From IMG/VR virus record IMGVR_UViG_3300028275_000007: a stretch of 64,000 bases of DNA. One strand, 5' to 3'. The stretch comes from a virus. Taxonomy: Duplodnaviria; Caudoviricetes. The notes below the pieces were generated by a model. The model did not search any database and had not been told where the DNA came from. It saw only the letters and a list, made by a program, of their open reading frames with translations. This document shows positions 1 to 64,000 of this stretch, piece by piece (position 1 is the first letter of the stretch; the number at the start of each line of letters is the position of its first letter). The position numbers and the translations under genes are program-made.

Positions 1-357
1 TTCTTCAGCAAAATAATCTATCATAGGATGCTGTTTGTCTGTAGTTGGGCTATAGTCTATGAAACAGCCTGTGATCTTGTTTTTTCCTGCTATTACATCA
101 AAACCAAATATAGGAGCAGAGTTATGAATATGGGGGAAAATGCAACAATGCATCATCCATAGTCCTTTGGTTTCTCGAGCATCTACGACGTCAATATGAG
201 CACGACGATAAGAATCGGACCTCCAAACGCGATTAACCCACCCAGGCTGATTAAAACGATCCATTCCGGCCTCAAATATTTCAGTACCGGTCTCATCAAA
301 CTTTTGTTCAAGGAGATTTTGGACTTCAATTAAAGTATTCCAAACTTTACTGTCCAC
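1..357 (-). CDS. pcyX: Ferredoxin-dependent bilin reductase (PcyA/PcyX-like), truncated by window start; not in ORF track
   Basis: GTG start at 357, open to base 1: ...RAHIDVVDARETKGLWMMHCCIFPHIHNSAPIFGFDVIAGKNKITGCFIDYSP... matches FDBR motifs; overlaps the heme oxygenase stop. Confidence 0.75.
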   Translation of the reverse strand, partial: MDSKVWNTLIEVQNLLEQKFDETGTEIFEAGMDRFNQPGWVNRVWRSDSYRRAHIDVVDARETKGLWMMHCCIFPHIHNSAPIFGFDVIAGKNKITGCFIDYSPTTDKQHPMIDYFAEE

Positions 358-891
358 GATAAAGATCTCGCATCATTTTAATAGCAAATTCAAATGCTAC
401 ACGAGCTTCATCTCCAAGGTCGTCAGTTAATGTTGCACGAATAGCACCCTTCATATCATCAGCATTATCAAAGTCGTAAAACTTGCCACTGCTGATATGT
501 GCTACTTGTTTTTTAATGATTTGACCGCCGAATAGGTCGCCCATATGGCGGCAGTATAGATGCGCTTTAACCAAATGTTTACGTTCTGGTCATTGCCTAG
601 TTTATGTAGATATGCCTGATACTCTAGAGTAGCAGGTGTTAGATAACAATATGTACCGTCATCTAATTCTTGAAAGTCTGCGTGAATAGCACGTAGACGA
701 GGTAAATCTGGCATTGTGTCAAGAAACCCTTGACGCTTACAATACCATTCGATAGGATCATAGACTGCTAACAAATTATATAGATAGTTTCTATAATCTT
801 CTTTTTCAATTTTTCCGCTAAGTAACATCTTAGCAAACGTTGTTGTTTCTGCTTCGTGATGCAGATCTTTTGTAATCTCTCTTAGACTCAT
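347..891 (-). pseudogene. hemO: Heme oxygenase split by a 1-nt frameshift near 588-590 (assembly error or real lesion)
   Basis: The N-part MSLREITKDLHHEAE... and C-part ...AHLYCRHMGDLFGGQIIKK... are in different frames; adding one base (GAC CAG AAC to GAC CCA GAA C) gives a continuous 181-aa reading ...DPERKHLVKAHLYCRHMGD. Confidence 0.8.
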
Positions 892-1187
892 TCTTGTTCC
901 ACTGTTATGCGTAAAGGTGATCCGTTTTGACGGGCAATGCCTGTTGCTTCAATACCCTTTTGTTCGGCAATTTCAAAAGGATAAATCCCCGCAATTCCGC
1001 TCCCTGATTCGTGGATTTCTAAAGTGATATCTTTGGCTTTTGATTCAGTGTGTTTAAAAATGCCAGTTAACAAATCTATCACTAATTCCATAGGAGTCTG
1101 ATCATCATTTAAAAACACAACCTTCCACAATTTTGGTGGTTGCAATGATACAACGACTTTTTCTTCTACTACGGTTTCTGTTGACAT
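888..1187 (-). CDS. clpS: ATP-dependent Clp protease adaptor ClpS
   Basis: PKLWKVVFLNDDQTPMELVIDLL...EIHESGSGIAGIYPFEIAEQK motif. Confidence 0.92.
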   Translation of the reverse strand: MSTETVVEEKVVVSLQPPKLWKVVFLNDDQTPMELVIDLLTGIFKHTESKAKDITLEIHESGSGIAGIYPFEIAEQKGIEATGIARQNGSPLRITVEQE

Positions 1188-1220
1188 TATAACTCCTACT
1201 TCTCTTATACGTTATTTAAC

Positions 1221-1245
1221 AAAGGGCGAGTTACCCCGCCCTTTT
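1221..1245 (-). terminator. Intrinsic terminator
   Basis: AAAGGGCG..CGCCCTTT inverted repeat after hsp20. Confidence 0.7.
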
Positions 1246-1251
1246 ATTATA

Positions 1252-1686
1252 TTACTTTACATCAACGATGTCAATGACTTTTGGCTTTGCAGATTCAGGA
1301 ACATTGCGAACTAACTTAATAGTCAGCATACCATTTTCTGTTTCTGCACCAACAACTTCAATATGTTCTGCAAGAGGGAACTCTTTAACAAAATCACGAG
1401 TTGCTAGTCCACGATGTAGATATTGCTCAGGAGCATAATCTGTAGTCATACTTTCGCCCTTGACCACTAGGACATTGTTTTCAACAGTAACAGAAATTTC
1501 TGCCTTGCTAAAACCAGTAACTGCTAATTGAATAGCATATTCATTTTCTTCCAACTTCAAAATGTTGTGTGGAGGATAGTTATTAGACACGCTGTTAGCA
1601 AAACGGCGTTCCATTTGATCGAACATAGTGTCGAAACCTACAAGTGCTCTGTTTAGAGCATCTAATCTAGCTAATTGATTGTTCAT
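1252..1686 (-). CDS. Small heat-shock protein Hsp20/IbpA family (start moved to ATG 1686)
   Basis: NYPPHNILK...LAVTGF...YLHRGLATRDF..F.LAEHIEV..A..ENGMLTI; AAGGAG RBS before 1686. Confidence 0.93.
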   Translation of the reverse strand: MNNQLARLDALNRALVGFDTMFDQMERRFANSVSNNYPPHNILKLEENEYAIQLAVTGFSKAEISVTVENNVLVVKGESMTTDYAPEQYLHRGLATRDFVKEFPLAEHIEVVGAETENGMLTIKLVRNVPESAKPKVIDIVDVK

Positions 1687-1744
1687 AATAGTCTCCTTAT
1701 AAAGTAAGAACAATTAGGGGCCTCGAAAGTACCCCTGGTTATGA

Positions 1745-3637
1745 TTAGTCGGCTTTCTTCTCTGTGAAGGTAGCATCAACTACATCATCTTCTGCAGACT
1801 GAGGTTGAGCTTGAGCTTGGTCCTTAGCCTGACGTTTCTGTAGCAATACTGACATCGACGGTACAATTTTTTCCAGTGCAGATTTAATATCTTCTACGCT
1901 GTCGCCTTTTGTAGCGGTTTCAATATCAGCAAGTGCTTTTTCAATATCTGAAATCTCTGTGTCTGTCAATTCACTGCGGAACTCTTCAAGATCTTTCTTA
2001 ACTTCGTGTACTTGTGCTTCGGCTGAGTTACGAGTATCGATGAGTTCACGTGCTTTCTTATCTGCTTCTGCATTAAGCTCTGCATCTTTGATCATTTGTT
2101 GAATCTCAGATTCACTTAAACCAGAATTAGATTTAATTGTAATTTTGTTTTCTTTACCAGTGTTCTTATCTTTGGCACTGATGTGCATAATGCCGTTGGC
2201 ATCGATGTCAAAGGTAACTTCAATTTGTGGTTGTCCTCTACGTGCAGGAGCAATGCCGTCAAGTTTGAATTCACCTAGCAATTTATTATATTGTACTAGT
2301 TCACGTTCACCTTGGAAAACTTTGATATCTACTGCAGGCTGATTATCTTCAGCTGTAGAAAATACTTGTTGTCCCTTAGTTGGAATTGTGGTGTTCTTTT
2401 GAATAATCTTGGTAAACACACCGCCCATTGTTTCAATACCAAGTGACAGAGGAGTAACGTCTAGCAATAGAACGTCTTTACGATCGCCACCAAGAACAGC
2501 GCCTTGAATAGCAGCACCGACAGCAACTGCTTCGTCTGGGTTAACATCTTTACGTGGTGCTTTGCCAAATAACTTTTCTACTTCTTCTTGAACCTTAGGC
2601 ATACGTGTCTGACCACCGACTAAGATAACTTCCTCAATATCTGAGGCACTTACACCTGCATCTTGCATAGCAGTACGGCACGGTGCTAATGAACGATTAA
2701 TCAAATCTTCTACAAGTGCTTCTAGTTTAGCACGAGTAATTTTAATGTTCATATGCTTAGGACCATTAGCATCTGCTGTAATGTAAGGCAAGTTAACATC
2801 TGTGCTAGCAGAGCTAGACAGTTCAATCTTTGCTTTTTCAGCAGATTCTTTTAGACGTTGTAGAGCAAGCATATCTTTCTTTAGATCAACACCTTGTTCT
2901 TTCTTAAATTCATCAACCAAGTAATCCATAATACGTTGGTCAAAGTCTTCACCACCCAAGAAGGTGTCGCCGTTGGTGGACAACACTTCAATTTGTTTGT
3001 CACCGTCAACATCTGCAATTTCGATAATACTTACGTCAAATGTACCACCACCTAGGTCGTAGACTGCGATCTTGCGATCTTTCTTGTCTTGTTTGTCTAC
3101 ACCATATGCTAGTGCAGCCGCTGTTGGTTCGTTAATGATACGCAGTACTTCTAAACCTGCAATAGCACCAGCATCTTTTGTTGCCTGACGCTGACTGTCA
3201 TTGAAATAAGCAGGAACTGTGATAACTGCTTGTGTAACAGGCTCGCCTAAATAATCTTCGGCAGTTTTCTTCATCTTACGAAGTACTTCTGCTGAAATTT
3301 GTGGAGGTGCTAATTCTTTGCCTTGTGCCTTAACCCACGCATCACCGTTTTTGGCTTCGTAGATTTCGTATGGCATTAGGTCAAGATCTTTTTGTACAGC
3401 CTGTTCTTTGAACTTACGTCCAATTAAACGCTTGGCTGCATAAACTGTATTTTTTGGGTTTGTAACTGCTTGACGCTTTGCTGAAGCGCCAACAATAATT
3501 TCGTCGGGTGTATAGGCAACAATACTAGGAGTAGTGCGAGCACCTTCTGAATTTTCAATAACTTTGGAAGTTCCGTTCTCGATAACAGCCACGCAAGAAT
3601 TGGTGGTGCCGAGGTCAATACCGATGATCTTAGACAT
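1745..3637 (-). CDS. dnaK: Chaperone DnaK (Hsp70)
   Basis: [40 protein letters not shown] motifs; 630 aa. Confidence 0.98.
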
Positions 3638-3715
3638 ACATATCTCCTTATAAAGTAAGATCTAATTGAGCACTATGCTCTGTAACAAGCCCTGTGGTAC
3701 TTGCTACAAATTTAT

Positions 3716-4297
3716 TTATCTTTGATTAGCCAAAGGGCTAAAAAGTTTTCCGTCTAAACTAGATGCTGTGCGTAGAGCTTTGTATACGTTTTGTACGCCT
3801 ACTGCTTGATTCCAAGCATCTTCTAAAGCGTGATGCTTTAATACAGGGGGACGGTTAGGGTTAATACCAATATCGAATAGGGTGCGAGTATCACGGACTT
3901 CCCAGAATTGCCAAGGAATAGCCTTGCCAATTTTACGGAAAATATGTTCCATAATAATAACATCAAAGCCAGCACCGTGACTCCAAATGCGTTTAGCACC
4001 CCAACAAAATTTATACAATTGATTCATTGCATCGTGAATATTAATTCTATTTTCGGGATCAAATGCTTCGTCTTGTGCGGCCTTAGATTGGCTTGCCCAC
4101 CAATCTAGAGTGGCCTGACTAACTGTGCAACCTATACGATCGCAACTATCAACATCTACGCGAACGTAGAATTTTTCCATTGTAGGCTCGCTAAGTTCGT
4201 CTCCGAACGGATCAAACTTAACAGCACCAATAGTTAAGATAGTTGCACTAGGGAGGACGTCAAGCGTCTCCAAATCAATCATAATATCTGTATTCAT
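3716..4297 (-). CDS. DEDDh 3'-5' exonuclease/exoribonuclease (Rv2179c-like)
   Basis: IMIDLETL..., FDVII, WEVRDTRT, HHALEDA motifs. Confidence 0.85.
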   Translation of the reverse strand: MNTDIMIDLETLDVLPSATILTIGAVKFDPFGDELSEPTMEKFYVRVDVDSCDRIGCTVSQATLDWWASQSKAAQDEAFDPENRINIHDAMNQLYKFCWGAKRIWSHGAGFDVIIMEHIFRKIGKAIPWQFWEVRDTRTLFDIGINPNRPPVLKHHALEDAWNQAVGVQNVYKALRTASSLDGKLFSPLANQR

Positions 4298-4335
4298 AAT
4301 ACTATTATACTTTCTTTCATTATATAAGTCAAGTA

Positions 4336-5355
4336 TTATTTTACAAATACATCATTAATTTGTCTATTAACCCTAATAAATGTTGTACATTTGGATAATT
4401 GTTTTAGACTAGGTGCGCCTACGTATGTACAGGTACTACGAATACCACCTAATAGATCTAAAACTGTATTTTCCACAGCACCTTTGTATGGAATTGTAAC
4501 AGTACGTCCTTCACTGCTACGATATTCCGCTACACCTCCGTGGTGCTTTTCCATAGCGGTATCTGAACTCATACCATAGAATGTGACTTTGCCATCTTTG
4601 ACTTCACCGCCACCCTCGTTGTGACCTGCCAGCATACCTCCTAGCATTACAAAGTCCGCACCAGCCCCGAAAGCCTTAGCAACATCGCCAGGGCAAACAC
4701 ATCCGCCGTCAGCAATAATATGTCCGCCAAGACCGTGAGCGGCATCGGCGCATTCAATGATAGCACTAAGTTGTGGGTAGCCCACACCAGTTTGAATACG
4801 AGTAGTACAAACGCTACCAGGGCCAATGCCCACTTTAACAATATCCGCACCACGTAAAATTAACTCCTGTGTCATATCTGCGGTAACAACGTTACCAGCA
4901 ATAATAGTTGATTGAGGGAATGTTTCACGAACTCTAGAAACATAATCTCCAAATCTTTCTTGATATCCATTAGCCACATCAATACAGATAAAATGTATTT
5001 CTGGGTACTCTCGGATAATATTACTAAGGCGTTGAAAATCTTGGTCGCTGGTTCCTGTGCTAACAGCGAAATAATTTCCGCCAATGTCTTCTAGTGTTGT
5101 TTGAAAATATAAAGTATCAATATTTTTTACAAGACAAGTAAACATCCTATGTTGACATAGAGCGTGGGCCATTTGTAATGTCCCAACACCGTCCATATTA
5201 CTGGCCATAATTGGAACACCAGTCCATTCAAATTTACTATGTTTGAATTTGTAACTACGAGATAAGTCGACAGATTTTCGACTTGATAATGTAGATCTTT
5301 TTGGGCGAATCAATACATCTTTGAAGTCGAGCTTAACTTCATCTTCGATACGCAT
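4336..5355 (-). CDS. guaC: GMP reductase
   Basis: [40 protein letters not shown] motifs. Confidence 0.95.
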
Positions 5356-5367
5356 ATAAGGCCTTTC

Positions 5368-5607
5368 TTAGAATAATTTAGGTGGGAGTTGTTGTTCGCG
5401 AAGTTTCTTGGCCCAGCGGGCTTTGGCAGCACCTTTTTTACGTTTGCGTTCTGTTGTTGGTTTTTCGTAGAATTCTTTTTTGCGAAGAACATCAAGTGTT
5501 CCTGCTTCTTCTACTTTCTTTTTAAAACGTCTAAGAGCAGAATTAATGTTTTCATTTTCTTTTAATACTACTCCGGTACCCGATGCAATTCTATTAAATT
5601 TATTCAT
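5368..5607 (-). CDS. rpsU: Ribosomal protein bS21 (start moved to MNKFNR)
   Basis: [37 protein letters not shown]. Confidence 0.92.
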
Positions 5608-5992
5608 AATTTTTTGAGATTCTCTCCAGTAAAGTTGAAATATCTTCAACACTATATATAGCACGATCGTTAGCTAAATGTAAATCTTTTAGATTACCAA
5701 AATAATAAGATTGAGGTTGGGCCGCAGTCCATCCTATAATAATATCTGTACCGTTAGGAGGAACTTCTGCATTAAACAATATAATGTCGCATTTTGGTAT
5801 TTTGTCTAATAACCAATCTACACGATTACCCATTTTCCAAACATAGTTAATAAGCGTGTGTGGAAGTTTAGATTCTAATAATGCTGTAGAAACTATTGAA
5901 CTTTGTTCATCTGATAGTTCTACGTGTAAGATACGGATACCTTGTAATAGTATATCGTCTGGAGGTGTAACAATTAAAATTCTATCACTCAT
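5600..5992 (-). CDS. Hypothetical protein
   Basis: 130-aa ORF coupled to both neighbours. Confidence 0.75.
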
Positions 5993-7431
5993 TTTTTAGC
6001 ATCTTGAATACGTTGCCAAATTGTTCCTGCGCCTTGTTCGGCATTTTGTTGATAGCCTTCGATTGTTTTAGTTACTTGATGTCCGTCGACATTTTCCATA
6101 TATGTTACAGGATTTATATAATCGCCTGGACGCTCATCTATTCCTGCGGTAAGGATCTTTTCTTTTGCCCATTCTTCAGCAGCAATAGCTTCAACAGTTT
6201 CTGGATTTTCTTCAGCCCATTTTTGTGCTTCTTGAGCATCTGCAATATAGTCTTCCCAAGGAAGTTTGCTGATAAGACCTCGTTCAAACAATCTACGTTG
6301 AATTTTTAGACTACTATCTGGATTATCTTTCTTCCAAGCTGTCATAGCTGCTTTTTCTATAGCTTGAACACTATTTAAAATTTCTTCTTCTTCTAGTTCA
6401 TCTTCTTTTTCGGCAGCGGCTTCAGCTTCAGCAATCATTTCATTCCACTGATCTAGTGGTTTAATTTCGTTGAATTTAGGTTCTTCATCTTCAACTCTAT
6501 AATCTTGTATGTTTGCGTGTTTTGGAAACGCCCATCCTACAGGGTGAGGATCTTTTCGAACTGGCTCTTGTTCTGCAATAGTATCTGTGCTAACTACATT
6601 AGATTCCTTTTCGGGGATGTCACTCTCCGTGGTTTCTAATTCTTTATCTTTTTCGTCACGAAACCATTGGAAACTATATTGACTTGATAATAAAAGAATA
6701 ACTGCTAGAGGATCAAATACACCGACAATAATAATGATAACCCAACGAACAGCACGTTCTAGTAAATTATTATCGGGATTATCACCGTAGATTAATGCGG
6801 CAATGTATTTTATCGGACCAACCTCTGCTTCCACCTTACGTACTTCAGCGGCGATGGGTGCCCGTTCTTCACTAAGTTTAGCAATTGTTTTCTGTTCGGC
6901 TGCAATCTCAGAAAGTAATCGAGTGCGTTCCTTGGCCTGTCCTCTACGTAGCGCAACTGCCTTGTCCGCACCTTTTTCATCTTGACTTCGACCCATAACT
7001 TGGTCCACAGCCTCATCCATTTGTTTGAGTGCTTTGCGATTTGCATCTATATTGTCCTTTGCTACTTTAATTTTTTCATCGTAGATAGAAATCTTACTTA
7101 GAACATCCCCACTTACTAGACTTTGGTCACTGTGTGCTTTTGATAGGAATCCAAAGATACCCATCGAGGTAATTACCATTAAAATTGTAATGGCAATCAT
7201 CAAGTATGTTTTAATAAAAAATGGTGCTCGTTTCCAATTTAATTTTAACCAAACTGTAGCAACAAGTTTGCTGATTTCAAGAGCAACACCCATAACAATA
7301 ATGGGGATAACTGCGGCAGCGAAGATAGCTACTAGGCCTGCAACAGAATAATAAATGGCAACAGCGGATAATGATAATCCGCTGAAAAGGGCCAAAAAGG
7401 CCATAACTTTATCGCTGGTGTGTATTCTCAT
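5989..7431 (-). CDS. Membrane protein with periplasmic coiled-coil and acidic C-terminal tail
   Basis: Several N-terminal hydrophobic helices, a heptad-rich middle, another TM (RWVIIIIVGVFDPLAVILLL), E-rich tail; TAAATA upstream. Confidence 0.75.
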   Translation of the reverse strand: MRIHTSDKVMAFLALFSGLSLSAVAIYYSVAGLVAIFAAAVIPIIVMGVALEISKLVATVWLKLNWKRAPFFIKTYLMIAITILMVITSMGIFGFLSKAHSDQSLVSGDVLSKISIYDEKIKVAKDNIDANRKALKQMDEAVDQVMGRSQDEKGADKAVALRRGQAKERTRLLSEIAAEQKTIAKLSEERAPIAAEVRKVEAEVGPIKYIAALIYGDNPDNNLLERAVRWVIIIIVGVFDPLAVILLLSSQYSFQWFRDEKDKELETTESDIPEKESNVVSTDTIAEQEPVRKDPHPVGWAFPKHANIQDYRVEDEEPKFNEIKPLDQWNEMIAEAEAAAEKEDELEEEEILNSVQAIEKAAMTAWKKDNPDSSLKIQRRLFERGLISKLPWEDYIADAQEAQKWAEENPETVEAIAAEEWAKEKILTAGIDERPGDYINPVTYMENVDGHQVTKTIEGYQQNAEQGAGTIWQRIQDAKK

Positions 7432-7441
7432 AGAAAAATAT

Positions 7442-7834
7442 TTAGTTGTGCCAAGTCCATCTATTATCTGCTTCGTTTAAACAGGCAGTAGCTTTCATAG
7501 TCTTTTCGACGTTGTATGCAATGGCTTGAATATAAACTCTTCTACAATAACCTGCACCACTAGGCCAAGTTGCTGAAGATACGGCCATACCGCTGGCATT
7601 TTTCTTATACCAGCGAACAATTTCTCCATCATTTGAAAATAAAACTGCGTGTGTGATAGCTTGATTATATGCTAGTTTTTGTTCATCGTCAAGAGTTTTA
7701 AACCAACCAAATGATAGATCCACTAACCTGTTGGTCCATTCGCCAGACCTATAATTAAAAAATCTAGGATTTTCAATTTCGTTGGCGTAGACAGGATTAC
7801 TGGCCGTGAGTATCAACAACTTCCCAACTACCAT
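7442..7834 (-). CDS. Exported protein, 17-kDa surface antigen (RT0821/Lpp0805)-like
   Basis: Signal-like N-terminus; ...GEIVRWY...PSGAGYCRRVY...ATAC...WT pattern. Confidence 0.6.
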   Translation of the reverse strand: MVVGKLLILTASNPVYANEIENPRFFNYRSGEWTNRLVDLSFGWFKTLDDEQKLAYNQAITHAVLFSNDGEIVRWYKKNASGMAVSSATWPSGAGYCRRVYIQAIAYNVEKTMKATACLNEADNRWTWHN

Positions 7835-8153
7835 CAGGCAACTGACAACTGAGCGCACGGTATTGAACATCCTGTCCTCCTTTTTTCATCCATCCATAAA
7901 AATAACCACAGTTACTACCAATTCCTGCTCGAGCGATAGTAACTCTTTTTATTTGATCGTCGGTACACTCTACGGTAGTACGACTATCAACCTTCTCTCC
8001 ATTCTTAGTCTGAATGGTCTGACTAGTATAGCAATACTGTGGTTTCTGTGCCTGAACTCTAGGTGCCGACGAACAACCTGATAACAATGTTATCAACACG
8101 AACAAAGCAATAATAATAGCCCACAAGTAATTTTTTACTGTGTAGGGATGCAT
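7797..8153 (-). CDS. Lipoprotein, Cys-rich
   Basis: Hydrophobic stretch plus lipobox LSGC; C-terminal CQLPDGSWEVV. Confidence 0.7.
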   Translation of the reverse strand: MHPYTVKNYLWAIIIALFVLITLLSGCSSAPRVQAQKPQYCYTSQTIQTKNGEKVDSRTTVECTDDQIKRVTIARAGIGSNCGYFYGWMKKGGQDVQYRALSCQLPDGSWEVVDTHGQ

Positions 8154-8644
8154 TATCGACTCGCTGTCTTTTGTTCTTTGGCTTCGGCAATCAGCTGATC
8201 AAATACAGCCTTAGGCATTTTCAATTTAACAAAAGTATAGTGACGACCTTGCATAGTGAAATGTCCAACTTCGCGATTTAGATGCTCGCGAATAGTTGTA
8301 TCTTTAACAACATAGGAAATCTTTGTGTAAGTAGATTTTTTGTCATTAACAAATTCAATCTTAGTTTCGCTGTTAACTTCGCTGTTAATACGTTTGGCAA
8401 AGTTATTCATAGCGATTGCATACATTTGTTCTTCTGCGGCTTGAGCGTGAAGCGATTCGCCTGCACCACAAGCATACGCATAATCCTTAGCGAACCAAAA
8501 CCAGCCTTCTGTGCCAGCTTGAGCGCAATCAATATACCAACTAGGTTGAGCGTAAGTCTTACGTTCCTCAACTTCTTTCATCGACGAGCAACCTGTTGCA
8601 AGAACGGACGCTGCCAAAATGCCTGCTAAAACTGCCTTTTTCAT
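8153..8644 (-). CDS. Lipoprotein (LPP20-like)
   Basis: MKKAVLAGILAASVLATGC lipobox. Confidence 0.75.
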   Translation of the reverse strand: MKKAVLAGILAASVLATGCSSMKEVEERKTYAQPSWYIDCAQAGTEGWFWFAKDYAYACGAGESLHAQAAEEQMYAIAMNNFAKRINSEVNSETKIEFVNDKKSTYTKISYVVKDTTIREHLNREVGHFTMQGRHYTFVKLKMPKAVFDQLIAEAKEQKTASR

Positions 8645-8679
8645 ATGTGCCTCTCTGTGAGTGATTTACGACAATACAA

Positions 8680-8708
8680 AGTATAACACCGCCCTTGGGC
8701 GGTGTCAA
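8680..8708 (-). promoter_or_regulatory. sigma70 promoter whose spacer is a perfect hairpin
   Basis: TTGACA-17-TATACT containing ACACCGCCC-AA-GGGCGGTGT. Confidence 0.75.
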
Positions 8709-8724
8709 TAGGTTGTTTACCAAT

Positions 8725-9039
8725 TTACTTAAAGAAAATCAATGCCATCATAACAGCCTGGGCAATGAATCCTACTCCAATAGTTACTAGATTGAGCATA
8801 TCTTTTTGGACAGCGGCCTTAATAAACAAAAGGCTAAGTCCGCTCCATACTAGCAATATTAAATCTACAGCTGGCATACGATCAGTAAGGCCAGCCATAA
8901 CTGCTAACAGGCTAGGTATTGTAGCAGAGTGTAGAAGGACAATAGCCAACCAACCAAAAGTCTCTGCTGATACGTTTGAGATTTTTTCATTAATAGAGGT
9001 TTTAAATTTTTCAAGGTTAAACTCCGGTAGCGTGATCAT
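8725..9039 (-). CDS. Small membrane protein (3 TM)
   Basis: Three hydrophobic segments. Confidence 0.75.
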   Translation of the reverse strand: MITLPEFNLEKFKTSINEKISNVSAETFGWLAIVLLHSATIPSLLAVMAGLTDRMPAVDLILLVWSGLSLLFIKAAVQKDMLNLVTIGVGFIAQAVMMALIFFK

Positions 9040-9614
9040 ATACTTTCACCTTTCTCTTTCTTTCCACGATAAAAAATGTGTTGTCCAATTTGCCCGATCT
9101 TTTCAAGCGGCCATTTTGGATTAACGTAGGCAGCGTGATAATAAAGAGCATCTTTCATTACATCTAATCTAAAATTTTCTAAAAGAACCTTTTTAGCTAC
9201 AGCATAACTTTCTGCATAGGCTTCTTTGTTCATCGGTTTTGTTTTTGCGGCTGAGTCGCAGGCCCATGAGAATTGGCATACAACTTTTTCCATAATTACA
9301 TTTTTTTGATAAACAACTCCGCAGACATCGTTACCGAATGTTCCCTTGGCTACTCTATTCATTGTAACCTGCGCAACCGCAACTTTACCTTCGAAGGGCT
9401 CATAACCTGCTTCACGATAAATGTTTTGGGCTAAACATTGTAATTGTTGTTCACGAACTTTGATAGACATTACGTCTTGTGACGAGTAAGCCTGAGCTTC
9501 TCTAAGCATAGTGAATTTCTTTTGTGTAATATTTTGAACCAAAAGAAATACTACTAAAAACCCTAGAAATAGGGATACTAATCTAAATGACTTTTCCATA
9601 AGTCCTCCTTTCAC
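9036..9614 (-). CDS. Cell wall hydrolase, SleB/Hydrolase_2 family, N-terminally anchored
   Basis: CLAQNIYREAGYEPFEGKVAVAQVTMNRV...CQFSW...ALYYHA..V.PKW...IGQHIFY. Confidence 0.92.
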   Translation of the reverse strand: MKGGLMEKSFRLVSLFLGFLVVFLLVQNITQKKFTMLREAQAYSSQDVMSIKVREQQLQCLAQNIYREAGYEPFEGKVAVAQVTMNRVAKGTFGNDVCGVVYQKNVIMEKVVCQFSWACDSAAKTKPMNKEAYAESYAVAKKVLLENFRLDVMKDALYYHAAYVNPKWPLEKIGQIGQHIFYRGKKEKGESI

Positions 9615-9619
9615 TTGGT

Positions 9620-9846
9620 GTTGTATTACTACAACATTACATTAAGGGAGTTAACTTCACGAGGCTCAATAAAAGAACCCTGACATACGTGTAGTTGTCT
9701 CCATTGGACGCATAGTCTCATAACCTATGTGCCTTTGGAGCCTTGACCGCCCGAATCTCACGGGTTTCTCATTTGGCCAAGACTCGCGGAACCTTTTCAG
9801 CTTGTGACATACTTCGGTTCTACTATCTTAGTTTCTTTGCGAAACG
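9620..9846 (-). ncRNA. Candidate structured 5' leader RNA (~230 nt) of the cell wall hydrolase gene
   Basis: Non-coding with nested stems CTTGGCC/GGTCAAG, CCCG/CGGG, CTCCA/TGGAG, CATAG/CTATG, GAACC/GGTTC; family not recognised. Confidence 0.55.
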
Positions 9847-9889
9847 TATAATATATAGTTCATTTTTTGGATATCGGTAACAAAACAGG

Positions 9890-10399
9890 TTATTTTTGAC
9901 AATTTTTAGCAACTTGTTTGCAAATTCCAACAAATTCCTCGTCTGAAAGATCTCTCTTAATGCAATTAACCTTCCACGTAACGAGTTGTATATTACCTTT
10001 AATATAACCTTTTGAACTATCAATCCTATCTATGGTACAGCTATTTGGATTACACCATTTGCCTCCCCAATTTGTCCCGCCTCTAACAAATTCTAGATCA
10101 ACTCCAGTGAAGGCACATTTCCAATTTTGAGATTCACCCACTTTATATACTTCATCTAAAGTAATCTTAATCTCTTGAGAATGTTCTCCTCTATTTGAAG
10201 CCCTAGACAAATTTTGCCTTAGGAATTTTAATCTACCACTTACAGTCAGCCAATTGTCCATTCTAGCCTGAGCTTCAAGCGGCCAGCGTTTTGTATTTTT
10301 TCGATCCCAACCCCAATCTGCATCCTGTCTTTCAGATGTAGATAGTGAGTCAAAAACTTCTCTGTAAATTTTTGATTCGTAAATTCTTTGTACGGTCAT
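9890..10399 (-). CDS. Free-standing HNH-like (His-Me finger) endonuclease
   Basis: CAFTGVDL...CTIDRIDSSKGYIKGNIQLVTWKVNCIK. Confidence 0.75.
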   Translation of the reverse strand: MTVQRIYESKIYREVFDSLSTSERQDADWGWDRKNTKRWPLEAQARMDNWLTVSGRLKFLRQNLSRASNRGEHSQEIKITLDEVYKVGESQNWKCAFTGVDLEFVRGGTNWGGKWCNPNSCTIDRIDSSKGYIKGNIQLVTWKVNCIKRDLSDEEFVGICKQVAKNCQK

Positions 10400-10791
10400 C
10401 GGCGCATCCTTGATATATCAACTGCTTCTTCGTCTGAAAAAATGGGGACAGCATTAGATTTATGCATAGTACCAATACCTTTGATAGCAGTACCTGTATA
10501 AACCTTATCTGGCGCTTTCAGACAAGGCGCCATATTAGTAGGATCTAAACTAGGAATTTTTGGACCTGTATCTCGAATGAATGGTTTATTCACTACTGGA
10601 TTCATTACAGGAGCGGATAGACCTCGATCACGTTTTTTATTATCAGCATCAATAGCCCATTTTTTCTGCAGGGCTTTCCAGGATTCGTCCAACTCTCTAG
10701 CCTTTCTTGCGTGTTCAGCCGAAGCAAATTTCTTTTTACCTTTTTTCTTGCCTGTGGTTGACAGCCACGGACCTTCCAAGTGCATACTCAA
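10396..10791 (-). CDS. Conserved T4-like phage hypothetical protein
   Basis: C-terminal YTGTAIKGIGTMHKSNAVPIFSDEEA motif; sigma70 promoter upstream. Confidence 0.75.
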   Translation of the reverse strand: MSMHLEGPWLSTTGKKKGKKKFASAEHARKARELDESWKALQKKWAIDADNKKRDRGLSAPVMNPVVNKPFIRDTGPKIPSLDPTNMAPCLKAPDKVYTGTAIKGIGTMHKSNAVPIFSDEEAVDISRMRR

Positions 10792-10847
10792 AATCGTTCT
10801 CCTACAAATTTACTATAAGAATAGTATAACTTCATTGTTAGTGATTG

Positions 10848-11807
10848 TCAAGATCCAAAATAAGGATCGTTTTTTAACCAATCGTAGTAGATTTGAAATC
10901 CTTCTTCTACAGATACTTTCGGATCAAATCCAAAATCTCTACGAGCAGCGTCAATGTTTAGTGCTCCACGACTAGGGAAATCTGCATCTTTTTCGCCTAC
11001 AATGATTTCTCCTTTGCCTGCTACTTTTACAGCTAGATTTGCGGCGTCGAGTAAACTATGACTGTGTGACTTTGTTATATTGTAGGTTTTGTTGTCGGTA
11101 TTGTCTGAGAGGGCAGCGGCAACAATTCCGTCGGCGGCATCGTCAACGAAGGTGAAGTCCAGGGTTTCTCCGGCTCCGTTAACTTTAAGAGGATGGCCAC
11201 GCATAGCGTTGAGGATAAATTTGCTGATGACGCGGTCTTCCACGTCGAGTGGACCATATACAGCAGAGGGGCGTATAATAGTATAAGCAATATTAGTACG
11301 ACGAGCATAATCTTTGATAAGCCACTCGCCGGCAAGTTTGAGGATTCCATATTGTCCTTGTGGTTTACAGTCATAATCTTCCTTTACATCATCTTTGAAG
11401 TCGCCGTATACCATAGACGAACTAGTATATACAAACTTTCTTGTTTCATATCTATTTGCCATTTCAAGCAAATTAATTAATCCTTCGCTCATTACACGAC
11501 TACCTTGAGAAGGATTAGCGTTTACTACCTTTTGTCTAGGAAAACTAGCAAGGTGAATAACAATCTCTGGTTGCTCAATATTAAAAACATAATCCATTTC
11601 GTTTAGATTGGAAATATCTTTAATGTATAGTCCGCTTAGATCTAAATCGTTAGATCGTTTGTCAATTAGATGATCTAATTGTTCTTGCGGAATGATGCCA
11701 TAGGTTGTTTTATTATCTACAATAGAAACAATATGCCCTTGTGATTGCAATCGTTTTACTACGTTATGCCCGATGAGGCCGAGGCCGCCTGTTACTAATA
11801 TATTCAT
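10848..11807 (-). CDS. NAD-dependent epimerase/dehydratase (nucleotide-sugar SDR)
   Basis: ILVTGGLGLIG, YTSSSMVYG, YGILK (YxxxK), VYGP. Confidence 0.92.
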   Translation of the reverse strand: MNILVTGGLGLIGHNVVKRLQSQGHIVSIVDNKTTYGIIPQEQLDHLIDKRSNDLDLSGLYIKDISNLNEMDYVFNIEQPEIVIHLASFPRQKVVNANPSQGSRVMSEGLINLLEMANRYETRKFVYTSSSMVYGDFKDDVKEDYDCKPQGQYGILKLAGEWLIKDYARRTNIAYTIIRPSAVYGPLDVEDRVISKFILNAMRGHPLKVNGAGETLDFTFVDDAADGIVAAALSDNTDNKTYNITKSHSHSLLDAANLAVKVAGKGEIIVGEKDADFPSRGALNIDAARRDFGFDPKVSVEEGFQIYYDWLKNDPYFGS

Positions 11808-11843
11808 AACAGTAATTATACAGGACTAGATAATTAAGTCAAG

Positions 11844-11869
11844 AAAAAGCCCACCGAAGTGGGCTGTTT
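11844..11869 (-). terminator. Intrinsic terminator
   Basis: AGCCCAC-CGAA-GTGGGCT plus A/T run. Confidence 0.75.
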
Positions 11870-11871
11870 AA

Positions 11872-13203
11872 TTATCTAACAAAGATAAAACCCTGTCTAG
11901 GATATCTACCAGTTGGGTTCCATCCAAAACCACCAGACTTGATGTTTCTATCTTGGGTAGTTGGGTTTGCGTAGTTATTTGTATACACACCAAAACCAAT
12001 TGCGGAATCGTTTGAGGCATCGTCTGCTTCATTATTCATTGTAATACCAAAACGCATACCAACACCGCTGAAAGTATCTCTAGAATTAATTCTTATTCTA
12101 TTTGAGTTTGGCTGATTGTCCCAAGTGGTTGAAGGCACACCTCCGGTATTAATTATCCAATTAAGCATAGTTGTTCTTGAAAGAACTGAATCTAAATTAA
12201 CTTCAGTGCCTGTGAATAATGTTTTTGCTGTTCTAGCTGTTAGTGCAACAGAAACATAATTAGTTGGAGTTCCCATTCCAAATAAGAAACCTTGAGTTGT
12301 TAAGTGGCTCCAGTATAATTGATTTACTGCATCAGTATCTGAAAGGTCTGTAGTACTGCCAACTTCTTTTGTTCCTGACCAATATGGTCCAAAATAATCC
12401 CAAGATGTTCCGTCAACGTTTGAACTAATCTTGCCTGCTAGCATATAACCACCAAGGCTCATCAAACAGTATGTTTGGAATGGGCCGTTTCCGATATCAA
12501 TCCAATAGTTTCCATTTGTTGATGTTCCTGTTAATGTTCTAATATGTTCTGCACTAACTGCCGCACGAGCTGCTGTCGAACCGTCGGCCCAGCGTTTCTT
12601 AATATAAATTGTTCTAGTTGAAGACCCAAAATTGCTGTCTGTTGCATTAATTGTTAATGTGTTATTAGCATCGGCAATACCAGGAGTGTATCCTGTACCA
12701 GCCATTGTTCCGGTTACCACACCAGTAGAACTTAAACTAAGACCAGTTGGCATAGATCCTGAGATGATAGAAACGTTTTTAGTTCCAGTTCCGCCAATTG
12801 GTAATGTATAATTGTAGGTTCTTCCTGTTGAAAAAGTATAGGTATCAGTTGGCCATAGGTTTAATGCAATAGGGCTGGTAGTTATTTGATCGCCTTGAGT
12901 AACTCCCCAGGCAACCGCAGAAACTGAGTTATTATCTGATACTACAACAAGGAATTTTCCAGGAGACACTTGATATCGTTTTTCGACAGAGCTAGTTGGG
13001 CTAATTGTGAAATTGTAAAGTACCCATTCTGCGTCTGTTGGGCTGTATTGATCTGCGCATACAGCAATTTTAACAGTTACATCAACATCGCCTCTGTTAC
13101 AGATGTTTACAGAAACAATAGTAGCAACGTTGTTGTCGCAGTAATATATGGCTTGTGGAACATTAGTCGTTAAATCCGACGATCCTAGAACACTTCCTGG
13201 CAT
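11872..13203 (-). CDS. Virion fibre/adhesin-like protein with Ig-like repeat and fibrinogen-like C-terminal domain
   Basis: SGSMPTGLSLSSTGVVTGT (putative Ig), NGNYWID...FQTYCLMS.GGYML (FReD-like start); T/S/G-rich; TAAATA upstream. Confidence 0.7.
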   Translation of the reverse strand: MPGSVLGSSDLTTNVPQAIYYCDNNVATIVSVNICNRGDVDVTVKIAVCADQYSPTDAEWVLYNFTISPTSSVEKRYQVSPGKFLVVVSDNNSVSAVAWGVTQGDQITTSPIALNLWPTDTYTFSTGRTYNYTLPIGGTGTKNVSIISGSMPTGLSLSSTGVVTGTMAGTGYTPGIADANNTLTINATDSNFGSSTRTIYIKKRWADGSTAARAAVSAEHIRTLTGTSTNGNYWIDIGNGPFQTYCLMSLGGYMLAGKISSNVDGTSWDYFGPYWSGTKEVGSTTDLSDTDAVNQLYWSHLTTQGFLFGMGTPTNYVSVALTARTAKTLFTGTEVNLDSVLSRTTMLNWIINTGGVPSTTWDNQPNSNRIRINSRDTFSGVGMRFGITMNNEADDASNDSAIGFGVYTNNYANPTTQDRNIKSGGFGWNPTGRYPRQGFIFVR

Positions 13204-13245
13204 TATAAACTCCCTTTATCTTTGTATTTATTCCAGGAAAACATT

Positions 13246-13270
13246 AAAAAGCCCACTAAAGAGTGGGCTT
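13246..13270 (-). terminator. Intrinsic terminator after pqqA
   Basis: AAGCCCACT-AAAG-AGTGGGCTT. Confidence 0.75.
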
Positions 13271-13278
13271 GTATTAAA

Positions 13279-13350
13279 TTAACGGTTCATTACATACATT
13301 GTAACTTCAAAACCGTAGCGCATTTCAACTGCTTCTGGTTTAGTCCACAT
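13279..13350 (-). CDS. pqqA: PQQ precursor peptide PqqA (23 aa); not in ORF track
   Basis: MWTKPEAVEMRYGFEVTMYVMNR with ExxxY and AAGGAG RBS. Confidence 0.9.
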   Translation of the reverse strand: MWTKPEAVEMRYGFEVTMYVMNR

Positions 13351-13451
13351 AATGTTTCTCCTTTATAAAAACATACTGCATTAGTATGTATCGTTAGTAT
13401 AAGACAAAAACACCACAAAAACCATACGTAAAATCATTAAAATGATATTGC

Positions 13452-13458
13452 ATAAATA
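13452..13458 (+). promoter_or_regulatory. T4-like late promoter (ATAAATA)
   Basis: The TAAATA motif recurs just upstream of many structural genes (e.g. 14723, 15418, 18091, 18778, 33830, 44393, 47998). Confidence 0.6.
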
Positions 13459-13461
13459 CGT

Positions 13462-13560
13462 GTGTGGGGAGTAGTCCGCTCTTTTTAAGAGTTCTATACA
13501 TCGTCATTTCGGTTTTACAACCCGGTGCATAGAGAGAATGGGTCTCGGACAAGACCATAA
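13462..13560 (+). ncRNA. yybP-ykoY (Mn2+-sensing) riboswitch
   Basis: GGGGAGTAG...ATCGTCATTTCGG...CCGG...CAAGACC landmarks in the right order, directly 5' of a TerC gene. Confidence 0.8.
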
Positions 13561-13634
13561 TATCGAGTATATTATGGATCTAAACATCTTCTCTTATTGT
13601 ATTTCCATAACATACTCTTTTAAGGAGTTGTAAA

Positions 13635-14324
13635 ATGGAATTATTTACATTACAAGCCCTATGGGCATTTCTCGCTATCATTTTGATAGACATTGTATTA
13701 GCCGGTGATAACGCTCTTGTTATTGGGATGGCGGCTAACAAATTACCAGACCACTTACGCAAGAAGGCAATCTTCTGGGGTACTTTTGGTGCTATTGCTA
13801 TACGTTTTGTATCAGTGGCGGCATTAACCTACTTGCTGATGATCCCAGGCTTACGTGCTATTGGTGCTGCCGCACTGATATGGATTGGTTGGAAGTTGGT
13901 GTTCAATCACGACGAACACAACATCGAAGCCAAGGACACCTTCTGGGGTGCAATTGGTACTATCGTAGTCGCTGATGCTGTTATGGGCATAGATAATGCC
14001 TTAGGCATTGCCGCAGCCGCTAATGGTAGTTTTGTTTTAGTCGCCGCTGGATTGTTGATCAGTGTGCCAATTATCCTGTTTGGTGCTACTATGGTCAGCA
14101 AGATACTACAACGTTGGCCCGACACAGTATTTGCAGGTTCGTTTGTATTGTTTGCTGTGGCAATGCTAATGCTAATGAAAGAACCATTGATGGCTAGCTG
14201 GTGGGCAGGGTTAGAACCTATTGTGGCTAAACCTTTACCTTGGTTGGCTGCATTTGTTATCACTGCTGTTCAGTATAACAAGGCTAGATTACATTTGCAC
14301 AAAAAGTATTTGTTCAAATCATAA
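13635..14324 (+). CDS. terC: TerC/Alx family membrane protein
   Basis: IDIVLAGDNALVIGMA, IVVADAVMGIDNALGIAAAA, GLLISVPII. Confidence 0.9.
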   Translation: MELFTLQALWAFLAIILIDIVLAGDNALVIGMAANKLPDHLRKKAIFWGTFGAIAIRFVSVAALTYLLMIPGLRAIGAAALIWIGWKLVFNHDEHNIEAKDTFWGAIGTIVVADAVMGIDNALGIAAAANGSFVLVAAGLLISVPIILFGATMVSKILQRWPDTVFAGSFVLFAVAMLMLMKEPLMASWWAGLEPIVAKPLPWLAAFVITAVQYNKARLHLHKKYLFKS

Positions 14325-14349
14325 AAAAGCCCCGGAAGGGGCTTTTTTA
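14323..14349. terminator. Bidirectional intrinsic terminator
   Basis: AAAAAAGCCCC-GGAA-GGGGCTTTTTT between convergent units. Confidence 0.85.
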
Positions 14350-14362
14350 TTACAGTAAAATT

Positions 14363-14479
14363 TTAACTGTTTAAAACTTTGGCAACCGAGTTCATTACTG
14401 CGGCAATACGTCCAATGTCACGAAGCTGTTCTACAGTGTAGCCTTCCTTCTTGAGTGTGTCGTAGTGTGCTTTTACGCA
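14363..14479 (-). pseudogene. Orphaned original 3' end of ahpD (38 codons plus TAA)
   Basis: Translates CVKAHYDTLKKEGYTVEQLRDIGRIAAVMNSVAKVLNS*, 35/38 identical to the C-terminus of the 15424-15930 ORF. Confidence 0.9.
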
Positions 14480-14481
14480 GG

Positions 14482-14715
14482 TTAATCTTTATCTTTCAAT
14501 CTTTCCCACGAGGCATTAGCAGTATCTTGATTTTTCTTAGCATACTTAGGATCAGTGTCTGCTTGCTTAGAAGTCACTCTATCTACTGCTCGTTTATGAA
14601 CCTTTGCCAACTGTTTTTGACCTTTGTTAGTATCGCCGTATTCTTCTAAAGAGCCTTCCGCCACACCTTGCTGGGCGGTTTCTATTAAGTTAATGTAATC
14701 TCTAAGTGTTTTCAT
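14482..14715 (-). CDS. Small late protein with capsid-targeting-like N-terminus
   Basis: MKTLRDYINLIE...QGVAEG; TAAATA 8 nt upstream. Confidence 0.7.
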   Translation of the reverse strand: MKTLRDYINLIETAQQGVAEGSLEEYGDTNKGQKQLAKVHKRAVDRVTSKQADTDPKYAKKNQDTANASWERLKDKD

Positions 14716-14725
14716 AATGTAGTAT

Positions 14726-15412
14726 TTATTCCTTGTTCTTACAGTTATCGCCGTGCCAACGATTAAACATTCCGGAACTAACCGTTTTGCTACAATGCGG
14801 GCAGACTTTTTTGATTTGGCTTGGATGTGTTCCGTTAGCCAGTTGATTCTTTACAGATTTGCCGCCCAAAAAGTTATGGGTTCCTTCCGCTACTCGTTTC
14901 TCATTAGTTTGGCGAGAAACTGCTCCGCCCAAAAACGGATGTGTTCCGTTCTTGACTTTTTCTAACTCTTTTTTACGGGCCCAATCTTTATCCAAAAATG
15001 TATGGTTGCCTTCGGCTATTCGCTTTAAGTTTCTTTTACTTGCCTTTTCACTATCTTGCCAGTGATGATTGCCTGCTTCGACTAATCTGTCTTGTGCTTG
15101 CTTTTGTATCTTGCCACCAAGAAAGTTATGGGTTCCATTCTCAACTGCTTTGAGTGCTCCTAATCTTGATAGATTAGACTTCTCTTCTGGTGTAATATCT
15201 AGTGCTCCGGAAATCAACAAACAAGCATACCAGTCTCCTTGACTGTAGTGTATGTCGTAGTGTTCCTGGATAGTGACTGCTTTAAGATTTAGAGGATTAT
15301 TATTAGAGTGATCCCCATCGATGTGATGGATTTCAAAAGATCGTCCATCAGCATCAACGGGGATTTCACCGTAGTGCTGTTTGTATATTTTTCTATAAGA
15401 TCGGTCTCTCAT
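14726..15412 (-). CDS. HNH homing endonuclease with NGTHxFLGG repeats and C-terminal Zn finger
   Basis: EIHHIDGDHSNNNPLNL; about six GTH/GNH repeats; CPHC...WHGDNCK; TAAATA then ATG at 15412. Confidence 0.88.
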   Translation of the reverse strand: MRDRSYRKIYKQHYGEIPVDADGRSFEIHHIDGDHSNNNPLNLKAVTIQEHYDIHYSQGDWYACLLISGALDITPEEKSNLSRLGALKAVENGTHNFLGGKIQKQAQDRLVEAGNHHWQDSEKASKRNLKRIAEGNHTFLDKDWARKKELEKVKNGTHPFLGGAVSRQTNEKRVAEGTHNFLGGKSVKNQLANGTHPSQIKKVCPHCSKTVSSGMFNRWHGDNCKNKE

Positions 15413-15423
15413 AGAAATATTTA

Positions 15424-15930
15424 TCAACTATTCAGCACCTTTGCTACACTATTCATTACTGCCGCTATTCTGCCGATGTCTCTCAACTGCTCAACAGTAT
15501 AACCCATAGTTTTCAAACCATCGTAATGGGCTTTTACGCAAAACTCGCATTTGCCCACAATACTAGCAGCCAAACTAAATGCTTCAAAGTTTGCCTTGGT
15601 AGTTCCACCGTGGCTAGCAATCGCATTCATACGTAACTGAGCTGGCAATCCCTTTAGCTGTTCATCATCTGCCATTTCAACATATGGATACCATACATTG
15701 TTCTGTGCCATAATGCTTGCGGCTGTCATTGCTGCTTCGCCGTGTACTGGAGCATCTGCTAATAGAATACTTAGAACCTTGCCGTTGCCTGTTGCGGCTA
15801 ATGCAGCTACAGCACAACCTATTGCAATGTCCGGATCTAATGTACTGCGAAGTAGAACAGCATCTAGGTTTAGTTTTGTATCTTTAGCGTACTCTGGAAG
15901 TGCGCCTTTAATTGTTTCGTTGAAGTTCAT
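15424..15930 (-). CDS. ahpD: Alkylhydroperoxidase AhpD
   Basis: LPEYAKDTKLNL...MAQNNVWY...SIVGKCEFCVKAH (CxxC); downstream of ahpC. Confidence 0.92.
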   Translation of the reverse strand: MNFNETIKGALPEYAKDTKLNLDAVLLRSTLDPDIAIGCAVAALAATGNGKVLSILLADAPVHGEAAMTAASIMAQNNVWYPYVEMADDEQLKGLPAQLRMNAIASHGGTTKANFEAFSLAASIVGKCEFCVKAHYDGLKTMGYTVEQLRDIGRIAAVMNSVAKVLNS

Positions 15931-16337
15931 TTTGTTTTCTCCGCTAGTTCTTTATAACCTGCCCAACTAGGATGTATTGCATCAGCTTGCAATCGTTCTG
16001 TTTTAATAATTGTATCTCCCCAATTACGAGCAATAATTTCTACAATCTCGTTTACATCAGGTTTACAGAATTTATTATTACAGGGAGGAAGTATCCAATA
16101 TACACGATCTGCTTGTACTCGTTCTCTCATTGATTCTAATTCTTTAAAGGTATGCACACCTTTATGATCATTAGTACCAAGACTGATAATAACAGATTTT
16201 GCTGCTAGATTCTTATCCGCAAATTTACGATTCCATTGCCAAGTGTTATATCCGCCAATGCTGTAACTAATACATTCTTTACGAACATTGGCGGTACCCA
16301 CCGCAATACTATCTCCTAGTATTAGGCAGTCTAACAT
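15927..16337 (-). CDS. SGNH/GDSL hydrolase family protein
   Basis: ILGDSIA, SLGTND, DAIHP motifs. Confidence 0.8.
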   Translation of the reverse strand: MLDCLILGDSIAVGTANVRKECISYSIGGYNTWQWNRKFADKNLAAKSVIISLGTNDHKGVHTFKELESMRERVQADRVYWILPPCNNKFCKPDVNEIVEIIARNWGDTIIKTERLQADAIHPSWAGYKELAEKTK

Positions 16338-16870
16338 TACAATGTCTCGCCGCCAACTGTACGGTTGCAAGCGCACAATTCACCTGTTTGCAATGCATCC
16401 AATACACGAAGTGTTTCTTCTGGGCTACGGCCGACGTTCAAGTTGTTGACAGTAACGTGTTGGATAACGTTGTCTGGATCAACGATGAATGTTGCACGAA
16501 GTGCGGCACCTGCTGGAGCATAGAATACACCTAGTTGTTCAATCAAGCTCAACTCGCCACGCTGTGTGTCTGCAAACTGAGTGTGTGTGATCTTAGCAAG
16601 ATCGGGGTGAGCTTTTTGCCAAGCAAGTTTACAGAACTCGTTGTCTGTTGAACCTGTTAGTAGAACAGCATCACGATCCTTGAAATCACCTGCCAACTTA
16701 TCATAGGCAACGATTTCAGTTGGACATACGAATGTAAAGTCCTTTGGATAGTAAACGATTACTTTCCACTTGCCAGCGAAGCTTTCGTCTGTAATAGTAA
16801 AGAAATCATCCTTACCTGGATTAACACCTGTTACGGCAAACTTTTCAATTTTATCACCAACTGTTTTCAT
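16337..16870 (-). CDS. ahpC: Peroxiredoxin AhpC
   Basis: YPKDFTFVCPTEI, GRSPEETLRVLDALQTGELCAC. Confidence 0.95.
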   Translation of the reverse strand: MKTVGDKIEKFAVTGVNPGKDDFFTITDESFAGKWKVIVYYPKDFTFVCPTEIVAYDKLAGDFKDRDAVLLTGSTDNEFCKLAWQKAHPDLAKITHTQFADTQRGELSLIEQLGVFYAPAGAALRATFIVDPDNVIQHVTVNNLNVGRSPEETLRVLDALQTGELCACNRTVGGETL

Positions 16871-16974
16871 TTCATTCTCCTTGTGTGTGTTGAAAACTAT
16901 ATAGGACCCTTTGTCCTGTACAACTATTATACATTTAATTATCCTATTAATCTAGCATTTTAATAGGTTTTTTT

Positions 16975-17011
16975 ACAATATTTTTTAATAACGTTAATAG
17001 GAAAAATCAAT
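16975..17011 (-). promoter_or_regulatory. Possible OxyR-type operator upstream of ahpC
   Basis: ATTG-N7-CTAT-N7-ATTA-N7-TTGT versus consensus ATAG-N7-CTAT-N7-ATAG-N7-CTAT; AT-rich context lowers specificity. Confidence 0.4.
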
Positions 17012-17027
17012 AACGTTTTGAAAAATA

Positions 17028-17049
17028 GAAAGGACCCTAAGGTCCTTTC
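17028..17049 (-). terminator. Intrinsic terminator
   Basis: GAAAGGACC-CTAA-GGTCCTTTC. Confidence 0.75.
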
Positions 17050-17068
17050 AATAAGGCTCTAATTGAAA

Positions 17069-17620
17069 TTAGAAACGATGGATCAAACCAACTTTGGTGA
17101 TGTTCTGATCACTGTCACCACGCTGACGATCATAGCCAATATAAATGGTGTCATTCTTAGTTACATCGTAACCAAGTTTGGCACGCCAAGTACGGGTTGT
17201 ATCGTTTTGACTGTTGCTAAACGCATCCTGGAAGCGATAGCCTAGGCTAACACCAACAGCACCTTGTTTAACAGCAACACCTGGTTCAACAGAATAGTAG
17301 CTGAATCCACTTGCGCCGCTAACTTGCTTTTCGCCGACTGCTACACGAGCATATGGTGATACAAGGCCAACACTAGTGGATGCTGTTAGACCAGCTTCAT
17401 AACGTGTTGCTAAAGCATCTGTACCATCTGTTCGATAGTTTTTAACAACAATATCACCTGCAAAGTTGTTGTTAATAGATTCTTTAATGCCTAACTCGTA
17501 GACACGTTGACTTGCTGTGCCGTTAGTACCATTTGCATCCTGACTTTCTAAACGAACTTCGGCTGCTGATACCATACCTGCTACTGTTGCCAAAACTGCG
17601 GCAATAACTAACTTCTTCAT
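17069..17620 (-). CDS. Outer-membrane beta-barrel protein
   Basis: Sec signal MKKLVIAAVLATVAGMVSA, alternating amphipathic strands, terminal ...GLIHRF. Confidence 0.8.
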   Translation of the reverse strand: MKKLVIAAVLATVAGMVSAAEVRLESQDANGTNGTASQRVYELGIKESINNNFAGDIVVKNYRTDGTDALATRYEAGLTASTSVGLVSPYARVAVGEKQVSGASGFSYYSVEPGVAVKQGAVGVSLGYRFQDAFSNSQNDTTRTWRAKLGYDVTKNDTIYIGYDRQRGDSDQNITKVGLIHRF

Positions 17621-17744
17621 AAAATCTCCTTATGTGTAATCGTGTGTCTAACTTTATGTAGATAATGTGAATAACACTACGATGAAGTTTAATCAGTGTT
17701 AACACTGATTGTTAACTATATATGCTTTTAGATCAGTTGTCAAG

Positions 17745-17769
17745 AAAAAAGGCTACCGAAGTAGCCTTT
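17745..17769 (-). terminator. Terminator of tmRNA gene
   Basis: AAAGGCTAC-CGAA-GTAGCCTTT. Confidence 0.8.
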
Positions 17770-18085
17770 ACTATTTTCTGTTTCGAGGTATAGCTACCCA
17801 AAGCCTTAAGCGGCTAATGCGAAACGTGTATCGTTTGCGTTTACTTTTTTTGCTTCTTCGGCCGAGTTCCCCCAACCCTACGGGTTTCACATTCCCGAGC
17901 TGTCCACTTCGTTACTCATCACCCTGTCGAAACCATGACTGGCCCATTAGGGAGAACACTAGTATGACGTCTGCTACGCCGCGGCCGAAGCCCTTAGTAA
18001 CGGTTCTCTAATGCTCTCTCTGGTGGACCAGGCGGGAGTCGAACCCGCGTCCAGAATACCTTTCTCTCTGCTTCATACAGCAATA
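17770..18085 (-). ncRNA. ssrA: Circularly permuted (two-piece) tmRNA; tag (A)NDTRFALAA*
   Basis: Acceptor piece ends GGTTCGACTCCCGCCTGGTCCACCA at 18021; 75-nt spacer; coding piece starts GGGCCAGTCATGGTTTCGACAGGG at 17945; tag ORF 17838-17806. Confidence 0.9.
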
Positions 18086-18100
18086 ACTTATATTTAACAC

Positions 18101-18658
18101 TCATTCTTCATAAATGTCAATATCTTCATCTTCCCAAATTGTACCTTTTTTATCATAGGCTTGATAATAAGCTTCGTTTGGTTTGAGTATGCGCCAACCC
18201 TGATACTTGAGTCCTGCTAAGGTAGCTTCTTCTTTCTTTAGTAGATCGCAGATAATAAACGATGAGCCGCAGGCTCCTTCTACATTCTTAAATGGACTGT
18301 GTTTAAACTCGTTATTACTCAGAGCCTTGTGCATAGCACCACCCCAGTTAAAAATGATGCGAGTGATACCCAACTTTTGGTTGCGTAAACGAATCTTATC
18401 TATAAGTGAAAGAGTTGATAATGTAGCTTCGTTCTGTTCATTGATTGTTAACAAACATTCTTTGAACTTAAGGCTACCTTTAGTATGGCTGTTGTCAGGA
18501 GTTTCTTTGGTACTCCAAGCCATTTGTGCGTCAACGTGATTGACATAAAATGTTTCACCGTGTGTTTTAAGGACCCACATCGGAACGGTCTCATCTTCTA
18601 AGTGTTTTTTATTAAAATGGAACACTACATCCTTACAAGCATATTCAATCTATTGCAT
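18101..18658 (-). CDS. Hypothetical late protein with in-frame TAG at codon 3 (alternative start GTG 18625)
   Basis: AAGGAAAATAAA ATG CAA TAG ATT GAA TAT GCT TGT AAG GAT GTA GTG TTC..., in frame with the 174-aa ORF. Confidence 0.7.
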
Positions 18659-18672
18659 TTTATTTTCCTTTA

Positions 18673-18773
18673 AAAATGATAGTTTTTTTGTGTCAGGAAA
18701 CTATCAAACCCCGTGAGCGCAGCCCATCCTGTTTTCGCGTCAGCGGAGCCGGAGTATGGTTACAGGTCCGGCA
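18673..18773 (-). ncRNA. Candidate structured leader or small RNA behind a late promoter
   Basis: GCCGGA/TCCGGC stem whose loop CCTGT can pair with downstream ACAGG; GATAGTTT/AAACTATC hairpin; GC-rich non-coding. Confidence 0.5.
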
Positions 18774-18796
18774 AACTTATTTACACTTTACAATTT

Positions 18797-19564
18797 TTAT
18801 GCAAATATTTCAAGAGCTGTACCGCATTCTTGGCAAAATTTGCTGGTAGCTTTGTTCTGCTTACCGCAGGTCACACATTTTGGTTTGTGTTTGACTGTTA
18901 CTGCCTGTTTAACAGCTTCTCCACCCAAAATCTTAAACACCATAGAATGTTTAGTACTTTCTAATGCACCTACATAAGTAGTGGTAAACTTTTGCTCACT
19001 CTTGCTACCCGGAACGGTAATACCAACATCGTTAACTTGATTAACAAATGCCTGAGCAGATGCTGTACTATAACTATCCATAGTTGCAGAACAGGTTACT
19101 GATCCTGCTGGTGCAGCCCAATCTGCTGTAGATCCACGCAGAATTCCGCCTTGTGGGTAGATTTTATTATCGCCGTAATAGGCAGTATTAGTTGTCCAGG
19201 TAATTGGACGAACAGGCTGTTCGTATTGGAATTCGATTCTTACCAATCCGTCTTCAAGTTTGGCACCTCGGTGTTGCTCCACTGAGCCTGTTCTTTCGAT
19301 GAACTTGAACTTGTTGCCTTCTGTGAGATTGCCGTTTTTGACTGATCGCTCGAGATCGACTTCTTGTCCAGCGTTAATAACAATCCCACCAGGAACCATA
19401 TCGTCACCGTCAATATATACGTTAACGACAGCACGGGTCGTATGTAGATTCTTAAGTAGTATTGAATATTCTGATCCGAACGGAACATAAACTGTGTCCT
19501 TGAATTCTCTTAGGACTTTGCCTTTTACTTTAATGGCGGCGGCCATTTTACTTTCGTACATCAT
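18797..19564 (-). CDS. Hypothetical protein with C-terminal zinc ribbon
   Basis: CVTCGKQNKATSKFCQECG; AAGGAG RBS before MMYESK. Confidence 0.75.
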   Translation of the reverse strand: MMYESKMAAAIKVKGKVLREFKDTVYVPFGSEYSILLKNLHTTRAVVNVYIDGDDMVPGGIVINAGQEVDLERSVKNGNLTEGNKFKFIERTGSVEQHRGAKLEDGLVRIEFQYEQPVRPITWTTNTAYYGDNKIYPQGGILRGSTADWAAPAGSVTCSATMDSYSTASAQAFVNQVNDVGITVPGSKSEQKFTTTYVGALESTKHSMVFKILGGEAVKQAVTVKHKPKCVTCGKQNKATSKFCQECGTALEIFA

Positions 19565-19643
19565 GATTTCTCCTTTTACGGTACACACTCTAAGTACCTA
19601 ACATTTAAAGAGTGTTGGTTGTGGGACCTTCCCACGCATCTAT

Positions 19644-19880
19644 TTATAGATACTGTTCTATAAATGGATCTTCTTCTGGGAAATAATGCACATCGTACAT
19701 TATTCCGCCAATGTTGTATTCTGCACACCAGCTATGTTGATTATTAGTCTCTCTAACTGGTTCTGTCATTTGCAGCATTAACCAAACTCGATCGTGTTCA
19801 GCACCTTCTAGTCTACGTTTTGGTGGACCCATAATCTTACGGATAAATGCTTCTGCTTCTTCTTTGGTTTTAAACTGCAT
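19644..19880 (-). CDS. Hypothetical protein (start MQFKTK; the longer ORF-track start overlaps the tRNA)
   Basis: AAGGA before ATG 19880. Confidence 0.65.
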   Translation of the reverse strand: MQFKTKEEAEAFIRKIMGPPKRRLEGAEHDRVWLMLQMTEPVRETNNQHSWCAEYNIGGIMYDVHYFPEEDPFIEQYL

Positions 19881-19890
19881 ATAAATCCTT

Positions 19891-19966
19891 TGGTGCGCTA
19901 GGTGGGAATCGAACCCACGACACAAGAGGTTTAGAAGCTCCGGCTCTGCCACTAAGCTACTAGCGC
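19891..19966 (-). tRNA. tRNA with CUA anticodon (amber suppressor-like)
   Basis: GCGCTAG/CTAGCGC acceptor plus ACCA; D-arm GCTT/GAGC; anticodon arm GGAGC-TT CTA AA-CCTCT (31-39 mismatch); T-arm GTGGG-TTCGATT-CCCAC; 76 nt. Confidence 0.8.
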
Positions 19967-19974
19967 ATACGTTT

Positions 19975-20003
19975 ATTATGCTGCCATTAAGCAGTTAGGT
20001 CAA
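19975..20003 (-). promoter_or_regulatory. sigma70 promoter of the CUA tRNA
   Basis: TTGACC-17-CATAAT ending 8 nt before the tRNA. Confidence 0.65.
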
Positions 20004-20289
20004 CAGTTTCTTCTTCTTTTTGGCTAAGTTTATTTGGACGTAATGGGTCAAGCCAAGTGTCCGGGATGTATGCTTTGGGCGTATCGCCTAGCATATTTTG
20101 GAGTCCGTGGTCGGTACTAATCCACCAATAATGATCCGTAATTTGTGCCTTACATACAATGCCGCGAAAATCAAATTCTTCACCTTGTTTAAAGTGTCCA
20201 ATATAATTTTCTACCAAAACAGTTTTGCCTATGTTCTGAGGACGTAGGCTCATAATGATTTTGGCAATGTCACCTTGTTCACACTTCAT
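19987..20289 (-). CDS. Hypothetical protein
   Basis: 100-aa coupled ORF. Confidence 0.7.
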   Translation of the reverse strand: MKCEQGDIAKIIMSLRPQNIGKTVLVENYIGHFKQGEEFDFRGIVCKAQITDHYWWISTDHGLQNMLGDTPKAYIPDTWLDPLRPNKLSQKEEETVDLTA

Positions 20290-20536
20290 TCTTTGTCATT
20301 CCTATAATCTTTGTATGTAAGATCATATTCTCTGTTACTAATTTAGTAATAGTTGCTAATAGGATTAATCGATCAGCGTCAGTGATATCTTCTTTATCAA
20401 ATTGTTCAAGGATACTTGCACCAATCATACGCATTGCTTCTGTTTTGCCTTGTTTGAATGCACCCCAATCAAATGGGTCGCCTTCTTCGTGAGCAAAGGC
20501 AATATCAATTAATTCGTCTAAGGTTATTTTAGCCAT
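20279..20536 (-). CDS. Hypothetical protein
   Basis: 85-aa coupled ORF. Confidence 0.7.
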   Translation of the reverse strand: MAKITLDELIDIAFAHEEGDPFDWGAFKQGKTEAMRMIGASILEQFDKEDITDADRLILLATITKLVTENMILHTKIIGMTKNEV

Positions 20537-20934
20537 CCTATCCTTTCATTGTTATCAACTCTTCTTTGGTGTTCTTCAACACTCCCAGGAAAACGCCAAG
20601 CCCAAACGGCAACAAGGGCCATAAATATTGCAGTACTAATAATACCAATTGGTTTTACTCCGCCTGTAAACATTAAAATTAAACTTAGACTCATCATACC
20701 TAACATAAAGAATTTCATCTTTGTAGGGAACACACGTTTCTGTCCCCAGTTAGTTAAGAATGGTCCAAAGATCTTGTGATTATATATCCATCGATGCATA
20801 CGTTCACTGCCTTTACTGAAACAGTAAGCAGCAAACACCACAAACGGTGAATACGGAATGCCAGGAGTTATTACTCCAATGTAGGCCATGCCAAGAGACA
20901 AGAAGCCTAGAGTTGTCCAAAGAAATTTTTTCAT
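20524..20934 (-). CDS. YbaN/DUF454 family membrane protein
   Basis: LGMAYIGVITPGIPYSPFVVFAAYCFSKGSERMHRWIYNHKIFGPFL. Confidence 0.88.
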   Translation of the reverse strand: MKKFLWTTLGFLSLGMAYIGVITPGIPYSPFVVFAAYCFSKGSERMHRWIYNHKIFGPFLTNWGQKRVFPTKMKFFMLGMMSLSLILMFTGGVKPIGIISTAIFMALVAVWAWRFPGSVEEHQRRVDNNERIGWLK

Positions 20935-20935
20935 A

Positions 20936-21919
20936 TTAAGCAGCTACTACTTTGTTAGGTAATGCAGAGACAAGAATGTCCTGATGTAAGTTTGGAGTAA
21001 ATTTTCCTCCAGCCGCTCCGTTTAATGTTGCAAGAGCGTTAATTGGTTTAGTTCCTCGAACAGTTTGTCCACCATAAGGTAAACCTGGTATGGCATAACT
21101 GATGTGTATCCACACAGTCTTTCCTGGTAGGTATTCTAATAATAACTGATCGTAAGGAATGTTTTTACTAATCCACACAGCAATATCAAAATAATCATGA
21201 GCAGGCACACCTCTAAACTGTATATCGCAGGCCTGGCCAGTACCGTGTTGTGCTTGATTCGAACCGTGTCTATAGCTGTTGGTTAAGAACGCATTTTTAT
21301 AATGTGCTTTGATTGGTTCTACAACATTCAACGCAAGAGCAGCAAGATTGTTAACTATACTCTGAGGAGGTAATCCTTTAACGTTGTCCGCTAGTTGTTG
21401 AATAGTTCTTGGAAAAGTAACATTTTTAATCATTGCTCCAAGAGTAGTTCCTCCCGGAGTTAATACTGTTGAATAACTAATATCACCTGTTACTTCCGCA
21501 GATGGTTTTCCAGCCTTTGGTGCACCAGGTTTAACTCCTTCTCCCTTTGGTGTTGGAGTTGTTGTTATTTTAGCGTAGTCGTCTTTGGTAATACGACCTT
21601 CTGCTAGGAACCTATCAGCTTCCTTTTTACCAGATGTGTTATCTTCGTCGCCTTCTACGTTTTGCACAGCGGCAACTACAGTTACCTTAGGAACCGCTGG
21701 AGCGGAAAAGCTGCCGTCAGTTGCGTTTGCATTATACAATGCAATTGGTACACCGTTAGCAAACACATTGCTAGAATCGTATGTAGGTTCAACACGACCA
21801 TTACCGTCAAACCGTAGCCCTGTAATTGCGGTATACGGATGGGTATGAGCAGTAGGACTATAAGGACCGCTAGGACTATTGCCTGCTGCTGGACTCGGAT
21901 TAACTGTAGAATTCGCCAT
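20936..21919 (-). CDS. Peptidase M15-family (Zn D,D-peptidase fold) late protein, possible virion lysin
   Basis: SYRH..NQAQHGTGQACDIQ and WIHISY metal-binding motifs; TAAATA upstream. Confidence 0.75.
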   Translation of the reverse strand: MANSTVNPSPAAGNSPSGPYSPTAHTHPYTAITGLRFDGNGRVEPTYDSSNVFANGVPIALYNANATDGSFSAPAVPKVTVVAAVQNVEGDEDNTSGKKEADRFLAEGRITKDDYAKITTTPTPKGEGVKPGAPKAGKPSAEVTGDISYSTVLTPGGTTLGAMIKNVTFPRTIQQLADNVKGLPPQSIVNNLAALALNVVEPIKAHYKNAFLTNSYRHGSNQAQHGTGQACDIQFRGVPAHDYFDIAVWISKNIPYDQLLLEYLPGKTVWIHISYAIPGLPYGGQTVRGTKPINALATLNGAAGGKFTPNLHQDILVSALPNKVVAA

Positions 21920-21927
21920 ACTACTAT

Positions 21928-22218
21928 TTAAGCCAATTTAATACCTGTAGTTCCTTGAATATAACTGTCAGAAAACTCTTTAAGAGTTGGCTCAAATACA
22001 ACAACTGTATTTTTAAAAATGCGTACATCTCTATCTGGATTGGCAGTAAACAAATATGGAGCCATTCCAAGACCTTGTTGCCCTGCTGTAAGGACCATAG
22101 GTCTATTTAATTTAATATAAAGAGCACCGTCCTCAACTAACTTTCCAAGTATTTCCTCACCACTTGTAAGTTTAAGTGTTACAACATCACCTTCTGCTAC
22201 ACCTTTTTCAATTAACAT
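21928..22218 (-). CDS. Conserved hypothetical protein (Sm-like fold likely)
   Basis: VVTLKLTSGEEILGKL motif. Confidence 0.7.
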   Translation of the reverse strand: MLIEKGVAEGDVVTLKLTSGEEILGKLVEDGALYIKLNRPMVLTAGQQGLGMAPYLFTANPDRDVRIFKNTVVVFEPTLKEFSDSYIQGTTGIKLA

Positions 22219-22438
22219 TTGCTAACCTCGCTTTTAATTCAGTAAATCCGCCTACTAATTCTTCGTCTAAAAAGATCTGTGGAACTGTACGTGCGGTAGG
22301 CACAGCTTCTAATAAATCCTCTTTTGAATACCCGTCTCCAATTTTGCGTTCTTCAAATGCAATTCCCTTTTGTGTGAGCAATGCTTTGGCCTGATCGCAA
22401 TAGGGGCAATGATACTTACTCCATACAATCGCTTTCAT
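22208..22438 (-). CDS. Glutaredoxin
   Basis: CPYC, TVPQIF, GGF. Confidence 0.93.
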   Translation of the reverse strand: MKAIVWSKYHCPYCDQAKALLTQKGIAFEERKIGDGYSKEDLLEAVPTARTVPQIFLDEELVGGFTELKARLANVN

Positions 22439-22450
22439 TTCTTGTTTCCT

Positions 22451-22618
22451 TTAATTTGAGTATATTACAGCACCCGTCTTGTCTGTGACTCTAACTAGGA
22501 GCATACCTTTATTTTTATATTGAAGGGCAGCACTTATAGCAGCTTGTTCGCTGCCATAGGTTCCTATAGTTGTCCAAGACTCGTAAGGTGATTTTCTTTT
22601 GAATTGAGCTTTATACAT
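22451..22618 (-). CDS. Small hypothetical protein (55 aa); not in ORF track
   Basis: MYKAQFKRKSPYESWTTIGTYGSEQAAISAAL...; fills the nrdB-grx gap. Confidence 0.7.
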   Translation of the reverse strand: MYKAQFKRKSPYESWTTIGTYGSEQAAISAALQYKNKGMLLVRVTDKTGAVIYSN

Positions 22619-22624
22619 AGTTTA

Positions 22625-23734
22625 TTATATAGCTGGTAGAGCGTCGTAGTCGAGATTATCTGACATAACACCAATAACATAACTTGTAGATTCTGTTTCT
22701 TGTAATGCACTCTGTTTCTTACTAGTATCAGTGTGCTTGTTAAACCAAGGAATAGGAGTAGTCTTTGGATGTGGATTCCAATACTTAATACCAATATCCT
22801 TTAGAGAACCGTGAGCTGTGAAGTCAACAAACTCTTTTAGAATATTAGCATTAAGACCAATCACTGGGCCTAGTTTAAACAGATAGTCGGCCCAGGCTTT
22901 TTCTTCTGCAATAACATCTTTGTAAATTTGAATTACTTCATCTTGACACTCTTGTGCTGCCTTGGCAAATCGTGGATCTTCTTTGACTACCTGATTAATA
23001 ATATAAGCAGTCCATCCTTTGTGTAGCAATTCGTCTTGTAGAATTAGGCTAATAATGTTGCCATTACCGATAAAGATCTTGTTCTCAACCATTGCTAGAC
23101 TTGTAGCAAATGATGTCATAAAGCGGAAAGCTTCTAATGCGTAACTTGCGTGTAAGGCTAGATAGATTGCTTTGATATGTCCTTCTTCGGGAGAGTTGTT
23201 AGGATCACTATCAATCTCTTTAATGCAGTTAAACTTATGCAAGTCATCATAATACTTGCCAATACTACTGGCCATATCTACAATTTCTTTGGTGTCATGG
23301 ATAGTGTTGAATACTTCCTTAGGCACGTTATAGATGTTACGGATAATGTGACTGTAACTGCGTGAATGAATATTAGTTTCAAAGAAACTCCAGTTATAGA
23401 CCAATGCTTCTAATTCTGGAAGGCTTACGACCGGAGTAAAGATTTGACTTGGGCCGCGACCTTGCAGACTGTCAAGAGCAGTTTGCCTAAGCAGGTTACT
23501 AGTGAAGATATGTTTAACCGCATCTGATGCTTCCTTAAAATCATTTGCATCTTTGGTTAGACTAACTTCTTCTGGGACCCAAAAGAATCCACGGGCTGTC
23601 TTTTCAAAGTCTACAATTTTATTATATTTTACTTCTTCAAATCGTTGAATAGTAACAGGACCTGCCGGATCCAAGAACATCTTACGATTAAGATAGTCTG
23701 TCTTTGTTGTTAAATTATATTGTTGTTTACTCAT
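22625..23734 (-). CDS. nrdB: Ribonucleotide reductase class Ia beta subunit
   Basis: FWVPEEVSL, ETNIHSRSY, EAFRF, DELLH. Confidence 0.95.
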   Translation of the reverse strand: MSKQQYNLTTKTDYLNRKMFLDPAGPVTIQRFEEVKYNKIVDFEKTARGFFWVPEEVSLTKDANDFKEASDAVKHIFTSNLLRQTALDSLQGRGPSQIFTPVVSLPELEALVYNWSFFETNIHSRSYSHIIRNIYNVPKEVFNTIHDTKEIVDMASSIGKYYDDLHKFNCIKEIDSDPNNSPEEGHIKAIYLALHASYALEAFRFMTSFATSLAMVENKIFIGNGNIISLILQDELLHKGWTAYIINQVVKEDPRFAKAAQECQDEVIQIYKDVIAEEKAWADYLFKLGPVIGLNANILKEFVDFTAHGSLKDIGIKYWNPHPKTTPIPWFNKHTDTSKKQSALQETESTSYVIGVMSDNLDYDALPAI

Positions 23735-23736
23735 TT

Positions 23737-24063
23737 TTATACTCTAAAACTTTCTCCGCAACCACAACGGTCACGTTCATTTGGGTTAACAAAATCAAAC
23801 CCTTCATTTAATCCATTTTTTACCCAGTCTATAGTTAATCCGTCTAGATATACTAAAGACTTTGCATCTACTAATATTACAAAATCATCTGTAGCAAAAT
23901 TTGTAACTCCAACTTCTGCTTCATACTCGTCTACATATTCTAACACATATGCCAAACCACTGCAACCAGTAGTTTTAACTGCTAGTCGAATTCCTACACC
24001 CTTGCCTCTATTCTTAAGCAAGTGCTTGATCTTTGTTTTGGCTTTGTCTGTTACGGTAATCAT
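23737..24063 (-). CDS. iscA: Fe-S cluster assembly protein IscA
   Basis: [23 protein letters not shown]. Confidence 0.95.
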
Positions 24064-24421
24064 TTACGGCCGCTTTGATCGCATCTTCTGCAAGTATCGA
24101 ACAATGAATCTTAACAGGGGGGAGGGCAAGCTCAGTAGCAATTTCGCTATTCTTAATCTGTTGCGCTTCGTCAAGCGTTCTTCCTTTGAGCCATTCAGTA
24201 ACGAGCGAACTCGACGCAATCGCGCTTCCACAACCATACGTTTTAAATTTGGCATCTTGAATAATTCCTGTGGTTTCGTCTACTTTAATTTGTAGCTTCA
24301 TTACGTCACCACAAGCAGGTGCACCGACCATACCTGTGCCTACTCCTTGTTCATCTTTAGAAAAGCTACCTACATTTCGAGGATTCTCATAATGGTCGAT
24401 TACTTTGTCTGAGTAACTCAT
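24014..24421 (-). CDS. iscU: Fe-S cluster scaffold IscU
   Basis: [46 protein letters not shown]. Confidence 0.96.
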
Positions 24422-26751
24422 AGTTTACAGGCCTCACAATCTTCTTCAATACTTGTTTCAGCTTCTCTTTCATAGAAACCGTTATAGTGTACTTCGGGAG
24501 TCTTGTCCTCGTGTTTGGCGCCTTGCTTATTGATTAGACTATAGTAGAAAGTCTTAATACCCCACAACTGTGCCTGCATCAAGTTCTTAGCAATTAGTGT
24601 AGTTGGAACTTTGCGTTCTGGGAAATGTGCTGGATTGTAGAATGTGTTTGTTGAAATACTTTGATCAACATACGCTGCTAAAACAGCCGCAGTCTTTAGA
24701 TAACCTTGGCAGTCTGTTTGATCCCACATCAACTGATACTTATTCTTAAGTCTATTATATTCTGGAACCACTTGTGTAAACGAGCCAGCTTTGGATTCTT
24801 TAGTTGAAATTAAACTCATCGGCATTTCAATACCGTTGGTTGAATTAATAACAACTGAACTAGACTCTACAGGTGCTACAGCCATTAAGGTAGCGTTTCG
24901 AACACCGTGTGTTTTCATTTCTTTTCTAAGAGTTTCCCAATCGAGTTCTGGAGTAAAGTCAGTAAGTTCGTTAACACCTTGGGCTCTTCTTTCCCAAGGG
25001 AAGATCCCTTGACCGTATCTTGTTCGGTCGCTGTCTTTACACTTGCCTCTTTCCTTGGCAAGTTCAACTGTTGCTTCTGTAAGGTAAAAGGCCTGATGCT
25101 CCATCCAAACTTTAACTTCCGCCAGTGCGTCTTTGTCGCCATATTTCATTCCTCTTTTAGCGTGCCAATAGGCAAGGTTAGTAATACCAATACCTAGTGG
25201 TTGAATTTCGTCGTTGCTTAGTTTAGATTGAATACTTAGGAAATCTTGATAATCTAAAATGTTGCAAAGACTACGTTGTAAGATTCGACACGCTCTACGC
25301 ATATCTTCTGGGTTTCGGAACGCACCCCAGTTAATGGATCCCAGTGTACATAACGCTATGCGTCCCTCCTCGTCGTCTAATCTCTTAAATGGACGGGTTG
25401 GTAATAAGATCTCACAGCACAGGTTACTTTGATAGATGGTATGATATTCAGGATCAAAAGGTCCTTGATTCATAACATTATCAATAAACACCAAATAGAT
25501 GCGACCTGTATCTGTACGCTCCTTAAGAATGCCGGACTTGAATACTTCTTCAGCTGACATTGTTTTTTTACGTAAACCTTTTTGCTTTTCGTATTTTACA
25601 TATAGTTCTTCAAATCGTTCTGTGTTGCTGTAAAATGCTTCATATAGATCTGGCACTTCATTTGGATCAAAGAAAGTTATATTTTCTTTGTTCTTAAATC
25701 TTCTCCAGAAGAATGACGACAACACGACCCCGTAGTCCATGTGTCTAACTCGTGTCTCTTCTGTACCTTGGTTGTTCTTGAGAACAATGAGATCATCAAA
25801 CTGATGATGCCAAATGGGATAAAAGACAGTAGCAGATGCATTACGAATTCCACCTTGTGAACAACTCCTTAAATCACCGAACCATTTTTTCAGGAATGGT
25901 ATCATACCTGTGTGCATAATTTCGCCACCTCGAATAGGCGAACCTAATGGACGTAGTCGTCCAATCTCTAAACCGATGCCAGCACGTTTGCTGGCATACT
26001 TGGCCATCATCTCCCCAGAAGCAAATATGCTATCCAGATCGTCGTCACTGCGGATAAGCACACAACTAGAAAACTGCTTAGTTGGAGTGCCAAGGCCAGC
26101 CAACACAGGTGTAGCAAGAGTAAACAAACCATCTGAAGCCGCGTTGTAATACTCTTTGATGTAACGCATACGGGCTGCATTAGGTTCTTCTTTATGGAAG
26201 ACAGTCGCGGCAGCAACCATATAACGAACTTGTGGTGTTTCATAGATCTCCTTAGTAGCTCGGTTACGCACGAGATACTTTTCGATCAATTGCTCAATAG
26301 CTGCGTAACTGTATTCTTCATCTTTAGAATGATCTAGCATATCATTCATTTTATTCCAGTCATCTTCTGAATACCATTCAAGAAGTTCTGGAGTATATAA
26401 TCCAACAGAAACATTTTTCTTAACAATGTCGTAAAGGTGGGGAGGCTCGTAGTCTCCGTAAACATCCTTTCTCAACATCGAAAGACGTTGTTTGCCTGCT
26501 ACGTACTGATAGTTAGTGTGACCTACATCTGGATTATGTTCAATATCAATTAGATCAACTATTGCTCTAAGTGTAATTCCATCAATCTCTTCTGTAGTAA
26601 TACCGTCATAGAAATGTGGTTGGGCTTTAATTTCTATCATTGACTGGCTAACGTCTGCAATGCCTTTACAAACTTTAGCTACTTGGGCTTGCCATTTTTC
26701 AACTGCTAATGGTTCTTTGTTTCCGCTGCGTTTAATAACTGTGATGCTCAT
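24418..26751 (-). CDS. nrdA: Ribonucleotide reductase class Ia alpha subunit with ATP cone
   Basis: VIKRSG ATP cone, QFSSCVL, QSNLCCEI, APVESSS, TFYY, C-terminal CEAC. Confidence 0.96.
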   Translation of the reverse strand: MSITVIKRSGNKEPLAVEKWQAQVAKVCKGIADVSQSMIEIKAQPHFYDGITTEEIDGITLRAIVDLIDIEHNPDVGHTNYQYVAGKQRLSMLRKDVYGDYEPPHLYDIVKKNVSVGLYTPELLEWYSEDDWNKMNDMLDHSKDEEYSYAAIEQLIEKYLVRNRATKEIYETPQVRYMVAAATVFHKEEPNAARMRYIKEYYNAASDGLFTLATPVLAGLGTPTKQFSSCVLIRSDDDLDSIFASGEMMAKYASKRAGIGLEIGRLRPLGSPIRGGEIMHTGMIPFLKKWFGDLRSCSQGGIRNASATVFYPIWHHQFDDLIVLKNNQGTEETRVRHMDYGVVLSSFFWRRFKNKENITFFDPNEVPDLYEAFYSNTERFEELYVKYEKQKGLRKKTMSAEEVFKSGILKERTDTGRIYLVFIDNVMNQGPFDPEYHTIYQSNLCCEILLPTRPFKRLDDEEGRIALCTLGSINWGAFRNPEDMRRACRILQRSLCNILDYQDFLSIQSKLSNDEIQPLGIGITNLAYWHAKRGMKYGDKDALAEVKVWMEHQAFYLTEATVELAKERGKCKDSDRTRYGQGIFPWERRAQGVNELTDFTPELDWETLRKEMKTHGVRNATLMAVAPVESSSVVINSTNGIEMPMSLISTKESKAGSFTQVVPEYNRLKNKYQLMWDQTDCQGYLKTAAVLAAYVDQSISTNTFYNPAHFPERKVPTTLIAKNLMQAQLWGIKTFYYSLINKQGAKHEDKTPEVHYNGFYEREAETSIEEDCEACKL

Positions 26752-26793
26752 TGTGTTTATCTCTGTTCTTATAATGTTGTAGATTGATATTTA

Positions 26794-27219
26794 TTACAAT
26801 CTAGATTTTGACCAAAGCAACTTGGTCTCGATGTTCTTTAATTCGTCTACACCAACTACACTTTTATATTCCAAATTAAGTACATATTTTTTGTCTACTA
26901 CCAAAATATATGAAGCGTCATCTTTATCTGGGATTATGGATTTATGTATCTCACATTCGGTATCAATAAAGCGACTTGTTAATTTAATAGTGTACAGCAT
27001 TCCAAGAACAATAGCAAGATCGTCAAGTCGTAGATCCAGAATTAAATGCCACGGATCGGGCCATTCTGTTGGATTTTGAGGGTCTAAATACGGACTGACA
27101 AATGGAGCTTGGCCCCAAAGTCTAGCAACATCCTCTAATGGGTTATCGCTAGTCTCTAGGTTGTCTCTAAATTCTTTCCAGGCTGCAAGTCTTTCCGTTC
27201 CATATTGATCAAACACCAT
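26794..27219 (-). CDS. Hypothetical late protein
   Basis: 141-aa ORF coupled to the upstream structural gene. Confidence 0.7.
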   Translation of the reverse strand: MVFDQYGTERLAAWKEFRDNLETSDNPLEDVARLWGQAPFVSPYLDPQNPTEWPDPWHLILDLRLDDLAIVLGMLYTIKLTSRFIDTECEIHKSIIPDKDDASYILVVDKKYVLNLEYKSVVGVDELKNIETKLLWSKSRL

Positions 27220-28810
27220 AGGTTACATCAAAAGAGATGGAACCTGTTTTGCCTGAGGCTAGAGGGTTCTTATATGATAATACGATAGTATCTACAACTG
27301 CTGCTGTAGAGTCATCACCGGTAGTGTTACTAGTTTTAGTAACGTTGAATTCAAAATTAGTCATAAGATTTCCTCCTTCGGATAGAACAAAATTCGGAGA
27401 GTAGGTAAAATTATCTGTAATAGAAATATCTGAACCGTTAGTTCCTGGAGATAGGTCGTCACCAATTACAAACGTAATATTTCCATAACGTGTATGTTCG
27501 CCTAACTTCAACGAATAGTTGATTGATGTAAATTTATTCAATGCAGAAAATACTGCCAACGGTCTAAAACTATCTGAAAGATATATTTGAGAATAATTTC
27601 TATCAACAAATGTAGTTAAAGAACCATTGTAAACTTCAGTATATGCTGCCGAAGTTCCAACAGACACAATTCCTGCGTCTTGTTGTCGGTCACTAGTTGA
27701 ATCTATAACAATGTTGTTTGCCGATTCACCAAAGTAGACCATTGGTCCAATTGGATCGGAAGAATTGTTAATTCCGTTACCGACATTTTTAAAAAAACAA
27801 CGATTTATAATAGTACCATGACCGTATGTAGATCTAAATGCGTTATTGTAAATTTCTTCAAAGTTGCTGTCATATATTTTCCACTTGGTGCCTTGTGTCG
27901 ATATACCGTCAACGTATATGGCTGTATCATTAACAAAGAAATTACAGTTATCAAAATCAATTTCTGTATCAAACACATCTGTTTGAATACATTTTATACT
28001 AATGCTATTGCTGTTAAAAGAACAATCTATAAATTTTACATTAGTTGTTCTAACACCAATAAGATCATTTTCCCAGAATAACGCAGACGGTTCTGCAATT
28101 AATGATTCTAGAGAATCGCCTAATACGTACTCTCCTAGGAATGTGATATTTTGAAAGACTGAATCGGCAATGCCCGATAATGTAAATTGCCCTGTTGTTC
28201 GTTTAATTGTAAGTTGAGAAATATTAATATTCTTAGGTCTATTAGTACTATTAAAATCTACAAGTTCCAGTCCAGTTGAGGTAACAAATCGAATGTTGTG
28301 AGCGTCGATATTTAGAACTGTGCCTAATTGTGTTTCACCTTTAAGAATTGCTTCGCTTGGAATTGTTAGATCACTTGCGAAATAATATTCTCCATTTGGT
28401 ATTAAAAGATATTTCTTAAGGGTTGGATCTACATTTTGGAATAGCTGCTGAAATGCAGTTTCAAATGCTTCAACACAATCGGTTACTCCGTCACCTACTG
28501 CACCAAAATCTGTTACAGAAACGTATTCGTCTAGTTTAGATTGTAAACTTCTCGGAACGCTTAATGTTATTGCAGCATTATTAGATGCAAAATGATAGCT
28601 CGATGCTAGCTCTAATATGTTATCGTGTTCTGTAAGGATCTTAGTGTTGCCTACGTAAGGAGCACCTTCTGCAACACTACCGTTACCAATGAATAACTCT
28701 TGCGAGTCAACAGCCCAGGCAAACTCCGCAGAACTTAGTTGCGGAATGCCGCTGTTTGAATTTTTTTGTCCTCTGCGGACTTGTATTTTAGAGATCTGTA
28801 CGACAGCCAT
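27209..28810 (-). CDS. Tail/baseplate-associated protein with pectate-lyase-like beta-helix
   Basis: MAVVQISKIQVRRG..., SVTDFGAVGDGVTDC; N/S/T-rich repeats; TAAATA upstream. Confidence 0.75.
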   Translation of the reverse strand: MAVVQISKIQVRRGQKNSNSGIPQLSSAEFAWAVDSQELFIGNGSVAEGAPYVGNTKILTEHDNILELASSYHFASNNAAITLSVPRSLQSKLDEYVSVTDFGAVGDGVTDCVEAFETAFQQLFQNVDPTLKKYLLIPNGEYYFASDLTIPSEAILKGETQLGTVLNIDAHNIRFVTSTGLELVDFNSTNRPKNINISQLTIKRTTGQFTLSGIADSVFQNITFLGEYVLGDSLESLIAEPSALFWENDLIGVRTTNVKFIDCSFNSNSISIKCIQTDVFDTEIDFDNCNFFVNDTAIYVDGISTQGTKWKIYDSNFEEIYNNAFRSTYGHGTIINRCFFKNVGNGINNSSDPIGPMVYFGESANNIVIDSTSDRQQDAGIVSVGTSAAYTEVYNGSLTTFVDRNYSQIYLSDSFRPLAVFSALNKFTSINYSLKLGEHTRYGNITFVIGDDLSPGTNGSDISITDNFTYSPNFVLSEGGNLMTNFEFNVTKTSNTTGDDSTAAVVDTIVLSYKNPLASGKTGSISFDVTYGV

Positions 28811-28837
28811 AATGATAAAATTCCCGTTATTGAATAT

Positions 28838-29536
28838 TTATCTTAAGCTCGTATAGTACTCCTCTACCTTGTTGAGCCACATATCCTGGTACTTGTTAAA
28901 GTCCTTGGGCCATAGATCAAACTGCTGATATTCACAGTTTCTAGAACACATAAAAATATGCCCTTCGCGCATATCGGTGCCATATACTTCATTATGTGCT
29001 AATATATAAGCAACTAACTGCAGGAAGTAATCTTCAACCCACTCTGATTTTTTAGGCTTGTTAGTTTGTTTATAATCACATACACTTGGATTGTCTTTAT
29101 AAACTGCTACTAAATCTGTTGTTCCTGAATACAACCCTGGGAAATACAAACTTTGTTCCATTGCCCAGACTTCATTAACATCGCTGAGACCGTTAATAAT
29201 AATTTGGTCAGCCATTGAATTAGCCTGTACGTGTACAGGATTTTTGCCTGGCATACGCTCTAGGCCTGCAATGAAACGTTCTAAATTACTATGCATAGCA
29301 GTACCAACTCCTGCAGCTTCTGTAGTAATGCGTTTAGCATTTTCTTCACCTACACGTTTCTTCCATTCATTTAAGTGCGTCATATCTTTGGTAGCACTAA
29401 GGATGGTTGTAACACTAGGAAGACTTTCGCCATCGGGTGTTAGATATACACGTTTGCGTGTAACCGGATCGTTAATTTGTTGACAGTTCTTGTATTGGAA
29501 CTTCTCCACAAAGGGAGGTGGTGTAAAAGTATTCAT
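28838..29536 (-). CDS. PD-(D/E)xK exonuclease
   Basis: LPSVTTILS, GTAMHS, YSGTTDLV...DYKQTNK, QLVAY. Confidence 0.88.
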   Translation of the reverse strand: MNTFTPPPFVEKFQYKNCQQINDPVTRKRVYLTPDGESLPSVTTILSATKDMTHLNEWKKRVGEENAKRITTEAAGVGTAMHSNLERFIAGLERMPGKNPVHVQANSMADQIIINGLSDVNEVWAMEQSLYFPGLYSGTTDLVAVYKDNPSVCDYKQTNKPKKSEWVEDYFLQLVAYILAHNEVYGTDMREGHIFMCSRNCEYQQFDLWPKDFNKYQDMWLNKVEEYYTSLR

Positions 29537-29570
29537 ATACTTTATATATTATACTTTTATTTTAGGATTG

Positions 29571-29939
29571 TCAAGCCTGAGCGGCTAATTGTTTTGGAGC
29601 GGCAGATGCAGCCATTTTATCTACAGCATCTTGGCTTGTTTCTCCACCTTTTACAGGTGTTTCGGTATCTTGGTCTGTGCCAGGAACATTTAGATTAACG
29701 CCATCGGCATTAAAATCTCTTACTAATGCTTGGATAGCAGGAGTACTATCATACATTGATTTAAATGTTTCGTAATCAGAACCCATTTCAAATCCTGCAT
29801 CAGATGCTATTTTTTGAAGTGCTGCCCAGTTTAATTTAGCAGGTTGTCCTTTTGATGAAGCACGACCTATAAAGTTCTTTAAAATCATAACAAACTTGTC
29901 TACGCCTACATCATCACCGGCAAATTCAAAAAATCTCAT
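29571..29939 (-). CDS. Hypothetical late/head-associated protein
   Basis: MRFFEF N-terminus; in late operon. Confidence 0.7.
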   Translation of the reverse strand: MRFFEFAGDDVGVDKFVMILKNFIGRASSKGQPAKLNWAALQKIASDAGFEMGSDYETFKSMYDSTPAIQALVRDFNADGVNLNVPGTDQDTETPVKGGETSQDAVDKMAASAAPKQLAAQA

Positions 29940-30214
29940 TATACACCACCCGATGGAGAATTTAAACTAGATAACTGTTTTTGTAGATCTACTAATTCTT
30001 GTTGCTTTTGTTTGATAGCATCTTGAATTTGTTTTCTTTGATCAGCTAGTTGTTTTACTTGTTGTGCTTGAAGTTTAGCCTGTGCCTGAGGATCCTGTGC
30101 AGGAGTCATTGGCTGTGCGCCAGGCTGTCCAGCAGGCTGTTGTCCAAGCATAGGAGCATCGAGTTCAGCTAACCTGGACATTTCACGTTCACTAATGATG
30201 TTAAAAAGTTTCAT
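29939..30214 (-). CDS. Q-rich coiled-coil late protein
   Basis: MKLFNIISE; low-complexity QP/QA. Confidence 0.7.
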   Translation of the reverse strand: MKLFNIISEREMSRLAELDAPMLGQQPAGQPGAQPMTPAQDPQAQAKLQAQQVKQLADQRKQIQDAIKQKQQELVDLQKQLSSLNSPSGGV

Positions 30215-31713
30215 TAACCTGCTAATACTCTTAATAGACTGTTGCTACGATCAATGCTTTCACGCTGTTCACGTCCAGCTGCTTCTAATCCGCCAGCTGC
30301 TGCATCGCTTGCGCCAAACTCGTCGCCACCTGCTAGAGCATCTAGTCCACTTTCGTCTCCGCCTGTATTCATCATATCTGGCTCAGCAGGACCCATTTCG
30401 TCTCCAGCTCCCATATCTGCACCTGGCTCACCGCCTAGCATATCTGTTGGCTGCTCTCCACTGGCCAATGAACGAACACTGGTACTTAATGTATCGCGTG
30501 TGGATTTTAAGTTTTCCAATGCCTGCTGAATAGCCGGAGCACACTGGCTAATAAATGCCTTAGCCTGTTCTTGTCCCATTTCATCGCGGATAGAATCGCC
30601 TAGCTGTAGAAGTGTGTCGTTCTCCATGCCAGATAGTTCTTCGATCCAACGGCTAACTCTGTCGACCATAGTTTTTGCTGTAACGATAGCACTGGCCTGT
30701 TGTACTTCGCCTTCGTTTAGTTTAGTCATATCTTCTCCTGATTCTGTTGACTCGTTCTTTTCTTTGTTGTGTTGCTTCCAAGCGGTAGCATACGCAATGC
30801 TTTTTTCTTTATCGGTTAGTTTGCCATCTTTGGCATAACCTTTTTTAATATGTTTTACCATACGTTCTGCTTTGGCTCCTGGAGGTGCTTTTTCTGATAC
30901 AGTACCTTCACCAAAGTGTCTTTTATATGAATCCTGTCCGTCATCGTAGTGTTTTGCCGACGGTGATCCGGGATTGTATGGATTCTTTTTCTTTCCTTGA
31001 GAAGCATCTTTATATCCAGCATTGTGAGCTGCTTTAGTTTCCTCGTCAGCATCTTCTGCTTGATACTCTTCGTCGTAGCCAAAACTACCGTAGTCTTCAT
31101 CTGAACCGTGTCCTGCTGATGCTAGAGCATAAGCATCGTCTGTATCTCCACCCTCGTCTTCGTCACCGCCTTGAGCAAGTGCTTCAAATTCTGCTTGTAG
31201 GTCTTCAACATACGGTTCAATTCGTGGAACTTCGCCACCGTCTTGGTCACTGTATGCGTACCATACTTCTTCTGCTGCGCCTTCAAAGTCACCTTGTCTT
31301 AATAGTTCGACAATTTTTTTAGCGTCTAGATCTCCGTAAGCGCCAATTTCGTTGGCATTTTCGTCAAACCTTTTTAGAAGTTGCATAACTTCATCTTCTA
31401 AAGACCCAAATCCTTCATCTGTGCTAACTTCAGCAACGCTTGGATCAACAATAAACTCTGCACGTTCTGCAATTTCAGCATTGATAGCGTCTAACATCCA
31501 CTGAGCTTGTGCTACTGCTTCATTTTCAATATTTTCATTAAATCCGCTGCCTGAACGAACTTGACTTAATTGTGTACGTAGCTTATTACGAGCATCTTCC
31601 AACTTTGGTACATCAAAACTAGCAAAATCTAGCTTTGTACCGAATAATTTTTCCATCGATTCATTGATCTTTTTAGATGATCTATTTGATTTAAAAAGGT
31701 CTGTAGTTTTCAT
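30214..31713 (-). CDS. Acidic modular late protein, probable prohead core/scaffold-like
   Basis: D/E-rich, many hydrophobic-x-E sites, basic inserted modules; TAAATA upstream. Confidence 0.6.
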   Translation of the reverse strand: MKTTDLFKSNRSSKKINESMEKLFGTKLDFASFDVPKLEDARNKLRTQLSQVRSGSGFNENIENEAVAQAQWMLDAINAEIAERAEFIVDPSVAEVSTDEGFGSLEDEVMQLLKRFDENANEIGAYGDLDAKKIVELLRQGDFEGAAEEVWYAYSDQDGGEVPRIEPYVEDLQAEFEALAQGGDEDEGGDTDDAYALASAGHGSDEDYGSFGYDEEYQAEDADEETKAAHNAGYKDASQGKKKNPYNPGSPSAKHYDDGQDSYKRHFGEGTVSEKAPPGAKAERMVKHIKKGYAKDGKLTDKEKSIAYATAWKQHNKEKNESTESGEDMTKLNEGEVQQASAIVTAKTMVDRVSRWIEELSGMENDTLLQLGDSIRDEMGQEQAKAFISQCAPAIQQALENLKSTRDTLSTSVRSLASGEQPTDMLGGEPGADMGAGDEMGPAEPDMMNTGGDESGLDALAGGDEFGASDAAAGGLEAAGREQRESIDRSNSLLRVLAG

Positions 31714-31741
31714 AAATTAAGGGTCCAGATTGATACTATAT

Positions 31742-32170
31742 TTATTCATTTCTTATTAAACTCTCTGCTTGGGTTTTGCAGACCATTGTACGATCTCTGC
31801 TTTCAACATATCTTGCCCATAGCATATCAGCCCTATCAAAGTCCTTATTACTTACTGCTCTTTGATATTGAGCCCTGAGTATTTGGCTATCAGTGAACCA
31901 ACGTCCATATTCTTGATCCGCTCTATATAATGCATCGGCAAGTATATTACTCTGACGAAGTGCTAATAGGTTAGCAATTTTAATAGCAATAGAATTTAAA
32001 TGTATTTCATTATATAATAATTCGTTGTTCTTGTAAAGAGATTTAATTGGTCCATCACTGACTATCAAAATTTCGCCTACAAGAATACCACGCTCTGTGC
32101 GAACAGGAATGATATTTTTGGATAGTTCTTTCTTAACTATCTGCTCTAGGCGTCGAGAAAGTTGAGTCAT
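31742..32170 (-). CDS. Hypothetical protein
   Basis: 142-aa ORF. Confidence 0.7.
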   Translation of the reverse strand: MTQLSRRLEQIVKKELSKNIIPVRTERGILVGEILIVSDGPIKSLYKNNELLYNEIHLNSIAIKIANLLALRQSNILADALYRADQEYGRWFTDSQILRAQYQRAVSNKDFDRADMLWARYVESRDRTMVCKTQAESLIRNE

Positions 32171-32222
32171 AAAAAAAGGACCTATGGTCCTTTATTTAAC
32201 TGCGTATATAATGTGCTAAAAA

Positions 32223-32465
32223 TTATCCACCACGCATAAGCATGGTAATGATAATACTTAGAACACCTGCAATTACTGTACCAGCGGTACCAATAATGAC
32301 TTTGGTCATTGACTTCTGGCCCTGAACAATATCAGTATGAATGTTTGAAACTTTGTCTTCCAAATTAGTTAGACGTTGATCTAACTGTTGATAACGAAGT
32401 GCGCACAAATCAACGTGTGCTTCTAGGCTTTGTTTTTCTAAACTTGTGGTAGGCATATCAGCCAT
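32223..32465 (-). CDS. Small coiled-coil protein with C-terminal TM (holin/XhlA-like candidate)
   Basis: LDQRLTNLEDKV heptads then VIIGTAGTVIAGVLSIIITML. Confidence 0.6.
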   Translation of the reverse strand: MADMPTTSLEKQSLEAHVDLCALRYQQLDQRLTNLEDKVSNIHTDIVQGQKSMTKVIIGTAGTVIAGVLSIIITMLMRGG

Positions 32466-32543
32466 AATAAAATATCTCCAATAAGGTATACTTGGATGCC
32501 TAAATATTATGCCTGCGAAAAAAGCCTATAAATTTCTTATATT

Positions 32544-32864
32544 TTATTTATCTTCGTCTGGTTTAATTACATCAATCACTAGACTCTTAATATCCTTAAT
32601 ATCAGTAAGAACATTGTCTACTTTTGATTTAGTTTCATCCCAGTGTTTGACTAGATTTCGAAATACATACATTGCCCACCACCACCAAACTACAGCAACC
32701 GCAAACATCAAAGTTTCGCCGGTGATCATCACATAGCCTAAAAATGTGCCATCAAAGAAACGCCATACAAAGAAAATGCCTGCAAGAGCCGTAACGGGAA
32801 GGACAGCCGCTGCCCACGCCCAGAGCCTAATTTGTTTAATTGTTTTTTTTCTAAAGTTTTCCAT
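32544..32864 (-). CDS. Two-TM membrane protein (holin-like candidate)
   Basis: Basic N-terminus, two TM helices, charged C-tail; TAAATA upstream. Confidence 0.6.
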   Translation of the reverse strand: MENFRKKTIKQIRLWAWAAAVLPVTALAGIFFVWRFFDGTFLGYVMITGETLMFAVAVVWWWWAMYVFRNLVKHWDETKSKVDNVLTDIKDIKSLVIDVIKPDEDK

Positions 32865-32917
32865 ATTATAATTGCCTCAGTATAATATTTACTAGGGTAA
32901 TTGTAATATGAATAATA

Positions 32918-33310
32918 CTAGATTATGGTAATCCAGGTATTTTGATTTCCGTTGCGTGTTTGGAACGCTGCGGGAGTTATGTCAACAGAATTTTCTAATT
33001 GGTCAACAATAGGAACACCGTGAACATCGTCTTTTAAAAGTCCGCAGGGATCATTATCTTTTAAGAAAACATCTTCTCTTTCACAGTCAACTTCCCATAT
33101 CCAATAGGTTGCCTTACCTTTGATGTCGTCTGGTAATGAGCCTGTATACTTTTTTGGATCTCTTACCCATTCTACATTTGATCTCAATCCTATTGCCTGT
33201 AGCAGAGAATTAAAATTTGCCTGCTGTCCAATTTTAATAGGATCAGATTCCGATCTTGTCGAATTGGTACGAGTTATGTCTACTAGGGTTACTATCTTAT
33301 ATCGTGCCAT
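32918..33310 (-). CDS. Hypothetical late protein (ends in TAG)
   Basis: 130 aa; TAAATA upstream. Confidence 0.75.
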   Translation of the reverse strand: MARYKIVTLVDITRTNSTRSESDPIKIGQQANFNSLLQAIGLRSNVEWVRDPKKYTGSLPDDIKGKATYWIWEVDCEREDVFLKDNDPCGLLKDDVHGVPIVDQLENSVDITPAAFQTRNGNQNTWITII

Positions 33311-33388
33311 AATGTGCTACTATTTATAGCCAAAGAAAAAGGCCGGAATAAATCCGGCCCATCCTTCCCATCCCTAGGAATTAACTAA

Positions 33389-33781
33389 TTATAGTGCTGG
33401 TTTGAAAACTGCAACAATAGCAGTAGCAGCGCCAGTAACACCGTGTGCATCGGATGCATCAACTGTGTAATCGCCTGTACCTTGTAAACGTAGGTATACA
33501 ACGTCAGTTGTACCGCTTACAAAAGCTGAACCATCTGCTGTACCAACTGCTGCAACTGTAAATGCAGAGTCACCTGAACCTGCTGAACCGTGGCTGGTTG
33601 TTAGATAGTTAATAATTGTTTGCAATTCTGCATTAGTGATGTTTGTCTTAGTAATGCTAAGAACAACTTCACGACCAACGTCGGATTGGCTGATAGCAAA
33701 TTTTCCGTAGTTGTCGTCTGCTTGTGCAACTCCTGAACCAGAGTTGTTATATGTTTGATATACTGATGTAATGTCTGCCAT
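33389..33781 (-). CDS. Small virion structural protein (decoration-like)
   Basis: T/S/G/A-rich, AAGGAG RBS, own late promoter and terminator. Confidence 0.65.
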   Translation of the reverse strand: MADITSVYQTYNNSGSGVAQADDNYGKFAISQSDVGREVVLSITKTNITNAELQTIINYLTTSHGSAGSGDSAFTVAAVGTADGSAFVSGTTDVVYLRLQGTGDYTVDASDAHGVTGAATAIVAVFKPAL

Positions 33782-33867
33782 GATAGTTTCTCCTTAAATC
33801 ATTATGACCTCGCTCAGAGGCCGGCATAGTATTTAGTCAGATTGGAAAAAACTAGGGTTTATAGGCT

Positions 33868-35235
33868 TTAATCGGCTCTAAATGGGGTCCAACGATCACG
33901 TGGAACTAGCTTAACACCGTGTCCTGTGTGCATATAACCCTCACCGCCTGGTTTTCCGCCAGTGTGTGCAGTAATATCGCCTTCGGCAGCATCTAGTTCA
34001 CGAATAATTTCGTCTTTGGCTTTCATTAATTCGCGCACTAAATGAAACATATTATCCATTACACCTGCGTTGGCCTTGTTTAATTCAGCAATCTTAGCCT
34101 GTTTTGGAGCACTGACTTTGCTGCCCTGTAGCCACTGAAAGAAACTGTTTGTGTCTATTTTATCTAAGGCTTTGGCCTTTGACTGATTGTTTACAAAGGT
34201 ATAGATGATTGTCTGTAGATCGCTTAGGCCTGCAACAGGTGCTAATAGTTGATCAATTTTAGGGCCAACTTGGTTGGCTAATTTTTCAATTACACCTAGA
34301 TTGTCTGCATTTACCGCAGGTTGATGTGCTACATAGGTTTGTCCAAACACTACAAGTTCTGGACTGACATTAAGAGCCTTAACATCTGTTAGATCATCTC
34401 CAGTCTTGTCACCAAAATAATCTAAATGTTTGTGAGCAGCAATAGCTACCTTAGCCTTACCCAATCTTACGCCAACTGGACTTGTTGCTCTAACTGAATA
34501 TGTAGTTTGATTAGGGGTAAAATTAATTTTACCATTACCACTGTCATAAGGTTTTCCAGGATGGAACAAGATATCACCATAGATATAACCTCTAAAATCT
34601 TTGGGAGTTCCCTTTTCAAAGATAGGCCATAGGCTAGCCATATCACCAGCAAATTTCTCACGCCAGTCTTCTCCTTTGCCGCGACTTAGGATAAACTGCT
34701 TGAGCTCTTCTGGGTTAGAACTCTTACCTTCTTCACGACCCCAGTTATTTTTACCTACCATACGGAAGGTACCATCTTCGTCTCTGCCCCAATAGACAGT
34801 TGGATTACCGTCCCACTTGATAGAAACATCTTTAGCATCAGATGCTAGACTTTTTAAAACTTCAACAGCACGTTTGGCACCACCGTGTTCTGTAAACACT
34901 AGATCTTCTAGGTGATTAAACTCACGACCTACTTTCTTAGGTACAGGTGCTTCGGCTTCTGTTACAGTTTCTTTATAAGGTTCCCACTTGGCACACCAAT
35001 AAGCAGGTTTGACCACAGGCTCACCTTTGAACTTGTCACACTTCTTAGTTTTACTATCATAGTAGCCGCAATTGCTACATTTTTGTTGCGCAGGCACTCC
35101 CGGATTTGACGCTGGCTGATACCTATCGGGTAAGCTGTCAGGAATATCACTGCCGTCAGGATATCTATTACTACGCTTGTAGCTCATAGCCTGTTTACCA
35201 GGTTTTGATTCTATCAAAAACTCAAAAGCTCTCAT
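33868..35235 (-). CDS. ATP-dependent ligase/capping-like nucleotidyltransferase (DUF6267-like) with N-terminal HiPIP-like 4-Cys domain
   Basis: SIKWDGNP (motif I KxDG), YIYGDILF, EGYM..GVKLV; N-terminal CSNC...C...YWC. Confidence 0.65.
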   Translation of the reverse strand: MRAFEFLIESKPGKQAMSYKRSNRYPDGSDIPDSLPDRYQPASNPGVPAQQKCSNCGYYDSKTKKCDKFKGEPVVKPAYWCAKWEPYKETVTEAEAPVPKKVGREFNHLEDLVFTEHGGAKRAVEVLKSLASDAKDVSIKWDGNPTVYWGRDEDGTFRMVGKNNWGREEGKSSNPEELKQFILSRGKGEDWREKFAGDMASLWPIFEKGTPKDFRGYIYGDILFHPGKPYDSGNGKINFTPNQTTYSVRATSPVGVRLGKAKVAIAAHKHLDYFGDKTGDDLTDVKALNVSPELVVFGQTYVAHQPAVNADNLGVIEKLANQVGPKIDQLLAPVAGLSDLQTIIYTFVNNQSKAKALDKIDTNSFFQWLQGSKVSAPKQAKIAELNKANAGVMDNMFHLVRELMKAKDEIIRELDAAEGDITAHTGGKPGGEGYMHTGHGVKLVPRDRWTPFRAD

Positions 35236-35432
35236 TTACTTTTTCCTGACTTCATATTAGCACACCAATGATACATTTTAGCCTTTTCACCACTTGCATT
35301 TTTTGCACGTTTGCGTAGATCTGTCACTGATCCAGAACAGCTAGCACCAGAACGTTTGACACGACCGGGGCGGCTCTTTCCCTTTACCTTTCCATCGGCA
35401 AAATTTTCAATGACAAACTCACTGGCTCTCAT
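35232..35432 (-). CDS. Small basic Cys-containing late protein
   Basis: MRASEFVIE then K/R-rich ...ASCSGS...HWCANMKSGK. Confidence 0.7.
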   Translation of the reverse strand: MRASEFVIENFADGKVKGKSRPGRVKRSGASCSGSVTDLRKRAKNASGEKAKMYHWCANMKSGKSK

Positions 35433-36265
35433 TAGCAGTTCCAACGACGGCGTGCCTTACAGATTGCCTTGTCTGGTGTCTTGGCACAGCTGATGCTGTG
35501 CATTTTCATTTGTCCACGTGAACGAGAACAGTAGCTCTTACGGCGCTTGCTGGCCTTGCTACCTTTTTTAAGTTTGCTTGGCTTTGTGGTTACCGCAGTC
35601 TTTAACTTACTACCTGGATTTTCTCTACGATAGGCCTTTACAGCCTTACGGCTCATACCGTCTGTTTTGTCTTTCTTATTAACCTTTTGCCAATCTTCGT
35701 TTAGTTGAGAAGTAACAGCAAATACATATAGCTCGTCATCTGTTAAGGATTCTAGATCTTCCCAAACTACTTCTGGGTCTACACCGTTGCTTTCTGCAAT
35801 GTCTTCAATGATTGATTCAATAAGATCAAAGTCTTGTTCTAGTTCTAGACTTTCAGGAGTGTGGCTCATTTCGTGCTCGCTCTCTAGATAATCCCAAACT
35901 GTCTGCATATAATCTTCAGCAATGGATAATTTTTCCTGTACCCATTCTGGGAGGTTCTCTCCGTCTTTGATTAACTTAGATAAACCTACTGCGGCTCTAT
36001 GAATAGTGTGTAGGCTGTTTTGAGCCATTCCGGATTCATCATTATATTCTGCATCATCAAATGCTTCATTCTTAGGTTTCTTACCTTGCTTTTTCATATT
36101 AACTGCGATTGCAGCCTGTTGAGCAGGATTAGCAGCCTCTGGCACACAGTTAGGCACAGTCTTGCCGCCCTTCTTCTTTGTACCTACTGGATGATATCCT
36201 TTCCAGCAAGGGTTACTGTTCTTAAGAGTTTTTTTAGATTCTATTAGAATGTCGGTTATTCTCAT
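35432..36265 (-). CDS. Modular late protein (basic Cys modules separated by acidic linkers)
   Basis: MRITDILIE; CWKGY..KTVPNCVP, ANPAQQAAIA, C-terminal RRKSYCSRS..KARRRWNC. Confidence 0.7.
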   Translation of the reverse strand: MRITDILIESKKTLKNSNPCWKGYHPVGTKKKGGKTVPNCVPEAANPAQQAAIAVNMKKQGKKPKNEAFDDAEYNDESGMAQNSLHTIHRAAVGLSKLIKDGENLPEWVQEKLSIAEDYMQTVWDYLESEHEMSHTPESLELEQDFDLIESIIEDIAESNGVDPEVVWEDLESLTDDELYVFAVTSQLNEDWQKVNKKDKTDGMSRKAVKAYRRENPGSKLKTAVTTKPSKLKKGSKASKRRKSYCSRSRGQMKMHSISCAKTPDKAICKARRRWNC

Positions 36266-37074
36266 TTTACCATATCCATAATTTTGCGCATCCAACTTGG
36301 ACTGTTAGGTGTGTAGTGCTCTAATGATTCTTTCTGTGGAAGTTCAATTCCTGAACGCCCTAGTGTTTCACGAGCAGCACTGACTAATTCGTCATAGTTA
36401 GGTAATTTTTTAATGTAATTAATGATAGCATCAACGGAACGAATATCTTTAACTGTTGCGGTTTGACCTAACAACTGTTTAGCAATAGTATTCCAATCAT
36501 CTCCACCTTTAACAGGTTCATTTGTTTCTGGATCAACTAGACCAAACTTAGGACTATATTTCATTCCTCTTGCACGAGCAATAGAACTTAGAACAATATG
36601 GCGATGCTCTCCTCGATACTGTCCCTGCCCACCAATCATACTTCCTTGCTGGAACTTAGGATTGTTAGAGAACATAAAGTCTGCTTGTACAAATCCGTTG
36701 GCTTCGTCACCTTTAATTGGTGTCTTTAAGTGTACAGAATCGCCACTTAATTTTACGCTGTCTTTGCCAAATTGTTGTGCTAGTTTTGTAGCAAATTCTT
36801 TCTTGTCTACTTCGTTAGCGTCAACTGATAAATCTAAATCTCCAGAACTGTTTAATTCAAAAGTTCCGTCTGGATGCTCTTTACGTCCAGTTGTACCTAG
36901 CCATTTTACAGGTTTTTTATCGTGAGGATCTAATTCTTTGGTGAAGTCTAGTCCTGTTACTTTTTCGATAAAAGCAATAGTGGCTGGAACATCTCCCGTA
37001 GCAATACGCTGCGTTAAAGGTTGTTTGTCTGGGCCTTTGAATACGTTTCCGCCCTCAAATAATTTATTCGTCAT
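36262..37074 (-). CDS. Pol-beta-superfamily nucleotidyltransferase-like protein
   Basis: LGTTG...SGDLDLSVD (hG[ST]..DxD) and later VQADFM. Confidence 0.65.
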   Translation of the reverse strand: MTNKLFEGGNVFKGPDKQPLTQRIATGDVPATIAFIEKVTGLDFTKELDPHDKKPVKWLGTTGRKEHPDGTFELNSSGDLDLSVDANEVDKKEFATKLAQQFGKDSVKLSGDSVHLKTPIKGDEANGFVQADFMFSNNPKFQQGSMIGGQGQYRGEHRHIVLSSIARARGMKYSPKFGLVDPETNEPVKGGDDWNTIAKQLLGQTATVKDIRSVDAIINYIKKLPNYDELVSAARETLGRSGIELPQKESLEHYTPNSPSWMRKIMDMVK

Positions 37075-37345
37075 TTGAATCTAATGGTTTATTAACTTTG
37101 CGTGATTCTGCTATTTTACGAATACCGCGTGTAAACTTTGCTGCATCTTGTCCACGGATAGCATTAATTAAGCGGCGCTCTAGCTCATCAGCTTGTTCTG
37201 GCGTATAGTTCTTATGAATACTTTCCAAAAGATTAATAGCTGAATTAATAATGTTAACGGCGCGACTTTCAAACAGCGAGTCCTTGTTACGGACTTCTGC
37301 TATTTCGTTCAATTCTTGCAGGATTGACCTAGTTCTTAATTTCAT
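37064..37345 (-). CDS. Conserved hypothetical late protein
   Basis: MKLRTRSILQEL...; TAAATA upstream. Confidence 0.7.
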   Translation of the reverse strand: MKLRTRSILQELNEIAEVRNKDSLFESRAVNIINSAINLLESIHKNYTPEQADELERRLINAIRGQDAAKFTRGIRKIAESRKVNKPLDSNDE

Positions 37346-37504
37346 AATCAACTCGTTTATAATATATTTAACTCAAATTAAATCATATTGTAAATTAAAA
37401 AAACAATAAAGTCAAAGCCGTAAATGTGCAGATGCAGCATATCCCAACTAAATACTCAGTAGAAACCATTAGTTTTTACAGACACTTACAGAGGATATCA
37501 CACA

Positions 37505-37681
37505 ATGAAAACCGTATCAAACTTTATGCTAGGGCTTATGGAACGCCTAGCAGAAATGTTTCCAGAAAGTTCCTATCAAAGTCGCTTAGACAGCTATCTA
37601 AGTACCAAAGGCATTACCGATGCCGCACAGTTAGAAAACTATATCCGACAATTTAATTCTCAAAAGGAATCTTACCTATGA
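37505..37681 (+). CDS. Small protein (58 aa, DUF3563-like); not in ORF track
   Basis: MKTVSNFMLGLMERLAEMFPESSYQSRLDSYLS...; GAGG RBS. Confidence 0.65.
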   Translation: MKTVSNFMLGLMERLAEMFPESSYQSRLDSYLSTKGITDAAQLENYIRQFNSQKESYL

Positions 37682-37794
37682 AAACATTCTTAAACAGTAT
37701 CTACGTTTTTTTTGAAGCAATGGGCAAAGCTCGTGCTGCCGCAGTACTGGCAAGATCAGGAAAAGTAGAAGAAGCACAAGCTCTATACAAATGA
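37678..37794 (+). CDS. Small protein (38 aa); not in ORF track
   Basis: MKTFLNSIYVFFEAMGKARAAAVLARSGKVEEAQALYK; ATGA overlap. Confidence 0.65.
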   Translation: MKTFLNSIYVFFEAMGKARAAAVLARSGKVEEAQALYK

Positions 37795-37870
37795 GCAAAA
37801 AAGTTTAGAAAAAAGTTGATTTTTATCAACAAAAGATATATAATTTACACATTAACACAGAGGAGAAAAA

Positions 37871-38083
37871 ATGTTCACACCAGATTCATTTATTGAAGCA
37901 TATCAAAACACCAAGCGTGTTTTTGTCAATACAGTTGTAACTGACAAGGTTATCAAACAATCTGTACTAGACTTAATCGATGCACAAACAGCTTTTGCTA
38001 AGACCGTTAGCCAAAACGCTATTGATCTTGCTAAATATTCTACGGACGCATACGCTAGTGTATTGTTTCCAAAGAAGGCCTAA
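37871..38083 (+). CDS. Phasin-like amphipathic helical protein
   Basis: 70 aa, A/T/Q-rich amphipathic helices; strong GAGGAG RBS. Confidence 0.45.
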   Translation: MFTPDSFIEAYQNTKRVFVNTVVTDKVIKQSVLDLIDAQTAFAKTVSQNAIDLAKYSTDAYASVLFPKKA

Positions 38084-38129
38084 TCCACCTAACGGATATA
38101 GACACAAACACACACACAAGGAGAAAATT

Positions 38130-38411
38130 ATGTCTAATGAATTTTTTAAAACACCAGAAATGAAAACACCAGAAGTTAAATTCAACAAAAACGGTTATGA
38201 AATCCGTACAGAAATCTTAGAAATGGCTAAAGAGCTTGTTTCTCAAGACTTCCACGTTAAGTTCCAAGGTTGGGAATTAACAGCAGAACGTGATGAAAAG
38301 ACTGGTCAAATTGTAACTAAGGTAGGTATGCCTGAATTCCCAGGCCTAGATAAAGTATTAGAAACCGCCGAAAAAATGTACGCATTTGTTAACAACGGCG
38401 TGAAGAAATAA
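38130..38411 (+). CDS. Conserved phage hypothetical protein
   Basis: KNGYEIRTEILEMAK...A..MY.FV; AAGGAG RBS. Confidence 0.75.
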   Translation: MSNEFFKTPEMKTPEVKFNKNGYEIRTEILEMAKELVSQDFHVKFQGWELTAERDEKTGQIVTKVGMPEFPGLDKVLETAEKMYAFVNNGVKK

Positions 38412-38446
38412 TATTAGGCTCATAGAGCAAATATAATAGAAAAAAG

Positions 38447-38474
38447 AAAAGCACTCTTCGGAGTGCTTTTTCTT
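38447..38474. terminator. Bidirectional terminator
   Basis: AAAAGCACTC-TTCG-GAGTGCTTTT. Confidence 0.85.
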
Positions 38475-39059
38475 TTATAGTGCTTTGGATATTTTTTCTA
38501 AAATGATTTTAACAGTCTTATCGCTGATCACAACTTCGTAATGATTTAATGGAAGCTCTATTTGTTCAAAGTCTTTGCGACTGCGCATACTCTTTAATGT
38601 AACTACTCCGTCATTATCACCTTGTATCCAAGGACTTTGCCCAACAGTAGAAACTATCTGAGTCCAATTTGGAGGAGCAGGTAAATCCCTCGATTCACGC
38701 ATCGGTGTACTCATTGTTCCAATATCTTTCATTAATTGATTGAATGGTACAAAGTACCTAGCAAAGTCTGCTTGTTCGCTGCCACCATAGGGTGTCGACA
38801 GGCTAACTCCTCCGTGTGTAGTTTCTTTATAATAATTGGCCAGATGCAGAGCGTAGATACCTCCTAGACTATGACTGATAAAGAAAAGTCTATCAGCATC
38901 ATCTAATTTGCCCTTCATTTGTTTTAGATTATGTTCAAACCCATCTTCGCTTTTGTACTCAAGCATAATATCGGGTTCGTCAAAATAATCTCTTACATAT
39001 TGTCTAATGTGAGTGAAACTTTCAGAAGTTGCACTAGCACCGTGTATGTAAACAATCAT
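38475..39059 (-). CDS. Alpha/beta hydrolase (esterase/lipase-like)
   Basis: YIHGA, SHSLGG nucleophile elbow, STPYGG, NDGVV, NHYE. Confidence 0.85.
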   Translation of the reverse strand: MIVYIHGASATSESFTHIRQYVRDYFDEPDIMLEYKSEDGFEHNLKQMKGKLDDADRLFFISHSLGGIYALHLANYYKETTHGGVSLSTPYGGSEQADFARYFVPFNQLMKDIGTMSTPMRESRDLPAPPNWTQIVSTVGQSPWIQGDNDGVVTLKSMRSRKDFEQIELPLNHYEVVISDKTVKIILEKISKAL

Positions 39060-39060
39060 C

Positions 39061-39765
39061 TTACTTCCTTAATTCAGCTATCCTTAAAACTCTAAACAAA
39101 CTTAACCACATCCAACCAATGTCAAACTCAAACCATCGACGGCTTAGTTTAGGACTTGCTGGGCTAAGGTGATGATTGTTATGAAGCTCTTCCCCACCAA
39201 TGATAATACCCCAAGGACTAATATTGCGACTACGATCATTGCTAATTCCGTTTTTATATCCATACCAATGTCCTACTCCGTTGATAACTCCTGCTGCCCA
39301 GAAAGGAATCCAAAGCATTTGTATACCCCAAACTACTAGTCCTACAGGTCCAAAAAGAACAAGGTCTATGACCAACATTAAGAGAATCCCCCAGCGACTG
39401 TGTGGGGTATACAAATTACGTTCGATCCAATCATCCGGAGTACCAACTCCGTATTGTTGAATCATTTCAGAATCTTTACTTGCAGTATGATATAATACAG
39501 CACCTTTAAACAACACACGCCAAATACCGTATACGTGCGGACTATGCGGGTCGCCTTGTTCATCACTAAATCTGTGATGCTTACGATGTATCGCCACCCA
39601 TTGTTTTGTGACCATACCAGTAGTAAGCCATAACCAAAAACGTATTAGATGTTCAAATATAAAATTAAAGGTTATGCCTCTATGAGCCTGTCCACGATGC
39701 AGGTATAGTGTGACGCACACTATTGTGATGTGCGTCATCACTAACGTTGCTAAAATAATTTCCAT
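39061..39765 (-). CDS. Acyl-CoA/fatty acid (delta-9 type) desaturase
   Basis: His boxes LHRGQAH, IHRKHH, LHNNHH. Confidence 0.92.
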   Translation of the reverse strand: MEIILATLVMTHITIVCVTLYLHRGQAHRGITFNFIFEHLIRFWLWLTTGMVTKQWVAIHRKHHRFSDEQGDPHSPHVYGIWRVLFKGAVLYHTASKDSEMIQQYGVGTPDDWIERNLYTPHSRWGILLMLVIDLVLFGPVGLVVWGIQMLWIPFWAAGVINGVGHWYGYKNGISNDRSRNISPWGIIIGGEELHNNHHLSPASPKLSRRWFEFDIGWMWLSLFRVLRIAELRK

Positions 39766-39772
39766 CTAATAT

Positions 39773-40981
39773 TTAGTGGAACTGATCTGCCTCTGTGCTG
39801 GACTTATTAGCAACTGTTGATGTAGCACCAACTGCTTCACTAATCAAATCAAAGTAACCAACGCCAACTTCACGTTGATGTTTAACTGTTGTAAAGCCAC
39901 GAGCCTGTGCTTCAAACTCACGCTGTTGCATTTCTGAATACCCAGCCATACCACGTTGTTTATAGGCTTCTGCTAATTCAAATGTAGCAAGGTTAACTGA
40001 ATGGAATCCTGCTAGTGTAATGAACTGAAACTTATAGCCTAACGCACCTAATTCACGTTGGAATGTTTCACATTCTTCAATGCTTAAAAACTTTTGCCAA
40101 TTAAAACTAGGACTGCAATTATAAGCAAGCATTTGATCAGGATACTGGGCACGGATCGCTTCAGCAAACTTTCTAGCCTGTGCGATATCAGGTGTGCTAG
40201 TTTCGAACCAAAGGAGATCAGCGTAAGGGGCATAAGCAAGACCTCTGCTAATACAAGCATCAAGCCCGTTTTTAAATTTGTAAAAGCCTTCGTCAGTGCG
40301 TTCATCAATAATAAAGTCCTTGTCCAATGGATCGTGATTGCTGGTAATAAGTGTAGCAGACTCTGCGTCGGTACGTGCCATAATAACTGTTTCTACTCCT
40401 GCTACATCGCTAGCAAGACGTGCGGCCTGTAGGTTACGAATAGCTTGGCTAGTGGGAATTAAAACCTTACCGCCTAAGTGTCCACATTTCTTTTCGCTAG
40501 ATAGTTGATCTTCAAAGTGTACGCCTGCGGCGCCTGCTTCGATCATAGCCATCATAAGTTCATATGCGTTTAATGCGCCACCAAAACCTGCTTCTGCGTC
40601 AGCTACAATTGGCAAGAAATAATCTGTTGTTAAATTGCCTTCACTGTGTTCGATTTGATCGGCACGACGGAACGCATTATTGATTTGCTTAACGATTGTG
40701 GGCACTGAATTTACTGGATATAAACTTTGATCAGGATATGTTTGTCCTGCTGTATTTGCGGCTGCGGCCACTTGCCAGCCTGATAGATAAATTGCTTTGA
40801 GTCCTGCTTTGGCGTGTTGTACGGCTTGTTGGCCGCTGTACGCTCCTAGCGTGTTAACGTATGGTTCTGTTGCTAGTAACTCACGTAGTTTGGTTGCACC
40901 ACGTTTGGCTAAAGTATGCTCAATTTGTAATGAGCCTTGTAACTTGCGGACTGTGTCTTGTGTGTAGTTGCGCTTCTTCAT
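39773..40981 (-). CDS. aceA: Isocitrate lyase
   Basis: [35 protein letters not shown]. Confidence 0.96.
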
Positions 40982-41085
40982 TTGGTTCTCCTTAAAAGCC
41001 TAGTATTTATGGCTCTTCTAGAGGACTTGACAAAATCATTATCTGAGTATATAATATTAGAGTAAAATAATAGATTGGACATACA

Positions 41086-41673
41086 ATGAAAGACAAAGTA
41101 ATACTCACTGACGCCGATGGCGTTCTACTAGATTGGGAATGGGCATTTGATGTTTGGATGCAGGAACACGGATTCAAACGTCAAGAAGGTAGCCAATTTG
41201 TTTATAGCATTGGTAAACGCTACGGTATTGATATGGAGCAGGGCAAGAAGCTGATTAAGATTTTTAATGAATCTGCTCATATGGGATTTTTACCTGCCCT
41301 ACGTGATGCTCAACATTATGTAAAACGCTTACACGAAGAACACGGTTATGTATTCCATTGTATCACTAGCCTAAGCAAAGATCGTAACGCTCAAAAACTA
41401 CGTAAGATGAATATGCGTAAGTTGTTTGGTGAAACTGCATTTGATAAGTTTATTATCCTAGACACAGGTGCAGACAAAGACGAAGTGTTAGAACAATATC
41501 GTGGGACAGGCTGCTGGTGGATTGAAGATAAAATCACCAATGCCGTCGCTGGTCATAACGTAGGACTAAAACCTCTGCTTATGGAACACGGTCACAATAT
41601 GGATTTTGAACACGCAGAAATTCCAAGAGTTCAATCCTGGAAAGACATTTACGAAATTATCGTAAACGGTTAA
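41086..41673 (+). CDS. HAD-family 5'(3')-deoxyribonucleotidase
   Basis: LTDADGVLLDW, IEDK. Confidence 0.85.
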   Translation: MKDKVILTDADGVLLDWEWAFDVWMQEHGFKRQEGSQFVYSIGKRYGIDMEQGKKLIKIFNESAHMGFLPALRDAQHYVKRLHEEHGYVFHCITSLSKDRNAQKLRKMNMRKLFGETAFDKFIILDTGADKDEVLEQYRGTGCWWIEDKITNAVAGHNVGLKPLLMEHGHNMDFEHAEIPRVQSWKDIYEIIVNG

Positions 41674-42280
41674 CAAAATCTAACAGTAACTGATAATGAG
41701 TACCTTGATGCCAATGCGGCTCAAGGTATTTTTTATCATACCACCACTGTTCGCTTTCTGGATGGCAACCTATTAGTCCGATATTCTTTTGCACAATCGC
41801 CATAGGATCACTATTGCTATAGCTAGCCACAACGTCCATATTATTCCCAACAAATGCACAACCGTCATAGAAATACATCCTTTCAAAATTGTCTAGCCAC
41901 TTCACTGGCATTGCTTTAGGGTGGGGTCTTCTAGTGCAGGTATTGGGACGTTTGATATATTGTGTAACCTCAACGTTATCTAATAAATCAAAATAGTCTG
42001 GGCCGGCCCAATACGCTCCCATACATATTCCTAAATACTTTCCGCCATTGCTAACGAAGTGTTTTACAGCATCATAATTCCATTTTACTAATGTATCAAA
42101 TCTGTCTGCATCTCCAAAGCCTCCTGGAAAGCATACACAGTCCACATCATCAAAGAAAGTGGTTTCTACTTCGTCTTTGGAGAATAATTTAAAAGAATGT
42201 TGGGGGGATAATGCTTTTATAATTCCATTAGCTGAATCAACTGCGCAAACAGGTTGATGTATGAATAAAGCAATTTTCAT
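41657..42280 (-). CDS. Class I glutamine amidotransferase-like (BPL_N) protein
   Basis: FPGGFG, YLGICMGAY, GCHPE. Confidence 0.8.
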   Translation of the reverse strand: MKIALFIHQPVCAVDSANGIIKALSPQHSFKLFSKDEVETTFFDDVDCVCFPGGFGDADRFDTLVKWNYDAVKHFVSNGGKYLGICMGAYWAGPDYFDLLDNVEVTQYIKRPNTCTRRPHPKAMPVKWLDNFERMYFYDGCAFVGNNMDVVASYSNSDPMAIVQKNIGLIGCHPESEQWWYDKKYLEPHWHQGTHYQLLLDFVNRLR

Positions 42281-42296
42281 TGGACAAAATGTAAAT

Positions 42297-42392
42297 GCTC
42301 ACTTAGGGGACCATTCCGGGGCACGACTCCCATAATCCCCTGCCCAGCAGCCGGGCCACCCAAAGTAACGATAACGTCCTAAGGTAGGGTGT
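42297..42392 (-). ncRNA. Candidate pseudoknotted structured RNA
   Basis: GC-rich intergenic; crossing CACCC/GGGTG and CTTAGG/CCTAAG helices; GCCCG-GCTGC-TGGGC and GGGG/CCCC stems. Confidence 0.55.
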
Positions 42393-42394
42393 TT

Positions 42395-43516
42395 TTAATT
42401 GCCTTCGCGATCTCTTTCGACTCTAAGTTGTTCTCTATGAATACTTGGATGTCTTTCAATAACTCTACGAATAGCATCTTCTTCGCTTTCTGCTTCAATA
42501 CGAGCTGTTCGTCCATTTTGAAGAAGTGTAACTATAAACATTCCGGGACCTTCTTCAGCTGGCTCATCTTCTTTCTTCTCTGGTTCAGATGCATATGAAT
42601 ATGGCAATCTAGATTTAATGTCTGCAATTGCTTTATCAATGTCGTAACCGTCTGGAGTTATATCTTTAGAATTCTGCTTGATTTCTTCTGCTTTAGATTT
42701 CATAGCAGCGATAATTTCTTTAAGCAATCCGGGGAATAGTTCAGCAAACTTTTCATCTCCACGGCTATAACTCAACGATTGATTACCGTTGTTCATCTGT
42801 CCTGTTGGGGCGTGCATCTGCCACTTACCGTTTACATCGTCTTGATTTTGTTTATCAACAATACTAACGATAGGACCTTCTGGAGCATAGCGTTCAAACC
42901 AACGTAGACCTGAACTAGATCCTGTACAGAAACTTGCCTGATAACCTTCGGAGTTATTGAATGTATAACAAGCACCGTAGTTGTAAGGTAATGTTACTAG
43001 GAAACGATCATTGTTGATCAATATAGATTCTTTCTTTTCACGCTTATGTTTCTCAATAACTTCAGCATCTTTAATCTTACGTAATTCGTCTCGGTATTCT
43101 CTAGTCTGTACAATTGCTTGAATCTGGCGTAGATTTTTAAAACGATTAAAATCCTGATGCGGCTCTTTGAGCTTACCGCGTATACTTAGAGCTTTCCAAG
43201 CACCTAGGGCATCCCCACCTTCACCGTTGATATCCTCATAGTCTACTACACCGTTCATATAAAGACGTGTCAACCAATCGTCAAACTTACCGTCTTGTGA
43301 AAGGTCGCCGTAGTCTGTTGAACGAAGTGATGTATCTAATAGTTCACTCCATAGTTGTAAAATTGCTTGATCGTCTGGTTTAGGACCTAACTTAGCAACC
43401 TTATCTTTTGGTAATGTGCTGTCGTGACGCATTGCAATTCCAAGCATCTTAACAGTCTTTGGATCTTTTAATTTTGCCGCAATGTTGGCTTCTAATACGA
43501 TTTGATCTAGTTTCAT
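42395..43516 (-). CDS. Late protein of unknown function with capsid-targeting-like N-terminus
   Basis: MKLDQIVLEA; 373 aa. Confidence 0.7.
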   Translation of the reverse strand: MKLDQIVLEANIAAKLKDPKTVKMLGIAMRHDSTLPKDKVAKLGPKPDDQAILQLWSELLDTSLRSTDYGDLSQDGKFDDWLTRLYMNGVVDYEDINGEGGDALGAWKALSIRGKLKEPHQDFNRFKNLRQIQAIVQTREYRDELRKIKDAEVIEKHKREKKESILINNDRFLVTLPYNYGACYTFNNSEGYQASFCTGSSSGLRWFERYAPEGPIVSIVDKQNQDDVNGKWQMHAPTGQMNNGNQSLSYSRGDEKFAELFPGLLKEIIAAMKSKAEEIKQNSKDITPDGYDIDKAIADIKSRLPYSYASEPEKKEDEPAEEGPGMFIVTLLQNGRTARIEAESEEDAIRRVIERHPSIHREQLRVERDREGN

Positions 43517-44388
43517 CCTGTTATCAAAGCCCTTTTAAAGAATGAAAGAACTGCTCCAAGCTTCTTTTGATCTCCACCGGCAATGTCTTTTAATAATTGT
43601 TGTGTGCCTTCTGAACGTTGGGCACTAAATCTACTACCATAACTTTTTGTTATACTACCAGTCTGTTCTGGATAATAATGACTTGCGGCCATTAACACCG
43701 AAACGTTAATAGCATTAGTAACAAACTCTGGCGTAACATCTTCGCCTGCTTCTAATGCTTCTAATCCGCTTTGCAGTTTACTTACGTGATTAAGTTTCTT
43801 TTGTGCTTTTTCAAACGCATCGTTCTTGATCATATTGGCCACGTGACCTTTAACGTCTGCTATGGCCGCTGTGGTAGCACGAATCCACATTGGGCGAAAT
43901 TTTTTAACTAGAGTTTCTTGTGTAACTTCTTGTGTGCCGCCGGCGCCTTGTTGTGCATCTGCACGTTTGCGCTGTTTATCAGTGACTGCTCTAGTGTTCT
44001 TGCCCACATAAAACTTTTGTAGCTTACCAATTTTTGATTTTAAGAAATCTAGAATATTTCCGCCACGACCGTCTGATGTAGTGTCAATCGGGCCACCGCT
44101 ACTGGCAACTGCATCATAGGTACCGTTACGTCCGGATTTAATAGCTCCGGTACCCTTGGCTCCTTGTATAATAACCCAGGCACCTTCATAGGCATTTTTT
44201 AAATCGCTCCAAGATATTTTATCTACTGGACGATATCCAATATCGTGTGCAAGTTTTAGGTCTTTGTGTAGAGCCTGAACTACTTCTTTACCGCCAGGCT
44301 GTCCGGCAATAAGATTCATAGAAGTACTAGCTTCGTCTAAGTGTCCTTCTAAAAGTTGGGCAAATATTTGGTAAGATTCTGGTCGCAT
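43513..44388 (-). CDS. Late protein of unknown function
   Basis: TAAATA 5 nt before ATG 44388; ...LLEGHLDEAS. Confidence 0.7.
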   Translation of the reverse strand: MRPESYQIFAQLLEGHLDEASTSMNLIAGQPGGKEVVQALHKDLKLAHDIGYRPVDKISWSDLKNAYEGAWVIIQGAKGTGAIKSGRNGTYDAVASSGGPIDTTSDGRGGNILDFLKSKIGKLQKFYVGKNTRAVTDKQRKRADAQQGAGGTQEVTQETLVKKFRPMWIRATTAAIADVKGHVANMIKNDAFEKAQKKLNHVSKLQSGLEALEAGEDVTPEFVTNAINVSVLMAASHYYPEQTGSITKSYGSRFSAQRSEGTQQLLKDIAGGDQKKLGAVLSFFKRALITG

Positions 44389-44395
44389 AATATAT

Positions 44396-45196
44396 TTATT
44401 TGCATTTAGCTCGTTTTGCATTAGTCAAAGCACCAAAATCTACGGGCCATTCTTGCCCTGGTGCCAGCTCTTTGGCAGTACCTGGAAAACCAAATACAAC
44501 ATTTGCTTCTGCTTGAATATCGCGTATAGCAGTTCTAAATTTAGTTAGGTCGTTGCCTAGGTTGCCGTAGGGAGCACCGTGTGGAAATCTCCAACCTGCC
44601 ACAGCGCCTGTTTGTTGATCAACAACGATCTTATAGTAAGCGTGTGGAACTATAACTCCGTTACCGATGTATTTGTCACCAGCGCCATATATAGCCCCAA
44701 CGTATACGGTAAACGGGCGGTTCTGTTGAAAGGCCCACCCACGCACGGAAGTTTCCAGTAACTTCCAAATCCCACGATTTAGGCTCCCGTGTTGGGGATA
44801 CATATTCGTCATCAAAAAACTTTCGTACTCTACTTGTTGACTCCAGCTCATATCCCCGTCCGGTGCTGCATGGCCCTTGTCGTAGCCAGTCCCAGCATAG
44901 TCCGACGGGGTCGCTCCGTTTGGGACTGATTTGTCCGCAACAAAAGCATCTGTTCTAGGAAAACAACCTAGAGCATTTTGTGGCAATAATGTGTAGCTTA
45001 CATAAGCAGGAATCTTAACAGGAGCATCATAGCCTACTAGATATGCTTCTCTGCAAATAGGCTGTATCTGACGTACAGTCTGTGCCCATCCATAGGGGCT
45101 GTGTACTTTGCAGGCATCAACTGGTAGTGGAGCACGTTGTTCCCAAGCAAATGCCTGAGAAGTAAAAAGTGCTAATATAATTAAAAATTTATTCAT
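44396..45196 (-). CDS. Secreted DNA/RNA non-specific endonuclease (NucA/EndoG family)
   Basis: Signal MNKFLIILALFTSQAFA; YDKGHAAP, SFLMTNMYPQ...LNRGIW..LE. Confidence 0.9.
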   Translation of the reverse strand: MNKFLIILALFTSQAFAWEQRAPLPVDACKVHSPYGWAQTVRQIQPICREAYLVGYDAPVKIPAYVSYTLLPQNALGCFPRTDAFVADKSVPNGATPSDYAGTGYDKGHAAPDGDMSWSQQVEYESFLMTNMYPQHGSLNRGIWKLLETSVRGWAFQQNRPFTVYVGAIYGAGDKYIGNGVIVPHAYYKIVVDQQTGAVAGWRFPHGAPYGNLGNDLTKFRTAIRDIQAEANVVFGFPGTAKELAPGQEWPVDFGALTNAKRAKCK

Positions 45197-45224
45197 TACG
45201 GTTATCCTAAAATTAACTGTGTAT

Positions 45225-45869
45225 TTATTTCCAGGATACCATCTTAAATCTTTCTTCAGGAATACCAAAATAATCGCATTTCCAACGGCTTTGAGCAAAA
45301 AAATCTAAATGATGCCATTGTTCCTTGAGATTTAATATTTGTTTTCCTGCATCAAGCCAGTCAATGGACAACAATATAGGTTCTACGGTTTTGCGAATGC
45401 TTTCTATTTCTTCGTAGTTAAAACTATCCCATTCCCAGTGTAATATTTCAAAAACATTACCTTTAGTATCAACCCAGTCCATACTAAAATCTAATCCCCA
45501 CTTAGGGCGAAGAGATATAATTTTATAAATTAATGGCAATGATTTGGCCCAATTTTGTAGCTCTTCAAGGGCCTCTCCTGTATAGCCTTTACGTTCAAAC
45601 AACAAACTATGATTAAGTACAGGGCCCACAATAGTAGGCTCTTGTACAAACCAATCTTGTTTCAAAGCACGTATATGTTCTCTGTGCTTCTTTGGTTTAG
45701 CGTAATTACCGTAGGCAAAATGTTGTTCTAGTACAGTAAGATCGTAGCCGTTTTGATCAAACAATGCTACATCTTCTGCTGTGGGTAAAAACAATATCTT
45801 AGCAATAGGTTGATCCCAATAACCGTTTGGATCAAACTTGTTATCAGTTATAACCACGTTTGTGTTCAT
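45225..45869 (-). CDS. Conserved hypothetical protein
   Basis: W-rich 214-aa ORF. Confidence 0.7.
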   Translation of the reverse strand: MNTNVVITDNKFDPNGYWDQPIAKILFLPTAEDVALFDQNGYDLTVLEQHFAYGNYAKPKKHREHIRALKQDWFVQEPTIVGPVLNHSLLFERKGYTGEALEELQNWAKSLPLIYKIISLRPKWGLDFSMDWVDTKGNVFEILHWEWDSFNYEEIESIRKTVEPILLSIDWLDAGKQILNLKEQWHHLDFFAQSRWKCDYFGIPEERFKMVSWK

Positions 45870-45993
45870 CTTCTGCTTGACAACGATCGCAGGCACATTC
45901 TGAACAGTGATCGCAGGTTTCTTCTAAACAGCTATGTCCGCAATGTGCGGGATGTTTACAATGATTACACGTAAGTCTTTGGTATTCGCTCAT
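45844..45993 (-). CDS. Metallothionein-like Cys/His-rich peptide (49 aa); not in ORF track
   Basis: MSEYQRLTCNHCKHPAHCGHSCLEETCDHCSECACDRCQAEDEHKRGYN; AAGGA RBS. Confidence 0.7.
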   Translation of the reverse strand: MSEYQRLTCNHCKHPAHCGHSCLEETCDHCSECACDRCQAEDEHKRGYN

Positions 45994-46002
45994 AGTACTT
46001 CC

Positions 46003-47334
46003 TTAATAAATCTCTCGCCATTGAAAGCCAACTCCAACATTTGTACTTTGTGCTCCGAGATTAGTTGCCACTACTACATATATCTCGCTGTCGGAACTAT
46101 CATAGTTTTGTATAATATAATTCTTTTTGGCTGAACTAGGGATGTTTGCTGCCGGTGCTCCGCCAGCCTTTTGACTTCCTTGTGTGCTGGCTCCAACAAA
46201 TCCGTTATCAAGTTCATCGCCGTCTGTAAATGCTGTACAGGTAGCGTTGTATTGTACACCACTGTCATCATCAACATCGACCCAAGTTGAACCTGTTAAC
46301 TGTGATTGAGCTGGTAATTTAATTAAACGCCATTTAATATTCTCGCCGTCGCTGAATACATTTATATTACCTGCGCGAACTATCATACGGTTAGCATAGG
46401 TTTTAAAGGTTGTCTTTAGTCTAATGGCTAAGACTGGCAATGTAGCCCCTGAAGCTAATGCTCTTAGGCTAGGACTACTCACAGCCCAATCGGTACCTGC
46501 TTCTACATAGCCGCCTTCTGATGCCACAGTAGAGCAAATCTGATCAAAGTACGCACCTGTGGTAGTGCCTGTGTTTACAATCTCACAGCGTACAGGCAAG
46601 TTTGGTGTACTCATATAAACTGTGGTTAAACTATTTGAATGATGAAATTGATGACAGGGAATAAAGGCACCTTCGTGTACAAATCCTACAGTAACTGATC
46701 CTACACCTAGCCATTGGAATTCTATAAATGATAGTTGTGTCTTAGTAATATCTATATCAAATGTACTTCCGCCTGTTCCGTCACATTTATCAATATTCCA
46801 CTCTGATTGTGTCTTACGATTTTCTACAGGTGCGCCAGATGTGTATGTTCTTATTACCCAACTTAGTGTACCGTCTCCTGCTTGTTCAAAGTATATACCA
46901 TTGTTGTCATCAAAGTAACCTGTGCGTTTTGTAACATTAGTAGTAGCCGCATAGAAGTTAAAACTTGAAAGTATCTGCTGACTTTTGCCTGGCATATAGT
47001 GATGATAGAACTTAGTCTGATGAACAACACGACTAGCAGAGTTGCTGGTAGTTGTTAGTCTAGCACAGGCTTTGTTTGATTGAAATTCTACAGTTCCACC
47101 GTTCACTGTGTAGTCAATGAAGTTAGGATCTAGTCCGTATAAGTGTTTGTAGTCTCCTAGAGTAAATGGCTCGCTCATACGTATGCGGCCGAACGCATCT
47201 GTCTGTCCTACTTTGTTAGTGGTTCTTAGTGTAGGCTGTCCTAACTGATTGTACTCCATAACCAAGTGAAGATCAGCAAGGTTAGGTTCCCAAGGATGTT
47301 CGTAGTTAGTGCTATTAGGATTTAAGATCGGCAT
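46003..47334 (-). CDS. Virion structural protein (beta-rich)
   Basis: 443 aa, T/G/S/N-rich, in late cluster. Confidence 0.6.
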   Translation of the reverse strand: MPILNPNSTNYEHPWEPNLADLHLVMEYNQLGQPTLRTTNKVGQTDAFGRIRMSEPFTLGDYKHLYGLDPNFIDYTVNGGTVEFQSNKACARLTTTSNSASRVVHQTKFYHHYMPGKSQQILSSFNFYAATTNVTKRTGYFDDNNGIYFEQAGDGTLSWVIRTYTSGAPVENRKTQSEWNIDKCDGTGGSTFDIDITKTQLSFIEFQWLGVGSVTVGFVHEGAFIPCHQFHHSNSLTTVYMSTPNLPVRCEIVNTGTTTGAYFDQICSTVASEGGYVEAGTDWAVSSPSLRALASGATLPVLAIRLKTTFKTYANRMIVRAGNINVFSDGENIKWRLIKLPAQSQLTGSTWVDVDDDSGVQYNATCTAFTDGDELDNGFVGASTQGSQKAGGAPAANIPSSAKKNYIIQNYDSSDSEIYVVVATNLGAQSTNVGVGFQWREIY

Positions 47335-47337
47335 ATG

Positions 47338-47562
47338 TTACGCCCAAGGTCTGCCAGCAATGAGCCCGCCTACGTTGGCATTATCTTCAATAGTATTATC
47401 TGCTTTATATTTTGTAGGCAATTGAGTAATGTCTGCTGTTGTATCAGAATAACGTCCCGGTTCAACTGCATTACGATCTGCTCGATCCTGTCCAGCTAAT
47501 GCTAATTTAGCTTCTTGTCTTAATTTCTTATTGGCTAGAGTTGAGATTCCGTTAGCTGACAT
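47338..47562 (-). CDS. Hypothetical protein
   Basis: MSANGISTL...LIAGRPW. Confidence 0.7.
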   Translation of the reverse strand: MSANGISTLANKKLRQEAKLALAGQDRADRNAVEPGRYSDTTADITQLPTKYKADNTIEDNANVGGLIAGRPWA

Positions 47563-47969
47563 TATGGTCTATCCTTGCTTGGGTAAATTCTAAATGAGTT
47601 ACCTCTAATATCTTCTGGCTCTTTCGTACCCTGCCATTGGTCGGCACCTGCATCCTTAGTAACTGCATCAATGCCAGCATATTGTTCTTGTGGCTCTGTG
47701 CTAATAGTCTGCTGATTGGCCATATCAACAATCTGCCTAAATCTTTTAATATCGTTATCAGCATACCCAGTTTCTTCTTTAGCTGGTTTGCCCTGTTTCT
47801 GCATAAATGAAACAATGCTGTCATATGCGTCCATTGTTACAGGGCCCTCTTGCGATAATTTAGTTACAATTTCTGCTACATCGTGTAGATCAGCATCCTG
47901 TTTGACATCTTCGCGAGCTAATTCTAATAATCTAATAAAAAGAGGAACGTCTAACTGTACAATATCCAT
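47562..47969 (-). CDS. Hypothetical late protein
   Basis: [16 protein letters not shown] motif; TAAATA upstream. Confidence 0.7.
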
Positions 47970-48011
47970 TTGATAATCTCCGATCTAATATTTAGCGTAA
48001 ATACAGTTACT

Positions 48012-49220
48012 ATGATAAACAAAGAACCCTTCAAACATTTAATAAAAGATCTAAAATCTAACGGAAAATATCGTGTGTTTAACGACATTCTTCGTGAAAA
48101 CGGCAAGTTTCCACAGGCTATTTGGTACGGACCGTATGCCATTAAAAATATAGTTAATTGGTGTTCTAATGATTATTTAGGTATGGGTCAATCTAAAGTT
48201 GTTTTAGATGCTATGCACACAGCTCTAGATATGACTGGTGCTGGTTCGGGAGGTACTCGTAATATTGGCGGCACTAGCCACTATCACGTTGCTCTAGAAC
48301 ACGAACTAGCAAAATTACATAATAAAGCCAGTGCTCTTTTGTTTAGCTCTGCGTATGTTGCCAACGAATGGACATTGATTGCTCTAAGTAAGATCATTCC
48401 TAATATACATTTTGTCAGCGACGAAAATAATCATAACAGTTTAATCATAGGTATGAGTCATAGTCGTGCTTCTAAGACTGTGTTCAAACACAACGATCTA
48501 CAACATTTAGAAGATATACTGTGTTCAGTAAAGTTAGCTGGTCAGACTCCGTGTATTGTGTTTGAAAGTGTTTACTCAATGGACGGAGATGTAGGGGAGA
48601 TAAAAGGAATCTGTGATCTAGCAGACAAGTATGAAGCAATCACTTATATTGATGAAGTACACGCGGTAGGGCTATACGGAACGCACGGTGGCGGCAAAGT
48701 TGAAGAGCTAGGCCTTGAACACCGAATTGATATAATCAATGGAACTCTAGGCAAGGCGTATGGTGTCCAAGGTGGCTATATAGCTGCCGATGCTGATGTA
48801 ATTGATGCTATTCGTTCAGTGGCAGCTGGATTTATCTTTACTACAAGTCTAAGTCCTGTTACCTGTGCAGGTGCTCTTGCTGCTGTCAAATACCTAAAAG
48901 AGCACAACGAGATTCGTGAGAAACATCAAGAACGTGCTCGCAAACTAAAACATAGATTGAACAATAACGGTATTCCAGTTATGGAATGTTCTACTACTCA
49001 CATAGTGCCGGTACTGATAGGGGAAGCTAAGAAGTGTAAGGCCATTAGCGATGACCTACTCAACGAACATAATATCTATGTGCAGCCTATTAATTATCCA
49101 ACTGTCGATGTAGGCACAGAACGACTACGGTTTGCACCTACACCGTTTCACGATGACGGAATGATTGAAGACTTAATCGCTGCTCTCAAAGAAAGTTTTA
49201 GTAAATTTGATTTGAAGTAA
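48012..49220 (+). CDS. hemA: 5-aminolevulinate synthase (Shemin/C4 pathway)
   Basis: [63 protein letters not shown]. Confidence 0.93.
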
Positions 49221-50064
49221 GGAATGTAAAATACTTTTTAATTCCTTCCCAAGGTTCTAAAAACAAATCTGTCTTTACACCTGCTTGTTCCAATGCTCGA
49301 GTATCGGCCTTTGTATCTGTTTGATACTGTGCTTTTAGATCGTCGGGCATAGGAATATAAACTTTACTACCTTTAGAAGATTCGTGAATAACTATGTTTG
49401 CGATACTTTCAAAGTCAACACTTTCGCCTGTGCCTAGGTCATAGACACCCGGTTGATAATTCTGTATAAAGTGATAGATTGTACTGGCAACATCTTCTAC
49501 CCAGATAAAGTCTCTTTTAAATTGTTTGCTGTTTTCAAATATCTTTATAACTTCTTCTTTTTGAAGTTGATTGTACCAATGGTATATTGTACTGGCCATA
49601 CGGCCCTTATGATATTCGTTTGGTCCATAGACATTAAACAATCTTAGAACAACTCCGTTGATTTCATTTTCGCTTACCTGCTTGCTAAATGCATAATGAT
49701 TTAGTGGGCCGTTACCGTTACCGTAGACTGCTGCTGAACTTGTAAAGATAAACGGGATATTGTTTTCAGAACAAAAATGATTCCAACGGCGTGTGCTCAA
49801 CACGTTGGTATTATAAAGACTTTTCCAATCACGCTGTAGTGTACTAGAGTCTGCACCTATGTGTATGACTGCTTCAATCGTATCTGAGTCACTGGGCATT
49901 TCATCTGTAGAGTGTAGAGATATGTATTTTTTATTTGTTAAATTTTTATATTGATCAGCTGTTGGCAAATCGTCAAACAATACAATATCATCCCTTCCTT
50001 GTTTGTTTAGGTAACCTAATACCACACTACCGATAAATCCGCCTGCACCAGTTAATATAATCAT
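49198..50064 (-). CDS. hldD: ADP-L-glycero-D-manno-heptose 6-epimerase-like
   Basis: [47 protein letters not shown]. Confidence 0.88.
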
Positions 50065-50819
50065 AATATTTCTTCCATAGTAGGAGCATAGCAGCCAACG
50101 TGCTGAACTGTAACGGCAGCAGCCTGATTAGCAAAGTCCATTGCTTGTTTGATGTCTTTGGTATGTAGAAAGTTATAGACTAGTGCAGCAAGGAATGTAT
50201 CTCCTGCTCCCGTAACATCAACAACTTCAACCTTTGGTGCTTTAGAGGTATACTCGTGATGCACAGCTTCTGCACCTTTGCTGCCGCGTGTGACAATTAA
50301 CCCACTACATTCACTTTTAATTTTGCTGTGTTCTAATTCATTGATCTTAACCCACGCTCCTTGCATACGCTCTAGGTCAGTCTTCTTGGTATCGATGAAC
50401 ACAGGAATTCTAGTAGCGATAGCTTCTTCTATAACATCGTAAGTTATTGTGCCTTTATTGTAATCACTGATAACAATAGCATCGTAGACCTTAGGAATAG
50501 CTGTTTCAAACGTCAACGGGTCAGATACGATGTCATTGTCAATGCGTACAATCTGTTGTTTGCTACGAGCATCGATTAGTCTAGTCTTGGTGCTGGTTTC
50601 ACCGAACAGATAGTTTACTTCGCAGCCTAGCGACTCTAGATTGTTAAACACATTGCCTGCCATACCATCACGTTCTTCTACATAAGTAGGAACGAACACA
50701 GGTACTGGAGCTTCAGGACTTAATCGATCAATTGTACCGTACTGATAGATGTCTTTGCAATTATCGCCTATCAATAATATCTTGAATTGTTTTTGTTGTT
50801 GAGTGTTCTGTTCTGTCAT
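50061..50819 (-). CDS. Heptose-7-phosphate kinase (RfaE/HldE domain I, PfkB family)
   Basis: DRLSPEAPVPV, SDYNKG, DVTGAGDTF. Confidence 0.9.
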   Translation of the reverse strand: MTEQNTQQQKQFKILLIGDNCKDIYQYGTIDRLSPEAPVPVFVPTYVEERDGMAGNVFNNLESLGCEVNYLFGETSTKTRLIDARSKQQIVRIDNDIVSDPLTFETAIPKVYDAIVISDYNKGTITYDVIEEAIATRIPVFIDTKKTDLERMQGAWVKINELEHSKIKSECSGLIVTRGSKGAEAVHHEYTSKAPKVEVVDVTGAGDTFLAALVYNFLHTKDIKQAMDFANQAAAVTVQHVGCYAPTMEEIL

Positions 50820-51162
50820 AAAACATTATATCTTTACAGTATTCTGATCCAATGATTGGTTTGTCTTTATAGTCACTGCCTTTGACCATAATATCCGGGC
50901 TATAGTTTTTAATAAGTTCTGCCAGTTCGTTGTCGGTGTCAAATATCCTAACACGGTCCACTGACTTCAAAGCAAACAACATACTAGCTCTATCGTATTC
51001 ATTATTGATTGGCCGACTTGGACCTTTGAGCCGTCGAACTCTTTGATCGCTGTCAATTAAAACATAAACATAAGCATCAGGGAAGCCCTTTGCAAATTCT
51101 AATAGTTTAATGTGTCCGATGTGTAATATATCAAAAGTTCCATTTACAATAATTTTTTTCAT
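50761..51162 (-). CDS. Heptose-1-phosphate nucleotidyltransferase (RfaE/HldE domain II)
   Basis: NGTFDILHIGH, LKGPSRPIN, VKGSDY, STT. Confidence 0.9.
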   Translation of the reverse strand: MKKIIVNGTFDILHIGHIKLLEFAKGFPDAYVYVLIDSDQRVRRLKGPSRPINNEYDRASMLFALKSVDRVRIFDTDNELAELIKNYSPDIMVKGSDYKDKPIIGSEYCKDIMFYDRTEHSTTKTIQDIIDRR

Positions 51163-51767
51163 GGTAAACTTTCTACGAATTGTTCAAGATTATCAAAAAT
51201 TAAAACTTTTGGTTTAATCTTTCTATATGTAAACTTGTTTAGTTCTTTTTCTGTTTCTTCACCGTAACCAGTTCTAACCAACACAGGTCTAGCTCCAATG
51301 TTTATTGCAGCCTTAAGGTCTTTCATTTTATCGCCAACGTAATAACCGCCTTTGAATTTCATATCTGGTACTTCTTTCTCACATCGTTTGAACATACCAG
51401 TGTTGGGTTTTGCAAACGGATCGTCTTTGCGACTAGAAGCAGAATAATACAATGCGTCAATACTGAAACAGCCTGCGGCACCTAACAGTTCAAACATATG
51501 AGTGTGTACTGTTTCAACATCTTCTTGAGTGTAGATGCCTTTTTCAATACCACCTTGGTCTGAGATGATTGCAATTTTATAACCTTTGCGTCTAAGAGTA
51601 GCAATAGCATCAATGCTTCCTGGGATAGGATCAAAGTCTTCTACCTTGTAGCAATAGGTACCTAGATCACGATTGATAACTCCGTCACGATCTAAGCCCA
51701 CTACACATTTTGTTCTAAACTCTCCGCCTGACCAAGAAATCTTAGGCTGGTTTGTCTGTTGTTCCAT
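51159..51767 (-). CDS. gmhB: D,D-heptose 1,7-bisphosphate phosphatase
   Basis: LDRDGVIN, KPNTGMF, VGDKMKDLKAA..GARPVLVRTGYG. Confidence 0.9.
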   Translation of the reverse strand: MEQQTNQPKISWSGGEFRTKCVVGLDRDGVINRDLGTYCYKVEDFDPIPGSIDAIATLRRKGYKIAIISDQGGIEKGIYTQEDVETVHTHMFELLGAAGCFSIDALYYSASSRKDDPFAKPNTGMFKRCEKEVPDMKFKGGYYVGDKMKDLKAAINIGARPVLVRTGYGEETEKELNKFTYRKIKPKVLIFDNLEQFVESLP

Positions 51768-52128
51768 TCTGGCTGTCTCCGGGGATAATTCTATAGTTAT
51801 CCTCTACGCTGTCTGCTGTACTCACTTCAAAGATCATAGAGTTAGGTTGAAGAGCAATTAGTTGATGCGGCATCATTGGAGGATTATGCCAGGTTTCGCC
51901 TTCGTTAAGAATCTTTTCAACGTAGGTTGCCGTTTTTGTATCGCAGTAAACTAACCTAAACTTGCCTGCGTTAACAAACCAAGTTTCTTCTTTTTCTTTG
52001 TGAAAGTGCATACTAAACTTTGCACCTTCACGTTCGAATACCATAATCTTTCCGCAGTATTTGTCGTTGGTGGCCCAAATAATTTCGTAGCCCCAACCCT
52101 TGTCTACTTTACCTGTTAATCTTGTCAT
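51742..52128 (-). CDS. Cupin (sugar-phosphate isomerase-like)
   Basis: [28 protein letters not shown]. Confidence 0.85.
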
Positions 52129-52715
52129 GGTCGCTTCTCAATAACTTTATCGATAAGTCCGTACTCTAGAGCTTCTTCTGCACTCATAAACTTATCACGA
52201 TCCATATCGCGTTCGAAGTCTTGGTAGGTCTTACCTTTGGTGTTGTGCTTAACATATAGTTCTGTTAAACGTTTCTTAATATGCATAATTTCTTTGTATG
52301 AAATCTCAATGTCAGATGCCATACCTCTCGCACCACCCGATGGTTGATGGATCATATGACGAGCATTTGGCAGCATAAAACGTTTGCCTGCTGCTCCTGC
52401 ATTGGCAAGGAACGAGCCCATTGAACAGGCCTGTCCCATTACATAGGTTGCTACATCGCATTTAATAAATTGCATAGTATCATAAATGCTTAGGCCTGCT
52501 GTGACTACACCGCCTGGACTATTAATAAACAAATTGATATCTTTATTTGGATCTTCTGATTCTAAAAACAATAACTGAGATACAATCAAATTAGCCATAT
52601 GGTCTTCTACAGGACCGTTTAGCATAATAATACGCTCGCGAAGCAAACGACTGTAAATGTCATAGGCTCGTTCGCCTTTGGATGTAGACTCAATAACTAC
52701 TGGTACCAAACTCAT
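52125..52715 (-). CDS. clpP: ATP-dependent Clp protease proteolytic subunit
   Basis: [19 protein letters not shown]-like, QACSMGS, MIHQP, DRD. Confidence 0.96.
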
Positions 52716-52856
52716 TTTGTTCCTTTAAGGTTGTAAAATTAAAGTGTAACTGTTCTATTAATTATTGTCAAGACTCTTGTTCTGACCATAATCTGAGTAT
52801 ATAATAGCTCTATCGTTCAACTACAGTTAAATACTGTTTTGTAAGAAAATTCCGAA

Positions 52857-53375
52857 ATGAGTACCCTATTATTAAATGCAGATATGCAACCAATCAGCTT
52901 GCTTCCTCTATCCGTTGTGGATTGGCAGGAGGCTATTCGCTATATGGTTTTGGACAAGGCTGAAGTCCTTGAGTGGCACGACGAATGGATTGTTCATTCC
53001 GCTCGTTGGGAAACTCGTGTGCCTGCTGTATTATTGTTAAAAGAATATCAGAAGCCAAAGAACACAATGCGCCTATCAAAGCGTAATGTATTCTTACGTG
53101 ACCAATATACCTGCCAATACTGTGGCACAGAAGTAACAGATCAAACTGCTACTTTGGATCACGTGCATCCTGTTTCCAAAGGCGGTAAGACAACTTGGGA
53201 AAACTCTACCACAGCCTGCAAACCTTGTAACTACAAGAAAGCTGCTCACGTGGGCAAAATGAAGCCAAAGAACGCACCTTACAAACCTCACTTTTGGGAT
53301 TTGGTTGAAAAGCGTAAACTAAAAGGCTACCATTTGCATCACCCAAGTTGGGCAACCTATTTGGGTGTAGAGTGA
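52857..53375 (+). CDS. HNH endonuclease (McrA-like)
   Basis: RDQYTCQYCG...TLDHVHPVSKGG...WEN..TACKPCNYKK. Confidence 0.92.
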   Translation: MSTLLLNADMQPISLLPLSVVDWQEAIRYMVLDKAEVLEWHDEWIVHSARWETRVPAVLLLKEYQKPKNTMRLSKRNVFLRDQYTCQYCGTEVTDQTATLDHVHPVSKGGKTTWENSTTACKPCNYKKAAHVGKMKPKNAPYKPHFWDLVEKRKLKGYHLHHPSWATYLGVE

Positions 53376-53432
53376 TTGACATCCTTGCTTCTTGGTGCTA
53401 TAATATTAGCAACTTAGAAATTAGGAGCAAGG

Positions 53433-53786
53433 ATGCGCTACATTTTGGCATCGTGGGATCAAGAAGGTTTTGAATGTCTAGAAGATATCACTTCTAAGCA
53501 TCCAGATCACTTTGAAAAAGGGCAAATAATAGAAGCCCTTAAAGGTAACAAGCCGCAACGCAATCCTCTTGCACAACAAATTGAGCATATGAAACTTCGT
53601 GCTCGATTTAATTCGCAACGCTGTTATGAAATCTATGTGTTTACCACAAATGATGACATAGAGTTTAAAGATGTAGAGGATTGGATGATTGCCGATCCTC
53701 AAAGTCTAGTAGATTGGATTCGTGTTAATCACTATTCCAAAATCTATTCAGACTATCGCCCTAAACATAAACCCGCAATTGTATAA
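53433..53786 (+). CDS. Hypothetical protein
   Basis: TTGACA-17-TATAAT promoter (53376-53404) and AGGAG RBS. Confidence 0.75.
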   Translation: MRYILASWDQEGFECLEDITSKHPDHFEKGQIIEALKGNKPQRNPLAQQIEHMKLRARFNSQRCYEIYVFTTNDDIEFKDVEDWMIADPQSLVDWIRVNHYSKIYSDYRPKHKPAIV

Positions 53787-53794
53787 GGACTAAA

Positions 53795-55117
53795 ATGCGT
53801 ACACAACCACAAGCAATTATTCAACGACTTGAAGCAGACAATAGTCGTCTTGCCAAAGAAGCTATCCTTGCAGAAGCAATGACGGAAGGCCTAGACGAGT
53901 TCTTCGAAGGCGTTCGTATGGCATTGGACAATCTTTATACTTTTGGTGTAAAGCAAGTTCCTACATCCGACAAGGACGGACAAGGACTAAGCTGGGATAA
54001 CTTCAAACAACTGGCAGAAAGCCTTTACCGTCGTGAGCTTACTGGTCACGCTGCTCGTGATGCTATTCAATTGGCTATGGATGTGGCTACTAAAGAACAA
54101 TGGAACGACTTTTATCGTCGTATCCTTATCAAAGACCTACGCTGTGGTGTAAGTGAAAAGACAGTGAACTCCGTGGCCAAAAAGTCTAAGAAAGATCAAT
54201 ATCGAGTTCCTGTGTTTGAATGCCAATTGAGTCACGATTCGGCCAATCACGAAGGCAAGCTCACAGGTACTAAAATTGTAGAACGTAAGTTGGATGGTGT
54301 TCGCTGTCTAACTGTCGTAGACTATGAAAACAAAACTGTGGTGCAGTATACTCGCAACGGCAAAGAGTTGGCTAACTTTAGTCACATCACAGACTATTTG
54401 AGCAACTTCATTGAAGAATTTGGACGCTCCTATGTCATTGACGGTGAAATTATGAGCAACAGCTTCCAAGACCTTATGAAGCAGGTACATCGCAAAGACA
54501 ATGTCTCAGCATCAGATGCTGTTCTCAATGTGTTTGATATTGTGCCCTTGTTTGAGTTTAAACAGGGTAAGAGCACAATGAAACAAAAGAGTCGTTCACA
54601 GTTCCTCAAGGGCTTTGAAAACATCTTTACAGATTCGGGCTTTATCCAAATTGTGCCACAGAAGACTTTTAATCTTGATTCAATGGTTGAAGAAATTGAA
54701 TTCAAAGACTATATGAAAGAAATGGTTGCAGCAGGCTACGAAGGTGTAATGATCAAAGATCCAAATGCTGTCTACGAATGTAAGCGTTCCACTGCCTGGC
54801 TCAAAATGAAACCCTTTATTGAAGTAAGTTTGAGTGTTACCAGCGTCGAAGAAGGTACAGGACGTAATGTGGGTAAGTTGGGTGCTATTGTATGTGAAGG
54901 AACTGATGATGGTAAAAGGATTGTGGTCAACTGCGGTTCAGGTTTTACAGATGAACAAAGAGCAGAATTTTGGGAAGCTAAGGATTCGCTCATTGGGCAG
55001 GTCGTGGAAGTCCGTGCAGATGCAGCGACTCGGAGCCAGGATAGTGAGGACATTTGGTCGCTACGGTTTCCGCGCTTCCTACGATTCCGAGGCTTTACAA
55101 AAGGTGAGAAAATCTAA
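53795..55117 (+). CDS. ATP-dependent DNA ligase
   Basis: ERKLDGVR, IDGEI, YEGVMIK, WLKMK, LRFPRF. Confidence 0.95.
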   Translation: MRTQPQAIIQRLEADNSRLAKEAILAEAMTEGLDEFFEGVRMALDNLYTFGVKQVPTSDKDGQGLSWDNFKQLAESLYRRELTGHAARDAIQLAMDVATKEQWNDFYRRILIKDLRCGVSEKTVNSVAKKSKKDQYRVPVFECQLSHDSANHEGKLTGTKIVERKLDGVRCLTVVDYENKTVVQYTRNGKELANFSHITDYLSNFIEEFGRSYVIDGEIMSNSFQDLMKQVHRKDNVSASDAVLNVFDIVPLFEFKQGKSTMKQKSRSQFLKGFENIFTDSGFIQIVPQKTFNLDSMVEEIEFKDYMKEMVAAGYEGVMIKDPNAVYECKRSTAWLKMKPFIEVSLSVTSVEEGTGRNVGKLGAIVCEGTDDGKRIVVNCGSGFTDEQRAEFWEAKDSLIGQVVEVRADAATRSQDSEDIWSLRFPRFLRFRGFTKGEKI

Positions 55118-55118
55118 T

Positions 55119-55358
55119 ATGAAAAAAGGTGCTATCAAAGATCTATGCTATGGCGGTATGCTAGAACTACTGAACAACCGCAACTACTACTATAAGAGTT
55201 CTGTGGGCAAAGACTATAGTCACCTTACTGATGATGGTAAACAGGCTGTGGTAGAGTTTATGGATATGATTGCCTGGAAGATGATCGAAGCAGAAGACAC
55301 TGATCTAGATCGTAGAGCCAAAGAACAGGTCCTAGAACAACTTAAAAAGAAAGACTGA
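55119..55358 (+). CDS. Hypothetical protein (start MKKGAIK)
   Basis: The upstream part of the ORF-track entry lies inside the ligase. Confidence 0.7.
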   Translation: MKKGAIKDLCYGGMLELLNNRNYYYKSSVGKDYSHLTDDGKQAVVEFMDMIAWKMIEAEDTDLDRRAKEQVLEQLKKKD

Positions 55359-55359
55359 T

Positions 55360-55626
55360 ATGAAAGAATTCTTTGGATGGATACGTTGGGTTTGGAACAA
55401 GCAGGAGACCTGGCAAAAGACCTTTCTTGTGGCCTTTTTCTTCCTGGGGGCTGGTATCAATGCCAGCGCCGAAGCTCAGAAGTATCTTTGGAGCATCAGC
55501 TCGATTATAATTGCATTTTGGCTGACCAAATGGTGCCTATGGGACGCATTTTGGGCATCGTGGGCTAAGTATAGAGAACATCGCAACGAACTATTAACAA
55601 CTATCAAGACATCGGACAAGGAGTGA
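55360..55626 (+). CDS. Small membrane protein
   Basis: Two hydrophobic W-rich segments. Confidence 0.7.
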   Translation: MKEFFGWIRWVWNKQETWQKTFLVAFFFLGAGINASAEAQKYLWSISSIIIAFWLTKWCLWDAFWASWAKYREHRNELLTTIKTSDKE

Positions 55627-55628
55627 TT

Positions 55629-55898
55629 ATGATTGAAAACGAATTTGAATATAACAACGAAGAAGAAGCAGAAGTTGCACAGATCAACTCTCTGATTATG
55701 AATATGAACGCTGTGGGTGCTCTACAGCGAGAACTGGCCAAACAGCGCAGCCAACCTTCAGCTGAGTTCTGCGAAGAATGTGGGGAAGATATTCCTGAAG
55801 CACGTAGGCAAGCGATTCCGGGTGTGCAGTTCTGTATTCACTGCCAGACTAAAATGGAACGCTTCAAAGCCAACTATCGACAGCCTGGTGCGAACTAA
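55629..55898 (+). CDS. DksA/TraR C4 zinc-finger protein
   Basis: CEECGEDIPEARRQAIPGVQFCIHCQ. Confidence 0.9.
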   Translation: MIENEFEYNNEEEAEVAQINSLIMNMNAVGALQRELAKQRSQPSAEFCEECGEDIPEARRQAIPGVQFCIHCQTKMERFKANYRQPGAN

Positions 55899-56427
55899 GG
55901 GTAATCACGTTACCCCATAGGTCCTCACAGCTTTGATCAAACAGCCATTCTGGGCCTAGATTCTGAGCCACTAGCCAGCTGTGTTTCTGACTCCAAGGCC
56001 CCTGCCCATTCATTTCTAATTCCAGCTGACCCGGGGCCCAGCTGGCAAAACCCATAATCATTCTAAAGTGTCTAGGGAAGTCACCGTCGGCCAAGTGATG
56101 AAACATTGCTTCATTGCTGGTCATAGCCCAGGCCGAAGTTATCATAACAGATCCCGAAATCACCCACTCTGCTGAATGCAGCATCCATAGGCTCTGAGGG
56201 CTCATAGGGCCACCCCAGTGTAGGGGTAAATTGGGTAGGCCCCCAACGTCTAGGTCTATGCCGTCTGCTATGTCGTTGAGAGTTTGGTCTAGGGGTCTAT
56301 TAACACAGAGCGCAAATGAGCCCTGGGGGTTAGTATGTGTGACCATTAATACTGAGTTCCGGAATCTGGTGTCCGGCATTGTTGGGGGTGCTATGAGTAG
56401 GTCAGTTGGACGTACCCTGGTAGACAT
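55864..56427 (-). CDS. YqgE/AlgH family protein
   Basis: LLIAPP.MPD.RF..SV, WGGP, GFASWAPGQLE.E. Confidence 0.88.
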   Translation of the reverse strand: MSTRVRPTDLLIAPPTMPDTRFRNSVLMVTHTNPQGSFALCVNRPLDQTLNDIADGIDLDVGGLPNLPLHWGGPMSPQSLWMLHSAEWVISGSVMITSAWAMTSNEAMFHHLADGDFPRHFRMIMGFASWAPGQLELEMNGQGPWSQKHSWLVAQNLGPEWLFDQSCEDLWGNVITLSSHQAVDSWL

Positions 56428-56428
56428 A

Positions 56429-56917
56429 TCAACTCCAGTCTGGGAGCGGACCCCCGTACTTTTTACCCAAGATCTTCTTGCCGCGGACCTTGACACGCTC
56501 TGAGCCAATCTTGTGGCTCTTGCCCCCTTCGCGACTGCGATAGCCCTGTGACTTACAGCTGGCTAGGTTTGATGCACCCAGGGCTGAGTCTGGCTTACCT
56601 GATGTGCAGAGTGCTCTGGACGCGGGTTCTTCCGCGACGGCTTCATCATCACTCTGGACGCCATACATGATCTCATCGTTTAGAGGAAAGTCCAATTCCA
56701 TAAAACGCTCGGGTAGTTCTGAAGTATCGATGATGTAGTCTAGCTCATCATCTGTAGGGTGTTCTTTCATTAGGACCTTGGCAGCTTCATCGTGACCCTT
56801 GGCATTGTTCCAAATGTTGATGCCATAGTGGTTGTCATAGAGTGCGGCCACAGCGTCCATGACCTTGTGATAGTCACAGGTAAAGATATTTTCTTTAAGT
56901 ATTTCGTTGATTCTCAT
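56429..56917 (-). CDS. Late protein with capsid-targeting-like N-terminus and basic Cys-containing tail
   Basis: MRINEILKE; acidic middle; CTSGK..SCKSQGYRSR. Confidence 0.7.
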   Translation of the reverse strand: MRINEILKENIFTCDYHKVMDAVAALYDNHYGINIWNNAKGHDEAAKVLMKEHPTDDELDYIIDTSELPERFMELDFPLNDEIMYGVQSDDEAVAEEPASRALCTSGKPDSALGASNLASCKSQGYRSREGGKSHKIGSERVKVRGKKILGKKYGGPLPDWS

Positions 56918-57147
56918 GCTAATTTAGCCCCTAACATCACAGCAGCCACTAGGTAGTTTTTTACTTCTAGATTGTCTGCTTCCTTGTGGAACTCATCTGC
57001 TGTGATTAGGTCACGCAGAAGTTCCTGATATTCTGATTCTTTGAGCTCGCCCGACTCGTACATTTGGGTAATCTCTAGAGCGTATTTTGCACGTTCACTA
57101 GCCCAACTAGGTGCGTTTTCTATCACGTACTGTAACTGTTCTTTCAT
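56914..57147 (-). CDS. Hypothetical protein
   Basis: Coupled ORF. Confidence 0.7.
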   Translation of the reverse strand: MKEQLQYVIENAPSWASERAKYALEITQMYESGELKESEYQELLRDLITADEFHKEADNLEVKNYLVAAVMLGAKLA

Positions 57148-57524
57148 TACCATCTCCCTAGTACGACTTCAGCAGCTCGTTGTGCTTCCTGAGTCAATAG
57201 CTTCTTTTTAACTGTGCAGTAGCCCCGAGTGCCCTCGCCACGTTCTACCCACTCATCTACCTGTGTTTTAATGGGCCGGACCACACGTAGAACATCTGCT
57301 TGTAGACGACCCTTAGACTGTGAATATAGTTCAAATCTGCGTAGATCCTCTTGTACTCGTAGGACCTGTGCTCGCTGTGGTTCTTCACAGTTGATCTGCT
57401 CGATCTTCAATCTAGCCTCAACTATATAGTGACTTTGATTTGCATCCCAAAATGAAGGAATCCACTGAGTGACAGTGGCACAACCAGATAACCAAAACAC
57501 CGCAGAGAGAATAATTAGGCGCAT
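57147..57524 (-). CDS. Lipoprotein
   Basis: MRLIILSAVFWLSGC lipobox. Confidence 0.75.
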   Translation of the reverse strand: MRLIILSAVFWLSGCATVTQWIPSFWDANQSHYIVEARLKIEQINCEEPQRAQVLRVQEDLRRFELYSQSKGRLQADVLRVVRPIKTQVDEWVERGEGTRGYCTVKKKLLTQEAQRAAEVVLGRW

Positions 57525-57531
57525 ATGATAT

Positions 57532-57759
57532 TTACCTAGGAAACTCAGATCGCAAGACCGCAGAGCCAAATCTACGTTCAAACTCTAGACTGCGATCTCG
57601 CTCCGAAGGTATCGTCCTCCAGGGCTCAATGTCAATGACCACACTGGCACCGTCCGAAGCTCGTATCAGTGTAGATCTATTAGCGAGATCTGCGACCCAA
57701 AGTTCTATGTCAGGAATCACTGATTCATCGATGATTTTAAAATAACGTAGTTCATTCAT
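57532..57759 (-). CDS. Hypothetical protein
   Basis: 75 aa; TAAATA upstream. Confidence 0.6.
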   Translation of the reverse strand: MNELRYFKIIDESVIPDIELWVADLANRSTLIRASDGASVVIDIEPWRTIPSERDRSLEFERRFGSAVLRSEFPR

Positions 57760-57840
57760 AGTCTAATATTTACCCAAACGAGCTTGGGATAATTCACTGG
57801 CTGCGAAGCAGCAGCGCAGCAAAAATCCGGCAGCGATTTT

Positions 57841-58047
57841 TTATACATAGTCTTCGTTTCTCCTACGCTCTAATAAAGGCCACGCACAGATCAAGAATAG
57901 TTCCGCAGAGGGCGAGACCCAAAAGTCTATGGAGTCTGCTCTAATACTAATATGGCCGCCCGAACGCTGTACATATGCCCAAACAATCTCCGAATCATAG
58001 TCAACGTCAGAGCGTAATCTATAACAAAATAATCTAGTATCTCGCAT
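57841..58047 (-). CDS. Hypothetical protein
   Basis: 68 aa, divergent from the next gene. Confidence 0.55.
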   Translation of the reverse strand: MRDTRLFCYRLRSDVDYDSEIVWAYVQRSGGHISIRADSIDFWVSPSAELFLICAWPLLERRRNEDYV

Positions 58048-58066
58048 ACCTTGGTTAAATATCCCT

Positions 58067-58324
58067 ATGCAGACAACGGTCTATTACTTAGTGCATAAAG
58101 ATACTCTGAGACGCCTAAAATGGTACAGAACTCTTGCTGGTGCTCGTATAGCACAGAGATCGCGTAATCATAGACTGGGTTTCATAACTCGTATTGAACG
58201 TGTATATATGTTTGATAACTGGGAAGTAGAGTTGTGTCGTAACATAGACGGAGACATACTAGAAGCAACTTACTGCATAGTAGAAGATACTATAGAGAGT
58301 GAGGAGTTATTTACAAATGGATAA
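58067..58324 (+). CDS. Hypothetical protein
   Basis: 85 aa; TAAATA upstream. Confidence 0.6.
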   Translation: MQTTVYYLVHKDTLRRLKWYRTLAGARIAQRSRNHRLGFITRIERVYMFDNWEVELCRNIDGDILEATYCIVEDTIESEELFTNG

Positions 58325-58397
58325 TCGAACACAAGCACTGGTAGTGAGCATAGCGGTAGTATGTGTATACTATGTTTACTATATACTAAGTCATTAA
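58317..58397 (+). CDS. Small TM peptide (26 aa)
   Basis: MDNRTQALVVSIAVVCVYYVYYILSH; coupled to the previous ORF. Confidence 0.4.
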   Translation: MDNRTQALVVSIAVVCVYYVYYILSH

Positions 58398-58398
58398 A

Positions 58399-59197
58399 GG
58401 CCCCGCTGCGCTATAGTGACATATACGTATACGCATAATAAGTCTAGCGTGAGCACGCTCAATGTGCGTATATACGCTGGAAAAAGCTCAGTAAGTGTGA
58501 TTTACTGACCCCCAAGATGCGTATAGAGGTCTAGCGACCTGGTGGGGATTGGAAAAGGGTGCAGAAAAGTAGTAGAAAGTGTGATAAAGTGTGAAATTGT
58601 GTGACCATTTGAGCATAGCCTCTCATACCACCGTTCTAGACTTTTAGTCTACTATAAAATTTACAGTAGATCTCCCTAGTTCGAACCGTTTGACCGTTTT
58701 CTAGACACGAATTCACTCTAGAACTAGCGTTCTAGACTGTTCTAACGACCTATATACAGTGGCCCCGCTGCGAGTGATTCTAGATATATACTGTATACTC
58801 AGGAGCGATCTGATGTTAACCTATATATGCTGTGCAACTCTGCCCTTGGTCCTCATACTCATATACGAATCTATATACAGTAAGAGTTGGCTAGAGCGCC
58901 GTCATGCTCGTATAGTGCTTGCCTGTGGTCTAGCCATTATCCTGAGTCTCTGCTTATAGTGGCCCCGCTGCGTAGGTAACATAATGAAAGACTCAAAAGA
59001 CATAGCTGAATGGGTTCTGCGTGAGATCGCGGGAGTTAATCCCTATACTAGTCAAGACAAGACTCTGGCATTCATTTGGGCCACGGGCTTTCTGGCACGC
59101 TGCGTAGCTGAGATGATCTGGCGGGACAATCACAACTATAAGATCTTTGCAGCAATTCGTGAACGTGCAGCACGGAAACTGGGGAAGGCCCCGCTGC
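58399..59197 (+). repeat. Repeat-rich switch region: 4x GGCCCCGCTGC, clustered TCTAGA, tandem AAAGTGTGA, hairpins
   Basis: Motif copies at 58399, 58761, 58961, 59187; five TCTAGA within ~58630-58785. Confidence 0.8.
58813..58959 (+). CDS. Small membrane protein ending in TAG, in frame with next ORF
   Basis: AGGAGCGA RBS; two hydrophobic stretches. Confidence 0.55.
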   Translation: MLTYICCATLPLVLILIYESIYSKSWLERRHARIVLACGLAIILSLCL

Positions 59198-59211
59198 AGA
59201 ATACTGACTAA
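58984..59211 (+). CDS. Hypothetical protein
   Basis: 75 aa. Confidence 0.65.
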   Translation: MKDSKDIAEWVLREIAGVNPYTSQDKTLAFIWATGFLARCVAEMIWRDNHNYKIFAAIRERAARKLGKAPLQNTD

Positions 59212-59299
59212 TTTGCCAAAAAGAGTTGACAAGTTGGGGTTCTGCTCGTATAATATACATATGCTTAAGAAACGAGCACTAACTAGGAGCAGAGAATCA

Positions 59300-59563
59300 A
59301 TGACACTTCCAGATGAGCGGTATCGTAGTGTTAAGACCGCAGCAGAGTTTCTTCAACGTCTAGCGGGTGGGCATTATGCCCGTGTGCCCAAGGCAGTTCG
59401 TGAGGAAGCTCGCAGCATCTTACGACACTATCCTTCATCGTGGGATCTAGATCAAATTGAACGAGCAGCGCCTCACGTTATGCAGCAGCGTATGGAACCC
59501 CTGCACAGGATGGTTGCTGCGTACAATCCAGAAGTAACACAACCTTTAGAGAATCGAGATTAA
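59300..59563 (+). CDS. Conserved phage hypothetical protein
   Basis: MTLPDERYRSV...RVPKAVREEARSILRHYPS. Confidence 0.8.
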   Translation: MTLPDERYRSVKTAAEFLQRLAGGHYARVPKAVREEARSILRHYPSSWDLDQIERAAPHVMQQRMEPLHRMVAAYNPEVTQPLENRD

Positions 59564-59579
59564 CTACTAGTAAGACGTC

Positions 59580-59664
59580 GCGACTGTGGTGAAATAGGTA
59601 GACACAAGGGACTTAAAATCCCTCGCAGCAATGCATACCAGTTCGATTCTGGTCAGTCGCACCA
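59580..59664 (+). tRNA. tRNA-Leu(UAA)
   Basis: Cloverleaf with long variable arm, loop CT TAA AA, CCA end. Confidence 0.92.
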
Positions 59665-59671
59665 TTTAAAT

Positions 59672-59748
59672 CACGCATTAGCTCAGTTGGATAGAGCAAC
59701 AGCCTTCTAAGCTGTGGGTCAGGGGTTCGAATCCCTTATGCGTGGCCA
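59672..59748 (+). tRNA. tRNA-Arg(UCU)
   Basis: CACGCAT/ATGCGTG acceptor, ACAGC-CT TCT AA-GCTGT, CCA. Confidence 0.93.
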
Positions 59749-59752
59749 GTTA

Positions 59753-59830
<78 letters not shown>

Positions 59831-59963
59831 AGCTGCGAGCCATCTAGTCACTGGCGCAGAGTGCAGCAGCACGGGAGAAACCCTATAGCCTAGTAAACTA
59901 TAGGGTTTTTTCTTGTCCAAAATGCTGTTTGCTTGTATAATATGCATTTAAACAAGGACAGCA

Positions 59964-60092
59964 ATGACAGAACTACAGCACGTCTTCTACGCTGCTTTAG
60001 CACGTATACAGCACTACACGGATCTCGACGACGAAGCTCAGCAAGACGCAATTGCTGCACTCGCGCAGCTAATCGAGGATCACGTCAAATAA
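59964..60092 (+). CDS. Small hypothetical protein (42 aa)
   Basis: AAGGA RBS; MTELQHVFYAAL... Confidence 0.55.
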   Translation: MTELQHVFYAALARIQHYTDLDDEAQQDAIAALAQLIEDHVK

Positions 60093-60177
60093 CCCTAGGC
60101 CCTCTAGGGTCTTTAACAAATTGGTTGACATTTTGGCAGTTCGATCGTACAATATACATATGTTGAAGGAGCGAGCA

Positions 60178-60510
60178 ATGACCACTGTACAACGAAAGAA
60201 GCGTGTAGATCGCAATCACATCATCTACGAACTGCGTGTTAATGGTCAAAACTACATTGGCGTCACTGCCAAGACAGAGTCAACTATTAATAAGTCAGTG
60301 TTGGCACGTGCCGCGAAACACTTCTATCGTGCCAAAACAGAGTCGAAGAACTGGCTCTTGTGTCAAGAACTGCGCAAGCTCGCGAACAAGAACGAGATTG
60401 AAGTACTTGTACATGAGGTCATCCGCGGCAAAGCGGCTGCACACCGTAGGGAAGTAGAAATCCGTAGAGCTGTTAACCCTACACTGAACACGGACATTCG
60501 AGGTGATTGA
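60178..60510 (+). CDS. GIY-YIG-like protein
   Basis: IIYELRVNGQNYIGVT...E...PTLN. Confidence 0.6.
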   Translation: MTTVQRKKRVDRNHIIYELRVNGQNYIGVTAKTESTINKSVLARAAKHFYRAKTESKNWLLCQELRKLANKNEIEVLVHEVIRGKAAAHRREVEIRRAVNPTLNTDIRGD

Positions 60511-60561
60511 CACCTTGGGTGTTCGGCAGTATAATACAGGTATTGTAACGTTAAGGAGCGA

Positions 60562-60741
60562 ATGATGACTAACCCGATTCCACATAGCAATATTTGGCAC
60601 ACTCCCGCAGATCTCAACGAGCTGCACGATATAATCAATCAGTTCACAGGCCAGGATGCTGCGCTGGCTGCACACGTGATGATGCTGACCCTGAACACCT
60701 GCCACAAATTGGTTGCTGATTCTATCAAGGAGACTGCATGA
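60562..60741 (+). CDS. Small early protein (59 aa)
   Basis: Own promoter and AAGGAG RBS; MMTNPIPHSNIWHTP... Confidence 0.7.
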   Translation: MMTNPIPHSNIWHTPADLNELHDIINQFTGQDAALAAHVMMLTLNTCHKLVADSIKETA

Positions 60742-61106
60742 TGCGTTACTGGGACGAACTGCTGCGCGAACAGCACAATGGGGTCACTGTGATCGTGGAC
60801 AAGACCTGGGAAGATTGCACTATCCGCGATCTCTTTGATGATACCTGCTGTGATGTAGAGGACTTAGAGCGCAAGGTTAACCGGGGCGATTTGGATTGGT
60901 TTATGCTCAGGGCTCGTGTCATGTTCAATGACATGGAACTGGGATCGTCGATCTGCGGTGGCTACCTCTACGAAGATGCTCGCGAGGTTCTCAGGGACGG
61001 TTGTGCTGCTGATCTGATCTGGCAAGCAGAGGAAGAAGCTAAGAAACGATTACCCGAGCTAATTGAAGGGTTATTGCGTGTAGAGGTTGACAAATTGGCT
61101 GCGTGA
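60738..61106 (+). CDS. Early hypothetical protein
   Basis: Coupled; acidic. Confidence 0.75.
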   Translation: MMRYWDELLREQHNGVTVIVDKTWEDCTIRDLFDDTCCDVEDLERKVNRGDLDWFMLRARVMFNDMELGSSICGGYLYEDAREVLRDGCAADLIWQAEEEAKKRLPELIEGLLRVEVDKLAA

Positions 61107-61144
61107 GCATACAATAGAGACTTAGTAACACAAAGGAGCGCGAA

Positions 61145-61489
61145 ATGAAACAGACAATTTTTAGCACTAGCGGCGACGGCTACTGGTCTAACGTTGCAAA
61201 GCCTGTACACGTTACAGATATGCGACTTGCATATGTAAACGACGAAAAAGACTTCGGCGAGCTGCGTGTATACTTTAACACTAAGTTTTGGGATGTAGAC
61301 ACAGACGGTCTCATTTACACAGACGAGGGATTTATGACAGACTTGCGCAACTTCCTCGCGCTGCAGGGTCTTAACAACTTAGACATAGACTATAGCGAGC
61401 AAGGGATGCAAGGCGACAATTACGTTAGCTTAGACGTAGGCGCTGCGTTTATTAGTGCGTGGGATGCAAAGTTTAATTTGTTTGCATAA
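61145..61489 (+). CDS. Early hypothetical protein
   Basis: Own promoter and RBS. Confidence 0.8.
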   Translation: MKQTIFSTSGDGYWSNVAKPVHVTDMRLAYVNDEKDFGELRVYFNTKFWDVDTDGLIYTDEGFMTDLRNFLALQGLNNLDIDYSEQGMQGDNYVSLDVGAAFISAWDAKFNLFA

Positions 61490-61564
61490 AAACAACAGGG
61501 GTTGACAGCCCCTGCTTTTGACAGTATAATAAACACTTCAACAACGCAACTAAGGAGCGAAACT

Positions 61565-61918
61565 ATGGAAGCGCAAGCACGTGAGTATTTTGTCCGTCGT
61601 CTTAACGAAGTAGCACAAGAGAAGGTGCAGGCTAAGGCTGTAGAACTTTACGGCGCAAGTGGCCGTCCAGAACAGCCTACGTGGGGTATGGTCTTTGAGG
61701 GCATCCGCTCAGGCGAGATTACCCTTAAAGCAGACAAGGTAGACTACACGGGTCCTTACCTCAACCCTACGGACGTGGAGTGGCCTGCTATGGAAGCAAA
61801 GAAAGCAGAGCTGGAAGCATATCGCAAGTTGGTAGCCGCTGAGAAGCAACGGGCTATGGACGCTGTCTATTTGGACGAGAGCGCACAAGAAGCCCTTAAG
61901 GCATTTGAAGCAATTTAA
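61565..61918 (+). CDS. Early hypothetical protein
   Basis: Start MEAQAR after AAGGAGCGA. Confidence 0.8.
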   Translation: MEAQAREYFVRRLNEVAQEKVQAKAVELYGASGRPEQPTWGMVFEGIRSGEITLKADKVDYTGPYLNPTDVEWPAMEAKKAELEAYRKLVAAEKQRAMDAVYLDESAQEALKAFEAI

Positions 61919-61980
61919 GGGGTTGACAGGGCCTACGGGCCCTGTTATAATATAGGCTTAGCAACACACAGGAGCGAACA

Positions 61981-62421
61981 ATGGCTACACGAAGCACTAT
62001 TGCAATGGAGCAACCCGACGGCCGCGTAATGCAGATCTACTGCCACTGGGACGGCTACATTGATCACAACGGTCAAATTCTCAGCGAACATTATACAGAT
62101 CGTGCCAAGGTCCTGGCACTCATGCTCTTGGGATCGATCAGCTCGCTGCGTCCTGAGATCGGTGAGCCTCACGACTTCGATGCTCGCTATACCAACGAAG
62201 ATCACCGCAACAACTGGACCTGTGCCTACGGTCGAGATCGTGGTGAGAGCGATACTGAAGCTGCTGTTTTCGCTAACTACGAAGCCTACGTCAAGGATCA
62301 CCAGTACGAGGAATACGAGTATATCTTCCGTTCGGACGATCAGTGGTATGTTTCCGAATACGGACGCCCCTACCGCTTGCTCGCTGCTGTGTTGATGGAA
62401 GCAGAAACCCTAGAAGACTAA
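61981..62421 (+). CDS. Conserved early phage protein
   Basis: MATRSTIA...IYCHWDGY....G..L...Y; EYEYIF. Confidence 0.8.
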   Translation: MATRSTIAMEQPDGRVMQIYCHWDGYIDHNGQILSEHYTDRAKVLALMLLGSISSLRPEIGEPHDFDARYTNEDHRNNWTCAYGRDRGESDTEAAVFANYEAYVKDHQYEEYEYIFRSDDQWYVSEYGRPYRLLAAVLMEAETLED

Positions 62422-62496
62422 GGGTTATTTTTAGGGGTTGACAGGTTGGCTGTTTGATGGTACAATAGAGTCATAGTTAAACAAAACGGAGCGAAG

Positions 62497-63603
62497 ATGC
62501 AGATTACATTCACTGAAGGCTGGTACAACATCAAGGGTCAACCTGTTAACGTTGCAGGACTTACTTTTAATCTTGTAGAAGATTACAAAGTGTCTAAGAA
62601 CGGCGACGGCTATGTTACTGTTGATGGTACTAGTGTAGAGGGCTTCCCTGAGCGCAATATCCGAATCAAGTGCCGTCAGGGCGACTATGCTGTCGCAGGT
62701 ACTGTTCAAGCAACACAAATTCCACAAGGGGTATCAATGCTGACTGCTTTAAAGTCAAAGAGTGCCAAAGGCGCAGAGGTCACCGATTTCACTCAGATCA
62801 AGGTGCCCGATACTGCTGTAGCACACGAGTCCGACGAGGACATCATCGAACGCACTCGTCTGCGCTTTGACATCCTCAAAGATATGACTAAAGCTGTCAA
62901 GAATGGTGATGTACGTGCTATGATCGTCACAGGCCCTCCAGGTGTGGGCAAATCCTTTGGCGTTGAAGAAGTACTTGCCAAAGACGATCTGTTTGATATG
63001 ATGGGTCAGCGTAAGCCCAAATATGAGATCGTCAAGGGCGCAATGTCAGCCATTGGTCTGTACACTAAGCTCTACAAATACTCAGACGCTAAGAACATTC
63101 TTGTGTTCGACGACTGTGACTCAATTCTTTTGGACGACATTGCACTTAACATTCTTAAGGCCGCTTTGGACTCTAGCAAGAAGCGTACCATTTCGTGGAA
63201 CACTGACAGCCGTCTGCTTCGTTCAGAAGGAGTGCCAGATCGTTTCGAGTTCAAGGGTGGTGCTATCTTTATCACTAACTTGAAGTTTGAGAACGTTCGC
63301 TCTAAGAAACTGCAGGAGCACTTGGCGGCCCTAGAGTCACGCTGTCACTATATTGATCTGCGTATGGACACAGATCGCGAGAAGGTACTGCGTATCAAGC
63401 AGATTGTCAAGGATGGTATGTTGGATAGCTACGAGCTGGAGGACATTGCCAAAGATGAGGTTGTCAGCTTCATCGACGACAATCGCGCTACTATGCGTGA
63501 ACTGAGCCTGCGTACTGTGCTCAAAGTCGCAGACCTGCGCAAGAGCTTCCCATCTAACTGGCAGAATATGGCCAAGGTCACTGTTATGAAAGGAATTGCA
63601 TAA
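62497..63603 (+). CDS. AAA+ ATPase
   Basis: GPPGVGKS Walker A, LVFDDCD Walker B, FITN sensor, ALESR Arg finger. Confidence 0.85.
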   Translation: MQITFTEGWYNIKGQPVNVAGLTFNLVEDYKVSKNGDGYVTVDGTSVEGFPERNIRIKCRQGDYAVAGTVQATQIPQGVSMLTALKSKSAKGAEVTDFTQIKVPDTAVAHESDEDIIERTRLRFDILKDMTKAVKNGDVRAMIVTGPPGVGKSFGVEEVLAKDDLFDMMGQRKPKYEIVKGAMSAIGLYTKLYKYSDAKNILVFDDCDSILLDDIALNILKAALDSSKKRTISWNTDSRLLRSEGVPDRFEFKGGAIFITNLKFENVRSKKLQEHLAALESRCHYIDLRMDTDREKVLRIKQIVKDGMLDSYELEDIAKDEVVSFIDDNRATMRELSLRTVLKVADLRKSFPSNWQNMAKVTVMKGIA

Positions 63604-63833
63604 TGGATTACCGTCCGCTGACCTGTCAGTGGATTGGGCCCGAACAGGACCCCCGCAAGGGTTCTGTTCACTACTGCGGTAAGCCCAATCTAACTGGAAA
63701 GAGCTACTGTGCTGACCACTTCTACAAAGTATATCAGGGTGGCACTTCAGTAAATGGAAAACGAGCAGAAAAGCTCTTGCAAAAGGAAATCGAGTCTGTT
63801 AAACTAGCAGAAGAGATAGGAGAATTACTATGA
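63603..63833 (+). CDS. Small Cys/His zinc-finger protein (GcrA C-terminus-like)
   Basis: TCQWIG....HYCGKP...SYCADH. Confidence 0.6.
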   Translation: MDYRPLTCQWIGPEQDPRKGSVHYCGKPNLTGKSYCADHFYKVYQGGTSVNGKRAEKLLQKEIESVKLAEEIGELL

Positions 63834-64000
63834 GTACCGTAATTAAGATCGCATTGGCATTCTTGCTGATCGTTGTATTGTTGGCGATTGGACCGTGGCT
63901 TGTGATCTGGTCACTGAACACGCTGTTCCCTAGCCTGGCTATTGAATTTGGTTTGGCTACTTGGGCTGCTGTTGTGATCCTAGGAACTTTCTTTCGAGCG
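63830..64000 (+). CDS. Membrane protein, truncated by window end
   Basis: MSTVIKIALAFLLIVVLLAIGPWLVIWSLNTLFP... Confidence 0.7.
   Translation, partial: MSTVIKIALAFLLIVVLLAIGPWLVIWSLNTLFPSLAIEFGLATWAAVVILGTFFRA

Follow-up and report, generated by a model that had tools for sequence, protein, structure and literature searches.

A conserved structured RNA family precedes lysin genes in T4-like giant phages and may control their translation

Introduction

Phage lysis timing is a central life-history trait, which is thought to be set by holins and, in T4, by a simple hairpin together with the choice of promoter. If a whole clade of giant environmental phages had a large, tightly conserved RNA in front of the lysin gene, lysis would be under a further layer of control, exerted by RNA. 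This possibility is raised by one locus of an uncultured member of the Caudoviricetes (IMG/VR record IMGVR_UViG_3300028275_000007), of which a stretch of 64,000 nucleotides, here called the window, was analysed. The initial annotation of this DNA described a large structured RNA at the head of an operon for a cell-wall hydrolase and lipoproteins, and suggested that it works as a timer for hydrolase expression. Is this RNA a conserved family, what is its structure, and how might it act on the gene behind it?

The leader and the genes behind it

The leader is encoded on the minus strand of the window (9597-9858) and is non-coding over ~250 nt. It lies in the non-coding gap 9600-9889 between the stop codon of the ORF at 9890-10399 and the ATG of a Hydrolase_2 gene (9599-9597), and its GC content is 0.45-0.51 across 9650-9849 as compared with 0.28-0.34 in both flanks; the initial annotation had correctly called ~230 nt of this gap (9620-9860) non-coding and richer in GC than the flanks. 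All motifs listed there are present on the minus strand of the sequence, and the element does end, as described, at the hydrolase ribosome-binding site (GGAGG, 9608-9604). The conserved portion extends from a late-promoter-like TATA box to the Hydrolase_2 start codon. A small peptide, which had been named as a competing explanation, finds no support: no ORF is common to more than 15 of the 87 leaders compared, and leader lengths are evenly spread modulo 3 (32/26/29). The genes directly behind the leader are as follows.

9036-9599, minus strand: Hydrolase_2 (SleB-type) muralytic enzyme, 187 aa (PF07486, E = 5.9e-26)
8725-9039, minus strand: holin-like protein of 104 aa with three TM segments; its start overlaps the stop of the hydrolase gene
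8153-8644 and 7797-8153, minus strand: two lipobox proteins, identified from their translations

The 187-aa hydrolase also matches the PHROG endolysin family phrog_938 (E = 8e-22) and carries an N-terminal hydrophobic anchor (residues 1-26). Further members of the cassette are a secreted protein and a 480-aa membrane protein. Genes for the 104-aa and 480-aa proteins are present in all 61 of the related loci, and the lipobox pair and the secreted protein in 40-52 of the 61; the three-TM gene and the two lipobox genes keep their synteny in 51-61 of 61 loci. This synteny bears out the earlier statement that the element directly leads a hydrolase-lipoprotein cassette. Judging by their sequences, the genes behind the leader probably form a lysis-type cassette, to which putative holin and spanin roles can be assigned. 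A 353-kb relative that is 98% complete has just one Hydrolase_2 gene, and neither a T4-type lysozyme nor an SLT domain was found in it.

On the upstream side, a 169-aa endonuclease VII/HNH-like gene (window 9890-10399, minus strand; phrog_3322, E = 4e-20) sits between the leader and its usual upstream neighbor, a 131-aa phrog_27048 gene (10396-10791). This gene is found in one of the 61 related loci and looks like a free-standing mobile endonuclease inserted just 5' of the promoter box of the leader.

Conservation and distribution of the leader among related phages

The Hydrolase_2 protein has 399 relatives in the viral collection. Among the first 80 related loci the leader is kept in 78, at 71-91% nucleotide identity, and its median identity (85%) is higher than that of three neighboring genes (72-74%). 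An unbiased scan with an invariant 17-mer of the leader retrieved more than 113 viral contigs. The leader is present in hundreds of related T4-like giant phage contigs, and a capsid gene of the T4 Gp23 type (E = 1e-96) is found among these relatives. Each phage genome has a single copy of the leader, and so does the window; the 353-kb record (98% complete) is no exception. The Hydrolase_2 gene directly follows in 181 of the 182 leaders with enough downstream DNA. In the lone exception (L097), an IS200/IS605-type element (4459-6220), which has a TnpA-like ORF of 132 aa and a TnpB-like ORF of 418 aa, interrupts hairpin P6 and separates the leader from the hydrolase gene. Three close relatives (L078, L291 and L292) encode the hydrolase behind a ~110 nt spacer without a leader, and therefore the leader is dispensable for expressing the gene.

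When the 17-mer was searched against 185,579 species genomes, 17 matches were obtained, of which one is a true copy of the leader. This copy (L195, JBDNIA010000258.1), which includes both leader and hydrolase, is on a 4.3-kb contig of a Crocinitomicaceae MAG; the contig is probably phage DNA binned into the MAG and is at best a weak hint at the host. When the 1.4-kb region was compared by blastn with 50,697 deposited phage genomes, no hit was obtained. The leader family is thus far confined to T4-like giant freshwater phages.

Secondary structure and covariation

Folded as a single sequence, the leader is only modestly more stable than its shuffles (z = -2.16 for the sense and -2.30 for the antisense strand), and the case for a structured RNA therefore rests on the relatives. 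A six-helix model drawn on the window sequence was converted into a covariance model (R1), to which all distinct leaders were aligned. We analysed a set of 87 sequences and a set of 95, the latter consisting of the 87 plus diverged lineages fetched with the P1/J1-2 pattern. The anatomy of the leader, from 5' to 3', is listed below.

9848-9858, minus strand: TATA-rich late-promoter-like box, CTATATATTAT; core TATATA in nearly all relatives; 5' edge of conservation
9831-9845, minus strand: hairpin P1, GUUUC-GCAAA-GAAAC, with a GNRA-like loop; pairing in 99.8% of cells and a single change, from C-G to U-G
9821-9830, minus strand: linker J1/2, CUAAGAUAGU, nearly invariant in all lineages
9786-9823, minus strand: hairpin P2, with a variable stem; 4 compensatory pairs, 98% of cells paired, top ranks by MI-APC
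9738-9785, minus strand: P3 domain, with a long stem of 9775-9785 with 9738-9748; compensating changes at the base and mid-stem, frequent G-U
9765-9774, minus strand: 5' internal loop of P3, A/U-AUGAGAAA, conserved
9750-9764, minus strand: P3a, inner hairpin CCCG/CGGG within the P3 domain
9706-9733, minus strand: hairpin P4; compensatory changes in 8 of 9 pairs
9716-9724, minus strand: P4 loop, GUUAUGAGA, conserved
9647-9702, minus strand: P5 domain, with an outer helix of GGAG (9699-9702) with CUCC (9647-9650)
9636-9650, minus strand: anti-SD strand CUCCCUU (9644-9650) and invariant linker, AAUGUAAU; pairs with either GGAG
9636-9646, minus strand: invariant linker after the CUCC strand, CUUAAUGUAAU
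9620-9635, minus strand: hairpin P6, variable; 4 compensatory pairs, 98.7% of cells paired, enclosed by the anti-SD:SD helix
9597-9619, minus strand: conserved 3' tail, ACACCAAGUGAAAGGAGGACUUAUG, with the SD GGAGG (9604-9608) and the start codon (9597-9599)
within 9597-9619, minus strand: tail ACACCAAGUGAAAGGAGG, followed by the AUG

Upstream of the TATA box the aligned relatives are variable in sequence. The box fits the T4 late promoter consensus TATAAATA (PMC3014915) at 5-7 of 8 positions by our own count on the alignments, and CTATA(A/T)A-like boxes also occur elsewhere in the window. Transcription would presumably proceed from this box, with an RNA start at or a few nucleotides from P1. 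The P1 loop changes from GCAAA to GUAA in diverged lineages, where the stem is kept, and P2 has two invariant closing pairs outside its variable stem. The bulged U in the P4 of the window type is paired in variants with an extra 5' nucleotide. Within its outer helix, P5 consists of P5a (AACU/AGUU), P5b (CACG/CGUG), a variable bulge of 6-7 nt and the hairpin P5c (GGGUUC/GAGCCU).

Covariation was assessed by the fraction of cells with standard pairs and by the number of cells in which both partners had changed. Standard pairs occupy 94.0% of the cells in the 87 sequences, as compared with 30-52% when the partners are slid by 1-3 columns, and 93.5% in the 95 sequences, as compared with 31-52%. 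Doubly changed cells number 403 against 13-28 in the slid controls (87 sequences) and 466 against 17-39 (95 sequences), and none of 500 shuffles was as high in either set. Compensatory changes are found at 19 pairs in the smaller set and at 24 of the 59 modelled pairs in the larger one. Most of the covariation falls in P2, P4 and P6, and the pairs of the model are also at the top of an independent MI-APC ranking. P5 is invariant in the main group, and its fold is kept in the diverged lineages by compensating changes, with five covarying pairs in P5a/b once these lineages are added. Conservation and covariation, on which the initial annotation had made its reading depend, are thus found in both sets. 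The stems of P2, P4 and P6 vary freely, while hardly any change is seen in the linkers and loops. Of the paired cells, 11.3% are G-U, and the opposite strand would pair in only 85.6%; therefore the functional strand is the sense strand of the gene and the signal acts at the level of RNA.

The helices proposed from the single sequence fared differently. CTTGGCC/GGTCAAG enclosing CCCG/CGGG corresponds to P3 and P3a: all 22 distinct variants of the P3 domain fold alike, into a stem, an internal loop and an inner hairpin with compensating changes, although the P3 of one variant type is mis-registered by the aligners. GAACC/GGTTC is P2 and covaries strongly. From the pair of nested helices CTCCA/TGGAG and CATAG/CTATG, the inner one is P4 and also covaries strongly, whereas the outer one is reduced to CCA/UGG when all variants are considered and overlaps other helices. 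Neither GGCTC/GAGCC nor GAACC/GGGTTC is conserved, and we rejected both because the P2 arm and the base of P3 vary while GGGUUC and GAGCC stay fixed. The reported repeat of GTATGTCA is not a general property either, since a second GTATGTCA occurs in only 9 of the 87 relatives.

Several tertiary or long-range contacts were considered but not adopted. A pseudoknot between the P3a loop and the P5 bulge (UAUUUU/AAAGUA) is complementary at 6 of 6 positions in 39 sequences, but at no more than 4 of 6 in the other types and the diverged lineages. Positions 9643 and 9612, which flank the anti-SD:SD helix, are coupled as non-Watson-Crick combinations (A-G versus U-C or U-U); since both lie in one 50-nt block, this coupling is explained equally well by linkage through recombination. 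Conserved complementarities of the P4 loop UUAUGAG with CUCGUGA of P5, of J1/2 with GUCUUGG, and of GUUUC with a second GAAAC were not credited: chance alone would yield matches of such length, and covariation amounts to at most one possible double change.

A possible translational switch at the ribosome-binding site

The 3' part of the leader suggests how it could act on the gene. In the proposed mechanism, the pyrimidine strand CUCC(CUU) would be shared by the two identical purine strands that flank it, the upstream GGAG and the GGAG of the SD. Pairing of CUCC with the upstream GGAG would close P5 and leave the SD free (state 1), and pairing with the SD GGAG would produce a hairpin around P6 in which the ribosome-binding site is hidden (state 2). 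P1-P4, with their invariant linkers and loops, would choose the state by binding an effector, which could be a small molecule, an ion or a protein.

None of the 87 sequences departs from the GGAG/CUCC/GGAG triad. Among the 95 sequences, two (L304 and L306) read CUCU and a third (L305) has AAGGGA as its SD, and pairing is kept in all three, with AAGGGA of L305 matching UCCCUU at 6 of 6 positions. Both alternatives are kept in every diverged lineage, several of which gain a fifth pair in both helices (GGAGA/UCUCC). The alternative pairings that the initial annotation had cited as evidence of a switch are not conserved, and it is this different, invariant alternative that exists in their place. 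Because the three strands are almost invariant, covariation cannot confirm either switch helix, and any SD would pair with a pyrimidine run such as CUCC.

Structure prediction places the two forms close to each other. RNAalifold applied to the alignment returns the form with the SD sequestered, whereas the minimum free energy structure of the single sequence has the closing helix of P5; the constrained energies in the window are -76.4 vs -74.9, or 1.5 kcal/mol apart. Mean ensemble probabilities across 81 relatives are 0.72 for a free SD and 0.21 for a paired SD. When the 3' domain is folded in isolation it hides the SD in 79-85 of 85 sequences (median -12.6 kcal/mol). We lean, by a narrow measure, towards the interpretation that the leader is a six-helix 5' leader of the lysin mRNA which acts in cis on translation initiation through the CUCC switch and an effector; the switch itself and any effector are inferences. 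As in the initial annotation, a role of the leader as a timer for hydrolase expression is something that we infer.

Replacement of the lysin in a diverged lineage

Leaders from L300-L303, the most diverged lineage, score 125-129 bits with R1. Here the leader precedes a gene for a secreted RlpA-like DPBB_1 lytic transglycosylase (PF03330, E = 4e-23), and there is no Hydrolase_2 gene at this place.

L303:4027-4539, minus strand: RlpA-like gene behind the leader
L300:384-863, minus strand: RlpA-like gene behind the leader

The RlpA-like gene is directly followed by a homolog of the 480-aa membrane protein, and no three-TM or lipoprotein genes were found by tblastn in the fetched stretch of the RlpA-lineage phages. 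Since unrelated muralytic folds (Hydrolase_2 and RlpA-like DPBB) share one leader family, the leader follows the function and not one particular gene. This argues for a leader that serves the lysin as a control module and is no passenger of a single gene. We conclude that the leader is a real, conserved and uncatalogued cis-regulatory RNA family of phage lysin genes; the comparison of relatives establishes that the family exists, how it folds, on which strand it lies, and that muralytic genes are the only ones it precedes.

Comparison with known RNA families

In order to determine whether the leader belongs to a known family, we searched positions 9620-9860 with the 4227 models of Rfam 15, which include ydaO-yuaA, manA and wcaG, and obtained no match at gathering thresholds. 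At E<=10 with lax filters the search returned nothing but noise at the edges, with 15-16 bits against cut-offs of 60-101, and none of 19 relatives had a match inside the leader at E<=10. The Rfam check thus agrees with the initial annotation, which had not recognized the family.

Large leaders before peptidoglycan-hydrolase genes are known from bacteria, namely the c-di-AMP riboswitch (ydaO-yuaA, RF00379) and the lysM and NLPC_P60 orphan motifs. The phage leader differs from ydaO-yuaA in host range and in its architecture of serial hairpins, and what they share is only the theme of cell-wall hydrolase control. Among phages, T4-like cyanophages have the structured RNA motifs manA and wcaG (Weinberg et al. 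2010, PMC2864571); Fremin et al. 2023 (PMC10690425) mined 10,006 candidate structured RNAs from IMG/VR. The leader resembles these motifs and candidates in that they covary, come from uncultured T4-like phages and lie upstream of particular gene classes; manA and wcaG have entries in Rfam, and the leader matches neither. The text of Fremin et al. (PMC10690425) makes no mention of hydrolase, endolysin or lysis, and the catalogue, which draws on the same sequence collection, may list the leader motif under an anonymous number. Literature searches brought up no specific description of a riboswitch or structured RNA in front of phage endolysin genes. The giant Escherichia phage Goslar (MK327938) also has a gap of ~250 nt (111006-111257) directly upstream of a SleB-type hydrolase gene; with filters off, its best score with the covariance model was 3.9 bits and no homology was detected, so that the gap is either unrelated to the leader or too diverged to tell.

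The closest functional analogue is the hairpin of T4 gene e. The mRNA of this lysozyme gene contains an inhibitory hairpin, as do those of soc, 49 and I-TevI (McPheeters et al. 1986, reviewed in PMC3014915). Both cases involve a T4-type phage and a cell-wall-degrading enzyme, and in the leader, too, the ribosome-binding site could be hidden in an intramolecular helix, so that the time of enzyme synthesis would be set by translation as well as by transcription. However, gene e has one simple hairpin, which is relieved by a late promoter within the 5' strand of that hairpin, whereas the leader comprises six helices over ~250 nt, has its promoter-like box at the far 5' end and has a decoy GGAG that would compete with the SD for the anti-SD strand, and there is no homology between the two. 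No late promoter was found within the presumed inhibitory 5' strand of the leader, as no TATAAATA-like sequence is present in or next to 9644-9650; the sole conserved promoter-like box (9848-9858) is ~200 nt upstream of the anti-SD strand.

Alternative interpretations

More specific proposals can be made about the effector of our preferred reading. The leader could represent a new riboswitch class, in which P1-P4 and P5 would form an aptamer that senses a metabolite or an ion and gates the SD as the ligand stabilizes or breaks the closing helix of P5, which would link lysin production to the condition of the infected cell; we regard this as a tentative idea with a real but minor chance of being correct. 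The leader has one general hallmark of riboswitches, a conserved and covarying domain 5' of the gene that it would regulate on a presumed common transcript. Its pattern of conservation is aptamer-like, with J1/2, AUGAGAAA, GUUAUGAGA, AAUGGAGAC and UUAAUGUAAUG invariant and the peripheral stems free to vary, P1 has a GNRA-type loop, and a candidate expression platform with two conserved alternatives is at hand. Against this, none of the 4227 Rfam families, riboswitch classes included, is similar at E<=10, and the family was not found in the cellular genomes among the 185,579 species genomes searched, the one true match out of 17 being that on the 4.3-kb MAG contig. Additionally, the hairpins are arranged in series without an enclosing multi-helix junction, and the gene context suggests no ligand. 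The signal would matter for lysis itself, because the leader is retained when Hydrolase_2 is replaced by the RlpA-like lysin. Were a phage-only riboswitch class of this kind to sense a metabolite, second messenger or ion and gate lysin translation, which is conceivable but rather doubtful, T4-like giant phages would possess an RNA-based lysis clock or checkpoint. A ligand, if one exists, would reveal what the phage "measures" before it lyses the host. The leader family, with ~100 natural variants available, is a concrete and testable candidate in this regard.

A somewhat less probable proposal is that the leader is an operator for an RNA-binding protein, encoded by the phage or the host and acting as a repressor or an activator, for which the repeated loop motifs would be the sites. 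Within each lineage short motifs recur at single-stranded positions: AUGAGA is shared by the P3 internal loop and the P4 loop, GUAUGUCA or AAAGUA by the P2 loop and the P5 bulge, and, in the RlpA lineage, GUGACA by P4 and the P5 bulge. These repeats could be protein sites or could reflect pseudo-symmetry. However, they differ by lineage, and chance or templated mutation could yield them. Protein repressors of T4 bind unstructured, AU-rich sites that contain AUG, and the SELEX consensus of RegA is aaAAUUGUUAUGUAA (PMC3014915); AAAAUUGUUA occurs in the P4 loop of one diverged group. An operator for RegA in particular was rejected, as a search of three relatives, of which one is 98% complete, yielded no PF01818 homolog, though the search matched no control genome either. 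RegA also represses early genes and not late ones.

The leader could instead be constitutive, and we consider this unlikely. It would then stabilize the late mRNA, with P1 protecting against 5'-end-dependent decay, or serve as a standby or enhancer platform for the ribosome. Since modelling favors the SD-free state in most relatives (0.72 of the predicted ensemble), the leader could be permanently "on"; P1 lies at the presumed 5' end, and the gene persists in relatives without the leader. A sequence of ~250 nt that is more tightly conserved than coding genes and is kept across the replacement of the lysin nevertheless goes far beyond the needs of stability, and so does a conserved anti-SD strand around a covarying hairpin.

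Very little speaks for a stable ncRNA that acts in trans, for instance in host takeover, in anti-defence or as an RNA mimic, and that shares the promoter or is cut from the mRNA. The size, complexity and conservation of the leader are in the range of stand-alone ncRNAs, and there is one copy per genome, but conservation continues unbroken into the SD and the start codon, a scan found no terminator-like site on the minus strand within the leader (9600-9858), and in every case a muralytic gene comes directly after the leader, also where the gene has been swapped for an unrelated one. Least probable of all is control of the type described for gene e, in which the inhibitory strand would be present only on read-through transcripts while late transcripts start inside and are translated: the CUAUA of the TATA box is complementary to UAUGG at the start codon (a pairing made by alifold), RNAs that begin at the box would lack it, and the T4 precedent is itself a lysozyme gene (PMC3014915), but this helix has 4-5 bp over a span of ~255 nt and does not covary, there is no late-promoter consensus inside the anti-SD strand near the ribosome-binding site, and the conserved 250-nt fold would be left unexplained.

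Other features of the loci

Some further RNA features were recorded near the leader and elsewhere. A permuted (two-piece) tmRNA is encoded in the window (17746-18134, minus strand; beta_tmRNA, 118.7 bits, above Rfam thresholds). One relative (L254) has a tmRNA at 72-516, ~0.7 kb 5' of the leader, and gene order around the cassette therefore differs among relatives. Four relatives have rsmX/RsmY-like matches 0.5-1.4 kb upstream of the leader (L229:663-767, L289:667-751, L267:71-173 and L293:265-329; 24-27 bits, E = 0.07-1.8), all of them below gathering scores, which may be due to chance.

Another protein of the cassette that deserves mention is the 480-aa membrane protein (5989-7431, minus strand). 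Its N-terminus holds four TM segments, its tail is long and charged, and its only match is a weak one to Tetraspanin. No other partner is retained behind the lysin in all lineages examined, which makes this protein a candidate for a lysis-control or holin-like protein.

Follow-up and report, generated by a model that had tools for sequence, protein, structure and literature searches.

A predicted yybP-ykoY riboswitch ahead of terC in a T4-like freshwater phage

The leader of the terC gene described here is probably a genuine riboswitch of the yybP-ykoY (Mn2+) class. It is part of a phage cassette in which the promoter appears to have been swapped and in which terC would be switched on translationally by Mn2+. 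The DNA analysed, a fragment of 64 kb comprising only part of a phage genome, is referred to as the window, and the carrier of the cassette is a large T4-like freshwater (river) myophage.

The terC cassette

Genes for ribonucleotide reductase and virion proteins are among those detected in the window, one of the virion proteins being 50% identical to cyanophage S-RIM32, and a pqqA segment is common to the window and methylophage Melnitz. The stand-alone pqqA gene adjoins the terC cassette. A permuted tmRNA is also encoded in the window.

Judged from its sequence, the cassette is self-contained, comprising a late-promoter-type motif, an aptamer, an expression platform, a YjbE-type terC gene and a terminator. 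The landmarks that an earlier note on this DNA had described between ATAAATA and terC were all found in place: ATAAATA at 13452-13458, GGGGAGTAG at 13466-13474, CGTCA at 13502-13506, CCCGG at 13521-13525, CAAGACC at 13550-13556, and the ATG of terC at 13635. The gene itself (13635..14324, plus strand) encodes a YjbE-type TerC family membrane protein of 229 aa (phrog_7180), which matched Pfam PF03741 (TerC) with 136.9 bits versus a cut-off of 27.8 (E 8e-40) and NCBIfam TIGR03717 'R_switched_YjbE' with 189.4 bits versus 134.8. A second type of phage cassette was also recognised, in which the same motif and aptamer precede an 'R_switched_Alx' TerC (TIGR03718). Both cassette types show the association with membrane protein genes of manganese homeostasis (TerC/Alx/YkoY/YjbE, MntP, YybP). 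According to the gene map of the window, terC is an isolated plus-strand gene amid minus-strand neighbours.

Directly after the terC stop codon, a hairpin resembling an intrinsic terminator is located (14324..14348, plus strand), consisting of an A-run, GCCCC-GGAA-GGGGC and a U-run. Most related phages possess the same AAAAAGCCCC....GGGGCUUUUU element behind terC. A consensus terminator scanner did not list the hairpin at 14324..14348, presumably since the stem is extended by A/U pairs that use up the T-run.

Identification of the leader as a yybP-ykoY element

A local search with the Rfam yybP-ykoY model (RF00080, Manganese, release 15) produced a match at 13454-13595 with 20.9 bits and an E value of 6e-4. 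At the curated gathering threshold of 45 bits the model thus did not recognise the window, and the threshold was reached by none of 20 relatives; the record of one relative (G004) scored 23.1 bits. This failure is not decisive, because the experimentally validated mntP riboswitch of E. coli, with 41.6 bits, remains under the cut-off as well. The terC leaders of Polynucleobacter scored 26-33 bits and Paenibacillus 34.8 bits, and in only two of nine control genomes in which the model rings was its own cut-off exceeded. With its present threshold, RF00080 overlooks genuine members of the class, E. coli mntP among them. RF03067 (terC motif) and all other Rfam families gave nothing relevant at E values up to 10 in the region 13350-13700.

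Clearer results were obtained with R1, a covariance model for which phage leaders alone were used. It matched the 64-kb window exactly once, at 13458-13564, with 69.6 bits and an E value of 5e-15. Together with the local RF00080 match, this speaks against a coincidental occurrence of the landmarks. Applied to bacteria, R1 detected terC leaders of Polynucleobacter (62-82 bits) and leaders of Rhodanobacter and Limnohabitans (38 bits) and of Paenibacillus and Brevibacillus (35.5 bits), thereby covering Burkholderiales, Xanthomonadales and Firmicutes. With 30.2 bits (E 7e-5 in 117 kb), it also recognised the mntP riboswitch of E. coli, which has been validated experimentally. All bacterial matches of R1 coincide with positions marked by RF00080. 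A search with the Rfam model, the check that the earlier note had proposed, thus stayed below the curated threshold and gave a match in local mode only. The assignment of the leader to the yybP-ykoY class is nevertheless upheld by the detection of bacterial members with R1, by a four-way junction, by conserved L1 and L3 sequences, and by helix covariation in 43 phage leaders.

Structure and diversity of the aptamer

The aptamer extends from 13463 to 13559 on the plus strand, a reading supported by the local RF00080 match, the R1 model, covariation on an alignment of phage leaders (A1) and RNAalifold. Its outermost element is the switch helix UGUGG/CCAUA (13463-67/13555-59), followed by L1 (GGGGAGUAG...AAGACC; 13468-73 and 13551-54) and inner P1 (13474-77/13547-50). 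The remaining helices are P2 (13479-83/13487-91), P3 (13494-502/13524-32), P3.1 (13511-14/13519-22) and P4 (13534-37/13543-46), and L3 is located at 13503-10, all in plus orientation. When the helix coordinates were checked, all four arms of the four-way junction, P1/P2 and P3/P4, were present in the window leader. L1 in its conserved form, with GGGGAGUAG as 5' strand and A/G-AGACC as 3' strand, is found at 13466-13474 and 13551-13556, and its letters are identical in E. coli mntP, Paenibacillus and Polynucleobacter. L3, an internal loop of the GUCAA type within P3, is intact in the sense of CGUCA...CGG, and its sequence in the window, GUCAUUUC, differs from GUCAACAC, the commoner version in phage leaders. 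The A of GUCA, A13506 in the window, is taken to be the equivalent of A41 in L. lactis. The A41U exchange of this L3 adenine in L. lactis abolishes Mn2+ binding, and L1 together with the CGUCA core of L3 forms the metal pockets (PMC11087558).

Comparison of 43 distinct phage leaders (alignment A1) revealed covariation on every helix, inner P1, P2, P3, P3.1, and P4. Overall, 90% of the cells were paired versus 29-41% for a slid register, and 155 double-sided changes were counted versus 49 in shuffles. Inner P1, P2, P3 and P3.1 are 87-97% paired with double-sided changes in 18 of 23 pairs, and P4 is 100% paired in the seven sequences possessing it. RNAalifold recovered the same helices unaided. 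GGGGAGUA, CGUCA, the closing CGG and AGAC are invariant in all 43 leaders. Within the switch helix, two G:C pairs are invariant, and further pairs (alignment columns 6-8) are formed in only about half of the leaders. Most relatives, designated class C, do not show the four-way junction because P4 is missing; they have a three-way junction with a conserved purine-rich linker.

This diversity bears on the question of the ligand. A structured leader of yybP-ykoY descent could respond to a different signal, such as another divalent metal, or the alkaline pH or transcription speed reported for E. coli alx. The docking geometry could change in a three-way junction with a purine-rich linker, the window contains GUCAUUUC instead of the commoner L3, and ligand specificity is unreadable from sequence; moreover, the alx riboswitch answers to another cue too (PMC9603457). 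On the other hand, the metal-pocket elements, L1 and the CGUCA core of L3 (PMC11087558), do not vary in any of the 43 leaders, the genes regulated belong to the two TerC subfamilies classically tied to the yybP-ykoY riboswitch, and the window leader retains P4 and all four helices. A change of signal is for these reasons regarded as quite improbable, and Mn2+ is favoured as the putative ligand.

The promoter region

The motif ATAAATA (13452..13458, plus strand; core TAAATA at 13453-13458) resembles T4-type late promoters and is positioned 7 nt before GGGG. Without exception, TAAATA was detected 4-8 nt upstream of GGGG/aptamer in 75 of 75 distinct phage-type leaders, while bacterial homologues have instead a TATAGAAT-type -10 box of sigma-70 promoters 14-16 nt upstream. 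In the window, cATAAATA shows seven matches out of eight to the T4 late consensus TATAAATA, and relatives mostly contain CTAAATA or ATAAATA. The motif is constant among the leaders and its flanks are variable, which is the pattern of a protein-binding site and not of a helix. A promoter scan revealed no sigma-70 site able to explain the window leader.

Throughout the window, TAAATA is depleted overall and concentrated in non-coding DNA. Of its 43 copies, 24 touch the non-coding 12%, and 23 of these point at the downstream gene. Virion genes are included among the genes addressed by such copies. TAAATA also precedes the ribonucleotide reductase gene and may therefore not be confined to late transcription. 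Two related riboswitch-bearing records, G002 and G003, encode a late sigma factor of the gp55 type (phrog_12791), with E values of 4e-83 and 2.5e-80; it was not found within the 64-kb window, a genome fragment. For related methylophages, TATAAAT has been used as query for T4-like late promoters (PMC9004378). The phage late promoter that had been postulated ahead of the riboswitch thus receives indirect support from the motif placement in all 75 leaders, from the gene-oriented copies in the window and from the gp55-type sigma factor of relatives.

Alternatively, TAAATA could act as a promoter element of general use or of the middle or early period, or it could mark a processing site or belong to the RNA itself, and terC could be transcribed by read-through from elsewhere. 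The incomplete match to TATAAATA and the predominance of CTAAATA in relatives would be in line with this explanation, as would the copy in front of the ribonucleotide reductase gene and an RNA-library contig from one relative, which reaches 820 nt upstream of terC. Read-through from neighbours is made unlikely, however, by terC being a lone plus-strand gene among minus-strand genes, and a function other than late promoter fits less well with a motif that is invariant amid varying flanks, depleted in coding DNA, oriented toward genes including virion genes, and found in a lineage that encodes a gp55-type sigma factor and is related to methylophages for which TATAAAT served as late promoter query (PMC9004378). 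This alternative appears unlikely, albeit worth keeping in mind, and a late promoter is favoured.

TAAATA is so near to the aptamer that transcription should begin at GGGG or within a few bases ahead of it. If it began 6 nt downstream of the motif, as in T4, the switch helix would comprise only 2-4 bp. In RNA libraries from metatranscriptomes, an exactly matching contig spans 13495-13682; assembled contigs of this kind show neither 5' end nor strand, and DNA carry-over is possible. A gap at 13382-13475 is not regarded as evidence.

The expression platform

For the expression platform, three hairpins were predicted. The first, H1 (13555..13577, plus strand), is an anti-switch hairpin, in which CCAUAAUAU pairs with AUAUUAUGG. 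The latter sequence contains a pseudo-start (AUG at 13574-76), and H1 competes with the switch helix for CCAUA. In 57 distinct leaders, the corresponding hairpin, CC-AU.../...AU-GG, comprises 5.8 bp on average in register versus at most 1.0 when slid, and it covaries. Because the 3' strand of the switch helix, CCAUA..., covaries in this way with the ...UAUGG start region, a translational ON switch is predicted. In the second hairpin, H2 (13566..13616, plus strand), segment b (13566-78) pairs with segment c (13604-16); in constrained folds, it appears once the aptamer ties up the a-strand. Pairing of b with c is also visible in six related leaders (L045, L051, L052, L177, L185, and L182). The third, H3 (13603..13640, plus strand), would sequester the Shine-Dalgarno (SD) sequence AAGGAG (13622-27) and the terC AUG (13635) by pairing of UUCCAU...ACUCU with GGAGU...AUGGAA.

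Both for the entire leader and for the platform with a free a-strand, H3 is the minimum free energy structure. Opening of the ribosome binding site costs 6.4-9.7 kcal/mol in the H3 state versus 2.7-7.9 kcal/mol with the a-strand held, and holding the a-strand makes opening cheaper by 2-4 kcal/mol. In the window leader, the energies calculated for the ON and OFF folds are only about 1 kcal/mol apart (-47.9 versus -49.0 kcal/mol). The equilibrium probability of SD/AUG being unpaired rises from a mean of 0.44 with the a-strand free to 0.52 with the a-strand held, with the expected direction in 40 of 51 leaders; relay-type leaders showed no shift of this probability between the two states. Constrained folds and opening energies, which are models only, were put in place of equilibrium accessibility.

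A possible upstream ORF (uORF) of 19 codons extends from the pseudo-start to UAA at 13631-33 (13574..13633, plus strand) and terminates one base before the terC AUG. The frame starting at the pseudo-start is open for 17-42 codons in eight out of eight relay-type leaders, and the UAA-A-AUG junction also occurs in two of the relatives (L177 and L185). Since other frames are also fairly open, over 9-33 codons, the uORF is not statistically compelling, and a coupling of a short upstream ORF to terC is suggestive only. Intrinsic terminators within the leader were considered and rejected, as no U-tract follows H1 or H3. Two terminator-like matches inside the aptamer are parts of P1/P4 and not terminators.

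That the riboswitch controls TerC, as the earlier note had supposed, is supported, with the aptamer 3' strand engaged in a covarying hairpin with a start-codon region and the gene belonging to TIGR03717 'R_switched_YjbE'. In the mechanism we propose, Mn2+ would dock L1 on L3 and thereby keep the outer switch helix closed (UGUGG/CCAUA, with two G:C pairs as its nucleus). Once held, the 3' strand of this helix would be unable to form the rival hairpin with ...AUAUUAUGG. In most relatives the partner in this hairpin would be the terC start codon itself, and the metal would free the start directly. For the window leader and those of about seven relatives, the partner would be the pseudo-start, 60 nt upstream of terC, from where two routes are conceivable. 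In an RNA relay, with the pseudo-start freed, segment b could pair with segment c and thus keep it from masking the SD sequence and AUG of terC. In translational coupling, the freed pseudo-start would allow the uORF to be translated through c, with ribosomes stopping one base before the terC AUG. By either route, translation of terC would be turned on at high Mn2+, the direction expected for a metal exporter. Relative to its bacterial counterparts, the phage would have exchanged the sigma-70 promoter for TAAATA close to the aptamer.

Distribution among phages

The aptamer was detected behind TAAATA in at least 75 distinct phage leaders from river and lake viromes. In three further leaders, L028, L030 and L032, only a 3' remnant of it is left, located behind TATAAATA. 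No aptamer was found at 22 viral terC loci and in four cultured TerC phages, Otagovirus PPSC2, phiPsa374, Acinetobacter vB_AciJM_313, and Rhizobium RHph_I1_18, which have no space for it and gave no R1 match. An isolate with the riboswitch-terC arrangement was consequently not encountered among the cultured TerC phages examined.

Such losses, and the near identity of phage class B to the closest bacterial leaders, those of Polynucleobacter, would be compatible with passive carriage, in which a relic of a host leader was brought along with terC and no longer regulates in the phage. Against a relic, at least 75 distinct phage leaders retain the aptamer, every helix of which shows compensatory changes, and the promoter was exchanged and moved to a new position. 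Rebuilt platforms exist in at least two designs, both of which pair the 3' strand of the switch helix with a start region and covary, and an identical arrangement was put together for a second TerC subfamily. Passive carriage is thus very hard to maintain. Domestication, which the earlier note had suggested, is supported by the exchanged promoter, the remodelled platforms and the retention of the element in many phages.

Significance

With at least 75 distinct relatives showing the same arrangement, the phage most likely adjusts the TerC membrane protein to the metal status of its infected host. A more far-reaching view, put forward tentatively and with more doubt than confidence, is that of a freshwater T4-like lineage with a metal-sensing programme of its own. 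Such a lineage would have captured a host Mn2+ riboswitch and moved it to the very beginning of a late transcript, shortening the switch helix to 2-4 bp and mostly leaving a three-way junction devoid of P4. Through an anti-start hairpin or a uORF/relay it might act on two TerC subfamilies, dosing a metal exporter or metalation factor by cellular Mn2+. If true, this might serve to maintain the activity of metalloenzymes in the periplasm or membrane, with pqqA next door, and the P4-less form would represent a minimal natural yybP-ykoY aptamer, previously undescribed. Natural minimal variants of a well-studied aptamer, 5'-terminal, with a switch helix of 2-4 bp and P4-less, as well as a simple platform masking the start codon, could be of use to biophysics and synthetic biology.

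Riboswitches are termed rare in phages (PMC9004378), in agreement with the statement of the earlier note that they are rarely reported. In the searchable literature, no published phage yybP-ykoY element or other phage-borne metal-sensing riboswitch was found. The published cases found are elements of the glutamine class, described in PMC9004378, which does not mention manganese or TerC.

Comparison with known riboswitches

The mntP riboswitch of E. coli is a translational Mn2+ ON switch (PMC9603457, PMC11647493). It aligns with the phage model end to end, from the switch helix, GGGGAGUAG, inner P1 GCC/GGC and P2 to P3 with the L3 internal loop, P3.1 and GGCGAGACCAUAU. It also acts on translation without an intrinsic terminator and controls a membrane protein of the Mn2+ efflux type. 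Differences are its sigma-70 promoter, an extended 5' leader and platform, which place the start codon at a distance of about 130 nt, and the gene, mntP and not terC. The window element, in contrast, has a shorter P4, GUCAUUUC as L3, a late-promoter-type motif 7 nt upstream and a putative relay/uORF platform.

The yybP-ykoY riboswitches of L. lactis and B. subtilis, which act on transcription, share with the phage element the four-way junction of P1/P2 and P3/P4 stacks, the metal pockets of L1 and L3, and an outer switch helix that is nucleated by two G:C pairs and whose 3' strand is shared with the platform (PMC11087558). They use terminator/antiterminator structures, whereas in the phage leaders, which are devoid of a U-tract terminator, the shared strand pairs with the start-codon region.

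Glutamine riboswitches (glnA RNA) are carried by cyanophages, pelagiphages and the methylophage Melnitz (PMC9004378). Like the element described here, they are riboswitches of T4-like aquatic myophages regulating a phage gene. They belong to another class with another ligand, and the glnA RNA is absent from the host of Melnitz, whereas the Mn element has clear homologues of host type.

The closest natural relatives are the terC leaders of Polynucleobacter (Burkholderiales), whose TerC proteins are 62-65% identical. These leaders and phage class B have in common P1 GCC/GGC, L3 CGUCAAUACG, P4 GGGGAAUGGGUYCUU and GGCRAGACC. The Polynucleobacter leaders differ in having a TATAGAAT -10 box 14-16 nt upstream in place of TAAATA, in their platforms, and in belonging to chromosomal genes.

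The terC cassette in phage DNA

The window is phage DNA. It carries genes for a ribonucleotide reductase of class I and for a number of virion proteins, one of which matches a T4-like cyanophage protein (S-RIM32, 50% identity; 181 matches, mostly cyanomyophage), and contains a permuted tmRNA along with tRNAs. The methylophages Melnitz and MEP401 share a small pqqA segment with the window, and the DNA runs containing the stretch come from riverine metagenomes in every case.

On the plus strand, a non-coding leader of 183 nt (13452-13634) precedes terC (13635-14324, 229 codons), whose product matches Pfam PF03741 (E 8e-40) and NCBIfam TIGR03717 'R_switched_YjbE' (189 bits, cut-off 135). The leader landmarks listed in the earlier note were all found in their places when the sequence was read again: ATAAATA (13452-58), GGGGAGTAG (13466-74), CGTCA (13502-06), CCCGG (13521-25), and CAAGACC (13550-56), all on the plus strand. 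Since terC alone lies on the plus strand, amid minus-strand neighbours, and is directly followed by a hairpin (A-run/GCCCC-GGAA-GGGGC/U-run, 14324-14348), the unit from promoter motif to hairpin looks self-contained. The terminator is kept among related phages, whereas the genes flanking the cassette vary. In a contig from a riverine RNA library, whose identity on the pqqA side is about 91%, 13353 is joined directly to 14394; a relative therefore lacks the whole promoter-riboswitch-terC-terminator cassette, which behaves like an indel. Close by, at 14726-15427, lies a gene for an HNH endonuclease. Divergent from terC, the minus strand carries a stand-alone pqqA-like ORF of 23 codons (MWTKPEAVEMRYGFEVTMYVMNR, 13290-13361) with its terminator at 13249-13270. 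The DNA of this ORF is 87% identical to segments in the Methylophilales phages MEP401 and Melnitz, and its position next to a metal-handling gene may mean something.

Homology and covariation of the aptamer

Viral contigs encoding a TerC protein of 60-97% identity were retrieved (80 in total), and GGGGAGTA...AGACC was present upstream of terC in 54, yielding 42 distinct sequences that were aligned with the window leader (alignment A1). The aptamer was absent at 22 viral terC loci and in four cultured TerC phages. In A1, GGGGAGUA, CGUCA, CGG, and AGAC are invariant, and the intervening helices are variable. When the canonical architecture was imposed, 90% of the cells were paired compared to 29-41% with slid partners, double-sided changes numbered 155 versus 49 +/- 6 in shuffles, and compensatory changes were detected at 21 of 32 pairs. 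Pairing reached 97% each in inner P1, P2, and P3, 87% in P3.1, and 100% in P4 among the seven sequences possessing it. Unguided RNAalifold recovered the same helices.

A covariance model built from phage leaders only (R1) gave a single match in the window (69.6 bits) and matched bacterial leaders exactly at the sites marked by the Rfam yybP-ykoY model, RF00080. Scores were 62-82 bits for Polynucleobacter, 38 for Rhodanobacter and Limnohabitans, 35.5 for Paenibacillus and Brevibacillus, and 30.2 for E. coli mntP (E 7e-5 in 117 kb). The latter aligns to R1 end to end, from switch helix, L1, inner P1, P2, P3/L3, and P3.1 to GGCGAGACCAUAU, with its P4 as an insertion. The window aptamer has the canonical form, and the element is very probably a true yybP-ykoY homologue under selection.

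The check suggested in the earlier note, RF00080 at its gathering score, failed for the window, and none of 20 related phage loci matched at that score; a permissive local search yielded 20.9 bits versus 45 (E 6e-4) over 13454-13595. The experimentally validated riboswitch in the E. coli K-12 mntP leader (L162:2462-2576) scores 41.6 bits against the cut-off of 45, Polynucleobacter terC leaders 26-33, a Paenibacillus leader with a textbook terminator 34.8, and Brevibacillus 30.5. Within a control set, RF00080 gave signals in nine well-known genomes but exceeded its own cut-off in only two of them. Because all of these and most control genomes fall below it, the threshold is no usable discriminator in this release (Rfam 15), in which the model has 177 positions and the printed consensus leaves the outer helices unmodelled. 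Annotation pipelines relying on it will overlook true members.

Variants among phages

P4 is absent from 36 of the 43 leaders in A1, designated class C (e.g. L001:2895-2988, L002:2888-2989). A conserved purine-rich linker (GACAAAG or AACGAAG, A1 columns 86-99) takes its place, turning the four-way into a three-way junction, and GAGACC is present instead of AAGACC. This form may represent a minimal natural aptamer. One class C leader with CTAAATA (R1 99.6 bits) was detected in a 2.7-kb contig of a 'Chitinophagaceae' MAG (L082, CAZUUI010000291.1); its TerC is 85% identical to that of the window, and the contig most likely represents a piece of phage DNA that was placed in a bacterial MAG during binning.

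Scanning IMG/VR with a generic aptamer pattern blind to terC revealed 66 contigs, 64 with the TAAATA motif and 54 with YjbE-type terC. In about ten, the same motif-aptamer arrangement precedes an Alx-type TerC of 313 aa (TIGR03718, 391 bits), a second cassette type (L214:1895-2932; also L231, L254, L255, L262, L266, L267, L228, and L242). In two of these, L228 and L242, the aptamer is followed by a further short reading frame, the TerC ORF starting about 150 nt downstream in L242 and much further in L228.

In three viral loci (L028, L030, L032), TATAAATA runs directly into what is left of the 3' half of the aptamer (...UAUAGACAAAACUGUGAUACCAUAAC...), about 100 nt before terC (at 3001). The 5' half is missing and the usual SD and start are kept. 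These are natural deletion variants, and loss of the 5' half would presumably render expression constitutive.

Bacterial relatives and a putative late promoter

The closest bacterial TerC proteins, at 62-65% identity, are from Polynucleobacter, and the leaders of these genes are nearly identical as an element to one phage class, with GCC/GGC, CGUCAAUACG, GGGGAAUGGGUYCUU, and GGCRAGACC. The difference sits in the control region. In the bacterial leaders, a -10 box (TATAGAAT) precedes GGGG by 14-16 nt, whereas TAAATA precedes GGGG by 4-8 nt (mostly 5 nt) in 75 of 75 distinct phage-type leaders pooled from three independent scans. Nine leaders without TAAATA are GC-rich and not phage-type. TAAATA is invariant and its flanks are variable, the pattern expected of a protein-binding site.

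In the window, TAAATA is depleted overall (43 copies versus 75 +/- 8 expected). Non-coding DNA, 12% of the window, is touched by 24 of the 43 copies, and 23 of these 24 point at a downstream gene, among them virion genes (27209-28810, 30214-31713). A gp55-type late sigma factor (phrog_12791, E ~1e-80) is encoded in related riboswitch-bearing phage records; none was found in the 64-kb window itself. For related methylophages, TATAAAT has been used as T4-like late promoter (PMC9004378). Taken together, TAAATA is likely to be a late promoter; it also precedes the ribonucleotide reductase gene, however, and may not be strictly late.

In T4, transcription starts 6 nt after the late-promoter motif. 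If this rule holds, the window transcript would start at G13464 and those of most relatives at the first or second G of GGGG. Columns 6-8 of A1 would then lie outside the RNA, which would explain why they are paired in only about half of the leaders, and the switch helix would comprise 2-4 bp. An exact-match contig from a riverine metatranscriptome covers 13495-13682, and three such metatranscriptomes contain contigs with a class C leader and terC. These contigs are compatible with transcription of the cassette, but are not proof of it.

Expression platform and proposed switch

Reading of the leader revealed no U-tract terminator between aptamer and terC, which makes translation the probable level of control, the same as in E. 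coli mntP. The stretch that comes after AGA (CC, followed by AU...) pairs with ...AUGG, exactly in register, across 57 distinct leaders; contiguous helices average 5.8 bp compared to at most 1.0 bp when slid. This anti-start hairpin covaries at pairs 5, 8, and 9 (e.g. CCAUAA/UUAUGG, CCAUUUUAA/UUAAAAUGG, CUGUAAU/AUUAUGG). In the majority, which have short platforms, the paired AUGG is the terC start and the SD lies in the loop. A metal-stabilised switch helix holding CC would free this start, predicting an ON switch.

In a minority (the window, L045, L051, L052, L177, L185, and L182/L189), the partner is a pseudo-start, in the window AUG 13574, 60 nt upstream of terC. Folding of these relay-type leaders yields three mutually exclusive helices, given here in window coordinates: H1 between strand a, which includes the 3' strand of the switch helix, and a downstream segment b (13555-63/13569-77), H2 between b and a further segment c (13566-78/13604-16), and H3 between c and the region of SD and AUG (13603-18/13624-40). 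For the full window leader, the calculated energy is -49.0 kcal/mol when H1 and H3 form, SD and AUG being paired, and -47.9 kcal/mol when aptamer, switch helix, and H2 form. Opening the RBS is modelled to cost 6.4-9.7 kcal/mol with a free and 2.7-7.9 kcal/mol with a held. Alternatively, the second half of the switch could be a 19-codon uORF from AUG 13574 to a stop at 13631-33, which ends one base before the terC AUG. All eight relay leaders have such an open uORF, and the UAA-A-AUG junction is also found in L177 and L185; the statistics for the uORF are weak. By the RNA-helix route as well as by the uORF route, both deduced from sequence and folding, metal would turn expression ON. A translational ON switch responding to Mn2+ is the reading we favour for the window element, with reasonable though limited confidence.

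A perfect 9-nt complementarity links the P3.1 loop region (13513-13521, UUUUACAAC) to the SD-to-AUG spacer (13627-13635, GUUGUAAAA) and shows in one unconstrained fold. The match is not kept in L045, L051, or L052 and probably reflects chance; in the window phage it could provide an extra aptamer-platform contact.

Comparison with known riboswitches

Full-text literature searches returned no report of a yybP-ykoY riboswitch in a phage. In the Melnitz paper (PMC9004378), riboswitches are described as rare in phages, with glutamine-class elements as the only examples given. New are the phage context, the late-type promoter motif at the extreme 5' edge of the aptamer, the proposed start-masking platforms and, in relatives, the P4-less three-way-junction form. 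The yybP-ykoY class is characterised by a four-way junction of P1/P2 and P3/P4 stacks, metal pockets made by L1 and L3, an outer switch helix that two G:C pairs nucleate, and an essential L3 adenine, A41U abolishing Mn2+ binding (PMC11087558). All four features, junction stacks, L1/L3, switch helix, and L3 adenine, are present in the window element. The adenine at 13506 is the residue we take to correspond to A41. The element adds a member to a well-known class of riboswitches, and its carrier is an unusual one.

Follow-up and report, generated by a model that had tools for sequence, protein, structure and literature searches.

The capsid-targeting sequence (CTS) of phage T4, MKTYQEFIAE, is removed by a single gp21 cut, and a foreign protein joined to it is packaged (PMC8442874, PMC9026906); the preliminary description of the DNA analyzed here drew on this background correctly. 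The cleavage rule for gp21 is L/I-x-E, with residues 4 and 7 of the CTS mattering for targeting and residues 8 and 10 for processing (PMC9026906). According to Repoila 1994, cited in PMC12373910, the CTS-coding stretch of the T-even phages flanks ip genes that are hypervariable. The phiKZ-like giants 201phi2-1, phiKZ and SPN3US also cut many of their head proteins after Glu, using a diverged gp21-like protease (PMC5694885, PMC9026906), although their sites read S/A-x-E and their propeptides are long and mutually dissimilar, whereas the lineage described here has one short leader with a V/I/L-x-E end. This leader resembles the T4 CTS in its place at the extreme N-terminus, its length of about 10 residues, its Met-Lys/Arg start, aromatic or hydrophobic middle and hydrophobic-x-Glu end, and the CTS residues that matter most (4 and 7; 8 and 10) align with its conserved hydrophobic and Glu positions. 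As with the CTS, it is the only feature common to otherwise unrelated proteins, in a lineage in which relatives of the phage encode a gp21-family protease.

The leader was first noticed as an N-terminal pattern common to many late genes in a 64-kb stretch of viral DNA (the window). That pattern is real, and the nine N-termini quoted for it are all present at the minus-strand starts given. To search for it we used the strict expression M[KR]..[DEQN][ILFVMY]..E on a six-frame translation of the whole window, which gave exactly six matches (30214, 35235, 35432, 36265, 43516 and 56917). Each of them opens a minus-strand ORF of 66 to 455 aa at its first ATG, and the six-frame scan found no internal match. 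Shuffling the mononucleotides of the window gave a mean of 0.52 six-frame matches per shuffle (maximum 3, 200 shuffles), and about 0.06 N-terminal matches are expected by chance (maximum 2, 2000 within-protein residue shuffles). Of the 105 gene starts in the window 6 match the expression, compared with none of the 379 internal Met positions (Fisher p = 9e-5). Two controls, the complete 222-kb T4-like genome G005 and 91 kb of cyanophage S-RIM32, each contain one match, and in both it is internal. In public annotations of identical contigs, the products of 270, 277, 66, 455 and 162 aa begin at the same starts. Seven of the nine quoted N-termini hold, one of them, the start at 14715, as a 12-residue variant that is kept in a relative; the leader-ending Glu is missing from MRFFEF, and MTNKLFE is off the pattern and doubtful. 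Two further candidates, at 44388 and 37345, came from orthologue comparison. At least seven, and probably around ten, unrelated genes of this uncultured freshwater T4-type giant phage carry the leader.

Table 1. Leader-bearing and leader-like genes of the window, and the late-promoter-like boxes ahead of their operons
Feature	Positions	Strand	Basis or context
455-aa cargo candidate, leader MRAFEFLIE	33868..35235	-	strict match
66-aa basic peptide, leader MRASEFVIE, mature pI 10.7	35232..35432	-	strict match
277-aa Cys-rich protein, C-terminal DUF6321 domain, leader MRITDILIE	35432..36265	-	strict match
373-aa protein, no known family, leader MKLDQIVLE	42395..43516	-	strict match
91-aa protein, leader MKLFNIISE	29939..30214	-	strict match
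162-aa protein, leader MRINEILKE	56429..56917	-	strict match
77-aa protein, 12-residue leader variant MKTLRDYINLIE	14482..14715	-	variant kept in relative G010
122-aa protein, starts MRFFEFAGDD, first leader half, no Glu at position 9	29571..29939	-	
~291-aa candidate, leader-like MRPESYQIFAQLLE	43513..44388	-	internal Met of ORF 43513-44421; orthologue comparison
93-aa protein, first gene of operon, starts MKLRTRSILQELNE	37064..37345	-	orthologue comparison
499-aa acidic protein, starts MKTTDLFK, like first leader half	30214..31713	-	
270-aa protein, starts MTNKLFE, doubtful set member	36262..37074	-	
Late-promoter-like box GTTAAATA	37365..37372	-	ahead of operon 37345 down to 33868
Late-promoter-like box AATAAATA	31739..31746	-	ahead of operon 31713 down to 29571
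Late-promoter-like box AATAAATA	45222..45229	-	ahead of operon 45196 down to 42395
Late-promoter-like box GGTAAATA	57767..57774	-	ahead of operon 57759 down to 55864

Evidence for a cut site comes from the family of the 373-aa protein. Its 119 homologues have leaders of 9, 14 or 18 residues, and P1, the last residue ahead of the conserved mature start, is Glu in every one of the 119. P3 is V, I or L, again in all 119, while P2 is free, with nine different residues occurring. A V/I/L-x-Glu ending at the mature boundary fits the gp21 rule, with Val at P3 commoner in the leaders of this lineage than the T4 rule states. In the structure that AF2 predicts for the 373-aa protein, residues 1–10 stand apart from the fold and are disordered (pLDDT < 50); no fold match was found for the model.

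The leader is portable across 80 related viral contigs (974 kb), where 119 of 124 matches to the expression lie at gene starts and the leader is carried by seven protein clusters that are not linked by BLAST and are similar nowhere beyond it. The consensus is M-R/K-(A/L/F/I)-x-(E/Q/D/N)-(I/F/L/V)-(L/V/I)-x-E, or MRAFEFLxE in short form, usually of 9 residues with variants of 8, 10, 12, 14 and 18. Two positions that the expression leaves free are nonetheless constrained: position 3 is A/L/F/I in 98%, and position 7 (P3) is L/V/I/A/M in about 95%, with L/V/I in 81% of 66 distinct leaders. Codons differ among relatives while the residues are kept, which argues for selection acting on the protein level. 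The second codon is strongly biased towards AGA or AAA, and ATGA start-stop overlaps, in which the first letter of codon 2 has to be A, may explain part of the K/R preference at position 2.

The orthologues of individual genes retain the pattern to different degrees. Those of the 455-aa protein (n = 82) start MRA[FWY]E[FLI]L.E, those of the 66-aa peptide start MRIAEIMSE, with NFADGK as their common mature start, and those of the 162-aa protein start MKIKDIITE or MKIREIVTE. In the 91-aa family the leader sequence varies and the pattern is kept (e.g., MRFSDLVHE, MRLHNFVTE and MKFDQLFSE), and the homologue of the 77-aa protein in G010, the closest long relative of the window, begins MKTLREYINLIE. 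The ~291-aa candidate, whose orthologues begin at the same Met (e.g., MRQESYKIFAQLLE and MRPETLRLFAQFCE), is a weaker case than the strict set. The 93-aa protein is also a weaker candidate; its N-terminus is kept in 79 orthologues and has two L-x-E sites, at residues 9–11 and 12–14. In the 49 orthologues of the 122-aa protein MRFFEF is invariant and positions 7–10 are variable, with position 9 usually Asp or another non-Glu residue and Glu in one contig only. The 499-aa protein has its earliest hydrophobic-x-Glu at residues 16–18 (INE), and its residues 313–488 match the PHROG "virion structural protein" family phrog_14154 (E = 1e-10). Since the MRFFEFAGDD and MKTTDLFK starts lack the Glu, they would not be processed at the leader site. 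The 270-aa protein has no match in Pfam or PHROG; its orthologues have variable N-termini of 5–9 residues that end hydrophobic-hydrophobic-Glu and are followed by GGN[VI]FK.

The preliminary description had spoken of a large set of unrelated enzymes and peptides. That the bearers are unrelated is borne out by the seven clusters, but "enzymes" was overstated, as the DUF6267 protein of 455 aa, with its KxDG-type motif, looks like the only enzyme-like bearer and the rest have no recognizable family. The DUF6267 domain of this protein contains a KWDG motif, and roughly residues 40–85 make up a HiPIP-like Cys segment. In S-RIM32 the homologue is leaderless, and the jumbo-phage version has the leader as a 12-residue extension of its N-terminus. 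Apart from the 66-aa peptide, the mature leader proteins range in pI from 4.3 to 9.6 and in length from 65 to 446 aa, and among all of them only that peptide (pI 10.7) fits the small, basic, DNA-associated character of the internal (Ip) proteins. Given this spread in pI and size, the set would work like Ip cargo outside the Ip protein families.

The evidence for a protease comes from the relatives of the window, namely G010 and four jumbo contigs of 195–383 kb. G010 is collinear with the window at 65–77% nucleotide identity and encodes a T4-type portal, a major head protein and a PF03420/phrog_207 protease with 42% identity to S-RIM32 gp21. Five related jumbo contigs have a match to PF03420 (Peptidase_S77, the gp21 family) that passes the Pfam cut-off. 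One of the five is G010, where three leader-like genes also lie in a row 4–10 kb upstream of the portal gene.

Every leader operon sits behind a TAAATA-type box, and for the 77-aa gene the box AATAAATA ends 7 nt upstream of the ATG. The motif NATAAATA occurs 13 times on the minus (coding) strand of the window vs twice on the plus strand. These boxes do not single out head proteins, because they also precede genes of nucleotide metabolism such as ribonucleotide reductase. Most leader genes lack a Shine-Dalgarno sequence, and their starts overlap the stop codon of the gene before.

Comparison with the T4 records brings the likeness down to single residues. The T4 N-termini MAKINELLRE (gp24), MNEPQLLIE (gp21) and MLKEQLIAE (gp22) are of the same kind, with gp24 and MRINEILKE from the window a near match residue for residue, and the gp23 maturation site at residue 65, FLTE then AE, equals the end of the lineage consensus, MRAFEFLTE then AE. 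Near-canonical T4 tags occur in intermediate relatives, including MKSYNEFISE in S-RIM8, MKTFKQFMSE in S-SCSM1 and three ORFs of G005; the S-SCSM1 bearer (106 aa) is annotated "hypothetical" and both of its neighbours "virion protein". As in the T-even ip loci, in the account given in PMC12373910, the genes are variable, unrelated and clustered, differ between relatives and have the common leader as their only mark. There are also differences. The lineage leader is usually one residue shorter than the CTS, it stands on proteins of up to 455 aa, one of them enzyme-like, and not only on small basic ones, some members have no Glu, and its function is assigned by analogy. The propeptides of T4 are on shell and core proteins, of which the tagged proteins of the window are not homologues, and while the T-even Ips with an identified target (Ip1, Ip2 and Ip3) inhibit type IV restriction enzymes, the cargo here is candidate cargo known from its genes.

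The same features could mark a propeptide or core-assembly tag that the head protease removes from scaffold or core proteins, which would then be degraded or remain structural and not be ejected. T4 gp21, gp22, gp24, gp67 and gp68 have short N-termini ending in L/I-x-E and are not injected effectors (PMC9026906), several of the tagged proteins are acidic like core proteins (pI 4.3–5.6), and the three leader-like genes of G010 adjoin its head module. We nevertheless think it unlikely that this accounts for the set, which contains the basic 66-aa peptide, resembling the internal proteins of T4, and a DUF6267/KxDG protein with leaderless homologues among cyanophage replication genes, and whose cargo genes are scattered and vary between relatives as T-even ip loci do. 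A signal unrelated to the capsid, either an N-degron for a phage ClpP working with an unfoldase of the host or a tag directing the proteins elsewhere in the cell, seems highly improbable. The window does encode a full ClpP (PF00574, E = 8e-82), and a Met-basic-hydrophobic start is loosely like N-terminal ClpX recognition motifs, but an invariant V/I/L-x-Glu located precisely where the mature domain begins is the gp21 signature and no feature of a degron. The leader also closely matches the T4 CTS and the gp24 propeptide, and it has neither the hydrophobic core nor the twin-arginine motif of an export signal.

Two further alternatives place the constraint on nucleic acid. If the leader-coding stretch were a shared junction for cassette shuffling, with no present function, one would expect the clustering and translational coupling of the leader genes, and the T-even precedent of a CTS-coding stretch beside hypervariable genes, in the report of Repoila 1994 as cited in PMC12373910, lends this some appeal. 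However, the residue pattern is kept over widely differing nucleotides and the V/I/L-x-E ending is kept in the length variants, so selection appears to act on the peptide and not on the DNA, and we consider such a legacy very improbable. Constraint of the first codons by an mRNA-level signal for coupled or leaderless initiation is more remote still. The missing Shine-Dalgarno sequences, the stop-codon overlaps and the preference for AGA or AAA as second codon are what it would predict, but positions 3–9 use many synonymous and non-synonymous codons with the residue class preserved, many other coupled genes of the window have no such motif, and the same class of peptide is a proven protein-level signal in T4.

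We therefore favour, with reasonable though not full confidence, the explanation that the leader is this lineage's counterpart of the T4 CTS and prohead-protease propeptide. Consistent with the T4 analogy are the N-terminal-only motif, its unrelated bearers, the hydrophobic-x-Glu end, the gp21-family protease of the relatives and the late-promoter-like boxes. Weighing against it are the Glu-less starts, the occurrence of the boxes ahead of metabolic genes as well, the "hypothetical" annotation of the S-SCSM1 bearer, the placing of the protease in relatives of the window and the possible share of ATGA overlaps in the K/R at position 2. The leader genes would be made late in infection, and the leader would attach the tagged protein to the scaffolding core during prohead assembly. 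A gp21-family protease would then cut after the final Glu of V/I/L-x-E, and the mature protein would remain in the head and probably enter the host along with the DNA. Because the leader so closely resembles the T4 head-loading tag, the tagged proteins are probably packed into the virus particle; the packaging interpretation of the preliminary description, in which the set is co-ejected with the DNA, is partly supported.

Judged by its sequence, the leader is another instance of the T4 capsid-targeting/propeptide system. More tentatively, and with our expectation leaning somewhat against it, a portable 9-residue tag could pre-load the head with a large, fast-changing set of proteins including real enzymes, maybe with Glu-less, uncut "targeting-only" versions. 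The ligase-like DUF6267 nucleotidyltransferase with its iron-sulfur-like module may be an example of such enzyme cargo. If this is true, the dose of injected protein would be much more varied than T4's three internal proteins plus Alt, and the tag could let the injected proteome be read directly from metagenomes.

The nine N-termini that the preliminary description had compared were all found at their coordinates in the window (9/9), and the shared pattern is real. When the six-frame translation of the window was searched with the strict pattern M[KR]..[DEQN][ILFVMY]..E, exactly six matches were returned, all on the coding strand and all (6/6) at the first ATG of an ORF. Shuffled sequence gave 0.52 six-frame matches, shuffling residues within each protein gave 0.06 N-terminal matches, and the motif was absent from all 379 Met positions lying inside called genes, so the leader is confirmed far beyond chance. 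The starts of the leader genes are the same in independent public gene calls for identical contigs, and exact copies of the window's proteins are present in JGI samples 3300024496, 3300028103 and 3300026478. Membership needed revision: the six strict cases and one length variant stood, the 29571-29939 and 30214-31713 proteins have the first half only and no Glu, 36262-37074 became doubtful, and orthologue comparison added two candidates. Looser searches were dropped for counting, as M[KR] followed by hydrophobic-x-E by residue 13 finds as many genes in the control phage as in the window, and hydrophobic-x-E by residue 13 without the M[KR] is met in 15-20% of the genes of each genome.

Leader-bearing genes, host-like genes and comparison features in the window, in its 280-kb collinear relative G010 and in two cyanophages
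Sequence	Feature	Coordinates	Strand	Remarks
Window	strict leader	29939-30214		match at 30214
Window	strict leader	33868-35235	-	match at 35235
Window	strict leader	35232-35432		match at 35432
Window	strict leader	35432-36265		match at 36265
Window	strict leader	42395-43516		match at 43516
Window	strict leader	56429-56917		match at 56917
Window	leader length variant	14482-14715		12 residues; also in G010
Window	first half of leader, no Glu	29571-29939		MRFFEF invariant in 49 orthologues, next positions variable
Window	first half of leader, no Glu	30214-31713		MKTTDLFK
Window	added candidate	43513-44388		MRPESYQIFAQLLE; orthologue comparison
Window	added candidate	37064-37345		MKLRTRSILQELNE; orthologue comparison
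Window	doubtful member	36262-37074
Window	full-length Hsp70/DnaK	1745-3637	-
Window	GMP reductase/IMPDH-family protein	4336-5355	-
Window	AhpC-type peroxiredoxin	16337-16870	-
Window	isocitrate lyase	39773-40981	-	PF00463, E = 5e-101
Window	ClpP	52125-52715	-
G010	portal			head block; phrog_213
G010	acidic core-like protein			head block
G010	protease			head block; phrog_207; 42% identity to S-RIM32 gp21
G010	scaffold-like protein			head block
G010	major head protein			head block; phrog_138; 30% identity to gp23
S-RIM8	~106-aa tagged protein	L310:1501-1827
S-SCSM1	~106-aa tagged protein	L309:1501-1821

We also examined 80 loci (974 kb) from the 225 IMG/VR relatives of the DUF6267 protein, a 455-aa leader-bearing product of the window. 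The strict pattern gave 124 matches in these loci; in 119 cases the match coincided with the first ATG of an ORF that is 50 aa or longer. The at-start leaders, taken together with the window's six, fall into seven clusters with no similarity past the leader. Positions that the pattern leaves free are also constrained, with A, L, F or I at position 3 in 98% and L, V, I, A or M at position 7 in ~95%, and position 10 is mostly A, N, D or S. The controls were ordinary ~200-kb T4-like phages, met first in a contig walk from the end of the related contig G002. One of these, the complete 222-kb G005, which has a gp21 protease, gave a single internal match, as did 91 kb of the T4-like cyanophage S-RIM32, and the 9-residue form is thus specific to the window's lineage.

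A cut-site signature comes from the 373-aa protein (42395-43516), which has 1078 database homologues. Among the 120 homologues listed, a conserved KDP motif served as anchor for 119. Most of these (112) have a leader of 9 residues; six have one of 14 residues and a single homologue has one of 18. All 119 have Glu immediately ahead of the conserved mature start AN[VI]AAK and V, I or L at the third position ahead of it, and nine different residues occur at the position in between. The leader end in this family is the short L/I-x-E rule reported for the T4 prohead protease gp21 (PMC9026906), kept even where the leader is lengthened. In the AF2 model (pLDDT 81.8) residues 1-10 are unstructured. 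The protein had no match in Pfam, PHROGs or PDB sequences, and a fold search with its model gave nothing in the PDB at E <= 0.001 and, in AlphaFold DB, uncharacterised clusters only; the ESM Atlas yielded no more than viral clusters without a name and a weak hint of PcfJ.

The DUF6267 protein shows that the leader is an add-on. Its S-RIM32 homologue lies among replication genes and has no tag at its start. A pairwise alignment sets residue 20 of the G010 DUF6267 protein opposite residue 8 in S-RIM32, so the former is extended by 12 residues at the N-terminus, and the leader belongs to this extension. The G010 and S-RIM32 proteins both have a KWDG motif typical of ligase-type nucleotidyltransferases. 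In the window's protein (33868-35235, minus strand), a four-Cys segment at residues ~40-85 sits between the leader and the DUF6267 domain and is weakly HiPIP-like (Pfam HIPIP E = 9e-4, below the cut-off; PDB HiPIP chains E = 0.06-0.4). The 365-aa G010 orthologue is homologous to DUF6267 from residue 20, and therefore has no room for this insert.

As the preliminary description stated, T4 uses the capsid-targeting sequence (CTS) MKTYQEFIAE, cut by gp21 (PMC8442874, PMC9026906); it is cut once and suffices to package foreign proteins (PMC8442874, PMC9026906, PMC3012670). The residues important for targeting are 4 and 7, and those important for processing are 8 and 10 (PMC9026906); in an alignment with a one-residue gap, these four coincide with the aromatic/hydrophobic and Glu positions conserved in MRAFEFLxE. 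A T4 CTS with Asp at the last position is blocked in processing and still allows targeting (PMC9026906), and by this analogy the 29571-29939 protein may be targeted and left uncut. The lineage's commonest leader, MRAFEFLTE then AE, resembles T4 gp23 at residue 65, FLTE then AE. In intermediate relatives, near-canonical T4 tags also occur on a ~106-aa protein of cultured marine cyanomyoviruses, as MKSYNEFISE in S-RIM8 and MKTFKQFMSE in S-SCSM1, with homologues in 135 cyanomyovirus records; in S-SCSM1 the gene is annotated only as hypothetical and lies between virion-protein genes immediately upstream of terL. Near-canonical T4-type tag ORFs number three in G005, one in G010 and one in the related contig G014, which like G010 has a gp21-family protease gene. 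Since coliphage T4, marine cyanophages and this freshwater jumbo phage have nearly identical tags, the targeting mechanism may well be an old one throughout the T4 superfamily. We found no description of CTS-like tags in cyanophage-like or jumbo T4-type phages in the open-access literature.

The first three long relatives (G001-G003), in which neither gp21 nor gp23 was found, end short of the head module, and the protease was sought by walking along related contigs to five jumbo contigs of 195-383 kb. All five carry a Peptidase_S77 (gp21) gene above the Pfam cut-off, and in G010 the whole window is collinear at 65-77% nucleotide identity. G010 has a T4-type head block with this protease (see table), the module being confirmed in relatives of the window. 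The aligned G010 capsid protein has YLSE or YLAE directly before the conserved mature region, near the position of FLTE then AE in T4 gp23. Between the portal and the acidic core-like protein lies a 215-aa gene (G010 182235-182882, minus strand; L286:2235-2882) with a weak sialyltransferase-like match (phrog_4603, E = 2e-4), a gene that T4 lacks at this position. At G010 10445 (minus strand), ~400 nt left of the window-start alignment, a 364-aa ORF contains MRKYEFIAE, a possible start, 18 codons past the upstream stop, with another in-frame Met further upstream; the last five residues of this peptide, EFIAE, are also the last five of the T4 CTS.

Together, we consider it fairly probable that the gp21-family protease of this lineage reads the leader as a tag of the T4 type, for capsid targeting and as a propeptide. 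In the main competing reading, the tagged proteins belong to the core or to assembly and are not ejected cargo. In the T4 record gp21 starts MNEPQLLIE, gp22 MLKEQLIAE and gp24 MAKINELLRE, the last comparable to MRINEILKE in the window, and three consecutive genes 4-10 kb upstream of the G010 portal start MRIENLLE, MRINEILTE and MRIRDLNDG. The mature leader-bearing proteins are diverse, with a basic peptide of 66 aa (pI 10.7) at one extreme and acidic proteins of 160-480 aa at the other, and those of the window are not homologues of T-even internal proteins. An mRNA signal fits poorly, since the 74 distinct 27-nt leader sequences keep the same residue classes with many codons, which argues for selection on the peptide and not the RNA. 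A degron and a legacy of recombination also fit the data poorly.

Nearly all genes from ~500 to 57,800 are on the minus strand. TAAATA-type boxes precede every leader-gene operon, which is consistent with late expression of the leader genes, and the same boxes also precede metabolic genes. The sequence NATAAATA occurs 13 times on the minus versus 2 on the plus strand of the window, usually 6-37 nt before an ATG, and a Shine-Dalgarno sequence is often missing at these sites. The first gene of a late-box operon with two leader-bearing proteins (44396-45196, minus strand) encodes a non-specific DNA/RNA endonuclease (PF01223, E = 1e-34) with a signal-peptide-like start, MNKFLIILALFTSQAFA. Past ~55.8 kb, where small plus-strand (early-type) genes begin, GC rises from ~0.40 to ~0.48.

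The source of the window is an uncultured T4-superfamily jumbo phage from fresh water. This assignment combines a 443-aa protein (46003-47334) with 50% identity to an S-RIM32 virion structural protein and to 180 other cyanomyovirus records, the lack of a near-identical DNA record among deposited phages by megablast with the window, and a genome size of ~355 kb, derived from CheckV rating related IMG/VR contigs of 100-163 kb as 28-46% of a genome. No tie was found to the 'moraphage' jumbo lineage (up to 307 kb, PMC12619734). The window's host-like metabolic and chaperone gene set is unusually rich, and includes ribonucleotide reductase in addition to the genes in the table.

The probable targeting system described here is of a known kind and adds one more example, from an uncultured phage that is a distant relative within the T4 superfamily, with a tagged set larger and more varied than that of T4. 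If the tag works as in T4, the proteins that an uncultured phage injects with its DNA could be listed from sequence alone, and these would be prime candidates for anti-defence and host-takeover functions. An enzyme-like tagged protein with untagged cyanophage homologues would mean that the addition of ~10 residues can turn an ordinary phage gene product into cargo, and the tag might perhaps serve for packaging foreign proteins in T4-like phages other than coliphages.
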